Origin: Malacoraja senta | Taxonomy: Eukaryota | NCBI GenBank assembly: GCA_038087875.1 | Contig: CM075993.1 | Coordinates: 8,434,001 to 8,498,000 of the forward strand | Length of the DNA: 64,000 nt | Reading direction: 5' to 3' | In this document: piece by piece, positions 1 to 64,000 of the stretch | Layout of the letters: the number at the start of each line of letters is the position of its first letter | Position numbering within the stretch: position 1 is the stretch's first letter | Made by a program: the position numbers and the translations under genes | Notes under the pieces: model-generated | Databases searched by the model: none | What the model was told of the DNA's origin: nothing | The model's input: the letters and a program-made list of their open reading frames with translations, nothing else

Positions 1-59
1 TGTACTTTCTTCACTATAGTACAGAGTTAGGAGGCACTGGAGAACATGCAGAAACAGGA

Positions 60-370
60 CGAAACTGGCAGGCAACAGATTACCTCTGGCAGGGAGATTC
101 CCTGATAGGCCGATTGTTGGTAAAGGATGGTGTGGTCTCAAGAGGGGATACATCATTGCAAATTGTGGAACGTTAACCTGCTTAAGTGGGGGAGGTGGGT
201 GGGGAGAAGAGGATGGGGGAGGAGAGTGTATGTTAAAGTTACCTAAAATTAGAGAATTCAACTCTCATACCGCTGGGTTGTAAACTACCCAAGCGAAATA
301 TGAGATGCTGTTCCTCCAATCTGTGGGTGGCCTCACTCTGGCAATGGAGGAGGCCCAGGATAGAAAGGTT
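60..370 (-). mobile_element. Penelope-like element fragment (GIY-YIG C-terminus plus 3' region)
   Basis: 230-370 is the reverse complement of the LEEQHLIFRLGSLQP-coding segment seen at 34940-35070. Confidence 0.7.
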
Positions 371-1140
371 ACTTTGTTTGGTATGGTTTTACCTTAATGG
401 TTTGGCCAGAAAGAAGGAGCGACTTCTCCCGCGGGGTGTTGCTGCTTGTTTGCCGGCTCAAGGAAGTGGTTGGAGCAATGAAATGACTGGTTCTTCCTTC
501 CCTTTCATTGACCATGGAGGGGAATCTTTAAGCTTCAGTGTACATCCAAGCACCGCAATGCTATCCATCAGAAAAAAGAACATCATCCCCTTAAAAGAAA
601 TGATTCAGGTGTGATTCCAGCTTCAACTATTTGGTGTCTACTTTATATTTGTGTGTTTTCATTTACTTTTGTCACTTTTTGTGGGTGGTGAATCATTTCC
701 TGATAGACTGGATTTCTGATCTGCAGGATGTTGGTTTGGTATTCTATTCTATGGCACTCTGCTTCTCCGCATGAATCTGTCTCTCCACCTCTTAGGTGCT
801 CATCCATCTTCTCCAGAGATGTTGCCTGACCAGCTGAGATACCACTGCTCTTTGTGTCTTTTTTGTGAAGCAGCATATTCAGTTCCTTGTGTCTACATTT
901 TGTGAGCCCTGCATTGAACAAAATTGTAAGTCAAGGCTGAAGGGGTGAAGAGGCACATCTTTGGATGTGCGCACCTCAGATGCAACGAGGAGAGTCCATG
1001 CACAGAAGTTTGCCATTTTCAGCTTAGAATTTGTTCCTTGTGTTCTCACTTGCGATTTATCAGCTCTCAGTCCCCTTAATTTTTCCAATCATTTCTCAAA
1101 GTGAGTGCTAATCTCCTTCAGCCCATTCTCTGTATACATA

Positions 1141-1270
1141 AGATAGACACAAAATGCTGGGGTAACTCAGCGGGACAGTCAGCATCTCTGGATAGAAGGA
1201 ATAGGTGACGTATCGGGTCGAGACCCTTCTTCAGACTCTGAAGGAATGGGTGACGTTTCGGGTTGAAACT
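1141..1270 (-). mobile_element. Penelope-derived short repeat (hammerhead-bearing terminal repeat) with partial duplication
   Basis: gatagacacaaaatgctgg...gggtcgagacccttcttcagact, followed by a second aaggaatgggtgacgtttcgggt. Confidence 0.8.
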
Positions 1271-2123
1271 TCTCTACGCACTTGTTGTGCCACTGTGTAC
1301 TTTGTGCTATCCGTGGGCAGGCACTGCATATTCATTTAATTTCTCTGTCATTTTCTTCATCCCCAATATAACTTTCTCTTGTTATCTTTAGATATTGCAC
1401 ATTAGTTGTACTTAATCTTTTCCTTTATACATGCCTAAAGAAGCTTTTACAATCTATTTTTAGATTTCCCGTGACGTTACTATCTATTACTATATTCTTT
1501 CTTCCTCTTTTTTTCATTGTCTTGTTCCTTTGCAAAGTAACCTGAAATGTTCACACACCACAGACTTACTGCTCTTTTTTGGCAGCATTGTAAGCCCTTC
1601 CTTTGATCTACCATTATCTTTAACTTCTATTGCTAGCCATATTTGGACCACTTTTAGTGCTGGGTTTTTGTGTCTGACGGAAATGTATTTGCTGTAGGTT
1701 ATGTCGTAATTCTTTAACATTGGTCATTGTTAACTACTGTCTTACCCTTGAGTTTAGCTTCCATTCTAATTCCATTCAAAATCAGCCCACCCCTCATCAC
1801 ATGGAAGTTGCATTGTTTATATTTAAGATAGATTTTTGGATTAGAGTAAATTACTTAAATTTTCTTTTCCAATATAAAATTCTATAATACCTGATCACTT
1901 TTCACAGAAGGTCCCTTAACTACATTATTAGTAATTTACCTTTTCTTATTGCACAAAATATAATAATGTGTTCCCTGGCTAGTCCCTCAAGAAAACTGAT
2001 TAATTCGTTTGAGATTGAACTAATTAAACTGCCATCTTGTGTTTTCTCCACATTATTACTGAGAGTTTGGTTTTCCCAGTCTACATGAAGATTCTTGCGT
2101 TATCCTTGTCTAATTTTCTGTCC

Positions 2124-2275
2124 ACGACAGAACATTGGTAAGATTAAGGTCAAGGAACCTGAAGCTCTCGGTCAATTCCACATCCTCACCATTGATGCTG
2201 ATCGGGCCATGTCCTCCTACCATACTTCCTGTAGTCGATAACTAGCTCCATCTTGCTAACATTCAGGGAAAAGGG
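2124..2275 (-). mobile_element. Degenerate Rex1/Babar LINE fragment
   Basis: Minus strand reads like ELVIDYRK...SINGEDVELTESFRFL, matching the region of ORF 2972..4267 after the RT core. Confidence 0.5.
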
Positions 2276-2454
2276 ACTGTGATGAGATGGAGATCAAGGG
2301 AGACGGAATGGCACGAGTGATGATGCCGCTGGCTGAGGGGATGGTGCAGGCTTGTTAATAATAACTAATCTCGTTGAAGGAGATGGAAATGGAAGGATCT
2401 AATTAAAAACGGGAGAGGATTAAAAAAGAAAATGGAGAAAACATGCTGGAACTG

Positions 2455-4506
2455 TCAGTGGACTCTATTCCTTGGAGGATGAGGGGTGATCTTATAGAGG
2501 TGTATAAGGTCATGAGAGGAATAGATCGGGTAGATGCACAGAGTCGCTTGCCTCAGAGTAGGGGAATCGAGGACCAGACGACATAGGTTTAAGGTGAAGG
2601 GGAAAAAATGTAATGGGAATCTGTGGGGTAACTTTTTCACACAAAGGGTGGTGGGTGTATGGAACAAGCTGCCAGACGAGGTAGTTGAGGCAGGGGTTCA
2701 AGTTCAAGTGAGTTTATTGTCATGTGTCCCTGATAGGACAATGAAATTCTTGCTTTGCTTCAGCACAACAGAACATAGAAGGCATTGACTACAAAACAGA
2801 TCAGTGTGTCCATATACCATTCTATAAATATATACACACATGAATAAATAAACTGATAAAGTGCAAATAACAGATAATGGGCTATTAATGTTCATAGTTT
2901 TGTCCGAGCCAAGTTTAATAGCCTGATGGCTGTGGGGAAGTAGCTATTCCTGAACCTGGTTGTTGCAGTCTTCAGGCTCCTGTACCTTCTACCTGAAGGT
3001 AGTAGGGAGATGAGTGTGTGGCCAGGATGGTGTGGGTCCTTGATGATACTGCCAGCCTTTTTGGGGCAGCAAGTGTGTGGCCAGGATGGTGTGGGTCCTT
3101 GATGATACTGCCAGCCTTTTTGGGGCAGCGACTGTGATAGATCCCCTCGATGGAAGGGAGGTCAGAGCCGATGATGGACTGGGTAGTGTTTACTACTTTT
3201 TGTAGTCTTTTCCTCTCCAGGGCGCTCAAGTTGCCGAACCAAGCCACGATGCAACCGGTCAGCATTCTCTCTACTGTGCACCTGTAGAAGTTAGAGAGAG
3301 TCCTCCTTGACAAACCGACTCTCCGTAATCTTCTCAGGAAGTAGAGGCGCTGATGTGCTTCAGAGATGTGCAAGCCCAGGAATTTAAAGCTCTTGACCCT
3401 TTCAACCATCGACCCATTGATATAAACGGAACTGTGGGTCCCCATCCTACTCCTTCCAAAGTCCACAATCAGTTCCTTGGTTTTGCTGGTGTTGAGGGCC
3501 AGGTTATTGTGCTGGCACCATATGGACAGTTGCTCGATCTCTCTTCTGTACTCTGACTCATCCCCATCAGTGATACGTCCCACAACAGCGGTGTCGTCAG
3601 CGAACTTGATGATGGAGTTCGCACTATGACCGGCTACGCAGTCATGAGTATAGAGTGAGTACAGCAGGAGGCTGAGCACGCAGCCTTGAGATGCTCCCAT
3701 GCTGATTGTTATCGAGTCTGACACATTTCCACCAATACGAACAGACTGTGGACTGAGAATGAGGAAGTCGAGGATCCAATTGCAGAGGGATACGCAGATA
3801 CCCAGTTCTGCGAGTTTGGTAACCAGCTTGGAGGGGATGATTGTATTAAATGCCGAGCTGTTGTCAATGAATAACAGCCTGACATATGAGTTTTTGTTGT
3901 CCAAGTGGTCCAGAGCAGAGTGGAGGGCCAGCGAGATCGCATCCACCGTTGATCTGTTGTGGCAGTAAGCGAACTGCAGTGGGTCCAGGTTTTTGTCGAG
4001 GTAGGAGTTGATTTGCACCATGATCAACCTCTCAAAGCACTTCATCACCACAGGCGTTAGTGCCACCGGTCGATAGTCATTGAGGCACGTCACCTTGCTC
4101 TTCTTGGGCACTGGTATGATTGATGCCCCTTTGAAGTAGGTGGGAACCTCAGACCTCAGAAGTGAGAGGTTGAAAATGTCCGTAAAAACTCCAGCCAGTT
4201 GGTCCACACAGGTTCTTAGAAAATGACCAGGTATACCATCAGGTCCAGGCGCTTTTCGAGGGTTCACCCCTCTGAAGGATTGCCTTCAGATTTTCGAGGG
4301 TTCACCCATCTGAAGGATTTTCGAGGGTTCACCCCTCTGAAGGATCCCAACATTTGAGAAACAGTTAGACAGGTACATGGATAGGACATGTTTGGAGGGT
4401 TATGGACCATATGCGGGCAGGTGGGACTAGTGTAGCTGGGACATGTTGGCCGGTGTAGGCAAGTTGGGCCGAAGGGCCTGTTTCCACATTGTATCACTCT
4501 ATGACT
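2455..4506 (+). mobile_element. CR1-clade LINE 3' fragment (2455-2695 and 4344-4506), split by a Rex1 insertion
   Basis: RTRRHRFKVKG...FFTQRVVGVWNKLP motif. The halves rejoin as gaggcaggg/atcccaacattt, compared with the uninterrupted copy at 33190-33222. Ends gggccgaagggcctgtttcc...ctctatgact. Confidence 0.85.
2697..4345 (-). mobile_element. 5'-truncated Rex1/Babar-clade LINE with reverse transcriptase ORF (2972..4267)
   Basis: [31 protein letters not shown] and KFADD motifs. 3' end is AATAAA followed by (CTTGAA)n. Confidence 0.88.
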
Positions 4507-4817
4507 GCAGTTTTTGGCCTTTCCAATGTACTTGTTACAGCAATTTTGTTTTTCTTAGTATTCCCCTCAGCATGGAAAATTCATTCTGAAATCCAGATGT
4601 CATTGCCATCTGCTCACCTTCCACAAATGGATTCTACATTCTGAAATGATCCAACGTATCAGGAAGGCTTTTTACAGGCCGAGTACTTTCAGTGGGAGCC
4701 GTGTTACATGGCCAGCAACCATGGAGATTTCTGATAAAATATCACTGACCTGAAGGATTCATTGTGATTCTACAGGAGCTAACTGTGCAGTTCATTGTCA
4801 CACTGTAGGCGCTAACA

Positions 4818-5121
4818 AGTTTAGTTTAGAGATACGTAGCAGAAACAGGCCCTTCGGCCCACTGAGTCTGCGCCAACCAGCGATCCTGTACACTAGCTCT
4901 ATCCTACACACTAGCTACAATTTCTAATTTTATCCAAGCCAATTAACCTACAAACCTGTTCGTCTTTGGAGTGTGGGAGGAAACCAGAGCACCTGGAGAA
5001 ATCTCAAAGGGTCACGGGGCAAACGTACAAACTCCGTACAGACAGCACCCGTAGTCCAGATCGAACCCGGGTCTCTGGCACTGTAAGACAGTAACTCTAC
5101 CACTGCACCACCGTGCTGCCC
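4818..5121 (-). mobile_element. tRNA-derived SINE (HE1/V-SINE-like)
   Basis: A box, B box (ggttcgatc), central gtgctccggtttcctcccaca-type domain, CR1-like tail and (CTAAA)n end. Confidence 0.85.
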
Positions 5122-6593
5122 TTGCTGAGTATTTATGTACAAGCTGAGTATTTCTGCATTTATTAATTTCCTTTAAACCTTGCTTGAAATCTGCTCTCGC
5201 ATTCAATTGGAAATTTATGATAGACCTCTGTGCACGCTGAGGAACTGAGATGTGTATGTCGATGGAGATGCTGTAACCTCCAACATATCTGCTCTCCTTG
5301 GAACCTCAATTCAGCACCATCTCTTAACTAAAATGGAGGGAGCTTTGGATGTTAAATTCTCCTGTTGAGCTCAGTGAAGAAATGCAGTGGATCCTGGGGA
5401 TCAGTGCTCTTTCAGTGGTCATTCTAGTGAAGGCATCTACATTGGAATAGAGGAGAACCTGAGGACTAATTGTCCATCAGCTTGCCCTTGAAACTCTGTC
5501 ATTCTTCTTGTTTTCTGTTCCTTTCTTATACCATTACTCATTGGCGCGCAACCTCACCCCACTTGCCCTCTACTGCCAAAGCAGCTGGTGTGAGATGACT
5601 GAACTGGGATGCAGAGACAGAATACGACAAGACTCTAATAATCGAATTCACCGCAACCAAATCTAGCTAAGCACTTGACCAGCTGCTTGGATGACCATAG
5701 GAACCGAGTCTCGAGCAATCACACAGGGGGTTGGCCACATAATAGAGGAATTAGCAGCGCATTCATGGTTCCTGGGAGCTAGTTTAATGCCTCAAATCCC
5801 CCAGTAGATTATTTGCACAAACACCACTTTGAAGTTAATTTTCAACATGGCAGCATATCATTTGGATCTATTCAGTCATCAATTCAGCACACAATTCTTG
5901 AATTAGCATCACAATATCAATTTGGTAATATTTTCTACTTCTGTAAATGCTTATTGTGCATTATCATAATTAATATTGTAAATGGGTGGGGAGAGAAGAA
6001 GCAGGTATATCAACACTTTTTGTTTTTTCTTTTCTTTTTTCCGTTTTTGTCTTTTTATTTCTTTAAAGTTTTTACTTACTCACTCTTTGACTCCACTCAT
6101 TTGGTAGTTTAGGGGTTCTATTCTTACACATTCACTTTCTCTTTCACTTTCTTTCTTTCTTGCTCTTCCTCTCTTTTTCTATTTCATCTTTGCTAAAATT
6201 AAAATGGAAGCTGTACAATAAATGTATTGTCATATGCCGAGGTTTATACTATTGTACACTGCTTCTAATAAAAATATAAATTTTAATAATAAAATAAAGA
6301 AAGTGAATGTTTGCCTATTCTGTTAAATCCCTCAGTTTACTATTTGTGGGTAGCACAGGGTACACGAGGATATCAGCACCCTGTGCAACAGTCATAGAGT
6401 CATTCAGCACAGAAACTGACCTTACATCATGTCCATGCCACCCTTATTATTTGGATTCTGGGAGCACTGTATTTTGTATCCTGCTTCTGTGTTGATCTTT
6501 TTTTGCTAACCCTGTTTTGCCTGGGAGGCTGAGTTCATAGTCATAGAGTAAAACAGCACGGGAATAGTTTACTTGGCCGACCTGCCCAAGATG

Positions 6594-6776
6594 TGTAAGA
6601 AAGAACTGCAGATGCTGGTTTAAATCAAAGGTAGACACACAATGCTGGAGTAACTCAACGGGTGAGGCAGCATCTTTGAAGAGACTGAAGAAGGGTCTCG
6701 ACCCGAAACGTCACCCATTCCTTCTCTCCAGAGATGCTGCTTCACCCGCTAAGTTGCTCCAGCAATTTGTGTCCAT
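6594..6776. mobile_element. Fold-back Penelope-derived insertion with 12-bp TSD
   Basis: Inverted arms. TSD ctgcccaagatg at 6582-6593 and 6777-6788. Confidence 0.85.
6685..6712 (+). ncRNA. Minimal hammerhead ribozyme motif
   Basis: CTGAAGA-A-GGGT(CTCG)ACCC-GAAA-CGTC with intact core. Confidence 0.6.
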
Positions 6777-7202
6777 CTGCCCAAGATGCCCGATCTAAGG
6801 TAGTTGCCCATATCCCTCATACCTTTCCTATCCATGTATGTGACCAATACTGTTGTAGTATCTGCCTCTACTACCTCAGCAAGCTTGTATTCCTGGGATG
6901 GCAGGACTGACATATGATGAAAGAATGGATTGACTGGACTTGTATTGACTGGAATTTAGAAGGATGAGAAGTGATCTTATAGAAACATATAAAATTCTTA
7001 AGGGATTGAAAAATGTTCCCCATGTTGGGGGTCCAGAACCAGGGGTCACAGTTTAAGAATAAGGGGTAGGCCATTTAGGACTGAGATGGCGAAAAACTTT
7101 TTCAGCTACAGAGTTGTGAATCTGTGGAATTCTCTGCCATAGTAGGCAGTGGAGGTCAATTCACTGGATGTTTTCACGTGATAGTTAGACATAGTTAGAT
7201 AT

Positions 7203-7298
7203 CAGTCTGAAGAAGGGTCTCGACCCGAAACGTCACCCATTCCTTCTCTCCAGAGATGCTGACTGACCCGCTGAGTTACTCCAGCATTTTGTGTCTAC
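7203..7298 (+). mobile_element. Penelope-derived short unit with 9-bp TSD
   Basis: TSD gttagatat at 7194-7202 and 7299-7307. Confidence 0.85.
7207..7234 (+). ncRNA. Minimal hammerhead ribozyme motif
   Basis: ctgaagaagggtctcgacccgaaacgtc with intact core. Confidence 0.65.
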
Positions 7299-7610
7299 GT
7301 TAGATATAGCTCTTAGGGCTAACGGAATCAAGGGATATGGGGAAAAAGCAGGAACAGGGTGCTGATTCTGGATGATCAGCCATGATCATATTGAATGGCG
7401 GTGCTGGCTCGAAGGGCCGAAAGGCCTACACCTGCATCTATTTCCTATGTTTCTATCCATCAACATTCAATCAGTAAATAAGCATGAATGCCCAGAAACC
7501 GGTTCCCAGAATTAATTGGCACCGTTAATGCACTTCAGATGCGAGAAGGTCAATTATGACTCTTGCATATAGTCAGTCGATTGTCAAACCAAAGCAACCT
7601 TGTGTATTTT

Positions 7611-8283
7611 AATAATAATAATAATAATACATTTTATTTATGGGCGCCTTATACCAAAGTCTCAAGGACACCTTACAGAGTTTAACAAGTAAGAAACATA
7701 TAATCGGAGTAAAATTAATTATAAAGACATCACCAGTACACAAATTATAGACAGAATTCGATCCAAAGACACAAAAAAATAAAAATCAGAAACACAACGT
7801 GAAGAGAGAGCAGCGGCAGCTAAACCGCACCAGCGTCCACTCTCCCTTCCGACCGCCATCTTGGACACAGACTAAAATAGACACTACAAACAAAAATCAT
7901 CCCCCCACAATGGTTACCACTGTGGGGGAAGGCACAATGTCCAGTCCCCATCCCCAGTTCTCCCACAGTCAGGCCTATTGAGGCCTCCGCTATTGCCTCT
8001 ACGCCGCCGAAGCTGAAGGTGCTGGGCGGTCCCCGTCAGGAAACGGCGCCCCACGCCCGCTGGTAGGTCACGAGGACGGGTCGACGGGGCAGCCCGGAGA
8101 AAAAGCTGCCTCACCGACCAGGTAGGGACCTAGAAATAAGGTTACCCCCTTGCCCCTACATTAAAAGTCTAGTTCTCCTACAGACAGCAAACAAGACTAA
8201 CTAAAACTACAAAAAAAAAAGTGAATTAAATGGACGGCTGCTGATTAGCAGCCGTTCACCAAGATGGCTCCTCCTCCAATGTA
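7611..8283 (-). mobile_element. GC-rich non-autonomous retroelement with L2-type 3' tail
   Basis: Shares its body with 24298-25111. Tail tgtaaggtgtccttgag...ataaataaaatg(tat)n resembles the L2 end at 39333-39400. Confidence 0.7.
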
Positions 8284-8452
8284 CTGAATGACCATTAACT
8301 GCTGCGATGAGGTTTTATGGCAGTTGGTGTGTGAGATTCAGCAGTTGTTTCACAATGAGATGAGATATTACAGCCAACTTGGGGAAACTTTGCTTTCTTT
8401 CTTGGATCTGAGATGATGAAAAATACGAGTGAGGATGGGATGATTTTAGCGA

Positions 8453-9040
8453 AGATAGACATAAAATGTTGGAGTAGCTCAACGGGACAGGCAACATCTC
8501 TGGATACAAGGAATGGGTGACGTTTTAGGTCGAGACCCTTCTTCAGACTGAGAGTCAGGGGAAAGGAGACACAGATAAGGAAGGGTAAAGTGCAAAAACG
8601 AGACATGAAAAGAGATGAAGATCAAGGAAAATGTAGAATAAATCATTCTAAGCCAGGCGAAGGTGACAACAAAGCAAACGGAAATAAAATGTAACCGGGC
8701 CAGTCAGACTGGTCAGAGAATGAGGAAGTAGGAGGGATGGAGAGAGAGGGAAGTTGGAGTTGAAGTCAAGTTACCGCTGCCCAAGCGAAACATGAGGTGC
8801 TGTTCCTCCAATTTGCGCTGGGCCTCACTCTGACATTGGAAGAGCCCCAGGACAGAAAGGTCAGTGTGGGAATGGGAGGGGGAGTTAAAGTGTTTAGCAA
8901 GCGGCAGGTCAGGTATGTTTAGACGGACTGAACGGAGGTGTTCAGCAAAACTATTGCCGAGCCTGCGCTTGGTCTCGCCGATATATAGGAGTCCACACCT
9001 TGGAACAGCGGATACAGTAGATGAGGTTGGAGGGAGGTGC
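8453..9040 (-). mobile_element. Penelope-like element 3' part: GIY-YIG endonuclease remnant, 3' UTR and hammerhead repeat
   Basis: ORF 8713..9096 contains RCGLLYIGETKRRLGNSFAEHLRSV...HFNSPSH...LEEQHLMFRLG, typical of PLE GIY-YIG domains. It is contiguous with the repeat at 8453-8550. Confidence 0.88.
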
Positions 9041-10404
9041 ATGTGAATGACTCGGAGATTCTGGACAGTGAATGAAGCTTTATTTTCCACTGTCAACCAA
9101 TGTTGGCATCTAACGCTGCCGATCTAATTTCTTTCGTAGCTGCTCAGAGTAAAAGTGGAAAATATGTTTGGGATTGCAAATATATGGCTTGTGTTCAAAT
9201 GCTTTGAAGTCTATATTTTTTGGCTGTAATTTATTTTTTCCCTGTTACTTGCATGTCATCACAATTTGATCCGTCACGGATTCATGTTGTTCCAGACAAA
9301 CTTGAAAATGTTTCAGTCGGAGATGAAAGCTGCCTCTTTGCTGTTACAGTAGTAACACTGTTGGGATTCTAAAGGTGCCACTCAAAGTTGCAGCAGGAGT
9401 TGACATTTTGTTTTGAAAGCTTTTCGTACTTCCTTCACAAGAAGTGACTATCTAGCTCCATAACCCCACTTGACATCATTTTATAAAGTCCTTTTCAAAT
9501 ATCTGTCCACTTACATTTTAAGTAATTTTTGACCCTCTCGCAATAGTATGAAAGTAAAACGGATTATAATCTTACCTGGTGGGGGTGGGGGGAGCACTCC
9601 AAACTTAAGTTTAAAATCTTGTTTTTGTCATCTGGTCTTGGCTGGAGAAGTATTTTCAACGTTGATTCCCAGTTTTAGTCAGCTGCCAGGGCAGTGGATG
9701 GCTGTAAACCTCTAGCATGGCCATTGCATATGGAATCCAGCTGCAACACATGATCAAAAAAATGCGGTGTTAACGCACACAACAAGGTCATTCAGCCTGT
9801 TATATCAGTGCTGATGTGTGGCAAAGGTTCCAAATTAATCCCCCCATTCAAGCCCAATGCACAACATTTTTGTTTCTTTCTCCAGCAGTCTCGGTCTAGT
9901 TCTCATCTGAATGTTATTCCATTTCAATCCATTCCATGAATCCATTTCAATCATCCTTTCAAACAGCAATTTGCTGCGTTAAATATATAAACTTCTCAAA
10001 CTCCTCTCCTCTCTGGTAACGTTGTCAACCTGATATCTGCATTGTTCTATTTCTGGCGTTCAGCCACTGGGAACATTCTCTCTTTCTCTCTTTCTTTAAC
10101 CCATAATTATTTTAGACTTCTTTCAAATCTTCTCTTCATCTCAGCTTTAATACAAACCCCAGACTCTGACCACATAATCAAAACCTGTCTGTCCTAGTAC
10201 CATTCTAGTAGATCTCTTACGCAACCTTTAAGTCCTGAACATCTGTCGTAAATTAAACACAATACCCAGGTCTTACTTGTTGAGTTCAACTTGTTTATTT
10301 TTGTACTTCTGCCTTTGATTAATGATCCCCTTGTTAATCATCCTAAGGATTACAGTTTTTTCTTTTTGACAACCTTCACAACTTGTCCTACCACCTTGAT
10401 CCTT

Positions 10405-10552
10405 CTATTCGGAGCTCCATCATGCCAAATGAAGTGATTCGGAAATGTCCTCAAACCTACCTTCAGAAAGTGCAGCAACTTCGGCTCATTAGAATGCCTG
10501 GCTCGTGACCGCTCACAATTGGGGAAAGAGCTTTCGACATAGCATTGAGAAC
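10405..10552 (+). mobile_element. Degenerate RTE-clade LINE 3' fragment
   Basis: Decayed LFGxLHH...VLKxxxxKC...LAxDRSxW-like coding remnant. Confidence 0.45.
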
Positions 10553-10572
10553 GTCCAGCCCCTTCATAGGAA

Positions 10573-10850
10573 GTGAAAGGCCTGGATAGAGTGGATGTGG
10601 AGGGGATGTTTCCACTTGTGGCAGAGTCTAGGACTAGAGGTAATAGCCTCAGAATTAATGGATGCTCCTTTAGGAAGGAGATGAAGAGGGATTTATTTAG
10701 ACAGAGAATGGTGAATCTGTGGAATTCAAAGCAACTGAAGGCTGTGGATGCCAAGACAACAGATATTTTAAGGGCAGAGATAGATTTATTCTTGATTAGT
10801 ACAGGGTCAGGGGTTACAGGGAGAAGGCAGGCGAACGGGGTTAAGAGGGA
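10573..10850 (+). mobile_element. CR1 LINE 3' fragment
   Basis: KGLDRVDVEGMFPLVAESRTRGNSLRI...QRMVNLWNS. Confidence 0.85.
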
Positions 10851-11234
10851 AAGCCTAATTCTGCACCTATCTCTTAGGAACACACAGATGCTCAGTGGCA
10901 AGAGAGAGGCATCTCTCAAATTAGCCACATGTCTGCCCGATCGACCATCTCCTGTCACATCTGGTTAGGTTTGCACATCTGTCATTGGTTTCATCAGTTG
11001 CTGCAGAATCTGGAAGCAACTCATTCTCAATCCTGAGGGACCTACCTAAGGGAAATAGAGAAATCATGAATAGACATCAACAGCCCCAGCTATCTTCCTT
11101 TGTGTCAGTATGACTCTGCCCATTGGAGTGTTATTTCTCCAGATGCCTGTTGACGTTACTTCTATTATGGTTCTTATGACTGAACTTGGTCAAATGCTGT
11201 TTTGACGGTTGTGGCTATTGGGTTCATTGACCTC

Positions 11235-11450
11235 TAGCCCTCGAGGCAGTGACCTCAGCCCAACTCTCAGCTGCTTCAATGACTTTCAATCATAATGCCA
11301 GAAGTGGGTGATGGTGATGCTGATGGTCGCAAAATGTTCAATTCCATTCACAAGTCTTCAGCAAACGAGGCAGTTATGATTTCATGGAGCATGACCAGGG
11401 CAGCATCCAAGCACAGGCTGGAATGGCAAAAATGACTCCTCGCCCACTCT
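11235..11450 (+). mobile_element. Old CR1-like RT remnant
   Basis: Decayed sequence resembling the PQGSVLGP..SCFINDL...ADD...IQAWA RT motifs. Confidence 0.45.
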
Positions 11451-11597
11451 CCAGCTCGCATGAGAGAGTCTTCCCTCTATTGCGATGCTCTACTTCACTC
11501 ATGTCTTTTTACGCTTCCCAGACTCGGACCTCAGCACATTCTTTTCACCAAGTTTCTTTAATGGAAGGTATCTCTCCACCTGGGTGATAAGTAGGGA

Positions 11598-11800
11598 ATT
11601 TAGTTTAGTTTGGAGATAGAGCTTGGAAACAGATCCTTTGGCAATTTACAGAAGCCAATTAATTGCAAACCTGTATGTCTTTGGGATGTGGGAGGAAACC
11701 GGAGAAAACCCACGCGGTCACAGGCAACATCCGAGTTCAGGATCGATCCCAGATCTCTGGCGCTGTGAGGCAACAGGTCTACCAGCTGCACCACTGTGTC
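11598..11800 (-). mobile_element. HE1/V-SINE-like SINE with internal deletion
   Basis: Same head and tail as 4818-5121. Confidence 0.8.
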
Positions 11801-12493
11801 AGGCAATGAAACTCCTTAAATCATTTGGTACATTTGCCTTTAACTTCAGATTTGATGTCTCTAGACCCCAGACTTGGAAAGTTGCTGGTAGGTGTGGGCA
11901 AAGGGCTGGTTTACTGAGGAAGATCATCTACATTGCAGCCGCTGATTGATTGGTAATGAAAGGTGTAGAGTGAGAGAAGCATGAAACAGAGAGAAATCTT
12001 TAACCACCTCGGCAGCCTGTGGGCTGTTTAACTAAATGCCCTATCATCTTCTACCACATTCCAAAGAGAAGTTCAAGAAAATTAAGTTGAAAGAATTGTT
12101 AAATAAACACTATCGCTTTACACCAGACCATGTTCATTCTTCAGAAGGGAGTGGATTGGACTGTTGTGCAATTACTAGATCATTGTTTGAGATGTGTTGG
12201 GTGTAACCATGTTGAAAGGCACCAGCACACAACCTCCCACTGTGTTACATGATGAGAGCACAGCTCGCTGTCACTGATGGGCCCTCGGGGCAGCTGAGCT
12301 GAGCTGGGTTCAGGGGGATACCTGGCGATTTCATGGACAGAGCAGGGGTTGACTCCGTTGAAATCTTTTGCTGTTTGATTTGAAAAAGTGGAATTGAAAG
12401 GAAAACAAAAGATGTAAAAGAAAGGTGGGGAAGGGTCTGTGGAGAATGGAAAGCAGGGAGATCTTCCCTTCGTAGGTAATGAAAGGTAAAAGA

Positions 12494-12699
12494 TACACAC
12501 AAAATGCCAGAGTAACTCAGTGGGAAAGGCAGCATCTCTGGAGAAAGGGGCTTTCCCCTGACTCTCAGTCTGAAGAAGGGTCTCAACCTGAAACGTCACC
12601 CATTCCTTCTCTCCAGAGATGCTGCCTGTCCCGCGGAGTTACTCCAGCATTTTGTGTCTCTCTTTGGTTTAAACCAGCATCTGCAGTTCCTTCCTACAC
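12494..12699. mobile_element. Fold-back Penelope-derived insertion with 15-bp TSD
   Basis: TSD atgaaag(g/a)taaaaga at 12479-12493 and 12700-12714. Hammerhead core at 12570-12597. Confidence 0.85.
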
Positions 12700-14033
12700 A
12701 TGAAAGATAAAAGAATGCATTCAGAAAGAATGTAGAAAAATATTTAATGTAGACGTCCTCAACCCCAGTCAAGTCTGTGGCATTTCTTTTTGAAGGGACT
12801 CGGGAGCAGAATTAAGTTCTGAGGGCTTTTGAAGTGCATTGACAGCAACTCAAAGAAAATTACTCTTGACCCTGTGCGTTGCACTCTGACAGAAGACTAC
12901 ACATCATGCCTCTATTATACAAATGTCTGTGTCTGCGAGAGCTATCATGAACAGAATGTAGTTTGACCTTGCATCATATAGAGCAGGGAATTGAGCACGT
13001 TCCCTTGAGAGGAATCTTTGTGAACTCTTAATAAGTGCCCTTTTCTTGATTGCTGATTGTTTTTGGAAAAAAAAGGAAATTAAAATTCCACGTCACATGT
13101 GCTGTGAAAGACTGGTGAAGGGAACATTGGCTCTATATACTGCAAACAGCAGAGCAACAGTTTGGGTCGTTCACGATTCTGGGTCCAAAAAAATAGAAGG
13201 TAAGATTTTCAGAAAAGCACGATATACTCTGAACTGTTTGTTCATCAGACGGGGCATCTGAGATGATGCGACAGTAAAGAACACTTTGTGATCATGAAGG
13301 CGAGGGTGTGGCAGAGTGGATTTGAGGGAGAATAACAGAGGGTAGAATTTTATAACCACATTAGGGAAGCTCCTCAGTCAGTGTGGCAGTGTGTAGAGAT
13401 CATGCTGTTTACTTTGGCCACAATTTGTTGCAGTGGAAATGATGGGAGATCAAGTTAACTCTGATTCCTATTGTCAATACAGATGGTTGTCATAGACTAG
13501 ACTGAGGTTTCCATCCCTTCTCAGAAGTGTGCACTTTGTCACACTGAATGTCACACAAAAAAAAATGTAATTCAAATTTCAATTAATCTAGTATTTGATG
13601 CTATTCGATCTCACTGTTCTGGTCTAGGATTTATTCACTAATGGGGCAGTAGATTTAAAACCAATCAATGCAGACCATGGGGCCACAAAGATTCAACACA
13701 GATAAGATGGAAACGAGCTCTGGGGCTGAACGTCACTGGATGTTAGGTGAATCGAGGCCAAGCAAGGAAAGGGAGTGGCCGTCTTAAGGGATTTTCAGGA
13801 ATGTTCATTTCCAGGCACTGCGATCCCCGCCAGGCTCTGCCTTAAAACGAGACAATCAGAGGGAGGAAACAAGACAGATAGGATGGCACATGGATGCTCA
13901 ATTCTCAGTTGATAGGGCAGTGATTCATTCCCCAGCCGCAGATCAGTCTGAATCATTAAAGCTGGAAGTGCATCTCTTATTGCTCAGCTGGCCTGATTTA
14001 ATCCAATATGCTATCAGCCTCGTCTTCCCCATA

Positions 14034-14320
14034 TTTAGTTTGGTTTAGGGATACAGTGAGGAAATAGGCCCTTCGTCCCACCGAGTCCACGCCGACCAGT
14101 GGTCACCCGAACACTACACACGAGCTATTTTACAGAAGCCAATTAACCTAGAAACCTCCAAGTCGTGGAATGTTGGAGTAAACAGGAGCATCTAGAGAAA
14201 ACCCACGCAGTCGCAGGGAGAACGTACAAACTCCGTACGGACAGCACCCATAGTCGGGATCGAACCACAGTCTCTGGTGCTACAAGGCAGCAACTCTACC
14301 ATTGTGCCACCGTACCGCCC
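14034..14320 (-). mobile_element. HE1/V-SINE-like SINE
   Basis: Full head-to-tail similarity to other copies. Confidence 0.85.
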
Positions 14321-14844
14321 TGAAGTAATTTGATTTTCAAAAGTCTCTTTGAGTTTGTGTTAAACTTAAACCCACTCACAACATCAAATCCTTCTGTCGA
14401 CTAATGATTTCTTGACTTGTGATAAACATCAGAAGTGAATGTGGTGATTTGTCTTTGCCCAACCCTGTCCCACAGCAGTTTGTGTATAACTGATAAAATG
14501 GTCTGTTTTTAGTCTCAATAAGCCATGATTTGGTTACTATTCCTGTGATCACTGTTTCTTGGCTAACGTGCTTGAAAGTGTGTGAAAGAACATTAATGAT
14601 TGCAAGTAAATATTCTCCTTTGTAGCATTTTGGTTGGTTTTAATCTTGGGATGCTACATTAATGCAGATCTTGCATTGTGGACATTTAATTTCCTGTGAG
14701 TTTTATCTGGGCTGACATCTTAAATTCAATCATCTAAGATTATGTTGCAAGTTAAGTGAGGTTGAAATATTGAAATTGTACCCTAGCAGTGGACATTTCC
14801 AAAGGGTTCTTTGCCCAGCAATTAGCTCACACTTCCAGTTTTAG

Positions 14845-15159
14845 GCTGGGTGGCGCAGTGGTAGAGTTGTGGCCTTACAGCGCCAGAGACCCGGGTTCGA
14901 TCCTGACTACGGGTGCTGTCTGTACAGAGTTTGTACATTCTCCCTGTGACGGCGTGGGTTTTCTTCAGGTGCTCCAGTTTTCTCCAACATTGCGAAGACA
15001 TGCCGTTTTTTGTTGGTGAATTGTTTTTTATAAATTGCTCCTAGCGGTTAGGATGCGAAACTGGGATAACGCAGAACTAGTGTACGGGTGATACGTTGGT
15101 TGGTGTGGACTCGGTGGGCCGAAGGGCTTGTTTCCACACTGTATCTCTAAACTAAACTA
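14845..15159 (+). mobile_element. HE1/V-SINE-like SINE
   Basis: A box tggcgcagtgg (14851), B box ggttcgatcc (14894), ends ctctaaactaaacta. Confidence 0.88.
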
Positions 15160-15699
15160 TCCTTTTCTCTTTCCTACACTTGGTATTTGGATTTACAGTA
15201 AACACTATAGGAAGGGATGTTAAGTATTCACATGTGATTCACTTCGAATTAAACACGGCCATGGTAAATCTGCGAACAGTGTAATGTCTAACATTGAATC
15301 TACAGCATAGAATTGGGCGATTCAGCAGGACTGATCTATACCAGTATTTGTGTACTACACGTATATAGGACACGTATAATTGCCTACACACACACACACA
15401 CCCTGTCTTCCCTTCTCCCATACGGCTGCAGCAAACCGTACTAAAAACAAACATATCCTTTCTGCTTCACAAGACAGCAAGTTCCATGTTTTTGCCAGAT
15501 TGTAAGATGATGAATCCTCAATTCTTCATTCAGTCTGTTTCTGACTGCATTGTGTTTGACTTTCATTCCATTGGACTTGGAACAACATATCGTTATTTCC
15601 CATTCCCCATGCTTATGATAGAGCCATTGTTGTGCAATGCAGAAATGTGTGGGTCCTGCTCATGTTAGTCTTCCCAAAATACATCTCATTTCTCATCAT

Positions 15700-16345
15700 T
15701 ATCTGTGGTGGTGTCGCGGTGAATTTAAAGTTGGAGTTGGAACTGTCCGTCTGCATAGTTATGGTCTAAAGTGAGTAGCGCAGGCGTACGAGCAGACAGC
15801 CTTGAGATGCTTATGGAGGAGGAAGTGTTGTTGCCAATTCATACTGATTGTGTTCTGTTGATGAGGAAGTCAAGGATCCAGTTGTAAAGGGATGCGTAGA
15901 GATCCAGTTCCCTGAGCTTGGTAACGAGTGTGGAGAGGATGATGGTGTTGAATGCCGAGCTGTAGTCTGTGGACAACAGCCTAACGTGTGTTTTTATCGT
16001 CCAAGTGGTTTGGTGCAGAATGGAGAGCAAACTAGATCGCATCTTCTGTTGATCTTTTGTAGCGATTGTAGTAGATCCAGGTTCTTGCTAAGGTACCAAC
16101 CTGTAAGAACCAACCTCTCAAAGCACTTCAGCACCATCGAGGTGAGTGTCATCAGTTGGTAGTCATTGAGGCATGTCACCTTTCTCTTCTTGAGCACTGG
16201 TATCATTGATGCCCTTTTAAAGCAGTTAGGAACCTCAGAAAATAATGAGAGGTTGAAGATGTCTGCAAAAACTCCAGCCAGTTGATCCTCACAGGTTTGG
16301 AGAACGTGACTGGGTATGCCTTCAGGCCCTGATGCTTTTCGGGTT
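15700..16345 (-). mobile_element. Degenerate Rex1/Babar LINE RT fragment
   Basis: ORFs 15839..16042 and 15994..16206 ([27 protein letters not shown]) match ORF 2972..4267. Confidence 0.8.
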
Positions 16346-16359
16346 TGTACTTTTATGGC

Positions 16360-16860
16360 CTGCTATACAAGTCCTGTCTAAATGACACTTCAGCATAGTG
16401 TTTGTGTTTAATTCCACCACTTCCTCTGGCAGTGCGTTCCAGATATCAACTCGTCTTTGTAAAAAATAACTTCCCCTCGCATCCCCCTTGGACTCCATTT
16501 TCTCACCATAGACCTTGGCCCTCTTGTTTTGGATAACCCTATCATGACAAAAAAGATATTGCCTGTCTACTGTATCTATACCTCTTGTAATTTGATATAC
16601 TTCAGTCGGATCATCCCTCAACCATCACTCCATGGAAAACAAACCCAGCTATCCAATGTCTCTCCATGACTGCAGTCCTCCCATGCGCGCAACTTCCTGG
16701 TAAACTCTGCGCAACTCTCTCTAGCACCACTGCATCCTTCTGATTGTGTGATGACCAGAACTAAACCCAATAGTCCAAATGTTGTCTAACAAATGTTTCG
16801 TGAAGTTACAATAACATCTCAGCTTTTATATTCTATGTCCTGACTTATGAAGGCAAGCAT
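16360..16860 (-). mobile_element. Old CR1 LINE fragment
   Basis: RDDPTEVYQITRGID...QRRVDIWNALPEEVVE. Confidence 0.7.
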
Positions 16861-17054
16861 GATATATACACAAAAATAAACCTGCTGAGTTACTCCAGCT
16901 TTATGTCTACGGTTTAAACCAACATTTGCAGTTCCTTCCTACATAAGCATGATATCTGCCGCCTTTATCACACTATCCATCCACACCATTTTCTTTGAAC
17001 TACAGACTAAAACCCCTATGTTCATCACAAACCAATTATTATGTATGTCGTATC

Positions 17055-18060
17055 CATAGAATCATACAATGTGGAAACAGGCTCTTCGGTACAACACCGA
17101 CCATCATGTCCCATCTACATCACTCCCACCTGCCTGAGTTTGGCCCATATCCCTCTAAACCTGTCGTATCCATGTACCTGTCCAAATGTTTCTTAAACGT
17201 TGCAACAGTACCTTTCTCAACTACCGCCTCTGGCATACACCCACCACCCTTTGTGTGAAGAAGTTACCCCTCGGGTTCCTATTAAATCTTTCCCCCCCTC
17301 ATCTTAAACCTATGTCCTCTGGTTCTTGATTTCCCCACTCTGGGCAAGAGAATCTGTGCGTCTACCCAATCTATCAGATCACCCTTCATCCCAGGAACAG
17401 AGTCATGGCCTGCTCAAACCCTCCCTATAGCTCAGGCCCTCGTTCAATCCTCGTAAATCTTCTCGGCGGCCTTTCCAGCTTGACAACGTTGTTCCTATAA
17501 CATGGTACCAAGAACTGAACACAATATTCTAAATGCGACCTCACCAACGTCTTGTGTAACTGCAACATGCCCTCCCAACTTCCATGTGTAGGAAAGAACT
17601 GCAAATGCTGGTTTAAATCGAAGGTAGACACAAAATGCTGGAGTAACTCAGCAAGACAGGCAGTATTTCTGAAGAAGGGTCTCGACCCGAAACGGCATCC
17701 ATTCCTTTTCTCCAGAGATGCTGCCTGTCCCGCTGAGTAACTCCAGCATTTTGTGTCTACCTCTCAACTTCTATACTCAATACTCTGACTGATGAAGGCC
17801 AATGTGCCGAAAGCCTTTTTGACGTCCCAATCTACATGTGGTGCCACTTTCAATGAACTATGTACCTGTATTCCTCGATCACTCTGCTCTGCAACACACC
17901 CCATTCGCTGTGTAGGTTCTGCCCACTAATGGCACGAAATGCAACGCCTCACATTTCTCTGTATTAAATTCCGTCAGCTATTCCTCAGCACACCTGCCCA
18001 AACCGACCAAGATCCTGCTGCAAATTTTGACAACGATATTCACTAGCTCCAATACCACCC
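17055..18060 (-). mobile_element. CR1 LINE 3' fragment interrupted by a fold-back PLE unit
   Basis: LQLHKTLVRSHLEYCVQF motif; CR1 tail near 17055-17100. Confidence 0.8.
17585..17759. mobile_element. Fold-back Penelope-derived insertion
   Basis: Imperfect TSD cctcccaacttcca / cctctcaacttcta at 17571-17584 and 17760-17773. Confidence 0.8.
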
Positions 18061-18169
18061 ACCCACCTATCTGTGCACTTGTCAGGATTAATTTCCATCT
18101 GCCAACACTTTGTTCAACTGGATTATTATAAGTGGGAAGGAACACTGAGTGGATTACGGGAGATTGGAA

Positions 18170-18750
18170 CTGTCAGTGTTCATGCCATTGGGCTGTAGGC
18201 TACCTCAGTGGAATGCGAGTGCTGTTGCTCTGGCTTATATTTGGCTCGTTGTAGCAGTGGAGAAGGCTGAGAAAATGGAAAGGGGTTGAAATGATTTGCC
18301 ACCAGAAGCTCAAGATGGCACCATTTCACCCAAGGATTTCCGTATGTTCGCTTTTTCCAGCCCACTCCTTTTATGCCTATCATCCCTCCGTTATGTGGTT
18401 CCGGACTCTGTTTTGTGCACTTATCTCCCCCCCCCCCCCCCCCAATTCCCCTCCCCCCCCCCGCCATTCAGCTCCATGTGCCTTTTTTCCCTCCTTTTCT
18501 TGTGTTTTCCTCCTGTCACCTACCAGTCTCATTCAACACTATCTGGCTACATATGCCCATCATTTCCTGCACACTCCACCCTCCTCCATTTAGTTCCAAC
18601 TATCACCTACCAGACCTTGTCTCACCCCTTCCTCTCACTTCTATATACTGGCAATCTTCCCTTTACACTCTGTGCTGAAGTCTTGACCCAAAACATCAAC
18701 CATTCCTTTGCTTCCACGGGTGCTGCTTGACCCACTGACTTCTTCCAGCT
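18170..18750. mobile_element. Old Penelope-like remnant with inversion
   Basis: Minus-strand VANHFN...EQQH remnant at 18170-18310; plus-strand pyrimidine-rich UTR and decayed terminal repeat to 18750. Confidence 0.55.
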
Positions 18751-19650
18751 ATCACAAAGCCACATTTTAGATCCAATTAGCCAGTTTTCCTTGGACCCCA
18801 CATGCATGAATATTTTGGACCAGTCTACCATGCAGGACCTTGTCGAAAGCCTTCATAAAAGTCCCCATGGACAATGTCCATTGCCCTGTCTCCATCAATC
18901 TTTGTTGTTCCTTCCTCAAAACTCTCAGTCATTTCAGTGAAACGGGATTTATTCCACTCAATCCAGGCTGACTATTCCTGATCATCCCTTGCCTTTCCAA
19001 GTTTATATAAATCCTATCCCAGAGGATTTTCTCTATTCATTTCTCTACCACTGACGCAAGGCTCACCAGCCTATTGCTTATCCTTGTTGCCCTCTGAAAT
19101 AAAGGAACAACTATAACTATCCTCCAGTCTTTTGGTGCTTTACCAATGCCAACAAAGGTGCCAAAGGTCTCCAACATTGCCCCCGCCTTTTCTTCCCATA
19201 GCAACTTGGGACAGTTCTCCTCTGGCCCGGGGGAATTTCTGCCTTGTGCATCCCATTATCTGCAGCTTTCAACATCATCCTTGCAATTTCTAAATTCAAA
19301 TTACTTGAGTATGTGGTAAACAACAAAAGCTTCAGTACTTATCCATGCAGAACATCTCATTTCTTCTGGTCTGGCAGACATATCTTTTACCCTAAACTGC
19401 AGCTGTGGCAAACAACCTATCTACCCCCACCCTCTCAAAATCTGCGTCTAGATACCTTTATTTTTGTTTAAATCCCTGTGGTATTCTGCTTCTAAATACT
19501 TGAAGAATTGATGATATTTCTACAGTGGTTTGGAAGTATGGGAGGTGATGATGGCAGGGAATATAATGTGGGGAGTTGGGAACTTCATGGCAAAAATTTA
19601 CTCAGTGAAAAATAAGAAGAGCTAAAAATACTCAACCGGTTTGGCAGTAC

Positions 19651-19888
19651 CTTTAGACTTTAGAGATACAGCAGGGAAACAGGCCCTTCGGCCCACCAAG
19701 TCCGTGCCGAACAGCGATCACCCCATACTCTAGCACTATCCTACACACTAAGAACAATTCAAAATTTTACCAAAGCCAGTTACCCGACATATCGTACAAA
19801 CTCCATACTGACAGCACCCATAGTCAGGATCGACCCCGGGTCTCTGGCGCTGTAAGGCAGCAACTCTACTGCTGCGCCACTGTGCCAC
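19651..19888 (-). mobile_element. HE1/V-SINE-like SINE
   Basis: Similarity to other copies. Confidence 0.85.
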
Positions 19889-19907
19889 CTGTGGAGGAAG
19901 AAACAGC

Positions 19908-20123
19908 AGGTAGACACAAAGCTGGAGTAACTCAGCAGGACAGGCAGCAGCTCTGGAGAGAAGGAATGGGTGACGTTTTGGGTCAAACCCCTTCTTCAGA
20001 CCTTCTCGATACGAAACGTCACCCATTCCCTCTCTCCAGCTATGCTGCCTGTCCTGTTGTGTAACTCCAGTTTTTTGTGTCTATCTTCGGTTTGAACCAG
20101 CATCTGAAGTTCCTTCCTAAACA
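19908..20123. mobile_element. Fold-back Penelope-derived insertion with 14-bp TSD
   Basis: TSD gaggaagaaacagc at 19894-19907 and 20124-20137. Confidence 0.88.
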
Positions 20124-21336
20124 GAGGAAGAAACAGCTATGATTTCCAAGTGCGGATTTTTTTTGAGTGAGGCTGTAGATTTTATCTGGACAGATGCAGT
20201 CTATTCATTAATACAGTTGCTCTTATTAACAACATGTAGTTACGTTTCTGATTGTGCAGTTTGCTTTGTCTCCTCAATGTTACCCCTTTTGCCTTGTAAC
20301 CCAGTGGTCCTGCAGAGGGACTGATCACTTTATGAACTGCCATGTTTATTTTGAACGTGGCTGCAGGAGTGAGCCTGACTAACAAGGCCATCACAATGTC
20401 TTTGCGTTTTTACCAGCCTGTTTCCCAGGGTATGATATTGAAGGCTCTTCTGTACTCCCAACATCATGAGTTAATCGTCACACATCCCTATCCATATTTT
20501 CTACAATCTCCTCACAGCAGAAACCAAAAATGGTTGGCCATCTTGCATGCTTAATAAATGTTCTGGCTGTCTGGTTTGGTTTCCAGCAGCTACTCAAATA
20601 GTTTCTGACATTGTGTCAGTTGTGACAAGCGGAAAGCCCCTAAGATCTCGTACTTATCGGAAGTACACAATTCCATCTATTTAGTTATCATCCTCGTTGC
20701 TCTGTGCTTAGTGAAATAAGCTTGGGAGAACAGAAATCGCAGCTGTACCTACGAAAAACTGTAGAGACGCATCTTAGTGCTCTTTTGTGTGATAAGATTG
20801 TCAGTGCGATCTCTGGCATTGTGGAGCGCAAACAGCCGAGAATTACTACATGCCATGAAGAGCATTGGATTTCTATCAAAGTTTGAAGCAGAATATGACT
20901 TCAGGCAAACAATCGCGCAGAGTTCCAAGTCTCAACCAAGCCAATGCCAAATGAGTACAAAGAAGGGAGATGGCCAGAGAAACTGAGGTTTGTGATCTAA
21001 AGTAGCTCTTACTTAAGGGACATTACTTGCTGGTGTTATTGTCTTGGGTAGTTCCTTGGGCCAAGTTGACTTGCTTCCACTTGGTTCTGCGGCTGCTATC
21101 ATGGTTGATATGGTCAATAAGGAACCTGGACAACTCTAGTACAGGCAGGGTAGGAAATGCTTGCTGTGGAGGGTGAGTGGATAATTTTGGAAGTGATCCT
21201 TTTGCTTCTGAGATTTTTGCCAAATATCCAGTTCCCCGCACCATAATGTTCCCCATCATCTGTTTTCACAGGACTTGAGCATGTTCCCGATGAAGGGCCT
21301 CAATGCTCGGTGCAAACCTCTTGGTTTCTCCATTTT

Positions 21337-21420
21337 GAGACAGACAGCACACGTAGTCAGGATTGAACCCGGGTCTCTGGCGCTGTAAGTCAGCAACACT
21401 ACCGCTTGCCACCGTGCCAA
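21337..21420 (-). mobile_element. SINE tRNA-head fragment
   Basis: gacagcac...gtagtcaggattgaacccgggtctctggcgctgtaa. Confidence 0.7.
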
Positions 21421-22576
21421 CTTGCCTTGTGCCAGATAACAGGAAGTCCCATCTGTAGTTGCCACAGTTAGATTTCTCCTATTTCTTGAATATGTTACAG
21501 CTACAGTAACTCTTATCTCCTGGGATGTCCCCTTGTTCCAAGCTTTGGCAGAGGAGGCTGTGAATTTTCCGTTATGTTTCCCTTCATGACGTTGCCTCAT
21601 TACTCCAAGGATCAGGTGGATCCTGACCTCGGCTGCTATCTGTGCAGAGTAAACATATTATCTCTGACAATGTGGGTTTCCTCAGGGTGATTACGTTTAA
21701 TCCCACATCCCACGTGTCGGTAGGTTAGTTTAAATTGCTCCTTGTATAGATAAACCAATGGCTAATCTAAATCTGAGCCAAAGAGGTGTTGATGGGCAAG
21801 AATGAGAGAATACATTGTAAGTAGGGCAAGCTAAGGAGGGAGAGGGGAAATAGGACTGATTCAGTTGCTCCTCTGGGTACCTGCATTTACCCAATGACCT
21901 GATCGTGCTCTTAGTTTGTAAAAAATAAAACGGTTTTAAATTTCAGCAAGGATAGAATTACCCTTTTCTTGTTAGTTGGGTGGAGGTGAGACTGGGTTAG
22001 ATCACACACTGAGTGATGGCTTCTTGGGCAGAATCTTGGTTGAAGAGTTCTTCAAAGCAAACCTTTGATCTGTATTAACTGCCTCCGTGTCTCAGGTGGA
22101 CACACTGTTTTGATCTTGGCTCTCAGCAGGCTGGGCCCAAGGAGATATGTGTGAGTTGCTGGTTCTCTTTTGTTCTTTTTGCCCACCTTGGCCTTTGCGT
22201 GGCACTGGAGGTTTTTTTTTGCCCCTCGTGGAAAGGTTTTCAAAGCAGGAACACATGGCATCTGTGGTTAATTCATTTCTGCATCTCTTCGTCTTTCCTG
22301 TCAGGAGATATGACTTACGAGCAGGAATAGGCTACCTGGGCCATGATGCTTTCTCTGCCATTTATCATGATCATGTCTGGCCTTTATCTTTCTGTATCTC
22401 CAGAGCCCTCAATATCCAAATATCAGTCAGCCTTTGTTTTCAATGAACCTGATCTTGAACCTCCACAGTGCTCCCGAGAAGAGATTTGCCAATTAAAAAG
22501 CACAAATGCTGGAAGCATTCAGCAGGGCAGGGGCAGCATCTGTGGAAATCTGAACGGAGGTGCATGATTTTTAATC

Positions 22577-22945
22577 TAGTTTAGAGATACAGCATTGAAA
22601 TAAGCCCTTCGGCCCGTCAAGTCCATGCTGACCATCAATCACCTGTTTGGACAGGTTCAATGTTATCCCACTTTCTCATCCACTCCCTCCATGTTCGGGG
22701 CAATTTACAGAGGTCAATTAACCTACAATCCAAGGGTGTGGTAGGAAACTGGAGTGTGGGGTGTGGGAGGAATACGTTTCAGCTAGAACCTGTAGGGTGT
22801 GGGAGGAAACTGGAGCATCAGCAGGAACCCACAAGGTCGTAGGGAGAACGTGCAAACTCCACGCAGCCAGCACCCGAGGTTCGGATCAAACCAGGTCTCT
22901 GTGGTTGTAAGGTAGCAGCTCTACCAGTTGCGCCATTGTGCCACC
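22577..22945 (-). mobile_element. HE1/V-SINE-like SINE (older subfamily with internal triplication)
   Basis: Head and tail similarity; gggtgtgg(g)aggaa repeated three times. Confidence 0.75.
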
Positions 22946-23294
22946 CTTTGAATGTGTCGTGCCTGTTGTGTTCAAGCTATCACATGGGCTTGATAGCAAG
23001 ATCATGATTCAATGGCAAACAGTGGGGGGTGACTGGAGCACAGGTCGTACAGCATGGCCATTAGTACTCACACATACATCAATGCTGTGTTGCCTTGCTG
23101 TTAACAGGTGCCAGTTTTATTCTGCCGAGATGTCATGTCAGTCGGTCACTCTTCCAAATGTTACTGTAAATTACAAAGTCTTCACATTCCACCCAGATGT
23201 TTGGCAAAAGAAAACAAGAGATTGCATTTATATAATGCTTTACAGAATCACAGGAATCCCTCTGCTTAACCACGAAGGAAGTCGTTTTTGTAAA

Positions 23295-23390
23295 CAGACA
23301 CAAAATGCTGAAGTAAACTCATCGGGACAGGCAGCATCTCTCGGTAGAAGGAATGGGTGACGTTTCCGGTCGAGACCCTTCTTCAGACTG
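23295..23390 (-). mobile_element. Penelope-derived short unit
   Basis: agacacaaaatgctg...gtgacgtttccggtcgagacccttcttcagactg. Confidence 0.8.
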
Positions 23391-24124
23391 TAAAGTATTA
23401 GGGGTGAAGAGAAATGATCAAATACTGCCAGCATGTAGTAATAAAGTACTGTTGGCTCATGTGTCCCGTGTCGTAAACACTGCAAGGTGAGGGGATAATG
23501 CAGTTGTATCCATAATAAAGCTGGCATCTACTCTACTGCTCTGACAGAACTCCCAAGACGTCACAGCCAGGCAGACCAGTGGGACGATGTGTTTCCTAAA
23601 TGAGTTATTCTCCTGGAGTGGGACCCTTCTGCTGAATTGGTAATTGTTTTTGCTGCAGCCATTGTTGCCCTGTTGGATCTGGGCTAATATTGTCAGGATT
23701 CATTTTGTAACCAGCTGAGAATACGTCAGCCCAGCTGTCTATGTGTTCAAATCCACGTTGCATCGTAAACAGCAGTTAATCCCTCCAAGGACAACGCTCT
23801 ATCAGGTGCCATTGTGTTAACAAAGTACTTAAAAGCCAGGGACTTGCACATCAGTATCGGAGACACTGCAGAGGTTAAAGTGACCCCTGTAGTCTCAATG
23901 TTCAGTAATATTAATGCTGATCTTTACACAGACCTGCAGGGTTTGAGAACAGAGGTGACTCTGGTTGGGAAGGAGAGGAATTACTCAGGCTTGGCAAAGA
24001 ACAACATCCTGACACAAGGTGGAAGTTGCAGATGGTGTCCGTGAGTGTTATGTAAGGTGAAGGGTTGGGGTTCAGGTTTTAAGTTTGGCTGGGAATGATC
24101 ATAAACCCGAGGGATGCTTCAAAA

Positions 24125-25172
24125 TGTGTCGGCAGGAACTGCAGATGCTGGTTTACACCGAAGATAGACACACAATACTGGTGTAATTAAGTGGGTCTGG
24201 CAGCATCTCTGGTGAAATGGAATAGGTGACATTTCGGGTCGTGGCCCATCTTTGGTCAGAAGAAGGGTCTCGACCTGTAACGTCGCCCATTCCTTCTAAT
24301 AATAATAATAACAAATATTTTATTAATCCCCTTTTCAGGGGAAATTCAGATGTCCTTGCAGCACACTATTAAAAATACAACATAGCATTATAAAGAAATT
24401 TAACATAAAACATAAAAACATCCCCCCACAATGGTTCCCACTGTGAGGGAAGTACAAAGTCCAGTCCCTATCCCCCATGTCCACCCATAGTCGGGCTATT
24501 GAGGCCTCCGCAGTCGCCGCTACGGGACCGATGTTTCAGGCCCTCTCGCCGGGTGATGGTGCTCTGGCGTCGGGGAGAACCCTCTCAGCGGCTTGGGACA
24601 CCTGGAACGGCCGCTTCCTTACCGGCTTCCGAAGCCAACAGGCCGCGCTGGACGGAGCTCCACCACTGGTGATCTCGACGAGAAATCCCAGGCTCCCGAT
24701 GTTAAAGTCAGCACCGCCGCTCCACAGACCCGCAGCTCCGCGATGTTCAATCGGCAGATCCCAGCTCCAGCGCGGCGACCCAGGCAAGGCATCGCCCGCT
24801 CCGAGATAGCGCTCCAGCGCTGTGCCGCCGCCGAAGCCAAGGTTCTGGCCGGTCCCGACAGGAAACGCCACTCCAGACCCCGCTGGTTTGCCGCGAGGAC
24901 GGGTCGAAGGTGCTGCTCGGAGGAAAGCCAACCTCTCCGACCAGGTAGGGACTTGAAAAGCAGTTTCCCCCTTCCCAACCCCCACACATAAAAAGATTAG
25001 ACCCCCAACTAACACACTTTTAATGTACTAAAAATTTAAAAAGAAGTGAAAAAAATCGGACAGCTGCAGGCCAGGCAGCCGTACTGGACAGCGCCCCGTA
25101 ACTCCAATGTATGCATCTCTGCAGAGATGCTGCCTGGCCGTTGAGTTACTCCAGCATTTTGTGTCTATCTTC
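24125..25172. mobile_element. Fold-back Penelope-derived unit split by the 24298-25111 insertion
   Basis: Plus arm breaks at cccattccttct (24297) and resumes tctctgcagagatgctgcc (about 25116). Confidence 0.75.
24298..25111 (-). mobile_element. GC-rich non-autonomous retroelement with Rex1/Babar-like 3' tail
   Basis: Body shared with 7611-8283. Minus-strand tail gctgcaaggacatctgaatttcccctgaaaaggggattaataaa followed by (tat)n. Confidence 0.7.
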
Positions 25173-25629
25173 TGTTTGAAAGTGAGATGGAGCTGTGTTT
25201 GCTTACTGTGACCCAGATTTACCCCCGTATAGTTGTAGGAATGCATCAATAAGAGCGTTGAGCAACTCTGCCTCGTTAGAATTATCGAATACATTTTGAT
25301 GTTTGTGGATGGGTTAGTATAAGAGGCATGGGTGTGAAGACTGAACAAACCCCATATAAGTACAAGTTAGGAGCAACGAGAGAGGCATTCATTATCTGAA
25401 GAATGCTGACTTGTTTGGTCTTGGGAATGTTGTTGTTGTGTGTTTGTATGGGTGGTATATCCCAGAAAACACCACAAGTTAATGGAAATGAATGTCCTGC
25501 ATATACTTGGGTTGATATGTTTTTTATAAATGTTTCACTGTCGGACAGTGAAGGGTGCGGGAAGCTGCCACAGCAGGTGACGGTTGGTGCAGTATGCAGG
25601 CTCTTCCAGTCTAACTGTCATGTGTGGAC

Positions 25630-25689
25630 CCACTTTGTGTCCCAAGGTGGATAATTCTGCCACTTTGTGTCCCAAGGTGGATAATTCTG
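25630..25689. repeat. Perfect 30-bp tandem duplication
   Basis: ccactttgtgtcccaaggtggataattctg present twice. Confidence 0.95.
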
Positions 25690-26004
25690 CTGATTGCAAT
25701 GAAAAAATGCAGTCCAGCGAATTGGAAGGGGAGGAGTTCCAGTGTTTCTCATTTCTGTCTGTGACAGCTGGCCTTGTGAAACTGCCATGTAGGTCAGGCT
25801 GCCGTTGCAAATACTCTTACGTAAAGGGTTCCTCTTGTGTTTGGCAGTGGGGTATGTGGTTACTGAAAGCCTGCGCTTGCCAGGAGGCCGGCTATTCGTT
25901 CCCAAGCTAATCTTGTGTAATACTTTGATCAATGTATTTTGAGTATGTCTGGAAGCAGTTCAGGTTCCACTGAAGTTGCTGGGAGGTGTTATATTCCACT
26001 GTCT

Positions 26005-26597
26005 TAAAGGCCTCTCTCACGAGTTTGCGGTCATTGGCGGTGTGAAACAGGAAGTATCTACCGCTCGTGGACTGCCAGAGACCGCGGGTTCGGTCAAACG
26101 CACAGTGCCGGGGCCGTGCGGCGTTGGTCCCAACACCGCACGGTGCTCACAAAAAAAAACAACAATGTCGAAAAATCTTTTCCTACCGCACAGCCGCCGC
26201 CAGTGAGGCACGAGTGCGGCACGGGCACCGCCACAGCCGCCGCCGCCAGTGAGGCACGAGTGCGGCTACGGGCACCGCCACAGCCGCCGCCAGTGCGGCC
26301 ACGAAGCGCCCGCGAGTCCAACTTTCACCGCCACAGCCGCCGCCAGTGAGGCACGTGTGCGGCACGGGCACCGCCACAGCCGCCGCGATCACCACTACCG
26401 CCGCTACAGCCCCGCGATCCGAAATGACGTCGTCGCGTTGCGCGATGGCCGCAAGCTCGTGGCACCGGCCGTACGGAGATCACTCGGCCTCCGCGCAGCA
26501 TCCGTGCGGCGCTCTCGCGGTTGCCGTACGGTCCCCTCTTCCGGCGACGCCGCGCTTCACCGCCAATGACCGCAAACCCGTGGGGACAGAGCCTTTA
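26005..26597. mobile_element. CpG-rich MITE (PIF/Harbinger- or Kolobok-like) with ~40-bp TIRs and internal minisatellite
   Basis: Left end taaaggcctctctcacgagtttgcggtcattggcggtg; right end reverse-complemented taaaggctctgtccccacgggtttgcggtcattggcggtg. No transposase. Confidence 0.8.
26187..26385. repeat. GC-rich minisatellite (~43-46 bp unit, 3-4 copies)
   Basis: cagccgccgccagtgaggcacgagtgcggcacgggcaccgcca repeated. Confidence 0.85.
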
Positions 26598-27065
26598 CAG
26601 TTCTGGGAAATAGGTCTATTAAGTGGATCCTGACAGAAGATTCAAGCTGTGCTGTGGCTCATTTCTAAGTATCTCAAATCCTTCACAGGCTTGAGAGGGA
26701 GCTGTGTTTATAGTACTCAGTACAGAAGCATCTTTGTGCTCTGCCCTTTCTTTCCAGTTAACAACACAGCATCACTCCCAACGGATCATTTCAGCATTCC
26801 TTTCCCCCCTCCCTTGAGGAGAATATTACAGTCCAGGTTGACTGAAGGCTGTATGTTGGCATAACTTCAACCTAAGTATCAGTTTACAAGGTTGCGCCTG
26901 TTCCATTATCTGCTTGGGGTGTGATATCCTCACTCGTCACGTGGTTTTATGCAACCGTGGGAAGGAGAGGAGGTGGGGACTGAACATTGGGAGGCGTCAG
27001 CACTGGACAGGTTGTAACTAACTATTTAATTTGGCATAATCTTCTTATCAGGTGTTCTCTCCACG

Positions 27066-27908
<843 letters not shown>

Positions 27909-28154
27909 CACACGTATACATTAATGAAAACTAATGTAAATAGCGTTCAGCTAAACTAAGAGATGATTTTGCAGATCAGGCTCTCGGCCACATTTCCACT
28001 CGGGTTGCCTGAATGACTTTATTGCTAATCATTCAAGTATTGACATTGCAACTGGGCATTGTTGGAAAGTTGTAAGCAGGATATCCTGTCAGTCTAATTA
28101 AGAACAAGCTCAGCTTGCATTGATGTGCCCGGGCTCTCTCTCCACATTTCACAG

Positions 28155-28500
28155 ATTCATAGAGTTATTAAACAGATCATTCAACTTGATTCGTCCACGC
28201 CGGCCAAGATGCCCATCTACATGAATCTCATTTACCTGCGCATGACCCATATCCCTCCAAACGTTTCCTATCCATGTACCTATCCAAGTGTCCTTCAAAT
28301 GTTGTCATTTTGCCTGCTTTAACCTCACCATCAAGCAGCTTGTTCCATGTAGATTTTGTGGGCGTTTTTTTTTACATAGAATGTGATGGGTGTCTGGAAT
28401 GTGCTGCCAAAAGTGGTGATATGATCGTGGCATTTTAAATATGATGATGGCATTTTAAGAGGCTTTTAGATAGACTCACACAGTTATGCGGGGACTGGAG
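28155..28500. mobile_element. Two old CR1 3' fragments in opposite orientations
   Basis: 28155-28350 is a minus-strand tail; 28360-28500 is plus-strand (ttttttacatagaatg...gtctggaatgtgctgcc). Confidence 0.6.
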
Positions 28501-28504
28501 GGAC

Positions 28505-30425
28505 TCTGTAAGTGGGTAGAGGAATATATGCTGAAGAAGACAATCCTAGTGTTCCCCCACTGGAAACCATGGATGAAGGCGAGGTCCGTTGCCAGGTGAA
28601 GGCCAAGACAGCTGTGTACGAGTAAATCCCAAGCGGTTACCATCTTGGCAAAGCCACTGGAATGCTCAGAGACAATACCGGGACAAATGGGAGTCCCAGT
28701 ATAACCACACGAACACCTGTCGAATGTGACACGGTGTGAATACTATAACGGGCTACAAAGCGGGCAGGCAGCATCGCTGGTGATAGCGCAGCCCTCCCTC
28801 CCTGATCAACAATGCATTCCATGCTCGCTTGTCAGACTCAAGTGTGCCTTTCTAAGGTCACTGTTGCAGAAGTTAGATCGGCCTTCCTGAGGGTGAACCC
28901 ACGGAAAGCCTGGATATGTCCTCAGGAACTGTGTGGAATAACCAGCAGGAGTATTCATGAAGATCTTTAATCTCTCCCTACTCTGTTCTGAGGTATCCAC
29001 CTGCTTCAGAAGACCACTATCATCCTGGTGCCAAAGAAAGCAAGATCTTATGACTTAATGACAACTGTCTATTGGCCTTGGCATCCACCATCATGAAGTG
29101 GTTTGAAAGGCGAGTTTAGGCATGTGCATACCAAGCAGCCTTGATACACTGCAGTTTGTCTCCTGCCACAAGGTCCATGGCAGACTCATCCGCGGAACAC
29201 CTACATCAGGCTCCTATTCATCCACTAATAGCTCTGCTTTCAATACCATTAGCCCAACCAAGCTCAATTCCAAACTCATGGAACTTGAAGTCAACCCTCC
29301 CCTCTGCAATTGGATTCTCGACTTCTTGACCAACAGACCACAATCAATAGACAATTTAAGTGCAGGAGTAGGCCATTTGGCCTTCGAGGCCAGCAGCGCC
29401 ATTCATTGTGATCATGGCTGATCATCCCCAATCAGTGAGGATAGTTGACAGACGGGTCCTCCACGATAATCCTCAACACTGCTGCCCCGCAAGGATGTGT
29501 TCTCAGCCCCCAATTACACTCTTTATACTCTCACGATTGTGCAGCCAAATACCAATCCCACTCAATTTACAAACTCGCAGACGACACCATGTCGTGGGCC
29601 AGATACCAAATAATGATGAGACTGAGGTGCCATGACAGCAACCTCTCCGTCAATGTCAGCAAGATAAAGGAGATTGTGATTGATTGCAGGAAGTGAAGCA
29701 GTACACACACATTGGTATACATTGATGGTGCCGAAATAGAGATGGTCGAAAGCTGCATGTTCCTCGAAAAAAAATGTCACCAGCACTTTGCCTTGGAGCA
29801 GTCACAAAGAACCTTTGGCCAAGAAAGCCCACCAATACCTCTACTTCCTTCGAAGGCTTGGATAGTTCAGCATGTCCCCAACACCCTCGCCAACTTCCAC
29901 AGATGCGCCGTAGAAAGCATTTAATTGGGATTCATCACAGGCTGGTTTGGGAACAGCTCCATCCATGACCACAAGCAATTGCTGAGACTTATGGGCGTTA
30001 AACAAACCAGCCTCACTCCCTTTGACTCCATCTACACTTTACCCTGCCTCGCCGGGCCAGCAGCCATAATCAAGAACCAGTCTCACCCCAGTCAATCCCT
30101 CTTCTCCCCTCTCCCATCAGGCAAGAGGCACAGAGGTTTGAACCTCATACCTCAAGATTCAGGGACAGTTTCTTCCCATCTGTTATGAGGTAACAGAATG
30201 GTCCTTTCTTCAGCTAGAGTGCTGTTCTGACCTCCCATCGATTTCATGGAGACCTTTGAACTATTTTTAATCGGACTTTATCTTGCGCTAAATGTTATAC
30301 CCTTATCTATCTATCTGTACATTGTGGTCGGCTTGATTGTAATCATTTGTCGTCTTCTCTTTGACTGCATAGCACGCGACAAAAGCTTTGCACAGTGCCT
30401 GGTACAGGTGACAATAATAAACAAA
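28505..30425 (+). mobile_element. Degenerate Rex1/Babar LINE, with a small CR1 tail inserted at about 29345-29430
   Basis: Frameshifted [42 protein letters not shown] and HPSQSLFSPLPSGKR motifs. Ends gtgacaataataaac. Confidence 0.8.
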
Positions 30426-30754
30426 ACTAGAAATGGATCACGTGCAGGGCAGAGAAGATTAGTTTAATTTGGCAATACGTTCGGCATGAACAAAATGGTC
30501 CGAAGGGTCAGTTCCCGTACTGTAACGACGGAGGCTGGTGATGCGCTCTAGAAGTGCTGAATAACAGCAAGACTTAAGTTAGAGAAAGAGTGGCAGGTGA
30601 CGTTCACTTCCGAGATCCTGATGAAAGTACTGCCACAGGAAGTACAGGACGAGAGGAGAAATGACCAAAACAGGAAAGTGATACGTACGTGAGCAGCAGT
30701 GTTGAATTGAATATCATCATGCAGTGGGGACTAACACTAATGATATTAATTAGT

Positions 30755-30931
30755 GGTAGACAAAAATGCTGGAGAAACTCAGCGGGTGAGGCAGCATCTA
30801 TGGAGCGAAGGAAATAGGCGACGTTTAACGTCGCCTATTTCCTTCGCTCCATCGATGCTGCCTCACCCGCTGAGTTTCTCCAGCATTTTCGTCTACCTTC
30901 AATTGTCCAGAATCTGCAGTTCCCTCTTAAA
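30755..30931. mobile_element. Fold-back Penelope-derived insertion forming a near-perfect hairpin
   Basis: Arms 30755-30825 and 30827-30897. Flanked by atattaattagtggt / atattaattgtggt. Confidence 0.9.
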
Positions 30932-31069
30932 ATATTAATTGTGGTCTGCTTTTGTACATCGCTGTCCCAGGAGGAGCATGGTGCTCTTCCAGTCCTCGTG
31001 CTTCAACGTTGGCACCTCTGCTTTGCCCACTGCTGCTGAAATCACGTTTTCCAATTTCCCTTTAATGAA

Positions 31070-31590
31070 AGGGCTTTTTTGTCATTCCTTCTAAGTCCCA
31101 AAATGTTTGGATCCACTAGATTTCTTATGAAATGTAGTCACTGTTATAATGTAAGAAACAGGGTTGCCAATTCTGGCATGGGTTTTACTGTAAGCAGGAT
31201 TGTAATCATCAGTTTCTGCTGATAGTCATTTGAGTTGTGAATCTTAGCTTGGGCTCTTCTCTTCTAATAGTCACACAGTGTGGAAACAGGCACTTCAGCC
31301 CAGCTTGCCCACACCAACCAACATGTCCCAGCTACACTAGTCCCAGCTGCCTGCATTTGGCCCATATCCCTCCCAACCTGTCCTATCCATGTACCTTGTC
31401 TGACTGTTTCTTAATGATCATGGGATCCTTTTCATGCAGCTGAGAGGGCCGTCTGAGCCCTCAGTTTAATTATCATTGATAAGTGGCACCTTAGATAATG
31501 CACCAGTGTATATTATCCGAGACTTTATGTGTGCTGGAAGCTACTTGATTTTAACCATGACTTTTAACAGAACTGAGAATGCTACCATGC
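31070..31590 (-). mobile_element. Ancient DeuSINE (SacSINE/AmnSINE)-like remnant, interrupted by a CR1 tail (31268-31410)
   Basis: catgggatccttttcatgcagctgagagggcc...ctcagtttaa...ggcacct and gaaatgtagtcactgttataatgtaagaaac resemble DeuSINE-type repeats as I recall them. Confidence 0.45.
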
Positions 31591-31702
31591 TCACAAGCAC
31601 AACATGGACATAATCACCAATCGGACACCTTATTGGTAGTAAAAAGGTGATGCAAGGGATTGCAGATGCTGGTTTACAAAAAATGAACCTAAGTGCTGGA
31701 TG

Positions 31703-32744
31703 TAGCAATGTTACAAAATTTTGAGATTTAAAAATAAATTCTGCAATTTATCCCATCAGATAAAACATAAAAAGAAGTTTAATTGACACCTAATTCACTT
31801 TCATATCTTCAGTATTAAAGAAGTTATGGCCATTTTCATACTCGGAAATTAGCATCTTGTTCCCTATTGCTTTTCCATTGACTTAACACAAAAGCTGTGA
31901 TCGAGGACAGTTAAAAGCCCATAACTTTCTTAAAAATTAAGATAACTGAAAGAAATTTTCAGTTATTATAGATTGAAGTATTCTGAAACAAATATGAAAC
32001 AATCTTACTTAGAAGACATGAAAGTAAAGCATATAATTAGTTAGTTACCTAATTGTAGCTAATTACAAAATTCAATTACTAGATCTAAACATCTATCAAT
32101 TTCTTAAGAATAGATTAACATTTTTAAATAGCCTAAGTGTCCAAATAACATTCACACAATAATTCACAATATAACATAATTTTTAAATCTCATTTTTCAT
32201 GAATTTACAGGCCAAATGGAAGGAATTGAATGTTTAATACCTGTAAATTAATGGGCATTTAAATCATCTTGTGAGTGAGAATTTCTGGAACGCGATCTTT
32301 TGGAACATTGATTTGCGGTGAATTTAACCCCGTATTGGCATTAAAAATACTGCCGTTAATTTGGGGAATAAAATCACCGTGTCGCATGAAAAAATGTGAA
32401 TTAAAGGCTTCTTAAGAAGCACTTTTATACATTTAAAGAAACCACTTTCGTTTACCTGTCCCGTGTGTGAAATCCGTCCCCGTTATCGGCGTTGATGCTT
32501 CAGGAGCTGCTTTTAAAATTACTCTAGCGCTGACATTGACGATTTAATAATAAAAAAAAATACACAAAACGCCACTAGGAACGATTCTTCAGCCAACGCT
32601 TGTACTCCAACAAAATATTAACCAGGACAAGGGAGGAGAAACCTGCGTTTTAACCCCACCCCCCCCCTTAAAGGCGCCAAAATCGCGCAAACGGCCAGTG
32701 GCAGAATTACAGCGCGACTGAAGGTAAGTTTTGTAACGTACCTA
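31703..32744. mobile_element. Non-autonomous DNA transposon, TAG...CTA termini, 7-bp TSD (hAT-like)
   Basis: TIRs tagcaatgttacaaaattt and (reverse complement) taggtacgttacaaaactt. TSD ctggatg at 31696-31702 and 32745-32751. Inserted in a PLE repeat (about 31650-32905). Confidence 0.85.
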
Positions 32745-33029
32745 CTGGATGAAGTCAGTCGGTCTGGCAGCATCTCTGGATAACATAGATAGGCAATGTT
32801 TCTGGTCAGGTATAAAGTAGGGTTGTGACTGGAAACTTTGCCTATCCATATTCTCCAGAGATGCAGCCTGACCCGCTGGGTTACTTCTGCACCTTGTGTC
32901 TTTTCTTTTACCTTCCCGGTCGTGCGTGATTCTTGTATGAACATAAGCTGACGAGCAATCCATGAGTTGTATTGGTGATCTTGCTGGGTAGCATGAATGA
33001 CATATACATAAAACTTTATGTATGCCTAC

Positions 33030-33440
33030 TAGAGTCATAATCATATAGTGATACTGTGTGGAAACAGGCCCATCGACCCAACTTGCCCACACCGGCCAAC
33101 ATGTCCCAGCTGCACTAGTCCCACCTTCCAGCATTTGCTCCATATCCCTCCAAACCCGACTTATCCATGTACCTGTTTAACGGCTTCTTAAATGTTGGGA
33201 TAGTCCCTGCCTCAACTACCTCCTCTGGCAGCTGTCTGAAGAAGGGTCTCGACCCAAAACTTCACCTATTCCTTTGCTCCATAGATGCTGCCTCACCCGC
33301 TGAGTTTCTCAGCATTTTTGTCTACCTCCTCTGGCAGCCTGTTCCATACATCCACCACCCTTTGTGTGAAAAGGTTACCCCTCAGTTTCCTATTAAATCT
33401 TTTCCCCTTCACCTTAATCCTATGTCCTCTGGTCCTCAAA
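33030..33440 (-). mobile_element. CR1 LINE 3' fragment interrupted by a PLE unit
   Basis: Same subfamily as 2455-4506. Confidence 0.85.
33233..33321 (+). mobile_element. Penelope-derived short unit with 17-bp TSD
   Basis: TSD ctacctcctctggcagc at 33216-33232 and 33322-33338. Confidence 0.88.
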
Positions 33441-34117
33441 GCCCACAGCAAGCTGTCAGTGACACACCAGGGGCAAGATAAGCGACCATCTTTGGTGATC
33501 TAACAGGTAGCTCACTGACAAGATCTCCTATCATTTAGCTTTTGAAAATGTTTGTTGTAGGTATCTGCTTGCTTTGCTGCTATTCCTCTTTGTGGCTATT
33601 CTCCAGCTGATGAATGCACAATGTTTCATCGTAAAGGAAATCCAATTACTTCAGACAGTGCTCTTTGAATGTGATCATTTATTAAAAAGCCATAAGCCTC
33701 TGAGAGCATTAATGATGATGAGCAAGCATAGAGCAGAGGGACTGTTATTTTTAATAACACTCAGACAGCTGTCCAGCAATGAATTTGCTGCTAGAGGTTG
33801 GGATAGGATTATAATATCACACTGTGGCATCAGCAAAGTTGTCGTATATCCATCCTACAGTCTTCTTTCACCTCTAGCCGTTGTCATTTATTCCACCCAT
33901 CTGACAATCAGAACCCCCTTCACCTGTATCCACTTATCACGTGCCAGGCTTTGTCTTGCCTTCCTCTCTCTTTTCCAGCTTGCTCCCCCCCCCCCCCGAC
34001 TACAACCAGTCTGAAGGAAGGTTGCAACTCGAAGCATTTGCTCCCCATTTTCTCCATAGATGTTACCTGTGTTCCTCCAGCAATTTGTGTTTTACTGCAG
34101 TTATTATGGCTGACTTT

Positions 34118-34372
34118 GGGCGGAACAGTGGTGCAGCTGGTAGAACTGCTGCCTCATTACTCTCGGGACATGGGTTCAGCCCTGACCTCGGCTGCTGTTC
34201 ATGTGGAGTTTGAACGTTCGCCCTGTGACCACATGAATTTCCTCCAGGTACACCACTTTCCTTCCGCATCCCAAAGACGTACGGCTTTGTACGTTAATTG
34301 TCCTCAATGTTGTCCCTGGTGTGTATGGAGTGGATGAGAACATGGGTTAACATAGAACCAGTGTGGTGTTGG
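34118..34372 (+). mobile_element. Older HE1/V-SINE-like SINE
   Basis: Degenerate head and central domain. Confidence 0.7.
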
Positions 34373-34813
34373 GCCATACTGGATCTTCTTTTAAAAATAC
34401 CCCCAGAGAAGATTGCTCCAAGTGATTTTCGCTGTGATTCAGGACACATCCATTGTGTTTTCTTTTTCTAAAATTTGCGCACACATCTGAAACCCAGCTT
34501 GTATATTTTGTCCTTGGCAGCCAAGTTGCACCACAGCCTCTACTCCAGAAGAAGGGTCTCGACCTGAAACGTCACCCACTCCTTCTCTCCAGAGATGCTG
34601 CCTGTCCCGCTGAGTTACTCCAGCACTTTGTGTCTATGAGCCTGTCCTCCACTTCCAGCTGATGCCCTCACTCACTGTGTTGCCCTTTCAATTACCTTCC
34701 TTATCTCCTATTTGTTGAGTTAAGAATCAGACTTCAGACTTTAATGGTACACCGTGGAAACAGGCCCTTTGGGCCCAACGACCAGCAATCACTCTGTACA
34801 CTAACATTATCCT

Positions 34814-35260
34814 TAAGAGACCAAGCGCAGGCTTGGCAATCGCTTCGCCCCACATATATGCACAGACCGCATTAACCAACCCGATCTCCCAGTGGCTCAG
34901 CACTTCAACCCCCCCCCCCCACTCCCATTCCGTATCTGACCTTTCTGTCCTGGGCCTCCTCCATGGCCAGAGTGAGTCCGACTGCAAATTGGAGGAGCAG
35001 CACCTCATATTTCGCTTGTGTAGTTTACACCCCAGCGGTATGAACATTGACTTCTCCAATTTCAGGTAGTCCTTGCTTTCTCCCTCCTTCCCCTCCCCTT
35101 CCCAGCTCTCCACAGCCCACTCTCTGCCTCTTCCTTTCTTCTTCCTGCCCCCCTCCACCCCCACATCAGTCTGAAGAAGGGTCTCGACCCGAAACGTCAC
35201 CTATTCCTTTGCTCCATGGATGCTACCTCACCCACTGAGTTTCTCCAGCATTTTTGTCTG
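34814..35260 (+). mobile_element. 5'-truncated Penelope-like element (GIY-YIG C-terminus, UTR, hammerhead repeat) with 13-bp TSD
   Basis: gagaccaagcgcaggcttggc (ETKRRLG), SHSVSDLSVLGLLHGQSE...KLEEQHLIFRL. TSD ctaacattatcct at 34801-34813 and 35261-35273. Confidence 0.9.
35171..35198 (+). ncRNA. Minimal hammerhead ribozyme motif in the PLE terminal repeat
   Basis: ctgaagaagggtctcgacccgaaacgtc, about 100 nt downstream of the endonuclease stop codon. Confidence 0.7.
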
Positions 35261-36899
35261 CTAACATTATCCTACACACTAGGGACAGTTTTACAAATTT
35301 TCTACTGAAGTCAATTAACAAACAAACTTGTACTTCTTTGAAGTGTGGGAGGAAACCGTGCGGAGCATCCGGAGGAAACCCAAGCGGTCACAGGGAGGAC
35401 GTACAAGCTCTGTACAGACAATACCCGTGGGCAGGATTGAACCAAGGCGCTAGAGACCTGGGTTCAGTCCTGACCTTGGGTGCTGTCCGTGTGGAGTTTG
35501 CACGTTCGCTTTGTGGCCGCGGGGATTTCCTCCAGCTACTCCTCTTTCCCCCCACATCCCAAAGACGTACGGGTAAGGAGACAATGCAGGGGCTGGTTGG
35601 CAATAGGTGGGACATGATGAGGCATGGGATATGATGGGCAGATGGGGATGAGGCTGATTCAGAGGCTGGTAAGTGAGAAGTGGAAACAATCAGAAAACAA
35701 AATTAGGAAGATGAAGTTGGTGGGGGGGCATTCCTTCTCTCCATAGATACCACCTGTCCCGCCAGTTACTCCAGCATTTTGTGCCTATCTACGGGGGGAG
35801 GAGAAGGGTAGATCAGGCTCCTCGTTACCTAGACTCATCATTCTTCCATTTGCCTATAACCTCCCCCCCCCCCCCCCCAAACTGGTTTATCTGCCCATCA
35901 CTCGCATACATCTTTCTGGGTTTCTTCTCTGGTTTACCGTATATACTCTTTATACTCTTCCCCCATCTTGTTGCATCTGCCCATCGGTCCTCCCGTATCT
36001 GATTCTACCTATCACCACCCAGACTCTGTCTCCCTGCCCCGTCTCCACGAGCCCATCATCCTTCCCATACCTGCTTCCACCTACCCACTAGTCTCTGTCT
36101 CGCCTCTTCCCTCTACATGCTCAATTCTGATGCAGGGTCTCAACCGGAAGCGTTGACCATCCCGTGGTCTCCATAGATGCTGTTTTACCTGCTGAGTTCT
36201 TAAAACAGATTAATTCTTTGCTCTAGATTCCAGCATCAGCATTCTCTTGTGTCTCTAAGCCTTGTACAAAATTACATTCAAGTGGTTTAAATTTTGATTT
36301 GTTTCGTTTCTATCCACTCATCCACAGAGTGTTGTCAATCTGCATTTCTGTCATGTTTGAGAGGGATAATTGTTCAGACGCTCAACCTCGAAAAATATGT
36401 CAGTGTTTGTATACTGAGACTGACAAAAGACTCTTGTACAGAATGGAACACCATTCCATGGGTGTGCTGGAAAGATGATTTTTTTCTATTTTCAAAGCAA
36501 TTTTGATTCTAGCCATTGTATAACGATCTTCTGTGGAGATTTGAAAATCATTTTGCAGTATAATAAATGGTGTTTATTGGAAATGTAATGCTTCTCCATT
36601 AATCTGGTGTTAAAAGCTGCATTATTATTCCAATACTGTACTATTTTGAACAGTTAATATTGAACCATTTTGAAATAAAATGTTGTTTTGATGCTGCATC
36701 AGCCAAATACAATAAGATAACGAGGTGATAACAAACAGTTGATCTAGAGATAGACACAAAGTGCTACAGTAACAGCTTGTCAGGCAGCATCTCTGGGGAG
36801 AAAGATGGGTGACATATTGTGTCACGACCCTTCTTCAGACTGGAGATGCTGGTTGTGGAAGCCATGTTGGGGACCTCTCTCCTACTATTTAAACAGTGC

Positions 36900-39400
36900 C
36901 GTGCGATGCATAACATCCTGTGGAAGATAACCCCTTAAACAAAGGTCACATCCTTGACCTGGTCTGCTCCACAAATCAACCGGTACTCGACCTCCATCCA
37001 TGCCTCTTCCCCCTCTCTGATCATAAGCTCATACGGTTCACCATCCCTTCTCCGACACCTCGCCCCCGCTTCCTCCGAGAAATCACCTTCCGTAATCTAA
37101 AATCCATCGACCCTCACCATCTCTCTGACCTGCTCTCCACCACTCTCCCCCTGGACTCAACCCACATCTCACCTGATGATCTCACAAACCATCTCAATTC
37201 CACCTTGTCTACCTCCCTTAACACTCTGGCTCCCCTCAAAACAAGAACCGTAACTTTTAATAGATCTTCACCCTGGTACACACCTGCACTTCGTAAGCTG
37301 AAACAGATTGGTCGCCGACTTGAACGACTCATAAAGAAATCACCTCTCACAGTCCACCATGAAGCTTACAAACTCCACCTCACAGCCTATAAAGATGCCC
37401 TCATTGCTGCTAAATTTGCATACCTCTCCTCCATATTCACTGACCCCTGCCTAAACCACAGAACCCTCTTCTCCACAGTGTGCAATCTCCTCAAGCCTCG
37501 AGCCAACACTCTCCCAACCTCCACTCCGGATCTCTGCAACTCATTCCTCCACTTTTTTGCTGACAAAATCAGCACCATCTATCAATCCCTATCCCCTGTA
37601 CCCGACTCCCCAGCATCTACTCCACCACCTACCAAGGCCCCTCCTTTCAACATCTCCGCTGATCTCCATATCTCTCCCCCTCACTGCTTCCTCTCCCAGT
37701 TTGACCCGGTCACCCCTACTGAAATCTCCAAACTCATCAGCTCTTCCAAACCCACTACCTGCTCCCTTGACCCTCTCCCCACTACCCTGCTGAAGTCCTG
37801 CCTCCCTGCTCTCTGCCCCTACCTCACTAATCTTTTCAACTCCTCATTGTCCCAAGGAATTGTCCCCTCTGCTTTCAAAATTGCTGCTGTCACACCAATC
37901 TTAAAGAAACCTGGTCTTGATCCCTCCTCTCTCATTAACTACCGCCCTATCTCAAACCTCCCCTTTCTTTCAAAAACCCTGGAGCGTATCGTCGCGTCAC
38001 AACTTCATTCCCACCTCCTCGCGTATAACCTATTCGAACCCCTCCAATCTGGCTTTCGCCCCCTCCATAGCACAGAAACTGCTCTCCTCAAAGTCCTCAA
38101 TGACCTCCTTACCTCTGCTGACACTGGCTCCCTCAATATCCTCATCCTCCTCGACCTGAGTGCAGCCTTCGATACCGTCAACCATAACATCCTGCTCACC
38201 AGACTTAGGGACCTTGGCATTGAAGGTTCTACACTCAGCTGGCTCCGTTCCTACCTTTCCAACCGATCCCACTTCATCTCTCTCCATAACCACACCTCTG
38301 CCACAGCCACTGTCACTCAAGGCGTTCCCCAAGGCTCCGTTCTTGGTCCCCTCCTCTTCATCATCTACATCCTCCCCCTTGGTCATATACTCCGTCACTT
38401 CAACCTGGACTTCCACTGCTATGCTGATGACACCCAGATCTATCTCAGCACCAAGTCCCCCCACCACCCCCTCTCTCCCATATCAACTCCTGCCTATCAG
38501 CCATCAAATCTTGGATGCAACTCAACTTCCTTAAATTAAACAGTAGCAAAACAGAATTTCTCCTCATTGGCTCCAAATCAACACTCACTAAAATTAACAA
38601 CCCCACTCTCACTATTGACGGCACCACTGTCTCCCCATTTCCTCAGGCACGCAACCTTGGCGTGATCTTTGACTCAACCCTCTCCCTTGAGCCTTACATC
38701 CGCCATGTTGCCAAAACATCATTTTTTTCACCTCCGCAACATTGCCAAAATCAGATCCTCTCTCACACCCCCCGCTGCTGAAAGACTTCCATGCCTTCAT
38801 CTCCTCCCGACTGGACTACTGTAACTCTCTTCTCTTTGGAATCAATTCCAGCAGCATCAACCGACTCCAACTGGTCCAGAATGCAGCCGCTCGACTCATT
38901 GCCCACACCAAATCCTGGCACCACATCACCCCAGTTCTCAAAAGAACTTCACTGGCTTCCCATTTCCCACCGGATCACCTACAAAACCCTGGTCCTCACC
39001 TACAAAGCCCTCAACAACTTGGCCCCCCCTTAACTCACTGACCTCCTCTCCCCCTACCAACCCTCACGGTCCCTCAGATCCACATCAGCTGGTCTCCTCT
39101 CCACTCCGAAATCAAACCTCTGCACTTTTGGAGGCAGAGCCTTCTCCAGGGCAGCTCCCAGGCTCTGGAATTCCCTCCCACAACTGGTCCGAAATTCTGA
39201 GTCCCTCGCCATCTTTCAGTCCCGCCTCAAGACCCATCTCTTCACCTCTGTATACCCTTAGTCCCATGTTGCCCTCCCCTTTGCATCTCTGTCTTACTGC
39301 TCTATTTTGTTTTGTTTATTCATGACTCTCAATGTAAAGCGACTTTGAGTCCTGAAAAGCGCTATATAAATAAAATCTATTATTATTATTATTATTATTA
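36900..39400 (+). mobile_element. 5'-truncated L2-clade LINE (end of APE endonuclease plus RT; frameshifted after about 38470)
   Basis: GHILDLV..SDH, NYRPISNLPFLSK, QSGFR..HSTETAL, LDLSAAFDTV, GVPQGSVLGP and YADD motifs. 3' tgtaaagcgactttgag...(tat)n. TSD ttaaacagtgc at 36889-36899 and 39398-39408. Confidence 0.92.
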
Positions 39401-39676
39401 AACAGTGCGGCCCTCGTTCATAAGATCTCTGACTAGTCCCTCAATGATGGGTCAGTGGGATTCAAATCCTTGGACGCACAAGAGCCTGCAGATGTTGGAA
39501 TTATGAACAAAAAAACTAAATTAACCCCTTCTTTCGTGGATCTGTCTTTCACTTGCTGGTTCTTGCCCTATCCCTTCCCCCCCACCACTTTCTAAATACT
39601 ATCTACCCTCTACTCCATCAATCTGAAGAAGAGTCTCGGCCCAAAATGATGTCTGTCCATTCCCCTCCACAGAGTG

Positions 39677-39845
39677 TGTTGGAAGGAACTGCAGATGCTG
39701 GTTTACACCGAAGATAGAAACTAAATGCTGGAGTAGCTCAGCTGGACAGGCAACATTTTCTGGAGAGAAGGAATGGATGACCTGAAATGTCACCCATTCC
39801 TTCTCTCCAGAGACGCTGCCTGAGTTACTCCAGCATTTTATGTCT
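39677..39845. mobile_element. Fold-back Penelope-derived insertion with 14-bp TSD, nested in an older PLE repeat
   Basis: TSD ccctccacagagtg at 39663-39676 and 39846-39859. Confidence 0.85.
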
Positions 39846-40556
39846 CCCTCCACAGAGTGATTGACCCACTGAGTTCCTCCACTAGCTTTCCTTGTTGAAA
39901 ATGCTTGGTCCAAGAGGCAAACAAAAATCAGCAAAGAGCTTAGTTGTCTGCCAAGTAAGAAATACTGAGCAAGCCAAGGTGCTGTATAAATAATGATTCA
40001 GCACATCGTGCTGGGGATTGGCCTTTAAAGTGCTTTCTTGAATTGTCACCTCTACATTTTAACTGACTTCCTCAATTCACTCGTGTTCTGAGGCTATACT
40101 TGCTTGAGTTTTGGGGGCCTATGATACAGCCTTGATGGGGAAAAGGGTCGATGAGACTTTTTAATCAGAACAATTCCAAAGAGAGATCTATGATCCAAGC
40201 AATAAATCTGTGATGCGTAACTGAATTTGGCAAATTCATTGTGGAAGATAGGCCAGTGACAAAGCTTGTAGCAGAGGGAGTGAAGCAGGTTTAGCCCAGC
40301 TAGCTGAAGGCTGTGATCTGGAACTTGTTTCTCGTTGACTATAGAGTTTTTCAGCCCCAGGCTGAACGGGTTCTGAACCTGGATCTGTATGGATAAACAG
40401 AGGGACTAACACTGTGAAACTCTGCCAAATGCCTAAGGGTGGATTCAAAGGCTAAAAGTCTTACCAATGGAGATTGTTGATCGTTCCCTGGGAGTAATAA
40501 TCTTAATCTGTTCAGCTCTTAAATCTCCCACCTTCTCTGTGACAGTGAGCCTAGAG

Positions 40557-40789
40557 CAAGGCTTCCCAACCTGGGGTAAATTTACCCACAGGGGGTACAT
40601 TTCGCCTCCCCAGGGGGTGAGTTGCATTGATTCTGGATTTGTACATTTTTTCTCATTGACTGACTGTGTTTGGTTCTGGTATACCGGTATCTGTTCATCA
40701 TTAGTAGTTCAAAAATAAGTGAAATAACATTGTTATGTGCTATTCAAGTTGCCTGGGGTAAACGTGACGAAAAAGGTTGGGAACCCCTG
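40557..40789. mobile_element. hAT (Charlie-like) MITE
   Basis: TIRs caaggcttcccaacct / aggttgggaacccctg. 8-bp TSD gcctagag / gcgtagag with a CTAG-centred target. Confidence 0.85.
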
Positions 40790-40985
40790 GCGTAGAGGCA
40801 TTGAAGCTCACACCATCAACTTGACCCACTGTATCTGTTACATTCTTGCTGAAGCCACACATACTATCCTGTTCTCCTCTTCTCTTCTCATTGCCCTTTA
40901 TCTACTGTCACGGTCGGTTTACCAATCTCACTTGCTCTGGTTATCTCTCGTCTCCAGATCGTTTTCTTAGCTTTGAATGAATGTT

Positions 40986-41368
40986 CATAGAGGCATACAG
41001 CATAGAAACAGTCCCTTCAGCCCAACTTGTTCACTCCAATCAACATGCCCCATCTGCACTAGTCCCACCTGCCTGTGTTTGGCCCATATCCCTCTAAACC
41101 TGTCCCATCTGTGTACCTGTCCAAATGTTTTTTAAACATTGTGATAGTACCTGCCTCAACTACCTCTTCCGGCAGCTCATTCTATATATCCACCACCCTT
41201 TGTGCAACAAAAAAAGTTACCCCTCAGGTACCTATTAAACCCCAACCCCCCCCCCCCCCCCTCACCTTAAACCTGTCCTCTGGTTCTTGATTCCCCTGCT
41301 CCGGGTTAAAAAAACACCTCTGCATTTACCCTCTATTCCTCTCATGATCTTGTACACCTCGATAAGAC
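40986..41368 (-). mobile_element. CR1 LINE 3' fragment
   Basis: Similar to 33030-33440. Confidence 0.8.
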
Positions 41369-41883
41369 AGGTTTTAAATGAAAATTGAGAGTGTCTCTTC
41401 CCGGACCACTCTTGGCTGCAAGACGTTCCAAGCTCCACTGAACTCCGTTGTAAAGACGTATCTCTCAGTTGCCTTCCTCACTAATTAACAATTCAAAATT
41501 GCTGCATGTCTTATGAAAGAGGACATCTTTTGAGCATTTTAGATTGTAACTGAATTGCAGCTGTCCTTTCCTCTATGGGGCTGGAAATGTCAAATTAGTT
41601 GCATGTAATCTATTAATTGAATAATATTTGACCTGCCTGTCGACAAGATAGAGACTGTGAAAGGCATCTCCCCACTCCACCCCTCCTCCAGCCTCCATTC
41701 TACAATATGCTTCCAAGAGAAAGGTTGCAAACCTCATTATGGATTTTGATTAACACAATGTTCCTCTGAGTGAATCATCATCTTAACTGCTGACTTTTAT
41801 TCCGCTGTGTTTTATGTTTGTTACAAGGAGCTGGCAGCTTGTCTTGAACCAAACGGCTTTAACCCTGTGCAACCCACCATTGG

Positions 41884-42187
41884 AGTTTAGTATAGAGATA
41901 CAGTGCAGAAACGGGCCCTTTAGCCCACCGAGCCCGTGCCGACCAGCGATCTCCGCAATTAACATTATCCTTCACACACTAGGGACAATTTTTACATTTA
42001 TCAAGCCAATTTACCGACATACCTATCTTTGGATTGTTCACCGAAAATCTCGGAGAAAACCCACGCGGCCACGGAGAGAATGTACAAACTCCATACAGAC
42101 AGCACCCGTAGTCAGGCTCGAACCCGGGTCTGCAGTGCTGCAAGCGCTATAAGGCAACAACTCTACCGCTGCATTACTGTGCTGCCC
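41884..42187 (-). mobile_element. HE1/V-SINE-like SINE
   Basis: Full-length similarity to other copies. Confidence 0.85.
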
Positions 42188-43015
42188 AATTATTCAGCAG
42201 TTATTCAGCACAGGACTGTACACTGCTCACCCATGAATGTACGGAGTATGAATGCTGCTGCAAATAGATTGAGCTGGCTATGGCCAAGGTCCAATACAGT
42301 GGGGAAAATTATGTTGGGCAGCATGCTGTGACTTTGACTATGGGACGTAATGGATCAGCAGTACAGGATTCTGCGGCCCTTTGCAGCGACTGCTGTATAT
42401 TGATTATGAATAACATTGGGTGATAGCCAGGGACCTTTGATGGGCTGTGCTTCACAACAGGGCATTGAATAGCTGTGTGGCTGGAATATAATTAGATTTG
42501 CCCTCATTCCAAGTCTGTATTGGGATAATTTATTTGGAAAACATTGAGTTTCTGTCTGGCTGGGCTGGGGGCAGTGCCAAAGGCTAAAAGGGTTTTATCG
42601 AATAATTGACATGACTAAAGTTTGAGTTATACAAGTAGGACACCAATCCGGCAAGATTTTTTATTTTGTTTAACTACATAATTTAAAAACCTGTTTTATT
42701 GACCTGTTCTTCCATAAACTGGCCCCGAAGCGCGTTATGGAATTGGGACGCCATGATTCTGGTTCTGACAGAACATATAATAGTGATTAATATGTTGCAG
42801 TAAATTGCAGTGGCCACATCCGAGTGGTTCCTCTAGTTGGAAATGATTTTCTTGAATTGTGGATAATAGCTTGTTGCTCTGTTCTAAAGGTCAGAGTTAC
42901 ATTTCACTAAGCTGATAGAGGACATTAGCAGACAACGTACACTGCTTGTGGTATATACAGAGAGTATGTGTGATCAGGCTCTGTCGGGTGTGTCTATTAT
43001 CCATGGCAAATCCAT

Positions 43016-43313
43016 GGGGCGGCTCAGTGGCGCAGCAGTAGTGTTGCTGCCTACAGCGCCAGAGACCTGGGTTCGATCCTGCCTATGGATACTGTCCGTA
43101 TGGAGTTTGTACGTTCCCCTGTGACCACGTTGGATTTCTTCGGGTGCTCTGATTTCCTCCCACACGCCAAAGACGTACAGGTTTGGAGGTTAATTGGCTT
43201 TGGTAAAATTGTAAATTGTCCCTAGTCTATAAGATAGTGCTAGTGTATGGGGTGTTCGCTGGTTGGCGCGGAGTCGGTGGGCCGAAGGGCCTGTTTCCAC
43301 ACTGTTTCTCTAA
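43016..43313 (+). mobile_element. HE1/V-SINE-like SINE
   Basis: A box, B box ggttcgatcc, tail gggccgaagggcctgtttcc. Confidence 0.88.
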
Positions 43314-43969
43314 CGTGTGCGTGTGCTTGCATGCGTGCAGTTTGTGTGCGTGCCTGCAGTGGGTACCTACTCTCCCGATTCCCAATCTGAAGGATCCCAA
43401 CCCAAAACGTTGTCCATCCAAGTTCACCAGAGATGCTGCCTAAACCGTTGTTATTCCAGCACTTTACGTTTTACTCAGGATTGCAGCATCTGCAGTTCTT
43501 TGTGTTACCAGTGCTTGATCTTGTTATCTTTTATGCCTTGATGATTCATGTACCCATGTTATGGTGCCTCCACCACCCCTCAGGCCTATTGTAACTTCTC
43601 CTTTACCCTCTCAAAGGCTCATCTTTTTGACCAGAGATATTTGGTATCTTCAATCCGAATGTTTTCTTACAAGGATCGGTGTTACATTTTTAACGTGCGT
43701 AAGCAGGGTTACCATGTTATTTCTCGGCTTTGCTATCTCACATTTATGTCGATGTAACTCTTGCTGGCATTCTGCATTCAATTTTCTGCCTGTATTTTAT
43801 TGTGAGGGAGGTGCTTTATTGCTGGAAGCCCCCTGAAGACTAAAGTCATTAGAAAGATGTTAATGATTGAGTCAGAGCATCTTTTATTCCTGTAAACCGA
43901 TGAATTTCGGCATTGCTTGCTCAGCCTTAGCTCATAAGACAACATCTTCTTCTGAGAAATCAACCGTAA

Positions 43970-43971
<2 letters not shown>

Positions 43972-44065
<94 letters not shown>

Positions 44066-44087
44066 GCGCTCTCTCTCTCTCGTGCTC

Positions 44088-44124
<37 letters not shown>
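43972..44124. repeat. (CT)n microsatellite
   Basis: Directly visible. Confidence 0.97.
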
Positions 44125-44670
44125 GTCCTACCTCCTCCCCCAATGCACGAATATCATTAATATAAGGAGGCCAAAGTGGTCACAGCACTGGCTCTTTCTC
44201 AGAAAGACCTAATTTTATATTTCATCCCTTCCCAATTACTTTTGCGATTTGCTTTCCCACTTCAGCTTTGCATCATTGGCATATTTGGCTACAATAGACT
44301 TGGGCTCCATCATTAAAGTCATTGGAACAGATTGGAAACAGTTGAGGCTTCATCACTGATTCCTTAGGCACCCTCTAGTTTTCAACTTGGAAAAATGACC
44401 CGTTTATCCCAATGTTTTGTTAGGTAACTGATCTGATATGCCTGCTAATACATCTCACTGCCATACATTCTTACCTTTGCAGTAACATATTATGCAGTAC
44501 CTCTTTAAATACATTTTGGAAATCCAAATGCATTGCATCTGGTTTCTCCGTTATCCACCCGCTTGTTACATTCTCAATAAAACAAGATAAATTTGTAGTA
44601 CTGTTGATTTTGTTGTTTTGACTGCTGGATTGAATTGTGATTTCCTAAATGTTGGTGGCCCATGTCATTT

Positions 44671-45118
44671 TGTTTAGTTAGAGATACAATGTGGAAACAG
44701 GCCCTTCGACCCACTGAGTCCACGCAGACCAGCGATCCACACACACTAACACTATCTTGCACACACTAGGGACAATTTACAATTTTACCAAAGCCAATTA
44801 ATCTACAAACCTGTGCAGGAGAGAACTGCTGATGCTGGTTTAAATCGAAGATAGGTACAAAATGCTGCAGTAACTCAGCGGGACAGGCAGCATCTCTGGA
44901 GAGAAGGAATGGGTGACGGGGTCTCGACCCGAAACGTCACCCATTCCTAATCTACAAACCTGTCATCTTTGGAGTGTGGATGGAAACCGGAACACCTGGA
45001 GAAAACCATGCAGGTCACGGGGAGAATGTACAAACTCTGTACAGGCAGCACCCATGATGGAACCCAGGTCTCTGGCTTTGTTATGCAGCAACTCTGCCGC
45101 TGCACCATCGTGCCGCCC
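44671..45118 (-). mobile_element. HE1/V-SINE-like SINE split by a PLE unit
   Basis: SINE is continuous once 44815-44963 is removed. Confidence 0.85.
44815..44947. mobile_element. Penelope-derived insertion with short inversion and 16-bp TSD
   Basis: TSD taatctacaaacctgt at 44799-44814 and 44948-44963. Confidence 0.88.
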
Positions 45119-46592
45119 TGTCTGTTGGCGATACCCTGGGCTGTGTGTTCTTCCATTTCCAATAGACCTGTTAGTGTGACCAGTGAACACACACCTCGCC
45201 TCATTATCTGCAGCATTACACAATGTAAATCCAGCTCTACGCCACACTCAGTGAACTAACCTTAAAGTTTACATTTACACTTCCTGCAGGCACTTTGTCA
45301 GTTTGAGTGGTTTTGTGAAATATAGTTAGACATTTAACGCTAATCTACGAGTTGGTATATTTGTCTGTTGCTGCTTCTCTGAGGTAATCTTTGTAAAGTT
45401 ATTGTTCAAAAGTGGACTGCTCTTGCTTCCAGAACCTATATCTTCATTGACGTTTCATAAGTCCAAGCACTAGCTTTTAAGTGATTATTTTTGATTCTCA
45501 AGTAATTATTGAGCACTAACTTGCACTGTACGCAATAAGCTGCTTTGCACAATATTCATCAGACAAATCCCACAATGGCTCATTTAAAAACCCAACTAAT
45601 TACAATGCCTGAAATCATTACATTCTGCAGTCGTGCACACTCCATTTTGATTTTGCATTTTATCAAGTTGCTAAAGTTGTGAGGCTGCAGTAGGATCTGC
45701 CAGTGAATGGGGGTACACAGCAGGCAACTGTTGTGAAACAAGATCAAATATAGAAAATAGTGTCTTAAGAAGCCTAGAGGAAACCATTCAAGACAAACTC
45801 CAGCAGCTTTTCCAAATAAAAACCGGGGAATCTGCAGATGGTACATTGAGTGGAAGACGGCTGCATTCAAACTCACGCACAGAATCTATTTCATCTGCTT
45901 ACAATACAGCAGCAGAGTTTTTATTGACCAAACATCTTCATGCTGCCTTGGGTTATTGGTATTGCAATTTTCAGCCTTGTTAAAAATAGCGTGCCTACAT
46001 TCTGCAGCCCTTAACTGGGAGCCTCACCATGACGCTGCTTTGGTGTGGATGGGAAACACGCTAACTGGCTCGCATACAGTGTCATTAACGGACCTTCAGC
46101 TGAGAATAAAGCCATCAATCATCTCTCAGCCCTGTTTTGTTTCCGCCTCCCCAGTTATTACAATTTCTTGGCGAATATCCCAGGAACTGCCCCCATCAAA
46201 CCCATTTGGTGACTTGGCACTTGTGCAAGTTGGAATCACTCTTTCCTGGAAAGTCACAATATTTCTGGAGACACAATAACATTTTGGAATTTCTGAGCAA
46301 AACACAAAGTGCAGGAATTCAATGTATCAGGCAGCATCTATGGAGGGACTGGACAGACGACATTTCAGGTCAGGACCCATCTTCAGGCTTATTGGCAGAT
46401 GACATTTTGGGTCAGGATCTTTCTTCAGACTGATTGTTAGACAACTCTTTGGATCCATTTCCTCCTCAGATGCTGCCTTACCCAGTGAATACCTCCAGCA
46501 CAATCATTTGTTGTCTTCTGCCTTAGAACATTGGTTGCGATCAATCTGCACTTCCGCCCCAGTAATCCACCTTAACAGCACATCAGTAAAAG

Positions 46593-46689
46593 AAGATAGA
46601 CACAAAATGCTGGAGTAACTCAACGTGGAGTGAGGCAGCATCTCTGGAGAGAAGGAATGGGCGATGTTTTGGGTCGAGACCCTTCTTCA
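46593..46689 (-). mobile_element. Penelope-derived short unit
   Basis: gatagacacaaaatgctggagtaactc...gggtcgagacccttcttca. Confidence 0.8.
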
Positions 46690-46934
46690 ACAAAAGAGAG
46701 TTGGTTGGGATTTATTGACTAGATAGGAAGATTGGTGAATGTACAGACCCGACAAGTGAATGCTCCCGTCAATAAATTCAAGACAATTGGAGAATTATTT
46801 GGAGAAAGCTGTGACTATGGGGAGGATATTTCTGAGGAACTAGGACAGTGGATAGCCAAAGTATAACTTCGTCCATCCATGGAGTGCAACTGGATCCAGA
46901 TGAACTGGGAGAATGCACAAAGTACCCGTAATGG

Positions 46935-47360
46935 CGCATGGAATTTAACTCTGACAAGTGTGAGGTGTTGCAATTTGGTGGGTTAAACCAGGGCAGGACT
47001 TGCACAGTAAATGGAGCGTGTTGTAGAACAGAGAGACCTGGGGAACAGATACATAGTTCCCTGAAAGTGGGGACAAAGGTAGACAGGATGGAGAAGAAGG
47101 CACAACTTGCCTTTATTAGTCATGGCAGTGAGTGCAAGAGATGGAACATTATGTTGCAACTGCACAAGTCGTCGGTTAAATCACACGGAGCATTGTGTAC
47201 AGTTCTGTTTGCACAGCTGGAGGGAGCATGGCATTGTTGAAAGAGATGCAGAAGAGATTCTCACGGATGTTACCAAGACTGGATGACTTGATTTATAAGG
47301 AAAGGAGGTTGTTCTTTTCCCCTTTAGTGTAGCAGGTTAATTAAGGGATGACCTTATTGA
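46935..47360 (+). mobile_element. Degenerate CR1 RT C-terminal fragment
   Basis: MEFNSDKCEVLQFG...IHSSLKVGTKVDR...MLQLHKS. Confidence 0.75.
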
Positions 47361-48171
47361 CGTCTTGCTGCACTTTTGTAGTGGTAAAGACCTTCTTGCA
47401 CTCAGCTTTCATCTACTGCACTTTCACAATCTATTACTGACACTGACTCCATATTGCCGCTGGCCTGCTGATCTCATGTTCATGGTGGTGAACATTAGAG
47501 GAAAGTATTGGATGTGTGTCAGCTTTGTGTCCGAGCTGGATGATATCACTTTCCTGTGTGACACCATTTTAAAAAAAGTCAAGAATGGAAACCTTTTCAG
47601 GAAAAAAAGCCTCTTGGACTAATCACCGTTTAGATCTGTAAACTTCCATCCATTTGTCTTTAAATTTTGTAGAAAACGGACCTGATATCTTGAGCCTGAA
47701 GAAGGGTCCTGAGCTGAAACATCAGCCATCCTTTTTCTCTAGAGTTGCTGCCTGACCTGCTGAGTTACTCCAGCACTTTGTGTCTATTTTCTGATGTCTG
47801 ACAGTTTTGCAGTATTGTTCATGGGTTACCAAACGACATGTTTTTTCTGAAGTATTCTGTAGACTGGGCGTTTCAAAGCTTGAACAAGTAGTGCCCTTTC
47901 AACCCTGCAAGTCCCAAGGGACAGTAAAAAATATATCAAATCCAAACTGTGAAGAGTTGAAGTGGGCAACTGAATAGCTGACTGCAGCAAAACACAGAGT
48001 GTGAGTAGGTCTTCACCAGCCCCGAGCACGGTACAAGTATGTCCAGCTGTGGAATGGCTAGATATTTTGACAGTGTTCAGCTGAACACATCTCTTTTATA
48101 ATGCGTTCAGTTGGCTACTAAATAAATAATTCACTATTTCTTAAATATTAAAAAGTGCTATCCAGATGCCT

Positions 48172-48465
48172 CATAGAAACATAGAAAAAATAGGTAGGAG
48201 TAGACCATGGCCTATCATCCAAAATCCGTATCCCGTTCCTGCTTTTTACTCATAGCCCTTGATTCCTTTAGCCCTAAGATATAAATCTCTCTTGAAAACA
48301 TCCAGTGAATTGGCCTCCACTGCCTTCTGTGGCAGAGAATTCACAGATTCACAACTCTCTGGGTGCAAGAGATTTTCCTCATAGTGCCTAGATGGTCTAC
48401 CCCTTATTCTCAAACTGTGAGCCCTGGTTTTGGATTCCCCCAACATCGGGAACATTTTTCCTGTA
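48172..48465 (-). mobile_element. CR1 LINE 3' fragment
   Basis: MFPMLGESKTRAHSLRIRG...KGIKGYE; (catagaaa)n end. Confidence 0.85.
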
Positions 48466-49784
48466 TTGCTTGGTCAATGCTTTAAAAATTGATTGAGGGA
48501 GTGAACCGGTTGGTTCCCGAGTTTGAATCGGCTACTTCAACCTGAGTGGGGGACTGGTGAAGAAAGTTCTTATTGGTGATACATTTCGCTAACAAACAGT
48601 GGGACAAAATATATATCTATCCACCTCCAGCCAATTCAGCAAGGATCGAGAGAGCTAACAGTGCCTCTGCTTAAAGTCTACACCAAAAGATTCAACAGCA
48701 TTCCCTCATTGCTGCCTGCAAGTATCAGCCCGTCTTTTCCCCACTTCCACCTCCCTGTATCCCTCCCCCAACTCCATCTGTCTGAAGAAGGGTCCCGACC
48801 CACGATACCACCTGTCCATTCCTTCCATAAATGCGGAGTTACTCCAGTACTTTTGTGTTTTGGTCGAGATTCCAGCAACTGCAGTTCCTTGTGTGTCCGT
48901 ATTAATGACACAAGTTGCACAAGTAGAAGGAATTCTTTGTGGACCAGCTGTTGTTTTATTAGAGGTCAAGGCCATGAATGGTTTTGTTGGAGTGTAAGAG
49001 AGGTTGTTTATAGTGGGAGCAAGGTCGATAGCCAGAGCTTCTTGGATTGAACATTATTGACAAAAGATTCAACGTAATTGCGATCAGTGGTACGTTACCT
49101 GAATAACGGCAGCAGATTCAGCAGGAACTTTTAAATGGGAATTGGGTAAACAGGTGAAAGGGGAAAATAAATGAGATGGTTATGAAAGAGTAGGAGAGTG
49201 AGATTTAATTACTTTGACTTGGACTTGGCAGAGGCATTCAGAACTGAAAGGCTTCCATCATTGCTGTATGATTCTATACTCTGATAATCCTGGCCTTTTG
49301 CATTACATCCACGGCTCTGTAATTGAGCGGCAGTTTTGGGGTTTAGCCACATGAGCTAACTGCTGTCCTCCCGCTAGTTCTTACTTATCCGCCAGTTTAG
49401 TTCACCAAGTACGGAGTGCAGGAGTAACTCAGCGGGTCAGGCAGTGCCTGGGGAGGGAATGGACTAGCGCGTTTCCGGTCAGGGACCGTCCAGACTGAAG
49501 AAAGGTCCCGGCTAGAAACATTCCCTCCCCAGATGCTGCCTGATGTGCTGAGTTCCTCCAGCACTTTGTTTTGTTCAAGGCTCTCTTTCCTTTCCACCTT
49601 ATTTTGCTACCTTTGTCAATATTTGTTACCCAAATGATATTTAACAATGATTCTAACAGCCAGACTTTCTTGACTCTCATCGCCAGCAGAGAAACTAAAG
49701 TGGAAAATAAACTACAAACAAAATATTTGTTTTGGTTTGCTCATAAATGTGTCCTCATCAGTGCCCCATTGTTCTGCTCTCGCT

Positions 49785-50492
49785 TCCACTCCCCCCAGAT
49801 GCCACACACAAACTGGAGGAACAACATCTCATATTCCGCTTGGGTAGCTCACAACCTAGAACATTGAATTCTCCACTTTTCAATAACTCCAATAACCTCT
49901 CTCTTCCCTGAGCCTCGCGGACGCGCGCCTATTTCTCCCCTCCTCTTCCACCTACATTCCTTTCTCCATCACAATTTGCAACTTTTTGCAATCCTTTTGT
50001 ATCACACCTTTTCATCTGTAACCCTTGTCCATCATCTGCCTATAATAGATAATAATAATAATAATAATAATAGATAATAGACAATAGATGCAGGAGTAGG
50101 CTATTCGGCCCTTCGAGCCAGCACAACCATTCACTGTGATCATGGCTGATCATTCACAATCAGTACCCCGTTCCTGCCTTCTCCCCATATCTCTTGACTC
50201 CGCTATCTTTAAGAGCTCTATCTAACTCTCTTGAAAGCATCCAGAGAATCGGCCTCCACTGCCTTCTGAGGCAGAGAATAACCACCCCACACCTGTATCA
50301 ACCTATTACCTGCCAGACATTCTCCTGCCCCTCCTCTCTTCCAGCTTCCCCCACCCCCCACAAATAGCCTGACGAAGGGACCAAACCAAAAACATTACCT
50401 ATCCATGCCCTCCAGAGATGCTGCCTGATCCGCTGAGTTAATCCAGCACTTTGTGTCATTTTCTAAACCAGAATCTGCAGTTCCTTGCATCT
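49785..50492 (+). mobile_element. Older Penelope-like 3' fragment, interrupted by a CR1 tail (about 50045-50280, -)
   Basis: aaactggaggaacaacatctcatattccgcttgggtagc (KLEEQHLIFRLGS); decayed hammerhead near 50369; tail ccagaatctgcagttccttg. Confidence 0.75.
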
Positions 50493-50942
50493 TTGCGAAA
50501 GTTTTGGTGGATTTTTCTCGGCACCTTTTCAGAGATGAGTCCACAAGTCCTGAAGATTGTTGGTCATACCTGGGTTTGTGTACAATTCATTGAAGTATCC
50601 ATCTGAGGATGTGTTTGCCCAGCCTTCAAATGTTCTGATGAACCTCATTATATTTCCTACTCGAAAAAAGGAATTTGTAGTGATTGATGAAATCTTGTCA
50701 TTAAAAACCAAATATCAAGGTTGGAATTCAAACATTCAGTGCGTGTGTGTGATGGGTTCTTGCAGGACTCCACTCTAAACCTGTTGTCCACTGGCAATGT
50801 TTCAGTTATTTCTTAGCTGGCAGCTTTTGAGATGGAGGAAAAGTTATTTTATTTGCAGCTGTTAAATCCTTAGAATTTAACGTTCCAAACAGAATGGAAT
50901 TAAAGGTCTTAAAAAGCATTGATTTCTTGTGTATAATGCGTG

Positions 50943-50964
50943 TTTAACTTTTGTCCCCACACAG
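50943..50964 (+). promoter_or_regulatory. 3' splice site (branch-point-like TTTAAC, pyrimidine tract, CAG)
   Basis: tttaacttttgtccccacacag directly precedes the conserved reading frame. Confidence 0.85.
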
Positions 50965-51187
50965 ATGGACTCGCCTGCCTCCACCCCAGCCCCTCCACCC
51001 CTCCATCTTCTGCCTCCTGTCAACAGTGGTGTTGCATCTCCTGTGGAGCAGATCATGGTCCGCACGCGCTCCATTGCAGTCAATACCTGCGACGTTGGAC
51101 TTGCGACGGAGCCCGAGTGCTTGGGACCCTGTGAGCCAGGGACAAGTGTCAACCTTGAAGGAATTGTTTGGCAGGAAACCGAAGACG
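50965..51187 (+). CDS. ZNF609: Internal coding exon of zinc finger protein 609 (ZNF608/ZNF609/scribbler family)
   Basis: Translates as [74 protein letters not shown](G), the conserved ZNF608/609 block. [14 protein letters not shown] and WQETEDG match ZNF609 as I recall it better than ZNF608 (WHETEEG). Acceptor ttttgtccccacacag|ATG, donor G|gtaagg. 223 nt, phase 0 in, phase 1 out. Confidence 0.92.
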
Positions 51188-51193
51188 GTAAGG
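51188..51193 (+). promoter_or_regulatory. 5' splice donor GTAAGG
   Basis: Protein similarity ends at ETED-G, exactly at G|gtaagg. Confidence 0.85.
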
Positions 51194-51284
51194 AAATAAG
51201 ATGCATTAGCTTTTTTTGGCATGTGGAGCTTCTGGTTTATTGAAGGCACCTGCACAGTCTGATCTATGGGGTGCGGTGGGAATC

Positions 51285-51600
51285 CTTCAATGTCTACTGC
51301 ACATTTTTGGCATTTGGTGGAAGGAAAATGTTTCCAACACATTCATCTTCTCAGAAGCCAAGTGTCCCACTGTTTATCAAGCAGAGAAGACGTTGCTGGT
51401 TCTGCACATGCACGAGATGAAAAATAGCCGCATCCTGAAGAATATGTTGTATGGGAAGATGGCCCAAGCCAAAAGAACTGTAGGGCACCTGATGCTTTGT
51501 ATATATATTAGCAATGGGGGATGTGAAAGCCTTCAATACAAATTGTAAACTGTTGCTCATGATAGAAGTGAATGACAACACTGGCTATGTGTATGGATGT
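51285..51600 (+). mobile_element. Degenerate RTE-clade LINE fragment
   Basis: ORF 51216..51548: CLLHIFGIWWKENVSN...HMHEMKNSRILKNMLYG...KRTVG. Confidence 0.6.
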
Positions 51601-51886
51601 GTCACCATGGCGATAGTGGTTGCAAATGCTCCATAACAGACACTATCACCACAGCCCTACAGAGCTATATATCTCCTGGTGTCATTGGCTGGTCTCTGCT
51701 TTCAGTTGTGGGACATGTAGTAGACCGTACTTTCAGAATCAGCTTATTTAGTCATCTTAGATGTGAAAATGGACACAAAATGGTGGAGTAGATCAGCAGG
51801 TCAAGCAGCATCTCTGGAGAAAAGGATTAGGGTGACCAGAAACGCCACCCATTCCTTTTCTCCAGAGATGCTGCCTGACCCGCTCG

Positions 51887-52400
51887 GTTTGAGCCCCATA
51901 TCTGAGGACGGATGTGCTGGCTCTGGAGATGGTCCAGAGGAGGTTAACAAGAATGATTCCAATTATGAGTGGGTTGGCATATGATGAGCGCTCGACAGCA
52001 CTGGGCCTCTACTCGCTGGAGTTTAGGTGGTTGAGAGGGGACATCATTGAAACTTACAGAATAATGAAAGGCATAGATAGAGTGGATGTGGAAAGGATGT
52101 TTCCACTGGTGGGAGAGTCTAGAACCAGAGGTCATAATCTCAGAATTAAAGGGCGCTCTTTTAGAAAGGAGGGAGGAGGAACTCTTTTAGTCAGAGGGTA
52201 GTTCATCTGTGGAACTCATTGCCACAGAGGGCTGTGTTGGCCAAGTCAGTGGAGATAGACAAATTCTTGATTAGAACGGGTGTCAAGGGTTATGGAGAGA
52301 AGGCAGGAAAATGAGATTAGGAGGCAGAGATCAGACATGATTGAATGACGGAGTAGACTCGATGGGCCGAATGGCCTAATTCTACTCCAATAACTTGTGA
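51887..52400 (+). mobile_element. CR1 LINE 3' fragment inserted in a fold-back PLE unit (about 51768-52467)
   Basis: LEMVQRRLTRMIP...LGLYSLEFR. The PLE arm breaks at gacccgct and resumes gagttattccagcattttg. Confidence 0.85.
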
Positions 52401-52620
52401 ACGCGAGTTATTCCAGCATTTTGTGTTTATCTTTGGTGTAAACCGGCATCTGCAGTTCCATCCCAAATATCTTGGGTGTGATCCCGCTTTGCTAAAGTAT
52501 TGATAGCTGCATATCTGTTACCCTGCACATGTGGAAGGATTCCAACTGCCAAAATAATCGGTAGCTCAGGCAGAGTTTGAATCTTGTCAGCAAAAGCAGC
52601 TGAAATAAACAAACAGGAGT

Positions 52621-52898
52621 GTTTAGTTTAGAGGTGCAGCGCGGAAACAGGCCCTTCAGCCCACCGTGTCCACGCTGGCCAGCAATCCCCGCACATTAAC
52701 ACTATCATACACACACAAGGGACAATGTACAATTCAACCAAGGAAATTAACCTACAAACCCGTACGCCTTTGGAGTGTAGGAGGAAACTCAGAGAAAACC
52801 CACGTGGTCATGGGGAAAACGTACAAACTCCGTCCGTAGTCAGGATGGAACCCGGGTCTCTGGCGCTGTAAGGCAGCAACTCTACCGCTGTGTCACCA
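52621..52898 (-). mobile_element. HE1/V-SINE-like SINE
   Basis: Similarity to other copies. Confidence 0.85.
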
Positions 52899-53119
52899 TG
52901 AAATTCATCTAAATGAATCTAAAAATTAAATGTATTTCAATTGCAAGTCAGCAAATGCATTAATATACAACTTTTCACATCTTCTGATTTTCCCCAATGC
53001 TGTTTTCAACTATGTAAGTGTATTTAAAAAATATTTATTAAATGTTATAATGCCAGAAGGCTGGTTGCAGAGTGCCTATGGCAGTAATATAATGGTGAAC
53101 AGTTAAACTCTTTTATTGA

Positions 53120-53216
53120 AGGTAGACAAAAATGCTGGAGGAACTCAGCGGGTGAGGCAGCATCTATGGAGCGAGGGAATAGGTGACGTTTCGGGTCGAG
53201 GCCCTTCTTCAGACTG
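53120..53216 (-). mobile_element. Penelope-derived short unit with 9-bp TSD
   Basis: TSD ttttattga at 53111-53119 and 53217-53225. Hammerhead core intact on the minus strand (53185-53212). Confidence 0.85.
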
Positions 53217-53732
53217 TTTTATTGATGTTGGTTCAGATGAAATAATCGGCTACGACTTTGGAAAGAACATCCTTTGTTGCTTACAGCAAAGTGATGCCGT
53301 GATAGGGTGTTTTAACATTTGCTGAAAAGGGCAAACTGCTGCAGGAACTCAGCGGTTCAAGCAGCATCGGCGGAGACAAAGGAATCGTTGACGTTTCGGG
53401 TCATGGTCCTGGTGCATGGTCTCGACCTGCAATGTTAACAATCCCTTGGCCTCCGCAGATGCTGCTTGACCCGTTGAGTTCCAACAGAGGTTTGTTTTTT
53501 GTTCCAGATCTGCCCTCTCTGATGCTCCGTGCTACAAAGGGTGAGTGGAGCCCGCAGCTGTGGGCCCAGGCAACTGTGGACGAGTGGCTCGTTCATGGCC
53601 TTCCCCGCTTCCTCCACCTCGCATGTCAAACATGTGAAATTTGGAAGGAGCTTTCCCTCTCTTAACACTTCCTGATCATCAGCTCCTCTTGAGTTGTTGG
53701 CTTTGGGAGAATGCTCTCTTTGGGGATGTTGC

Positions 53733-55107
53733 CTAGAGTCAGTTATTAAAGATGGGATAGCAGCACATTTGGAAAGTGGTGAAATCATTGGACAAAGTCA
53801 GCATGGATTTACGAAAGGTAAATCATGTCTGACGAATCTTATAGAATTTTTCGAGGATGTAACTAGTAGCGTGGATAGGGGAGAACCAGTGGATGTGGTG
53901 TATCTGGACTTCCAGAAGGCTTTCGACAAGGTCCCACATAAGAGATTAGTATACAAACTTAAAGCACATGGCATTGGGGGTTCAGTATTGATGTGGATAG
54001 AGAACTGGCTGGCAAACAGGAAGCAAAGAGTAGGAGTAAACGGGTCCTTTTCACAATGGCAGGCAGTGACTAGTGGGGTACTGCAAGGCTCAGTGCTGGG
54101 ACCCCAGCTATTTACAATATATATTAATGATCTGGATGAGGGAATTGCAGGCAATATCTCCAAGTTTGCGGATGACACTAAGCTGGGGGGCAGTGTTAGC
54201 TGTGAGGAGGATGCTAGGAGACTGCAAGGTGACTTGGATAGGCTGGGTGAGTGGGCAAATGTTTGGCAGATGCAGTATAATGTGGATAAATGTGAGGTTA
54301 TCCATTTTGGTGGCAAAAACAGGAAAGCAGACTATTATCTAAATGGTGACCGACTATGAAAAGGGGAGATGCAGCGAGACCTGGGTGTCATGGTGCACCA
54401 GTCATTGAAAGTAGGCATGCAGGTGCAGCAAGCAGTGAAGAAAGCGAATGGTATGTTAGCTTTCATAGCAAAAGGATTTGAGTATAGGAGCAGGGAGGTT
54501 CTACTGCAGTTGTACAGGGTCTTGGTGAGACCACACCTGGAGTATTGCGTACAGTTTTGGTCTCCAAATCTGAGGAAGGACATTATTGCCATAGAGGGAG
54601 TGCAGAGAAGGTTCACCAGACTGATTCCTGGGATGTCAGGACTGTCTTATGAAGAAAGACTGGATAGACTTGGTTTATACTCTCTAGAATTTAGGAGATT
54701 GAGAGGGGATCTTATAGAAACTTACAAAATTCTTAAGGGGTTGGACAGGCTAGATGCAGGAAGATTGCTCCCGATGTTGGGGAAGTCCAGGACAAGGGGT
54801 CACAGCTTAAGGATAAGGGGGAAATCCTTTAAAACCGAGTTGAGAAGAACTTTTTTCACACAGAGAGTGGTGAATCTCTGGAACTCTCTGCCACAGAGGG
54901 TAGTCGAGGCCAGTTCATTGGCTATATTTAAGAGGGAGTTAGATGTGGCCCTTGTGGCTAAAGGGATCAGAGGGTATGGAGAGAAGGCAGGTACGGGATA
55001 CTGAGTTGGATGATCAGCCATGATCATATTGAATGGCGGTGCAGGCTCGAAGGGCCGAATGGCCTACTCCTGCACCTAATTTCTATGTTTCTATGTTTCT
55101 ATGTTTC
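53733..55107 (+). mobile_element. Young 5'-truncated CR1-clade LINE (RT frame with one in-frame stop)
   Basis: SQHGFTKGKSCLTNL, YLDFQKAFDKVPH, QGSVLGP, KFADD and RPHLEYCVQFW motifs. ORFs 53694..54359 and 54369..55004 share a frame. (ttctatgt)n tail. Confidence 0.95.
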
Positions 55108-55552
55108 ATAAGTGATAAGAGGAGATTTAGGCCATTCAGCCAATTAGATCTACTCCGCCATTCAATCATGGCTATTCCATCTCTCCCTTCTAAACCGATT
55201 CTCCTGCCTTCTCTCCATAACCTGTGACACCTGCACTAATCGAGAATCTATCAATCTCTGCCATAAAAATATTCATTGATTTAGCCTCCATAGCCTTCTG
55301 TGGTAATGAATTCCACAGATCAACCACCATTTGATTGATGCAATTCATTGTGGAATTCATTGTCACAAAAGACTATGGAGGCCATGTCAATGGATATTTT
55401 TAAGGCAGAGATAGATAGGTTTGTGATTATTACGGGTGTCGGGTTATTGGGAGAAGGCAGGAGAATGGGGTTTAAAGGGAAAGATAGATCAGCCATGTCT
55501 GAATAACAAACTTGATGGGCCAAATGGCCTAATTCCGCTCCTATGATATGAA
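55108..55552. mobile_element. Head-to-head pair of CR1 3' fragments (imperfect palindrome)
   Basis: 55108-55328 (-) and about 55348-55552 (+) cover the same segment. Confidence 0.75.
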
Positions 55553-56044
55553 CATCTGAACTACAAAGACTAGACGGATTGAATGGCTGGGACTAAAGCA
55601 CTGATCTGAGATGACGTATATATTGCAGTTGTAGTATAGTTATTATTAGAACTATAATTAACTTATTTCAATTACATATGTTGAATTTGAAGAATATGAG
55701 ATGATAAATGTGGGGAATTGGTGTGAAGCATTTATGCAGGTTAATAGCTTCAGCATTATGAATGATAAAGTTACATGGATCTGGCTTGGACCTTTATCAT
55801 TTTACATTGAATCATAGAAGCAGTCCATTAAGACGTCTTACTAGATAGAGGATATAACAAGTCGGACACCCAAGAGATGGTATTTAATGTACATGTCTTC
55901 CTCTGAAATATTCAGTACGCAGCATAGTAACTGGACTCATTAAGAGAGATGCCACCTTTAAGGTTCATATGGCAGTGAGAATATTAACCTTTGGCTTAAT
56001 GACATACAAGGGCTTGACCCTAACCTAGGTTTGGTCCTTGTGGA

Positions 56045-56134
56045 TAGACACAAAGTGCTGGAGTAACTCAGCAGGTCAGGCAGTATCTCTGAGGGAAAAG
56101 GATAGGTGACGTTTCGGGTCGAGCTCCTTCAGGC
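56045..56134 (-). mobile_element. Penelope-derived short unit with 13-bp TSD
   Basis: TSD tggtccttgtgga at 56032-56044 and 56135-56147. Confidence 0.85.
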
Positions 56135-56297
56135 TGGTCCTTGTGGAGTTGTACTTCAAATGATTTAAAAGCTTAAGAATGTAAAAGAAATGTACCAAAA
56201 TACTGCTGGATCGGAGCTGAGAAACTACTTTTCTATGGAAAGGTGAAGGGTCGGATTATTTTCTTCACAGCTGCGAAAGTTAAAGGAAAGATTTAAT

Positions 56298-56516
56298 GGT
56301 AGACAAAAATGCTGGAGAAACTCAGCGGGTGAGGCAGCATCTATGGAGCGAAGGAAATAGGCGACGTTTCGGGTCGAGATCCTTCTTCAGACTAATGTGG
56401 GGGTGGGGAGGGCGGCCTATTCCCTTCGCTCCATAGATGCTGCTGCACCCGCTGAGTTTCTCCAGCATTTTTGTCTACCTTCGATTTTCCAGCATCTGCA
56501 GTTCCTTCTTAAACAT
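56298..56516. mobile_element. Fold-back Penelope-derived insertion with 12-bp TSD
   Basis: TSD gaaagatttaat at 56286-56297 and 56517-56528. Hammerhead core on the minus strand at 56363-56390. Confidence 0.88.
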
Positions 56517-57788
56517 GAAAGATTTAATAGTGATGTTCAACATTGATAGTTTTAAGGAGTAAATAATTCTCTCAACTGAGGATAAACTGTTTCTACAGGT
56601 GGTCGTAGATTTAAGCTTATTGACAAAGGCATCAGTGAGGAAATAGCAGACATTTTCAATGCAACAAGTAGTGATGTAGAAAGCACTGTTTGAAAGCATT
56701 GTGGAAGTAGATCCAATAACATTCCAAAAGAAGTTGGTTCAGGCAGCATCTCTGGAGAAAAAAAAGGTGTCTTTTCGAGTTGTGACCCTTTTCAAATTCC
56801 ATACAGACAAGCCGATCCGAAACGTCACCTATCCTTTTTTCTCCCGAGATGTTGCCTGACCCACTTAGTTAGTCACTCCAGCACTTTGTGTCTATCTTTG
56901 GTATAAACCTGCATCTGCACTTTTTTTATATTCCAAAGGAACCGTGCTAAATAATATGGAAATGTTTACAAATTTGTGGAGAAAGTGTGGAGGAATGCCA
57001 GGGTTAAAAAAAGCCTCTACAAATATGATGGTCTGAATGACCTTCCGCACTGACACCTTCCTTCTATGAGCTTGGTGTGGCTGGAAACCAAACCTGTTTG
57101 AATATTTTTTATTTGCATGAGGCATCTTTGGAGAACTAATGAATGTAGGGTGTAGCTGAGGACTAATTCTGAACAGGAATTTGTTGCATTGAATTGCAAA
57201 GTATAGTGAGTGCCCTGCAGCTAAAATGCAATGTATGTAACTTCTGGTATTTTTTGCTGGTCTTTGACTTGCTTGCACTCCTCATAACAGGCATGATTTG
57301 GTTATGATAATATCCCTGTGAGACTGAATAAGGTTCAGCAGAGTTTCAGGAGGGAACTGATGGAGATTTATGAGTGGGCCGAACTGAAACTGTGTTTTGG
57401 TTTTTGCAGTGATGATTTCCGATTGCTTGCAGTATTTGGAATGTAGTTCTCTGACTGGTTGGGTTCCTCAGGTTCAGGCATGTTCCAGGATTTCCTTACA
57501 AAATGCCCTTAAATGGTAACACTCTCGAGTCGGTGGCAAACAAAACCTTTGAACCACACACAGTTTACAGAAAACAATGACCAGGCAAGCTGATGTACTT
57601 GTGAAATAAAGACAAATCTGCTCATATAGTGCTCAGAATTAGAAAGAGATTTTGATCAAGTGTAATGGGAAAGAAAAATCTTTGTTTGCATAATTTGTAA
57701 ACCATTGAGAGAATTGTTCTTAAGTTGTCAGGAGATGCACATTATTAATTGATGAAGGTCAAATTTATGTGTTTAAAGTTCAAGGGAG

Positions 57789-58068
57789 ATTAGTTTAGTT
57801 TAGAGATACAGCACGGAAACAGGCCCTTCGGCCCACCAAGTCCCCGCACACTAACACTGCCGTACACACACTATGGACAATTTACATTTTTACCAAGCCA
57901 ATTAGCCTACAAATCTGTACGTCTTTGGAGTGTGGGAGGAAACCGGAGCACCCGGAGAAAGCCCACGTGGTCACGAGGAGAACATTCAAGCTCCATACAG
58001 ACAAGCATCCGTTGTCAAGATCGAACTGGGGTCTCTGGCGCTGTAGGGCAGCAACTCCCTACTGCTGC
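57789..58068 (-). mobile_element. HE1/V-SINE-like SINE
   Basis: Similarity to other copies. Confidence 0.85.
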
Positions 58069-58517
58069 GTAGGGCAGTGTACCGCCAAATGCATCATGAT
58101 TTGCACCATTTGCAAGTGGGGAAAGGGCAGTGGTTTAGAACTAAAGCATAACACTTCCGGAGATCCATTACGTAGTTCAATGGACCGTACGGCCGCCATC
58201 AATGCTAGGGTTCTCATCTATGAAAGACTTTTAAAAACAGTCAGACGATACTGATGAGGGAGGAGGTGGTGGTGGTGGGAGGTCTGTCGAGAGAAGATAT
58301 TTTAAGGAAGACGTCTTAATGCCTTTGGCACGAAAGGCTAAGAAATCTGATAGTTTAATCTGCTCCTTAAATTGTGAACTCCTCGGGACCTTTCTTTATT
58401 GAGAAGCAGCATGTTGATGGATGTTTCTTAATTTACTGGTGATGTGTCATCTGATTCTGTAAACTGCTTGGACTGCCTCTTGATTATCAGTAATACTCTC
58501 CTACTTCCTGGTATGGG

Positions 58518-58800
58518 CTTTAGTTTAATTTAGCGATACAGGCCCTTTGGCCCATCGAGTTGGCACTGACCAGCTATTCCCACACTCTAGCACTATCCTA
58601 CACACTAGAAACACTTACAACTTTTACCAAAGCCAATCTTGTATGTCTATGGTGTTTGGGAAGAAATTGGAGCACCTGAAGAAAACCCACGTGGTCACGG
58701 GGAGAACGTACAAACTCCGTACAGTCAGCACCCGTTGTCAGGATCGAACCAGAGTCTGTGGTGCTGTAAGGCAAGTAGCTCTACTGCTGTGCCACCATGC
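58518..58800 (-). mobile_element. HE1/V-SINE-like SINE
   Basis: Similarity to other copies. Confidence 0.82.
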
Positions 58801-58944
58801 GTTATACAAGAAACAAAGGTTGCTATCTACTTGAGAGGGAGGTACATGTAATGAAGGAAATGAAAAGATTTTTTTAATTCATTCACAAGGTCTGGTTGGT
58901 GAGATAAGTTATTGCTCACCCGTAATTGCATTTGAGACTGTGGC

Positions 58945-59300
58945 ACAGTACAGCACAGAAAATGGCCCTTCGGCCCACAATGTTCATGCCAGACGTGATG
59001 CCAAGTTAAACTGATCTCATCTGTCTGTGCTGATCCATATTTTTCTATTCCTGGAGCTTCCATGTGCATGTCTAAAAGCCTGATAAACACCACTATGGTA
59101 TCTGCCTCCACCACCTCTCCGGCAATGTGTTCCAGGCCCCAACCACTCTGCAAAAAAAACTTGCCCTGCTCATCTCCATTAAACTTTCCCCCTCTTACAT
59201 AATAGCTATGCCCTCTGGTGTTGGACACCTCCACTCTCAGGAAAAGCTTCTTCCCTGTCTCTGCCTCTCACAAGTTTACATATTTCTATTGAGTCTCCCC
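58945..59300 (-). mobile_element. CR1 LINE 3' fragment
   Basis: MEVSNTRGHSYYVRGGKFNGD...EVVEADTI. Confidence 0.8.
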
Positions 59301-60104
59301 TCTGACGTTCCATGACATATGGAGCCCATGAAAACTGTCGCTTTCGAAATTGCACCATCAATAATTCAAGAGAAATTTCTCCGTTGTAGGGAGCAAATAG
59401 TGAGTGTGGTGAGATTTTTGCATTGCCGAAAGATTTTCACGTTGTCTTTCAAAGTGCTTCTAGGCATTCTTCACTACGTATAGTTTGTTCTGTCCCTGTG
59501 GAGGTTGACCAGGACTTGTAGTTCTACTGTGTCTCAACGTATCACACTTTGTGATGCAGTGCATGCATCACGTGGGTTCATGGGTGTTTCAGGTCCATGT
59601 TAAGCCGATCATGCCCACGGCTCAGCCGATCATTTTTGTTTACGGTGGGGTTTCTGCACTGTATGACTCGCTCATTTCTGGAGAGGAAAGGGTTATGTTA
59701 CGCCGAGTAGCCAGTACATTGAAAGTGAAATAGCTCCGAACGGCCAAGATTAATATTCCAAGATAATATATTTTCTGATTCTGTAGCTGGAGTGTCGGAA
59801 ATTTGGAACAGCAAATGTAATGCTGGATGCAGTGCCAAAGAGAATCTTAAGGGGATTTAAGAGATTGACTTTAATTAAATGTACAATTAATTCCAGCTTG
59901 CATTGGACCTGCTGCACAATAGTTCACCAAATCCCAATTTGGGCAGGAATTAGTGTCGATAAATAAAGTGATACAAATACTTTAGAGTTTGTCGGCATTA
60001 GAAATATTTGGTCCTTCAAAAGGCAGTAAAGTGTAAATGATACGATTGGAAAACCCGATCTGTAAAATGTAGATGGAGGCATGTCTCTTGAGTGATGGAA
60101 AACA

Positions 60105-60705
60105 GGATTAGAGGATATTAGCTACAAGGAGGGGGTGGACAAACTTGGATTGTTTTCTCACACCAAAGGTTGAGGGGCGACATGATAGATGTATGTAAAA
60201 TTATGAGGCATAGATAAGGTAGACACGCGACTTTTTCCCAGGGTGGAAATGTCAAAGTCCTCGGCATAGCTTTAGCATGGGAGGGGGAAAGTTTAAAGGA
60301 CATGTGTAAGGCATGTTTTTTTACACAGAGGGCAGTGGGTGTCTGGAACACACTGCCAGGTGTGGTGATGGAGGCAGATACAACAGTGGCATTTAAGAGG
60401 CTTTTAGATAGGCAAATAGATATGTAGGGAATGGAGGGATATGGATCATGCCTGGGCAGAGGAGATTAGTTGTGTAGGAAGAAATTGCAGATGCTGGTTT
60501 ACACCAAAGGTAGACACAAAATGCTGGAGGAATTCAGCGGGTCTGGCAGGATCTTTGGAGAAAAGGAATAGGTGACGTTTCAGGTCGACACCCTTCTTCA
60601 GTCCCCTTATATCTGAGGGGATTAATCTATCTTTGCATCATGTTCAGCACAGACATAGTGGGCCAAAGAGCCTGATCCTGTGCTGTACTTATCTATGTTC
60701 TATAT
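60105..60705 (+). mobile_element. CR1 LINE 3' fragment with a PLE unit at 60471-60602 (-)
   Basis: ttttttacacagagggcagtgggtgtctggaac; tail ...tctatgttctatattct. Confidence 0.8.
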
Positions 60706-61049
60706 TCTGTCTACACGACTGAACTCCTGTTGTAAGGAGGTTTCGGCATCATATGGCAGATATGATCGTTCATCATGGGGACTTGAGGACATCATTTCTG
60801 TGAGATGGAGCTGGTGAGGGATTTGACCTTCACTGCTGGGAGGTGCCATCCAGAAAATGTAAGTTGACTCCTTGCCACAAAAGGACTGATCTTCAGGCAT
60901 GCCCCTGCTGCTGACTTGAAACTTCGAGCCACGATGTGCTGGAGTATGCAGTACAGTAGCTCAAAAGTGATGACTCTCCTCAGAGCTGCTACTTTATGAT
61001 CTCCCAGGCATTTTCATCTTGTATTACAACTGAAACATTTCCAAACTCA

Positions 61050-61348
61050 CCCCTGCAACCCAGCATTATGAATATTGATTTCCTCCTGATTAATTTGACT
61101 GATTGTATGTCTCCTTATCACCTTCCCCTCAGCTAACAATGAACTATTTTACATTTCCTTGATCAGCATCTGCTTTGATCTGTCATTTTCACACCTTACC
61201 CTTCCATATCTGTAGTCTCCGTCTCCCCTGACTCTCAATCTGAAGAAGGGTCTCGACCCGAATCGCACCCGTTCCTACTCTCCAGAAATGCTGAGTTACT
61301 CCAGCATTTTGTGCCTATCTTGGTGTAAACCGGCATCTGTAGTGCCTT
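61050..61348 (+). mobile_element. Penelope-like 3' fragment (same subfamily as 8453-9040)
   Basis: UTR matches the reverse complement of 8550-8690. Hammerhead at 61240 has a mutated GAAA. Confidence 0.78.
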
Positions 61349-63734
61349 ATTGGAAGTTTGTTCTGAACTACTTGGGGCCTTTGACAGGTTGACGTTGTTC
61401 TGTGATCTCCCATGATAGTCTGTACGTGAGAGTATCTTTGTCACATTCCCCCTTTCCTCCCCTCCCCATTTTTTATTTCCACCTGTTCTGTGGAAGTGAT
61501 TAATGCGTCATTTGGAATTGATTTTCTGTGAATTAAAAACTTAAATTGGACATCATTTCTTTTAAATGAGAGGGGGAAACATTTTTTTCAAAAAGCAGAA
61601 AGAAATAATGTACAAAAATGTTGTACTGCTGAATATGGTGCAACCAGAATTGTGGCTGAACTTTCAATCTGCCAAGGGAAGTAACAGGCCACAAAGTGCA
61701 GTTTGCTCACGGGGGAAGTGAAATTAATGCAGAGTGCTTCAAATATCAGGGCTGCTGACAGCTAGGGCCAGTGTTAGTCATTTGAGCACTCATACCGAGA
61801 TAAGATTACCACATTCGCAGCAAGCTCCAAACATTGCACTCAGACTAGGAAAACCTTAGTCATCCACTTGGGCTTGTGTTTTGTTTCCAACTGTGGTGAG
61901 AGTTGTGAGTGCATGTGGTAACACTCACCTCAAAGCCCTGGAATAGCTCACACCAACAAGTGGAGGCTTTTCACATGGACTTCATTTGCACAAATTGGAC
62001 TTGGGCAGACTTAAACAGCTGGATTTGCTTACACCTCTTGTGCAGTACTTGATTTACAAACCCTCAAGAATGTGTCATGATGATCTCTCCTCTCTCAGCC
62101 TGAGCTACCTCCCCCAGTTCAGAGACAGGCACGTTGAAACGGCAAACGCTTTATTTACACTGTCACTTTATCCTTTAGCCTTGGTATGATTCCAGCCGTC
62201 AAACACAAAGTTGCAACAACTGCAATATCGCAGCTACTTCCCACCTCACAAAGAGCTTAGCCACGGCATCATCTATTCCCCCTTCCTCGTGGAAGGTCTA
62301 ATGTACATCAACAAAAATGCTCCCCTGCAGGTGTTTCATTTCACAGAACCATCCAATGCTCCTCATTAGAGAGTGTTTAAGAGACACCACCACTTTCGCT
62401 TGCAAATAATCCAACACTCAGTTCTGTTCAATCTTTTTCCATGCACAAGGTTAAGATTAAATAGAGAACCTTGGACTGCTCTTTAAAATGAAAGCCATTT
62501 AACCTCCTAGTAAAAAACTGAAATGTAGTCAAAACTAGCAGCTCCCCCTCTCTCTGATCCAGCACGAGCTGCTAAAGATTGTTAATTATTTAGTGTACAT
62601 CAGGTATTCGGGCATTATCTTGTACATGACAAAGGTCAAATGTGAGGCCTCATTTATTCACAGAATGCCTTGCGAGATGTGATAAATAATAATCATTGTT
62701 ATTAATGCACTTTCAGCCTGTAATCTTAAAGCTATTATAACTTTCGACTGATCTTTGTTGCTGCCTGCTCTTGAGGGAACATTCCAACCTTACTTTCCCT
62801 GTATAAACTGAAATTAGTTGCAGATTATTTCCTTGAAACCAGGTTTATGGTTCTGTTTTTGTTTAATAATGTTGCTGACTATTTTCTGAGCTCAGCTCTA
62901 TAATTGGATCCTGAGTGATCATCACATTGGTATTGGTTTATTGTTGGTATTATGCTTGCCCAGTCCTCGATCTTTGGCATTGCCCCTCCATTACAGCCCC
63001 AAGGAGGCAGGCAGGCAAGCATGGTGTTATCTTCCACCATTATTCCCATTTAGAAAACCATCTAGTCTCTCTGTGTTCTAGCTTTAAATAACAACTGTTC
63101 TTTTTTCCCACCGACCCACCGGAACAGTTGAGGCAAGAGGGGGGCAGGCGTGCTAGCCTTGAACCCATTTGGCCGTTCTGTGAGATCATGATTGAACTTT
63201 GCCATTTCCATGTATCTATTGTCCTATATCCTTTAACCACTTTTAGTTATTTAAAATAATCTCATTTATAATTTGTAATTAATCTGCCTTTAATGAAAGA
63301 GACTTCTAAACGTGTGCTATTACTTGCATGTAGAGGAGTTTCCAATTTCCAAATGTTTCTCCCGAAATGCCTGGTTTCATATTTTGGACAAATGGATTAT
63401 TGTGGTCTTCTCAAATATCAGAAGTGGATTCCTCTCCCCATTTTATCCTATAAGTCAGCGTGGCTTCAGCTACAAACCTATCCGTGTTCCCATTCCTAAC
63501 CCTCACCCTGGCTCCAGCCACACATCTGGAGCTCCACACATCTGCAACTCGCACTCTGGCGACAATTGTGGGAATCAGATGTCAAACTATCCAAACATTT
63601 GGGTATCAAATCAGCAGAGTTTACTGTATCCTGTTCTGTCTCGTTGAGATCCAAATCTCACATTTGTCAACATTGAATTCCCTTTGCCGCACTTTCACTT
63701 AATTTGTTGGTATCTGCTAGTAATTTATTTTGGG

Positions 63735-64000
63735 AGCTACTGTGGGGCAGTAGTTGAGTTACCAGTTGGCATCCTGAACACTGGATTAACAGTCCTAACA
63801 AAGAAGCTGTGAAATATAAATCTGTTAATTAAATAATCAGAAATGTTAATAAATACTACTTAATAATGGTGACTGTGAAACTATCAGCCTGTTGTAAAAG
63901 CCCATCTAATTCAAAGTTCTTCAGAGAAGAAAATCTATTGACCTTACTCAATCTAGCCCATGTGATTACATGCCCAGAGCAATGGCTTAATGGTTTGTAG
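63735..64000 (+). mobile_element. Possible ancient SINE remnant
   Basis: ggtgactgtgaaactatc...tgttgtaaaagcccatct...gagaagaaaatct resembles an old chondrichthyan repeat as I recall it; highly decayed. Confidence 0.35.

Follow-up and report, generated by a model that had tools for sequence, protein, structure and literature searches.

Fold-back insertions of a Penelope-like element in Malacoraja senta mostly pair one short end with one tailed end

The window, a 64,000-nucleotide stretch of Malacoraja senta DNA, contains short insertions that are dead, 5'-truncated copies of an endonuclease-bearing Penelope-like element, some of them folded back into head-to-head hairpins. The fold-back pattern is real and mostly known, and its structure is ordinary for Penelope-like elements. 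The pairing of one short with one long (tailed) end in these hairpins is likewise real yet not a strict rule, and was partly confirmed, on 9–11 loci only.

The repeat corresponds to the 3' end of a Penelope-like element with a GIY-YIG endonuclease and includes a minimal hammerhead motif. Two endonuclease-coding fragments (8776-9000 and 34815-35066) continue into the repeat, the arrangement expected of an EN+ Penelope-like element, and they bear out the family assignment made in the preliminary description. Both share 65–70% identity with homologue P0001. A Pfam search returned no match for these window fragments and a sub-threshold GIY-YIG match for P0001 (E 0.0013). Homologue P0018 is 50% identical across the endonuclease; inspected by eye, it carries what we take to be reverse transcriptase-like and thumb motifs, and its Pfam search gave no match. 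No window copy extends as far as the RT region. A CX2-5CxxC linker between RT and endonuclease marks the Neptune/Nematis clade (PMC8557442); it was found in homologues P0001, P0018, and P0046, the window copies being truncated before it, and on this sequence basis the element is probably of Neptune type. The top matches P0002 and P0003 were set aside, P0002 being a repeat with no matched stretch. Furthermore, six window copies fit a strict hammerhead descriptor, compared with none in 20 of 20 base shuffles, and a minimal type I hammerhead is predicted in the pLTR, with an extra base ahead of stem II and a palindromic stem III, both features also described in PMC4209133. An Rfam search gave 0 matches at gathering score. 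The insertions also combine 5' truncation, an inverted copy, a TSD of variable length, and an optional tail of 30–40 bp, as EN+ Penelope-like elements do. One partial tandem arrangement lies at 1133-1274.

Arms were gathered by profile search, not by eye, and are given in profile coordinates, where c1 is the first base of the hammerhead core (Table 1).

Table 1. Fold-back, uninverted, and unpaired copies of the repeat in the window.
Feature	Position	Strand	Composition	TSD
Fold-back 6594	6594..6776	.	Long arm c39-c129/131 (minus, 6594-6684) + short arm c1-c92/94 (plus, 6685-6776)	6582-6593 / 6777-6788
Fold-back 12494	12494..12699	.	Short arm c33-c91 (minus) + long arm c-16 to c130 (plus, 12553-12699)	12479-12493 / 12700-12714, 1 mismatch
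Fold-back 16866	16866..16944	.	~10-nt short arm + long arm c57/60-c130	16855-16865 / 16945-16955
Fold-back 17585	17583..17759	.	Long arm c48-c131+ (minus) + short arm c0-c91/94 (plus)	17571-17582 / 17760-17771, 1 mismatch
Fold-back 19908	19908..20123	.	Short arm c-2 to c94 (minus) + long arm c12-c131 (plus)	19894-19907 / 20124-20137
Fold-back 24125	24124..24297	.	Long arm (minus) + right arm, cut at c41 by ~800-bp insertion	
Fold-back 30755	30752..30931	.	Subfamily B both arms; short arm from c22 + long arm from c23	30743-30751 / 30932-30940
Fold-back 39677	39677..39845	.	Long arm from c24-29 (minus) + short arm from c16-21 (plus)	39663-39676 / 39846-39859
Fold-back 44815	44815..44947	.	Long arm c25-c128/131 (minus) + arm c9-c37 (plus)	44799-44814 / 44948-44963, 16 nt; empty site seen
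Fold-back 51768	51767..52468	.	Short arm from c26-29 (minus) + long arm, split by later insertion	51754-51766 / 52469-52481, 13 nt, 2 mismatches
Later insertion in 51768 long arm	~51885-52404		~520 bp	
Fold-back 56298	56298..56516	.	Subfamily B both arms; short arm c-26 to c93 (minus) + long arm c30-c131 (plus)	56286-56297 / 56517-56528
Older fold-back 56736	56729..56929	.	Arm ending near c63-70 (minus) + long arm (plus)	56721-56728 / 56930-56937, 8 nt, weak
Uninverted solo copy	7203..7298	+	Short end; intact hammerhead core at 7207	9 nt
Longer 5'-truncated copy	8444..9060	-	Endonuclease C-terminus (8776-9000), 3' UTR, pLTR	
Uninverted solo copy	33233..33321	+	Short end, 6-nt microhomology into TSD	17 nt
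Uninverted 5'-truncated copy	34814..35260	+	GIY-YIG endonuclease C-terminus (one frameshift), 3' UTR, pLTR, short end	34801-34813 / 35261-35273
Uninverted solo copy	53120..53212	-	Short end	13 nt, 1 mismatch
Uninverted solo copy	56045..56134	-	Short end	13 nt
Unpaired long-ended arm 60474	60472..60601	-	Long end	Candidate, 10 nt, 1 mismatch, P ~0.02

There are 16 fold-back candidates in the window, 11 of them TSD-bounded. Across copies, TSDs range from 8 to 17 nt, and a TSD score of at least 8 was reached in 2.8% of 393 random windows. Short ends cluster at c88-c96 (15 ends) and long ends at c128-c133 (11 ends); the tail between them measures ~38 nt, or ~36 nt in copies of the subfamily that carries a 2-nt gap, not far from the 35–37 nt first proposed. 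Every TSD-bounded fold-back (11/11) has exactly one long end, with neither a short/short nor a long/long pair; nine are short/long, and two join a long to an internal end. The preliminary description had named nine short/long fold-backs, of which eight stand as TSD-bounded, seven through the automated search (TSD 9–15 nt) and 51768 through a TSD read by eye across the later insertion, the automated search having caught only 5 nt. The ninth, 24125, was unscorable because an insertion interrupts its right arm and the TSD search found none; a possible rest of that arm lies at 25098-25180, ending near c104. Three fold-backs had been overlooked: 16866, which is short/long, and 44815 and 56736, each with a long and an internal end. 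Among these, 44815 is an exception in that its second arm stops at neither fixed site (c37), with an arm overlap of 12 nt. In addition, the palindromic centre of 30755 is near-perfect, and 39677 interrupts an earlier insertion of this family (39623-39881).

Permutation of the end labels gave P = 2.6e-4 with 10 fold-backs and five uninverted copies, and P = 5.5e-3 with the fold-backs alone; a conservative set, in which 49411 was entered as short/short and 60474 as an uninverted long copy, gave P = 9e-4. The short/long asymmetry earlier called consistent holds in 9 of the 11 TSD-bounded fold-backs but not as a strict rule. The TSD search found none for 5 of the 16 candidates, including 49411, which looks short/short and has a TSD score of 6, reached by 23% of the null. 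Moreover, 8 of 23 unpaired arms have a long end, only one of the eight having a candidate TSD (60474, with ~13 nt of unexplained filler between its 5' end and that TSD). All five uninverted copies named previously proved to be TSD-flanked and short-ended (TSD 9–17 nt), and empty sites in other host-repeat copies back 7203, 33233, and 34814; the empty-site search found no host-repeat copy for 6594, 17585, 19908, and 60474. For the copy at 8444..9060, whose 3' end lies between c96 and c107, the TSD search found none.

With the long arm of 12494 as reference, the top 3' loose ends fell at 12659 and 12700-12701 in four of four runs from four organisms, indicating that the two fixed 3' ends exist far outside the window. 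Each large run held ~280,000–306,000 matching contigs, a contig tally and not a copy number. The short-long 'opposite strands' rows of the joint end table are tail-to-tail and hence link neighbouring insertions, so they were excluded as evidence for pairing. Scanning metagenome, genome, and viral contigs for exact patterns gave 0 loci in 5 of 5 scans. No RNA data set carrying the repeat was listed, and run X21 is probably DNA. The flank consensus beyond both ends is AT-rich and weak. Single-sequence RNA folds around the two ends did not outperform shuffles (z -0.6 to 0.1), RNAalifold on 17 arms gave 0 pairs, and a stem of 8 bp linking tail and pLTR was 88% paired with covariation not above shuffles; RNA structure was therefore left out of the argument.

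On balance, we lean towards a mechanism in which both target strands prime reverse transcription of the element RNA at two known start sites. The element enzyme nicks both target strands 8–17 nt apart, giving the TSDs seen here, and reverse transcription would begin at either of two fixed internal positions of the RNA ~38 nt apart; the two fixed ends are observed here, and their identity as start sites is borrowed from PMC11167929. Priming by one nick would yield an uninverted copy. If the second nick also primed on RNA, two antisense cDNAs would grow towards each other, halt at variable points, and be joined by repair into a head-to-head hairpin with its 3' ends outward. The microhomology of 0–6 nt between element end and TSD is consistent with priming. 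Also in favour, variants common to both arms of one insertion exceeded shuffled pairs (P = 0.002, 8 insertions); being subfamily markers, they suit one RNA as well as two RNAs of one source. The short/long pairing, the weakest step, might arise if both primers used one RNA or one enzyme dimer, so that the short site, once taken by the first cDNA, left the long site as the free one. As 8 of 23 unpaired arms are long, a site used alone need not be the short one, and the non-long arm lying at neither site in 2 of 11 fold-backs counts against the mechanism. The two priming points on opposite strands put forward earlier are matched by two fixed 3' ends, whereas the use of one site per strand in one insertion event we infer from 9–11 loci. 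A narrower version, which we hold only tentatively and would not bet on, places one enzyme dimer on a single RNA with two sites 38 nt apart, where occupancy of the short site forces the second primer onto the long one. If true, a single step would give inverted pLTRs, a one-sided tail, and no symmetric pairs, and neither self-priming nor endonuclease trimming would be needed.

The explanation offered in print is self-priming, in which cDNA or antisense RNA folds back into an inverted dimer that the endonuclease resolves unevenly, leaving a one-sided tail; the tail has been ascribed to EN-mediated resolution (PMC8557442) and palindromic junctions have been taken as self-priming (PMC3846280). 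The near-perfect centre of 30755 suits such a snap-back, as does the junction overlap of 3–5 nt at 16866, 39677, and 51768, and arms of the same subfamily, as observed, are predicted. However, the internal junction differs at every fold-back locus (overlap 0–5 nt), with no overlap in 6 of 9. Furthermore, the short arm reaches 5–56 nt further 5' than the long arm in 5 of 9 (6594, 17585, 19908, 39677, and 56298), yet the tail belongs to the long arm; neither arm is thus a DNA copy of the other. Self-priming from a target-primed first strand requires the further-5' arm to contain the other; this fails in these five, which disfavours simple snap-back copying. Self-priming would be viable only if trimming preceded the joining of both ends to the target, and later in vitro work links the tail to two start sites (PMC11167929). 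Altogether, we consider it unlikely.

Twin priming on one transcript with two pLTR copies (a partial tandem), one arm coming from the 3' and the other from the 5' pLTR, or on two RNAs held by one dimer, also seems improbable to us. Penelope-like elements are transcribed from tandem arrangements, the arms overlap in sequence and share a subfamily, and the geometry of 44815 is that of an internal second primer. Against this model, the short site is present on both pLTR copies, which leaves the absence of short/short pairs unexplained, and either arm class may enter the 3' UTR (the long arm in 12494, the short arm in 56298).

Chance or reader selection, with ends drawn independently from two hot spots, is very improbable: the sample is small, 5 of 16 candidates dropped out lacking a TSD, and genomes or assemblies may fail to retain long symmetric palindromes, but the arms came from the profile search and permutation P ranged from 3e-4 to 6e-3. 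A MITE or other TIR DNA transposon copied as a unit would share the hairpin shape, small size, TSDs, and very high copy number, but can practically be dismissed given junctions that all differ, a TSD of 8–17 nt, unequal ends, and the same sequence joined to endonuclease coding DNA. The proposal that these hairpins arose by retrotransposition passed this breakpoint check, and annotators should be cautioned that such hairpins are not MITEs.

Much of what was earlier called 'programmed' integration is in print: a tail on one side only has been described (PMC8557442, PMC3846280), as have two start sites along with the extension of both strands (PMC11167929). The origin of inverted repeats in Penelope-like elements has been called undefined (PMC8557442). 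The short/long pairing rule was not found stated in the literature searched, and subscription papers on Drosophila virilis Penelope may hold it. The family is abundant, with insertions below 250 bp and readable TSDs; one assembly could test these models on thousands of events.

In L1 twin priming, the second target strand primes on the RNA and produces a 5' inversion within one TSD; the arms are adjacent, non-overlapping parts of one RNA, and the internal primer site is variable. In the nine short/long fold-backs, by contrast, the arms overlap nearly wholly, spanning the same stretch with both sites fixed, and none has a non-overlapping upstream inverted arm; 44815 alone comes near the L1 geometry, in part. 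'Twin-priming-like' therefore fits only loosely. Non-LTR retrozymes are short, non-coding, and derived from Penelope pLTRs with a type I hammerhead (10.64898/2026.07.22.740005), and the present copies resemble them in size, predicted motif, and origin. Retrozymes are head-to-tail tandems, whereas the copies here are solo or head-to-head, some joined to endonuclease coding DNA, and this identity was rejected, the single partial tandem notwithstanding.

The closest experimental parallel is the Poseidon element PAc of Anolis carolinensis, for which both target strands were cut and extended in vitro, two internal start sites bracket the tail, a dimer is predicted, and targets are AT-rich (PMC11167929). 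It thereby supports, for another Penelope-like element, two start sites on both nicked strands; here, too, two fixed ends bracket the tail, and flanks are AT-rich, if weakly. PAc belongs to another clade, whereas the homologues here carry the Cys linker of Neptune/Nematis. Its start site was reported equal between strands, and the main text, silent on inverted copies, links the two sites neither to these nor to one-per-strand use (PMC11167929). Canonical EN+ Penelope-like insertions share the inverted 5'-truncated copy and the 30–40 bp tail (PMC8557442, PMC3846280). In contrast to these, nearly all copies here are cut to 80–220 bp, and the one-sided tail has been counted, in 11 of 11 TSD-bounded fold-backs.

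Base-level analysis covered the 64-kb window. A profile made from eight window slices recovered 66 stretches (E up to 10), and the 60 with E up to 0.01 were placed by alignment on common coordinates, in which the hammerhead core begins at c1. Target-site duplications (TSDs) were searched for by script, junctions were taken as the optimal split of each insert and the ends were compared with the TSD; the TSD of fold-back 51768 (loci are named by start position) was read by eye, skipping over a later insertion. The short 3' ends of the arms fall at c88-c96 and the long ends at c128-c133, which defines a tail of about 38 nt.

Sixteen head-to-head two-arm loci were present in the window, and a TSD of 8-16 nt flanks 11 of them. 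The main count leaves out five candidates without a convincing TSD (24125, 32745, 46293, 53332 and 49411), the last of which appears short/short. Nine of the 11 TSD-bounded fold-backs pair a short with a long end, and no short/short or long/long pair was found among these 11. Shuffling of end labels gave P = 2.6e-4, 5.5e-3 or 9e-4 for this pairing, according to the set used. Eight of the nine fold-backs named in the preliminary description (the first table row except 16866) were recovered as short/long with a TSD; the ninth, 24125, has an interrupted right arm and no convincing TSD. The one-tailed fold-backs are a genuine, statistically supported case of an already described Penelope feature.

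Features in the window (window coordinates; strand in brackets)
Feature	Position	Remark
Short/long fold-backs	6594, 12494, 16866, 17585, 19908, 30755, 39677, 51768, 56298	TSD-bounded
Long end plus arm stopping inside element	44815	TSD-bounded; stop c37
Long end plus arm stopping inside element	56736	TSD-bounded; stop near c63-70
GC-rich insert, about 800 bp	24298-25097	Short AAT repeat at start; breaks right arm of 24125
Unpaired long-ended arms, older subfamily	800-896, 31654-31700, 36127-36253, 43389-43506, 48782-48896, 50369-50490	No TSD
Unpaired long-ended arm	60472-60614	In LINE fragment
5' breaks just before hammerhead core (examples)	7203, 33233, 53212, 23390, 36842	
Arms with 5' limits at c22-c33	12494, 30755, 39677, 44815, 51768, 56298	
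Decayed endonuclease C-terminal fragments	245-376 (-), 18160-18282 (-), 49798-49916 (+)	Same element class
Decayed endonuclease C-terminal fragment	61041-61100 (+)	Same element class; identified by eye
Long open frames	36914-38536 (-, 541 codons), 2975-4285 (-, 437 codons), 53676-55001 (+)	LINE reverse-transcriptase-like by eye
Long CT-type microsatellite tracts	27056-27894, 43970-44144	

All five uninverted copies named earlier carry a TSD and a short end, as had been claimed. Among the 23 unpaired arms, 13 are short-ended, eight long-ended and two in between, and a TSD at P <= 0.05 accompanies 7/13 short-ended arms versus only 1/8 long-ended ones. The eight long-ended arms are evidence against a strict end rule. 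Six of them come from a subfamily that is older and more decayed, so that a partner or TSD has possibly been lost. In this subfamily the long end mostly closes with a motif resembling the short-end motif. At 60472-60614, about 13 nt of filler precedes a candidate TSD and may be a tiny inverted arm.

The reference arm (12553-12740) was further compared with contigs from four organisms, one public run for each. Every one of the three large runs gave 279,000-306,000 contigs that aligned to it, and the small run gave 30,000. In the loose-end tables, which hold the best-supported rows and not full counts, the top listed 3' loose ends were 12659 (short) and 12700-12701 (long) in all four runs, indicating that the two ends are family-wide. 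The reference arm carries private changes at the two bases directly after 12659, and contig cover drops away beyond 12701. The two ends of single insertions are not paired in the joint table of contig ends; the eight short-long rows listed, being tail-to-tail, are read as adjoining insertions. No short-short or long-long row occurs among the 15 rows listed of 811, reflecting either near-diagonal filtering by the tool or pairing among adjoining insertions too.

We infer that separate priming by each target strand on element RNA is the simplest account for all nine short/long copies: each strand would prime its own cDNA, and one RNA with two start sites would yield a short and a long arm. Such two-site, two-strand priming, proposed in the preliminary description, is a plausible mechanism and can for the most part be derived from biochemistry already in print, its steps being inferred. 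Alternatively, two RNAs, or two pseudo-LTRs (pLTRs) on one RNA, might have templated the two arms, although such a template alone would not exclude short/short pairs. The two arms of an insertion resemble each other more than shuffled pairs do (P = 0.002); the bases common to paired arms are subfamily markers, and the arms diverge by 5-35%. Fold-back followed by uneven trimming ahead of integration might also produce one-tailed copies. The short arm extends further 5' than the long arm in 5/9 short/long copies, with the tail on the long arm only; snap-back of target-primed cDNA cannot yield these five, because the second arm would fall inside the first. Snap-back from a long first strand is compatible with 12494, 16866 and 51768, and 30755 is nearly symmetric. 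Finally, the junctions differ at every locus, ruling out a DNA MITE, of which identical breakpoints had been considered the sign.

At the 5' side, breakpoints cluster 0-5 nt upstream of c1 in about 15 of the 26 copies reaching c1, after a pyrimidine tract ending in AG, and the reference-arm equivalent (12565-12568) ranks among the top 5' loose ends of each of the four runs. This breakpoint may mark where the RNA begins, or a splice acceptor; the intron of Drosophila virilis Penelope stops at helix I of the hammerhead (PMC4209133). A second group of 5' limits (c22-c33) spans the predicted hammerhead cut after c28 and is absent from the top 5' loose ends listed for the four runs. Self-cleaved RNA may have served as template for some copies.

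At 34814 and 8444 the repeat runs on upstream, first into a pyrimidine-rich UTR and then into coding DNA, whose fragments show 65-70% identity to the C-terminus of P0001, a database protein annotated at source as from Leucoraja erinacea; this match points to a probably skate-like host. GIY-YIG matches fall below threshold in P0001 and in P0046, another matched protein, and a third, P0018, shows 50% identity over the endonuclease, with RT-like motifs (recognised by eye) and a Cys linker. A strict minimal hammerhead is retained in six copies versus none in 20 shuffles. Taken together, these sequence features identify the repeat as a canonical endonuclease-bearing Penelope-like element. The database proteins P0001, P0004 and P0005 combine the C-terminus of the Penelope endonuclease with unrelated domains (DUF4518, GPCR, LINE RT) in fusions that are probably gene-model artefacts of inserted copies.

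No statement of a one-short-one-long rule was found in the literature searched, older subscription papers lying outside that search, and the main text of PMC11167929 does not discuss inverted copies. That study demonstrates two start sites bracketing the tail, with both strands cut and extended, and predicts a dimer. A tail on one of two inverted pLTRs has been described, with self-priming proposed (PMC3846280). The window hammerheads share features given in PMC4209133, and the Cys linker of P0018, a feature of Neptune and Nematis (PMC8557442), suggests that the element likely belongs to a Neptune/Nematis-type clade.

Follow-up and report, generated by a model that had tools for sequence, protein, structure and literature searches.

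A Penelope-like element family with a minimal hammerhead motif around a ZNF609 exon of Malacoraja senta

The repeat that recurs through the window, by which is meant the whole 64,000-nucleotide stretch of Malacoraja senta DNA analyzed here, is in all likelihood the pLTR, of about 92 nt, of a GIY-YIG Penelope-like element (PLE) carrying a minimal hammerhead, and its short copies are likely truncated reverse-transcription insertions made from uncut RNA. On its sequence, the motif belongs to the min-HHR class of PLE pLTRs as set out in PMC4209133, and since that class was published in 2014 the motif itself is not new. The features on which the analysis is based are collected in Table 1.

Table 1. 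Coordinates of the ZNF609 exon, the insertion at 34814-35260 and other copies of the family in the window.
Feature	Position	Strand	Remarks
PLE insertion, 5'-truncated, within another repeat	34814..35260	+	flanked by a 13-bp duplication, CTAACATTATCCT
GIY-YIG endonuclease C-terminal remnant	34814..35069	+	frameshift at C run ~34909-34921; natural stop 35067-35069
3' UTR, pyrimidine-rich	35070..35167	+	subfamilies differ here
TCAGTCT, putative transcript start	35166..35172	+	relatives' short-copy 5' junctions at 35168 (A) and 35169 (G)
Minimal type I hammerhead	35169..35200	+	helix I GU/AC; helix II GGGU/ACCC
Remainder of pLTR unit, subfamily B	35199..35260	+	first 12 nt are the predicted off-hairpin strand
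Solo unit, subfamily A, motif strictly intact	7203..7298	+	GTTAGATAT on both sides (by eye)
Head-to-head pair	6592..6776	.	tail on minus arm; 14-bp duplication; core intact at 6685
Head-to-head pair	12494..12700	.	tail on plus arm; 15-bp duplication; G.U at 10.1-11.1
Head-to-head pair, youngest copy	56299..56515	.	1% from subfamily majority; 15-bp duplication; tail on plus arm
Solo unit, subfamily B	53122..53216	-	3-bp helix II
Longest PLE remnant	8455..9040	-	GIY-YIG C-terminal part, 3' UTR, pLTR; hammerhead dead
Old PLE remnant	49798..50486	+	split by later repeats; hammerhead dead; has tail
PLE remnant	61068..61348	+	ORF end, 3' UTR, damaged pLTR, tail
GIY-YIG C-terminal remnant and 3' UTR start	184..376	-	hammerhead gone
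Partial head-to-tail tandem	1143..1275	-	one G between upstream piece and second copy's AGT
ZNF609 coding exon	50965..51187	+	AG/GT ends; residues 261-335 of a 1435-aa homolog

Anatomy of the insertions and identity of the element

A profile search of the window with the unit of about 95 nt returned 58 arms, which make up 6.8% of the window, and the same search of the reversed window gave 0 matches. The core region is spanned by 34 of these arms, in keeping with the original prediction that the motif occurs more than 20 times in intact or decayed form. The arms resolve into 43 insertions, of which 15 are head-to-head pairs and 28 stand alone; tail-to-tail neighbours occur once. Duplications of at least 9 bp were detected at 16 of the 43 insertions and at 10 of the 15 pairs (null 1.4%), with lengths ranging from 9 to 17 bp, and each head-to-head pair is considered one event because the duplications flank pairs; at three long old remnants a target duplication was sought and none found. 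A 39-nt tail lies on exactly one arm in 10 of the 15 pairs and on both arms in 0 of 15, the 5 pairs without a visible tail being older ones. No whole-unit tandem occurs in the window, where neighbours in the same orientation comprise 0 plus-plus and 2 partial minus-minus cases.

Inverted pairs, a one-sided tail and target duplications are marks of PLEs (PMC3846280 and PMC8557442), in which the duplications of EN+ elements measure 9-10 bp. Like EN+ PLEs of the Neptune/Nematis type (Craig et al., 2021, PMC8557442; Arkhipova et al., 2013, PMC3846280), the present family shows a C-terminal GIY-YIG, 5' truncation and an inverted head-to-head copy with a tail at one end (30-40 bp in those elements), whereas its insertions are unusually short and have a fixed 5' end.

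A coding remnant is linked to the unit in five places (34808-35087, 8776-9000, 49798-49884, 242-376 and 61068). The predicted joining of GIY-YIG remnants to the motif was borne out at 34808-35087 (+), 8776-9000 (-) and 49798-49884 (+), all of which, like a further remnant at 242-376 (-), match PLE-type proteins from skates, rays and sharks. The attribution to a PLE of a cartilaginous fish also held, the best matches of the remnant being skate and ray proteins at 73-75% identity. The ORF end of the 34814-35260 insertion contains one frameshift, and the copy at 49785-50492 is interrupted by a microsatellite and another repeat. Pfam did not call GIY-YIG on the window remnants (E 0.22 in one run, none in the other), and on the homologs the domain was matched at E 0.001-0.002, below the cut-off. 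In the homologs P0007 and P0010 the C-terminal half of a reverse transcriptase (RT) is joined to the same endonuclease, with Pfam matches to both RT and GIY-YIG, and a CX4CxxC linker was read in P0004 and P0010; a CX2-5CxxC linker between RT and EN marks Neptune/Nematis (PMC8557442). The RT half, linker and endonuclease of the homologs therefore point to Neptune or Nematis as a candidate clade, an assignment drawn from the homologs because the window copies end short of the linker and RT. No full-length element with RT was found in the window, and a PDB search returned no relative of P0010. Near its C terminus P0007, from zebra shark, continues across the PLE 3' UTR into a peptide with codons that would suit a CUGAUGA hammerhead variant.

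In the Poseidon element of Anolis, PAc (Frangieh et al., 2024, PMC11167929), reverse transcription starts internally at two sites, which define the tail, the template is uncut RNA, both strands are extended and the ribozyme is protein-assisted; for inverted pairs, self-priming on an antisense template has also been proposed (PMC3846280). The window family resembles PAc in having a pair of 3' ends that correspond to the two internal starts, in copies that span the cut site (34 of 58 arms) and in the lack of RNA-seq ends there, and differs in that the PAc ORF starts inside the hammerhead, no ORF start having been located in the window family, and that the available part of that report describes no fixed 5' end before the core. 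By analogy with other PLEs, the endonuclease would nick the target, reverse transcription would begin inside the RNA, at either the pLTR end or the tail end, and priming on both strands would yield a head-to-head pair.

The short units had been proposed to resemble a retrozyme- or SINE-like expansion. One reading along these lines is a separate non-autonomous family (SINE or non-LTR retrozyme) with its own small or circular RNA produced via tandem hammerheads. The units are like animal non-LTR retrozymes (Li et al., 2026, 10.64898/2026.07.22.740005) in being non-coding, PLE-derived, type I and dispersed as monomers; retrozymes are known from one chondrichthyan (same source), the window copies are mainly short units whose 5' end is constant (in 15 of 20 young arms) and whose 3' end is likewise fixed, relatives have a few whole-unit tandems (10, 4 and 1 contigs, joint 35257 to 35167), and a solo unit could act as template. 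However, retrozymes are defined by two or more consecutive units in tandem that each bear a complete hammerhead, and full head-to-tail arrays are absent from the window and rare in relatives; excision by the hammerhead predicts a start after GUC, whereas the copies start before the core; and the short units, which open with the hammerhead and are wholly PLE-derived, bear PLE insertion marks, grade into ORF-bearing copies and share subfamilies A and B with them. Rfam at E<=1 gave no tRNA match at the units. A separate family of this kind is thus held to be improbable, and the short units are better described as truncated PLE insertions.

The hammerhead motif, its predicted fold and its decay

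At the 34814-35260 insertion the hammerhead core occupies 35171-35177 and 35191-35194, with the palindrome ACGU at 35194-35197 (+), and the cut is predicted at 35198/35199. The motif was confirmed as a minimal type I hammerhead of the form CUGAAGA-A-4 bp helix II-GAAA-CG-UC, with a helix I of 2 bp (GU/AC) as had been described and a loop-less ACGU helix III which would be able to pair between two copies only. The hammerhead pattern at up to 3 mismatches has 19 matches in the window (0.01 expected), and a relaxed minimal-hammerhead descriptor finds 7 sites, at 6685, 7207, 12570 and 35171 (+) and at 53212, 56390 and 60601 (-), against a null mean of 0.04 and a maximum of 1 in 100 resamples. All six cores that had been called intact are among these 7, but strictly whole motifs are confined to 7207 and 35171. 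Among 31 scored arms, all core letters are kept in 10; G10.1-C11.1, at least 3 helix II pairs and the palindrome are kept as well in 5; and 4 helix II pairs together with 2 helix I pairs in the 2 just named. The departures elsewhere consist of G.U at 10.1-11.1 at 12570, one helix II mismatch each at 53212 and 56390 and loss of pair 2.1-1.1 at 6685, and the motifs that adjoin coding remnants at 8546, where C11.1 and G12 are altered, and at 50369 are both defunct. Between subfamilies A and B, 1 of 33 positions in the hammerhead and 8 of 62 farther downstream are different (p 0.16), and both subfamilies keep all catalytic letters, as do unrelated families. A search of Rfam returned no hammerhead family among 20 matches at E<=1. 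Pattern scans gave 0 matches in viral contigs, 0 in prokaryote genomes and 4 in metagenomes; none of these 4 comes from the window family, and one (L004) is likely due to chance. Two of the metagenome loci, L001:401-432 and L002:401-432 (-), are unrelated minimal hammerheads lying head-to-head about 100 nt apart, likely from a PLE of another animal.

Like the min-HHR (Cervera and De la Pena, 2014, PMC4209133), the motif is of type I with a loop-less helix III, a palindromic 15.2-16.2, an extra base between 9 and 10.1 and G10.1-C11.1, and its copies are mostly solo, with opposite-strand pairs and a predicted dependence on dimers. It differs from the Schistosoma min-HHR, where helix II has 7-8 and helix I 4-5 bp, in having 4 and 2 bp, respectively, although the helix I of D. 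virilis likewise has 2 bp (PMC4209133). In that study of mostly solo copies and opposite-strand pairs the monomer was uncleaved and dimers were weakly cleaved, and the function of PLE hammerheads is still regarded as open (PMC8557442).

Folding predictions suggest that the motif is mostly held inactive. The ACGU duplex is predicted at only -1.7 kcal/mol, and the best predicted dimer is an inactive duplex of -21.1 kcal/mol, compared with -12.7 kcal/mol for the state with helix II and helix III. Helix II has a predicted probability of 0.95-0.98 while the chain ends no more than 3 nt from the cut site; with a further 5-12 nt, which pair with the 5' core strand, the value drops to 0.0 in subfamily A and to 0.1-0.5 in subfamily B. 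The 12 nt past the cut site complement the 5' core strand and helix II (35168-35210 and 7204-7246, +), and this off-hairpin, kept in both subfamilies with C to U changes that retain G.U pairs, may be a built-in off switch that dominates the predicted fold. When the region 6670-7310 was folded, pairing between 6685 and 7207 via ACGU had a probability of 0.0. The activity of the intronic copies is accordingly predicted to be low, and they are likely inert.

Covariation, which had been proposed as a check, is slight: 1 of 6 pairs changes on both sides, but none is compensatory among the window copies, the both-side change coming from three loci of other families. The alignment consisted of 13 rows, namely 10 near-intact window copies and 3 of the 4 metagenome loci (L004 was excluded as likely chance); 89.7% of its cells pair and 8 of 500 shuffles reach the score, which makes for a weak test. 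At pair 4 of helix II the window copies have U-A, a relative's variant has U.G together with a UUCG loop, and the three metagenome loci, which belong to other families, have C-G, A-U and G.U; pair 1 of helix I is A-U instead of U-A in one arm of L001/L002.

Changes at G12 were counted in 6 of 21 young arms and at C11.1 in 7 of 22, and the catalytic G12, the general base, lies in a CpG and decays at the CpG rate. Non-CpG core sites are changed in 4 of 169 cases (2.4%) in young copies versus 94 of 1447 (6.5%) downstream (p 0.04); this lower core change is unlike strict neutral decay and can be caused by detection bias or unresolved subfamilies. The CpG formed by C11.1 and G12 was lost in 13 of 43 cases versus 19 of 152 for other CpGs (p 0.009, post hoc), and selection against active ribozymes was ruled out as the cause because the loss is alike on both strands. 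It may be that the hammerhead cuts after GUC only when two copies pair via ACGU, probably with the help of protein, and that the ribozyme is selected in active master elements and decays neutrally once inserted.

Another reading is that the motif persists because it serves as an internal promoter or protein-binding signal, its cutting function having been lost. Its position would fit an internal promoter, which D. virilis Penelope has (PMC2377424), the off-hairpin prevails in the predicted fold, the low-power RNA run shows no pile of read ends at the cut site, and ribozyme mutants of the Anolis element left in vitro insertion unaffected (PMC11167929). Against this, both subfamilies and unrelated families retain the catalytic letters, helix II pairing survives base changes, and weak cutting by related motifs has been seen in dimers or with protein (PMC4209133, PMC11167929), so that loss of cutting appears rather improbable, though somewhat less so than a separate short-unit family.

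Copies in relatives and the fixed 5' end

Contigs and reads of relatives were matched to 34800-35275 at 82% likeness, and all genome-wide counts given here are those of relatives. There were 136,598 and 160,690 matching contigs in two runs and 13,462 matching reads among 7.3 million poly(A) reads of a relative, 96% of which continue into unlike sequence; the family is thus genome-wide in relatives and carried in host transcripts on both strands. Read starts and ends pile nowhere, the cut site included, and depth is continuous there, in a run that has little power because it is fragmented poly(A) RNA of a relative and represents mostly embedded copies. A roughly 30-fold step in RNA depth at 35168 was discarded as a copy count, and depth steps were not used because upstream sequence varies by subfamily and contig depth does not equal copy number. 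In addition to the rare whole-unit tandems, a joint from 35205 to 35168 marks 38-nt head-to-tail hammerhead duplications with one G between the copies (14 and 3 contigs); these rare natural close dimers would suit a cleavage test. A loose end at 35204 in run X21 (1212 reads) corresponds to a third abundant subfamily, with a UUCG loop, a U.G in helix II and a GUU triplet.

In 15 of 20 young core-reaching arms of the window, PLE sequence ends within about 6 nt upstream of the core, a count for which 35171 was scored as long and 7207 as short by eye. Among the rows listed for relatives, junctions at 35168/35169 were carried by 1425/1401, 1165/1111 and 161/153 contigs and by 961 reads, with unrelated, A/T-rich flanks that agree at 0.31-0.33. 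The letter adjacent to the junction is most commonly G in 6 of the 7 junction rows listed (6 of 6 contig rows), the exception being the RNA run, whose loose consensus at 35168 ends in A; such an A could reflect host exons spliced there. The junction rows are the top six loose-end rows of each run, some ends being uncounted, and G is the plurality letter. An additional single G is present at tandem joints that lead back to 35168, and in the window a G stands at the junction in 5 or 6 of 15 short arms (1234, 6685, 19999, 24257 and 47696, with 60601 ambiguous). Piles comparable in size at 35165-35166 stem from longer copies that belong to other subfamilies, and five tail-bearing arms extend upstream of the 5' site. 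The consensus of the initiator element is YYANWYY, and TCAGTCT fits it; DPE/MTE-like matches near this start were set aside as too short to count.

The chances are roughly even that the short copies run off at the capped 5' end of the RNA, 3 nt before the core, and that the G derives from the cap. In full-length LINE-1 and SVA copies one extra G at the 5' junction has been read as the reverse-transcribed cap (PMC4859970), a likeness qualified by the different element class, by G being here the plurality letter only and by its marking, in this case, a 92-nt product. It is more tentatively suggested, with the balance somewhat against it, that, with a capped start 3 nt upstream of the core, cleavage would remove a capped leader of 31 nt, the element decapping itself. 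Still a little less likely is that the fixed 5' end reflects either stalling of the RT at a pyrimidine- or C-rich tract or splicing to a CAG/T acceptor-like site. A long pyrimidine tract ending in CAG does lie upstream in both subfamilies, a D. virilis intron ends at helix I (PMC4209133), the RNA run has A and not G at its 35168 junction, 5 tail-bearing arms extend past the site on its upstream side, and 7-mers resembling an initiator turn up often, at 11 per kb. Yet the junctions concentrate at two adjacent purines, G is commonest in all six contig rows listed, and the extra G is predicted by neither process. As a separate observation, the pyrimidine tract and CAG before the core at 35070-35170 and 8547-8610 (-) resemble a sense-strand splice acceptor.

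If the decapping reading is true, the copies of about 92 nt would be complete run-off products extending from an internal RT start to the cap, helix I would have at most 3 bp in the 5' copy, cleavage would be gated by the off-hairpin together with two-copy pairing, and there would be about 10^5 descriptor-intact hammerheads per genome, a figure extrapolated from the 7 in 64 kb. Such a number would exceed those of the other vertebrates reported in PMC4209133, where about 4,000 are given for the coelacanth and 9,000 for Xenopus per genome; the comparison is between one window and whole genomes, with different descriptors. Neither shark nor skate is named in the searched portions of that paper, and literature searches, with subscription journals mostly outside their scope, retrieved no shark or skate PLE hammerhead and no transcript start 3 nt before a PLE hammerhead.

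The ZNF609 setting and significance of the family

Over 74 aa the exon in the window shows 100% identity with a ZNF609-like protein of a sawshark, and tblastn with three shark or ray ZNF609 proteins matched nothing else there; both flanks are inferred to be introns because these proteins match no other part of the window. The gene had been named correctly, but the copies do not lie in a single ZNF609 intron: there are two introns, with 46 arms upstream and 12 downstream of the exon. A special link to ZNF609 was not upheld, given that the arms show no strand bias (32 plus and 26 minus, p 0.51; solo units 17 plus and 11 minus, p 0.34) and that the family is genome-wide in relatives. It is accordingly very improbable, the least likely of the readings weighed here, that the host kept the copies to regulate ZNF609 by cleavage of the intron or by pairing that favours back-splicing. 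What speaks for such a role is that both strictly intact copies are sense to ZNF609, that inverted pairs are predicted to fold into hairpins of -89 to -136 kcal/mol and that mammals have a circular ZNF609 RNA (PMC5387670); apart from the missing strand bias and the genome-wide spread, the catalytic G12 is often lost and conservation of the locus between orthologs is unsupported, the best indexed run sharing 0.38 of the locus words, less than half. With decay after insertion presumably neutral, the copies in ZNF609 are likely passengers that would rarely cut the pre-mRNA, and the location adds little.

Several other features of the region were recorded. The inverted pairs at 6592-6776, 12494-12700, 17585-17760, 19910-20123, 30756-30931 and 56299-56515 are predicted to form hairpins of 176-217 nt, which in ZNF609 pre-mRNA would be possible substrates for editing or small RNAs and which mimic MITEs. 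Three remnants of LINE RTs (Pfam RVT_1), each with long open frames, lie at 53676-55004 (+), where a lone stop between 54356 and 54360 interrupts the frame, at 36914-39325 (+) and at 2972-4285 (-). GC-rich short repeats at 26000-26700 are followed, within the intron, by a GA/CT microsatellite of about 900 bp (26984-27960), and a long imperfect inverted repeat at 55188-55476, with miRNA-like Rfam hairpins below threshold, overlaps a different repeat family.

Together, the analysis adds a lineage and a density figure, 7 descriptor sites in 64 kb, to a class of PLE hammerheads known since 2014. The transcript start, two RT starts and the cut site would all fall within about 130 nt and be recorded in very many genomic copies, and a family of this kind would be a good system in which to test whether the ribozyme decaps its RNA, circularizes it or does nothing.
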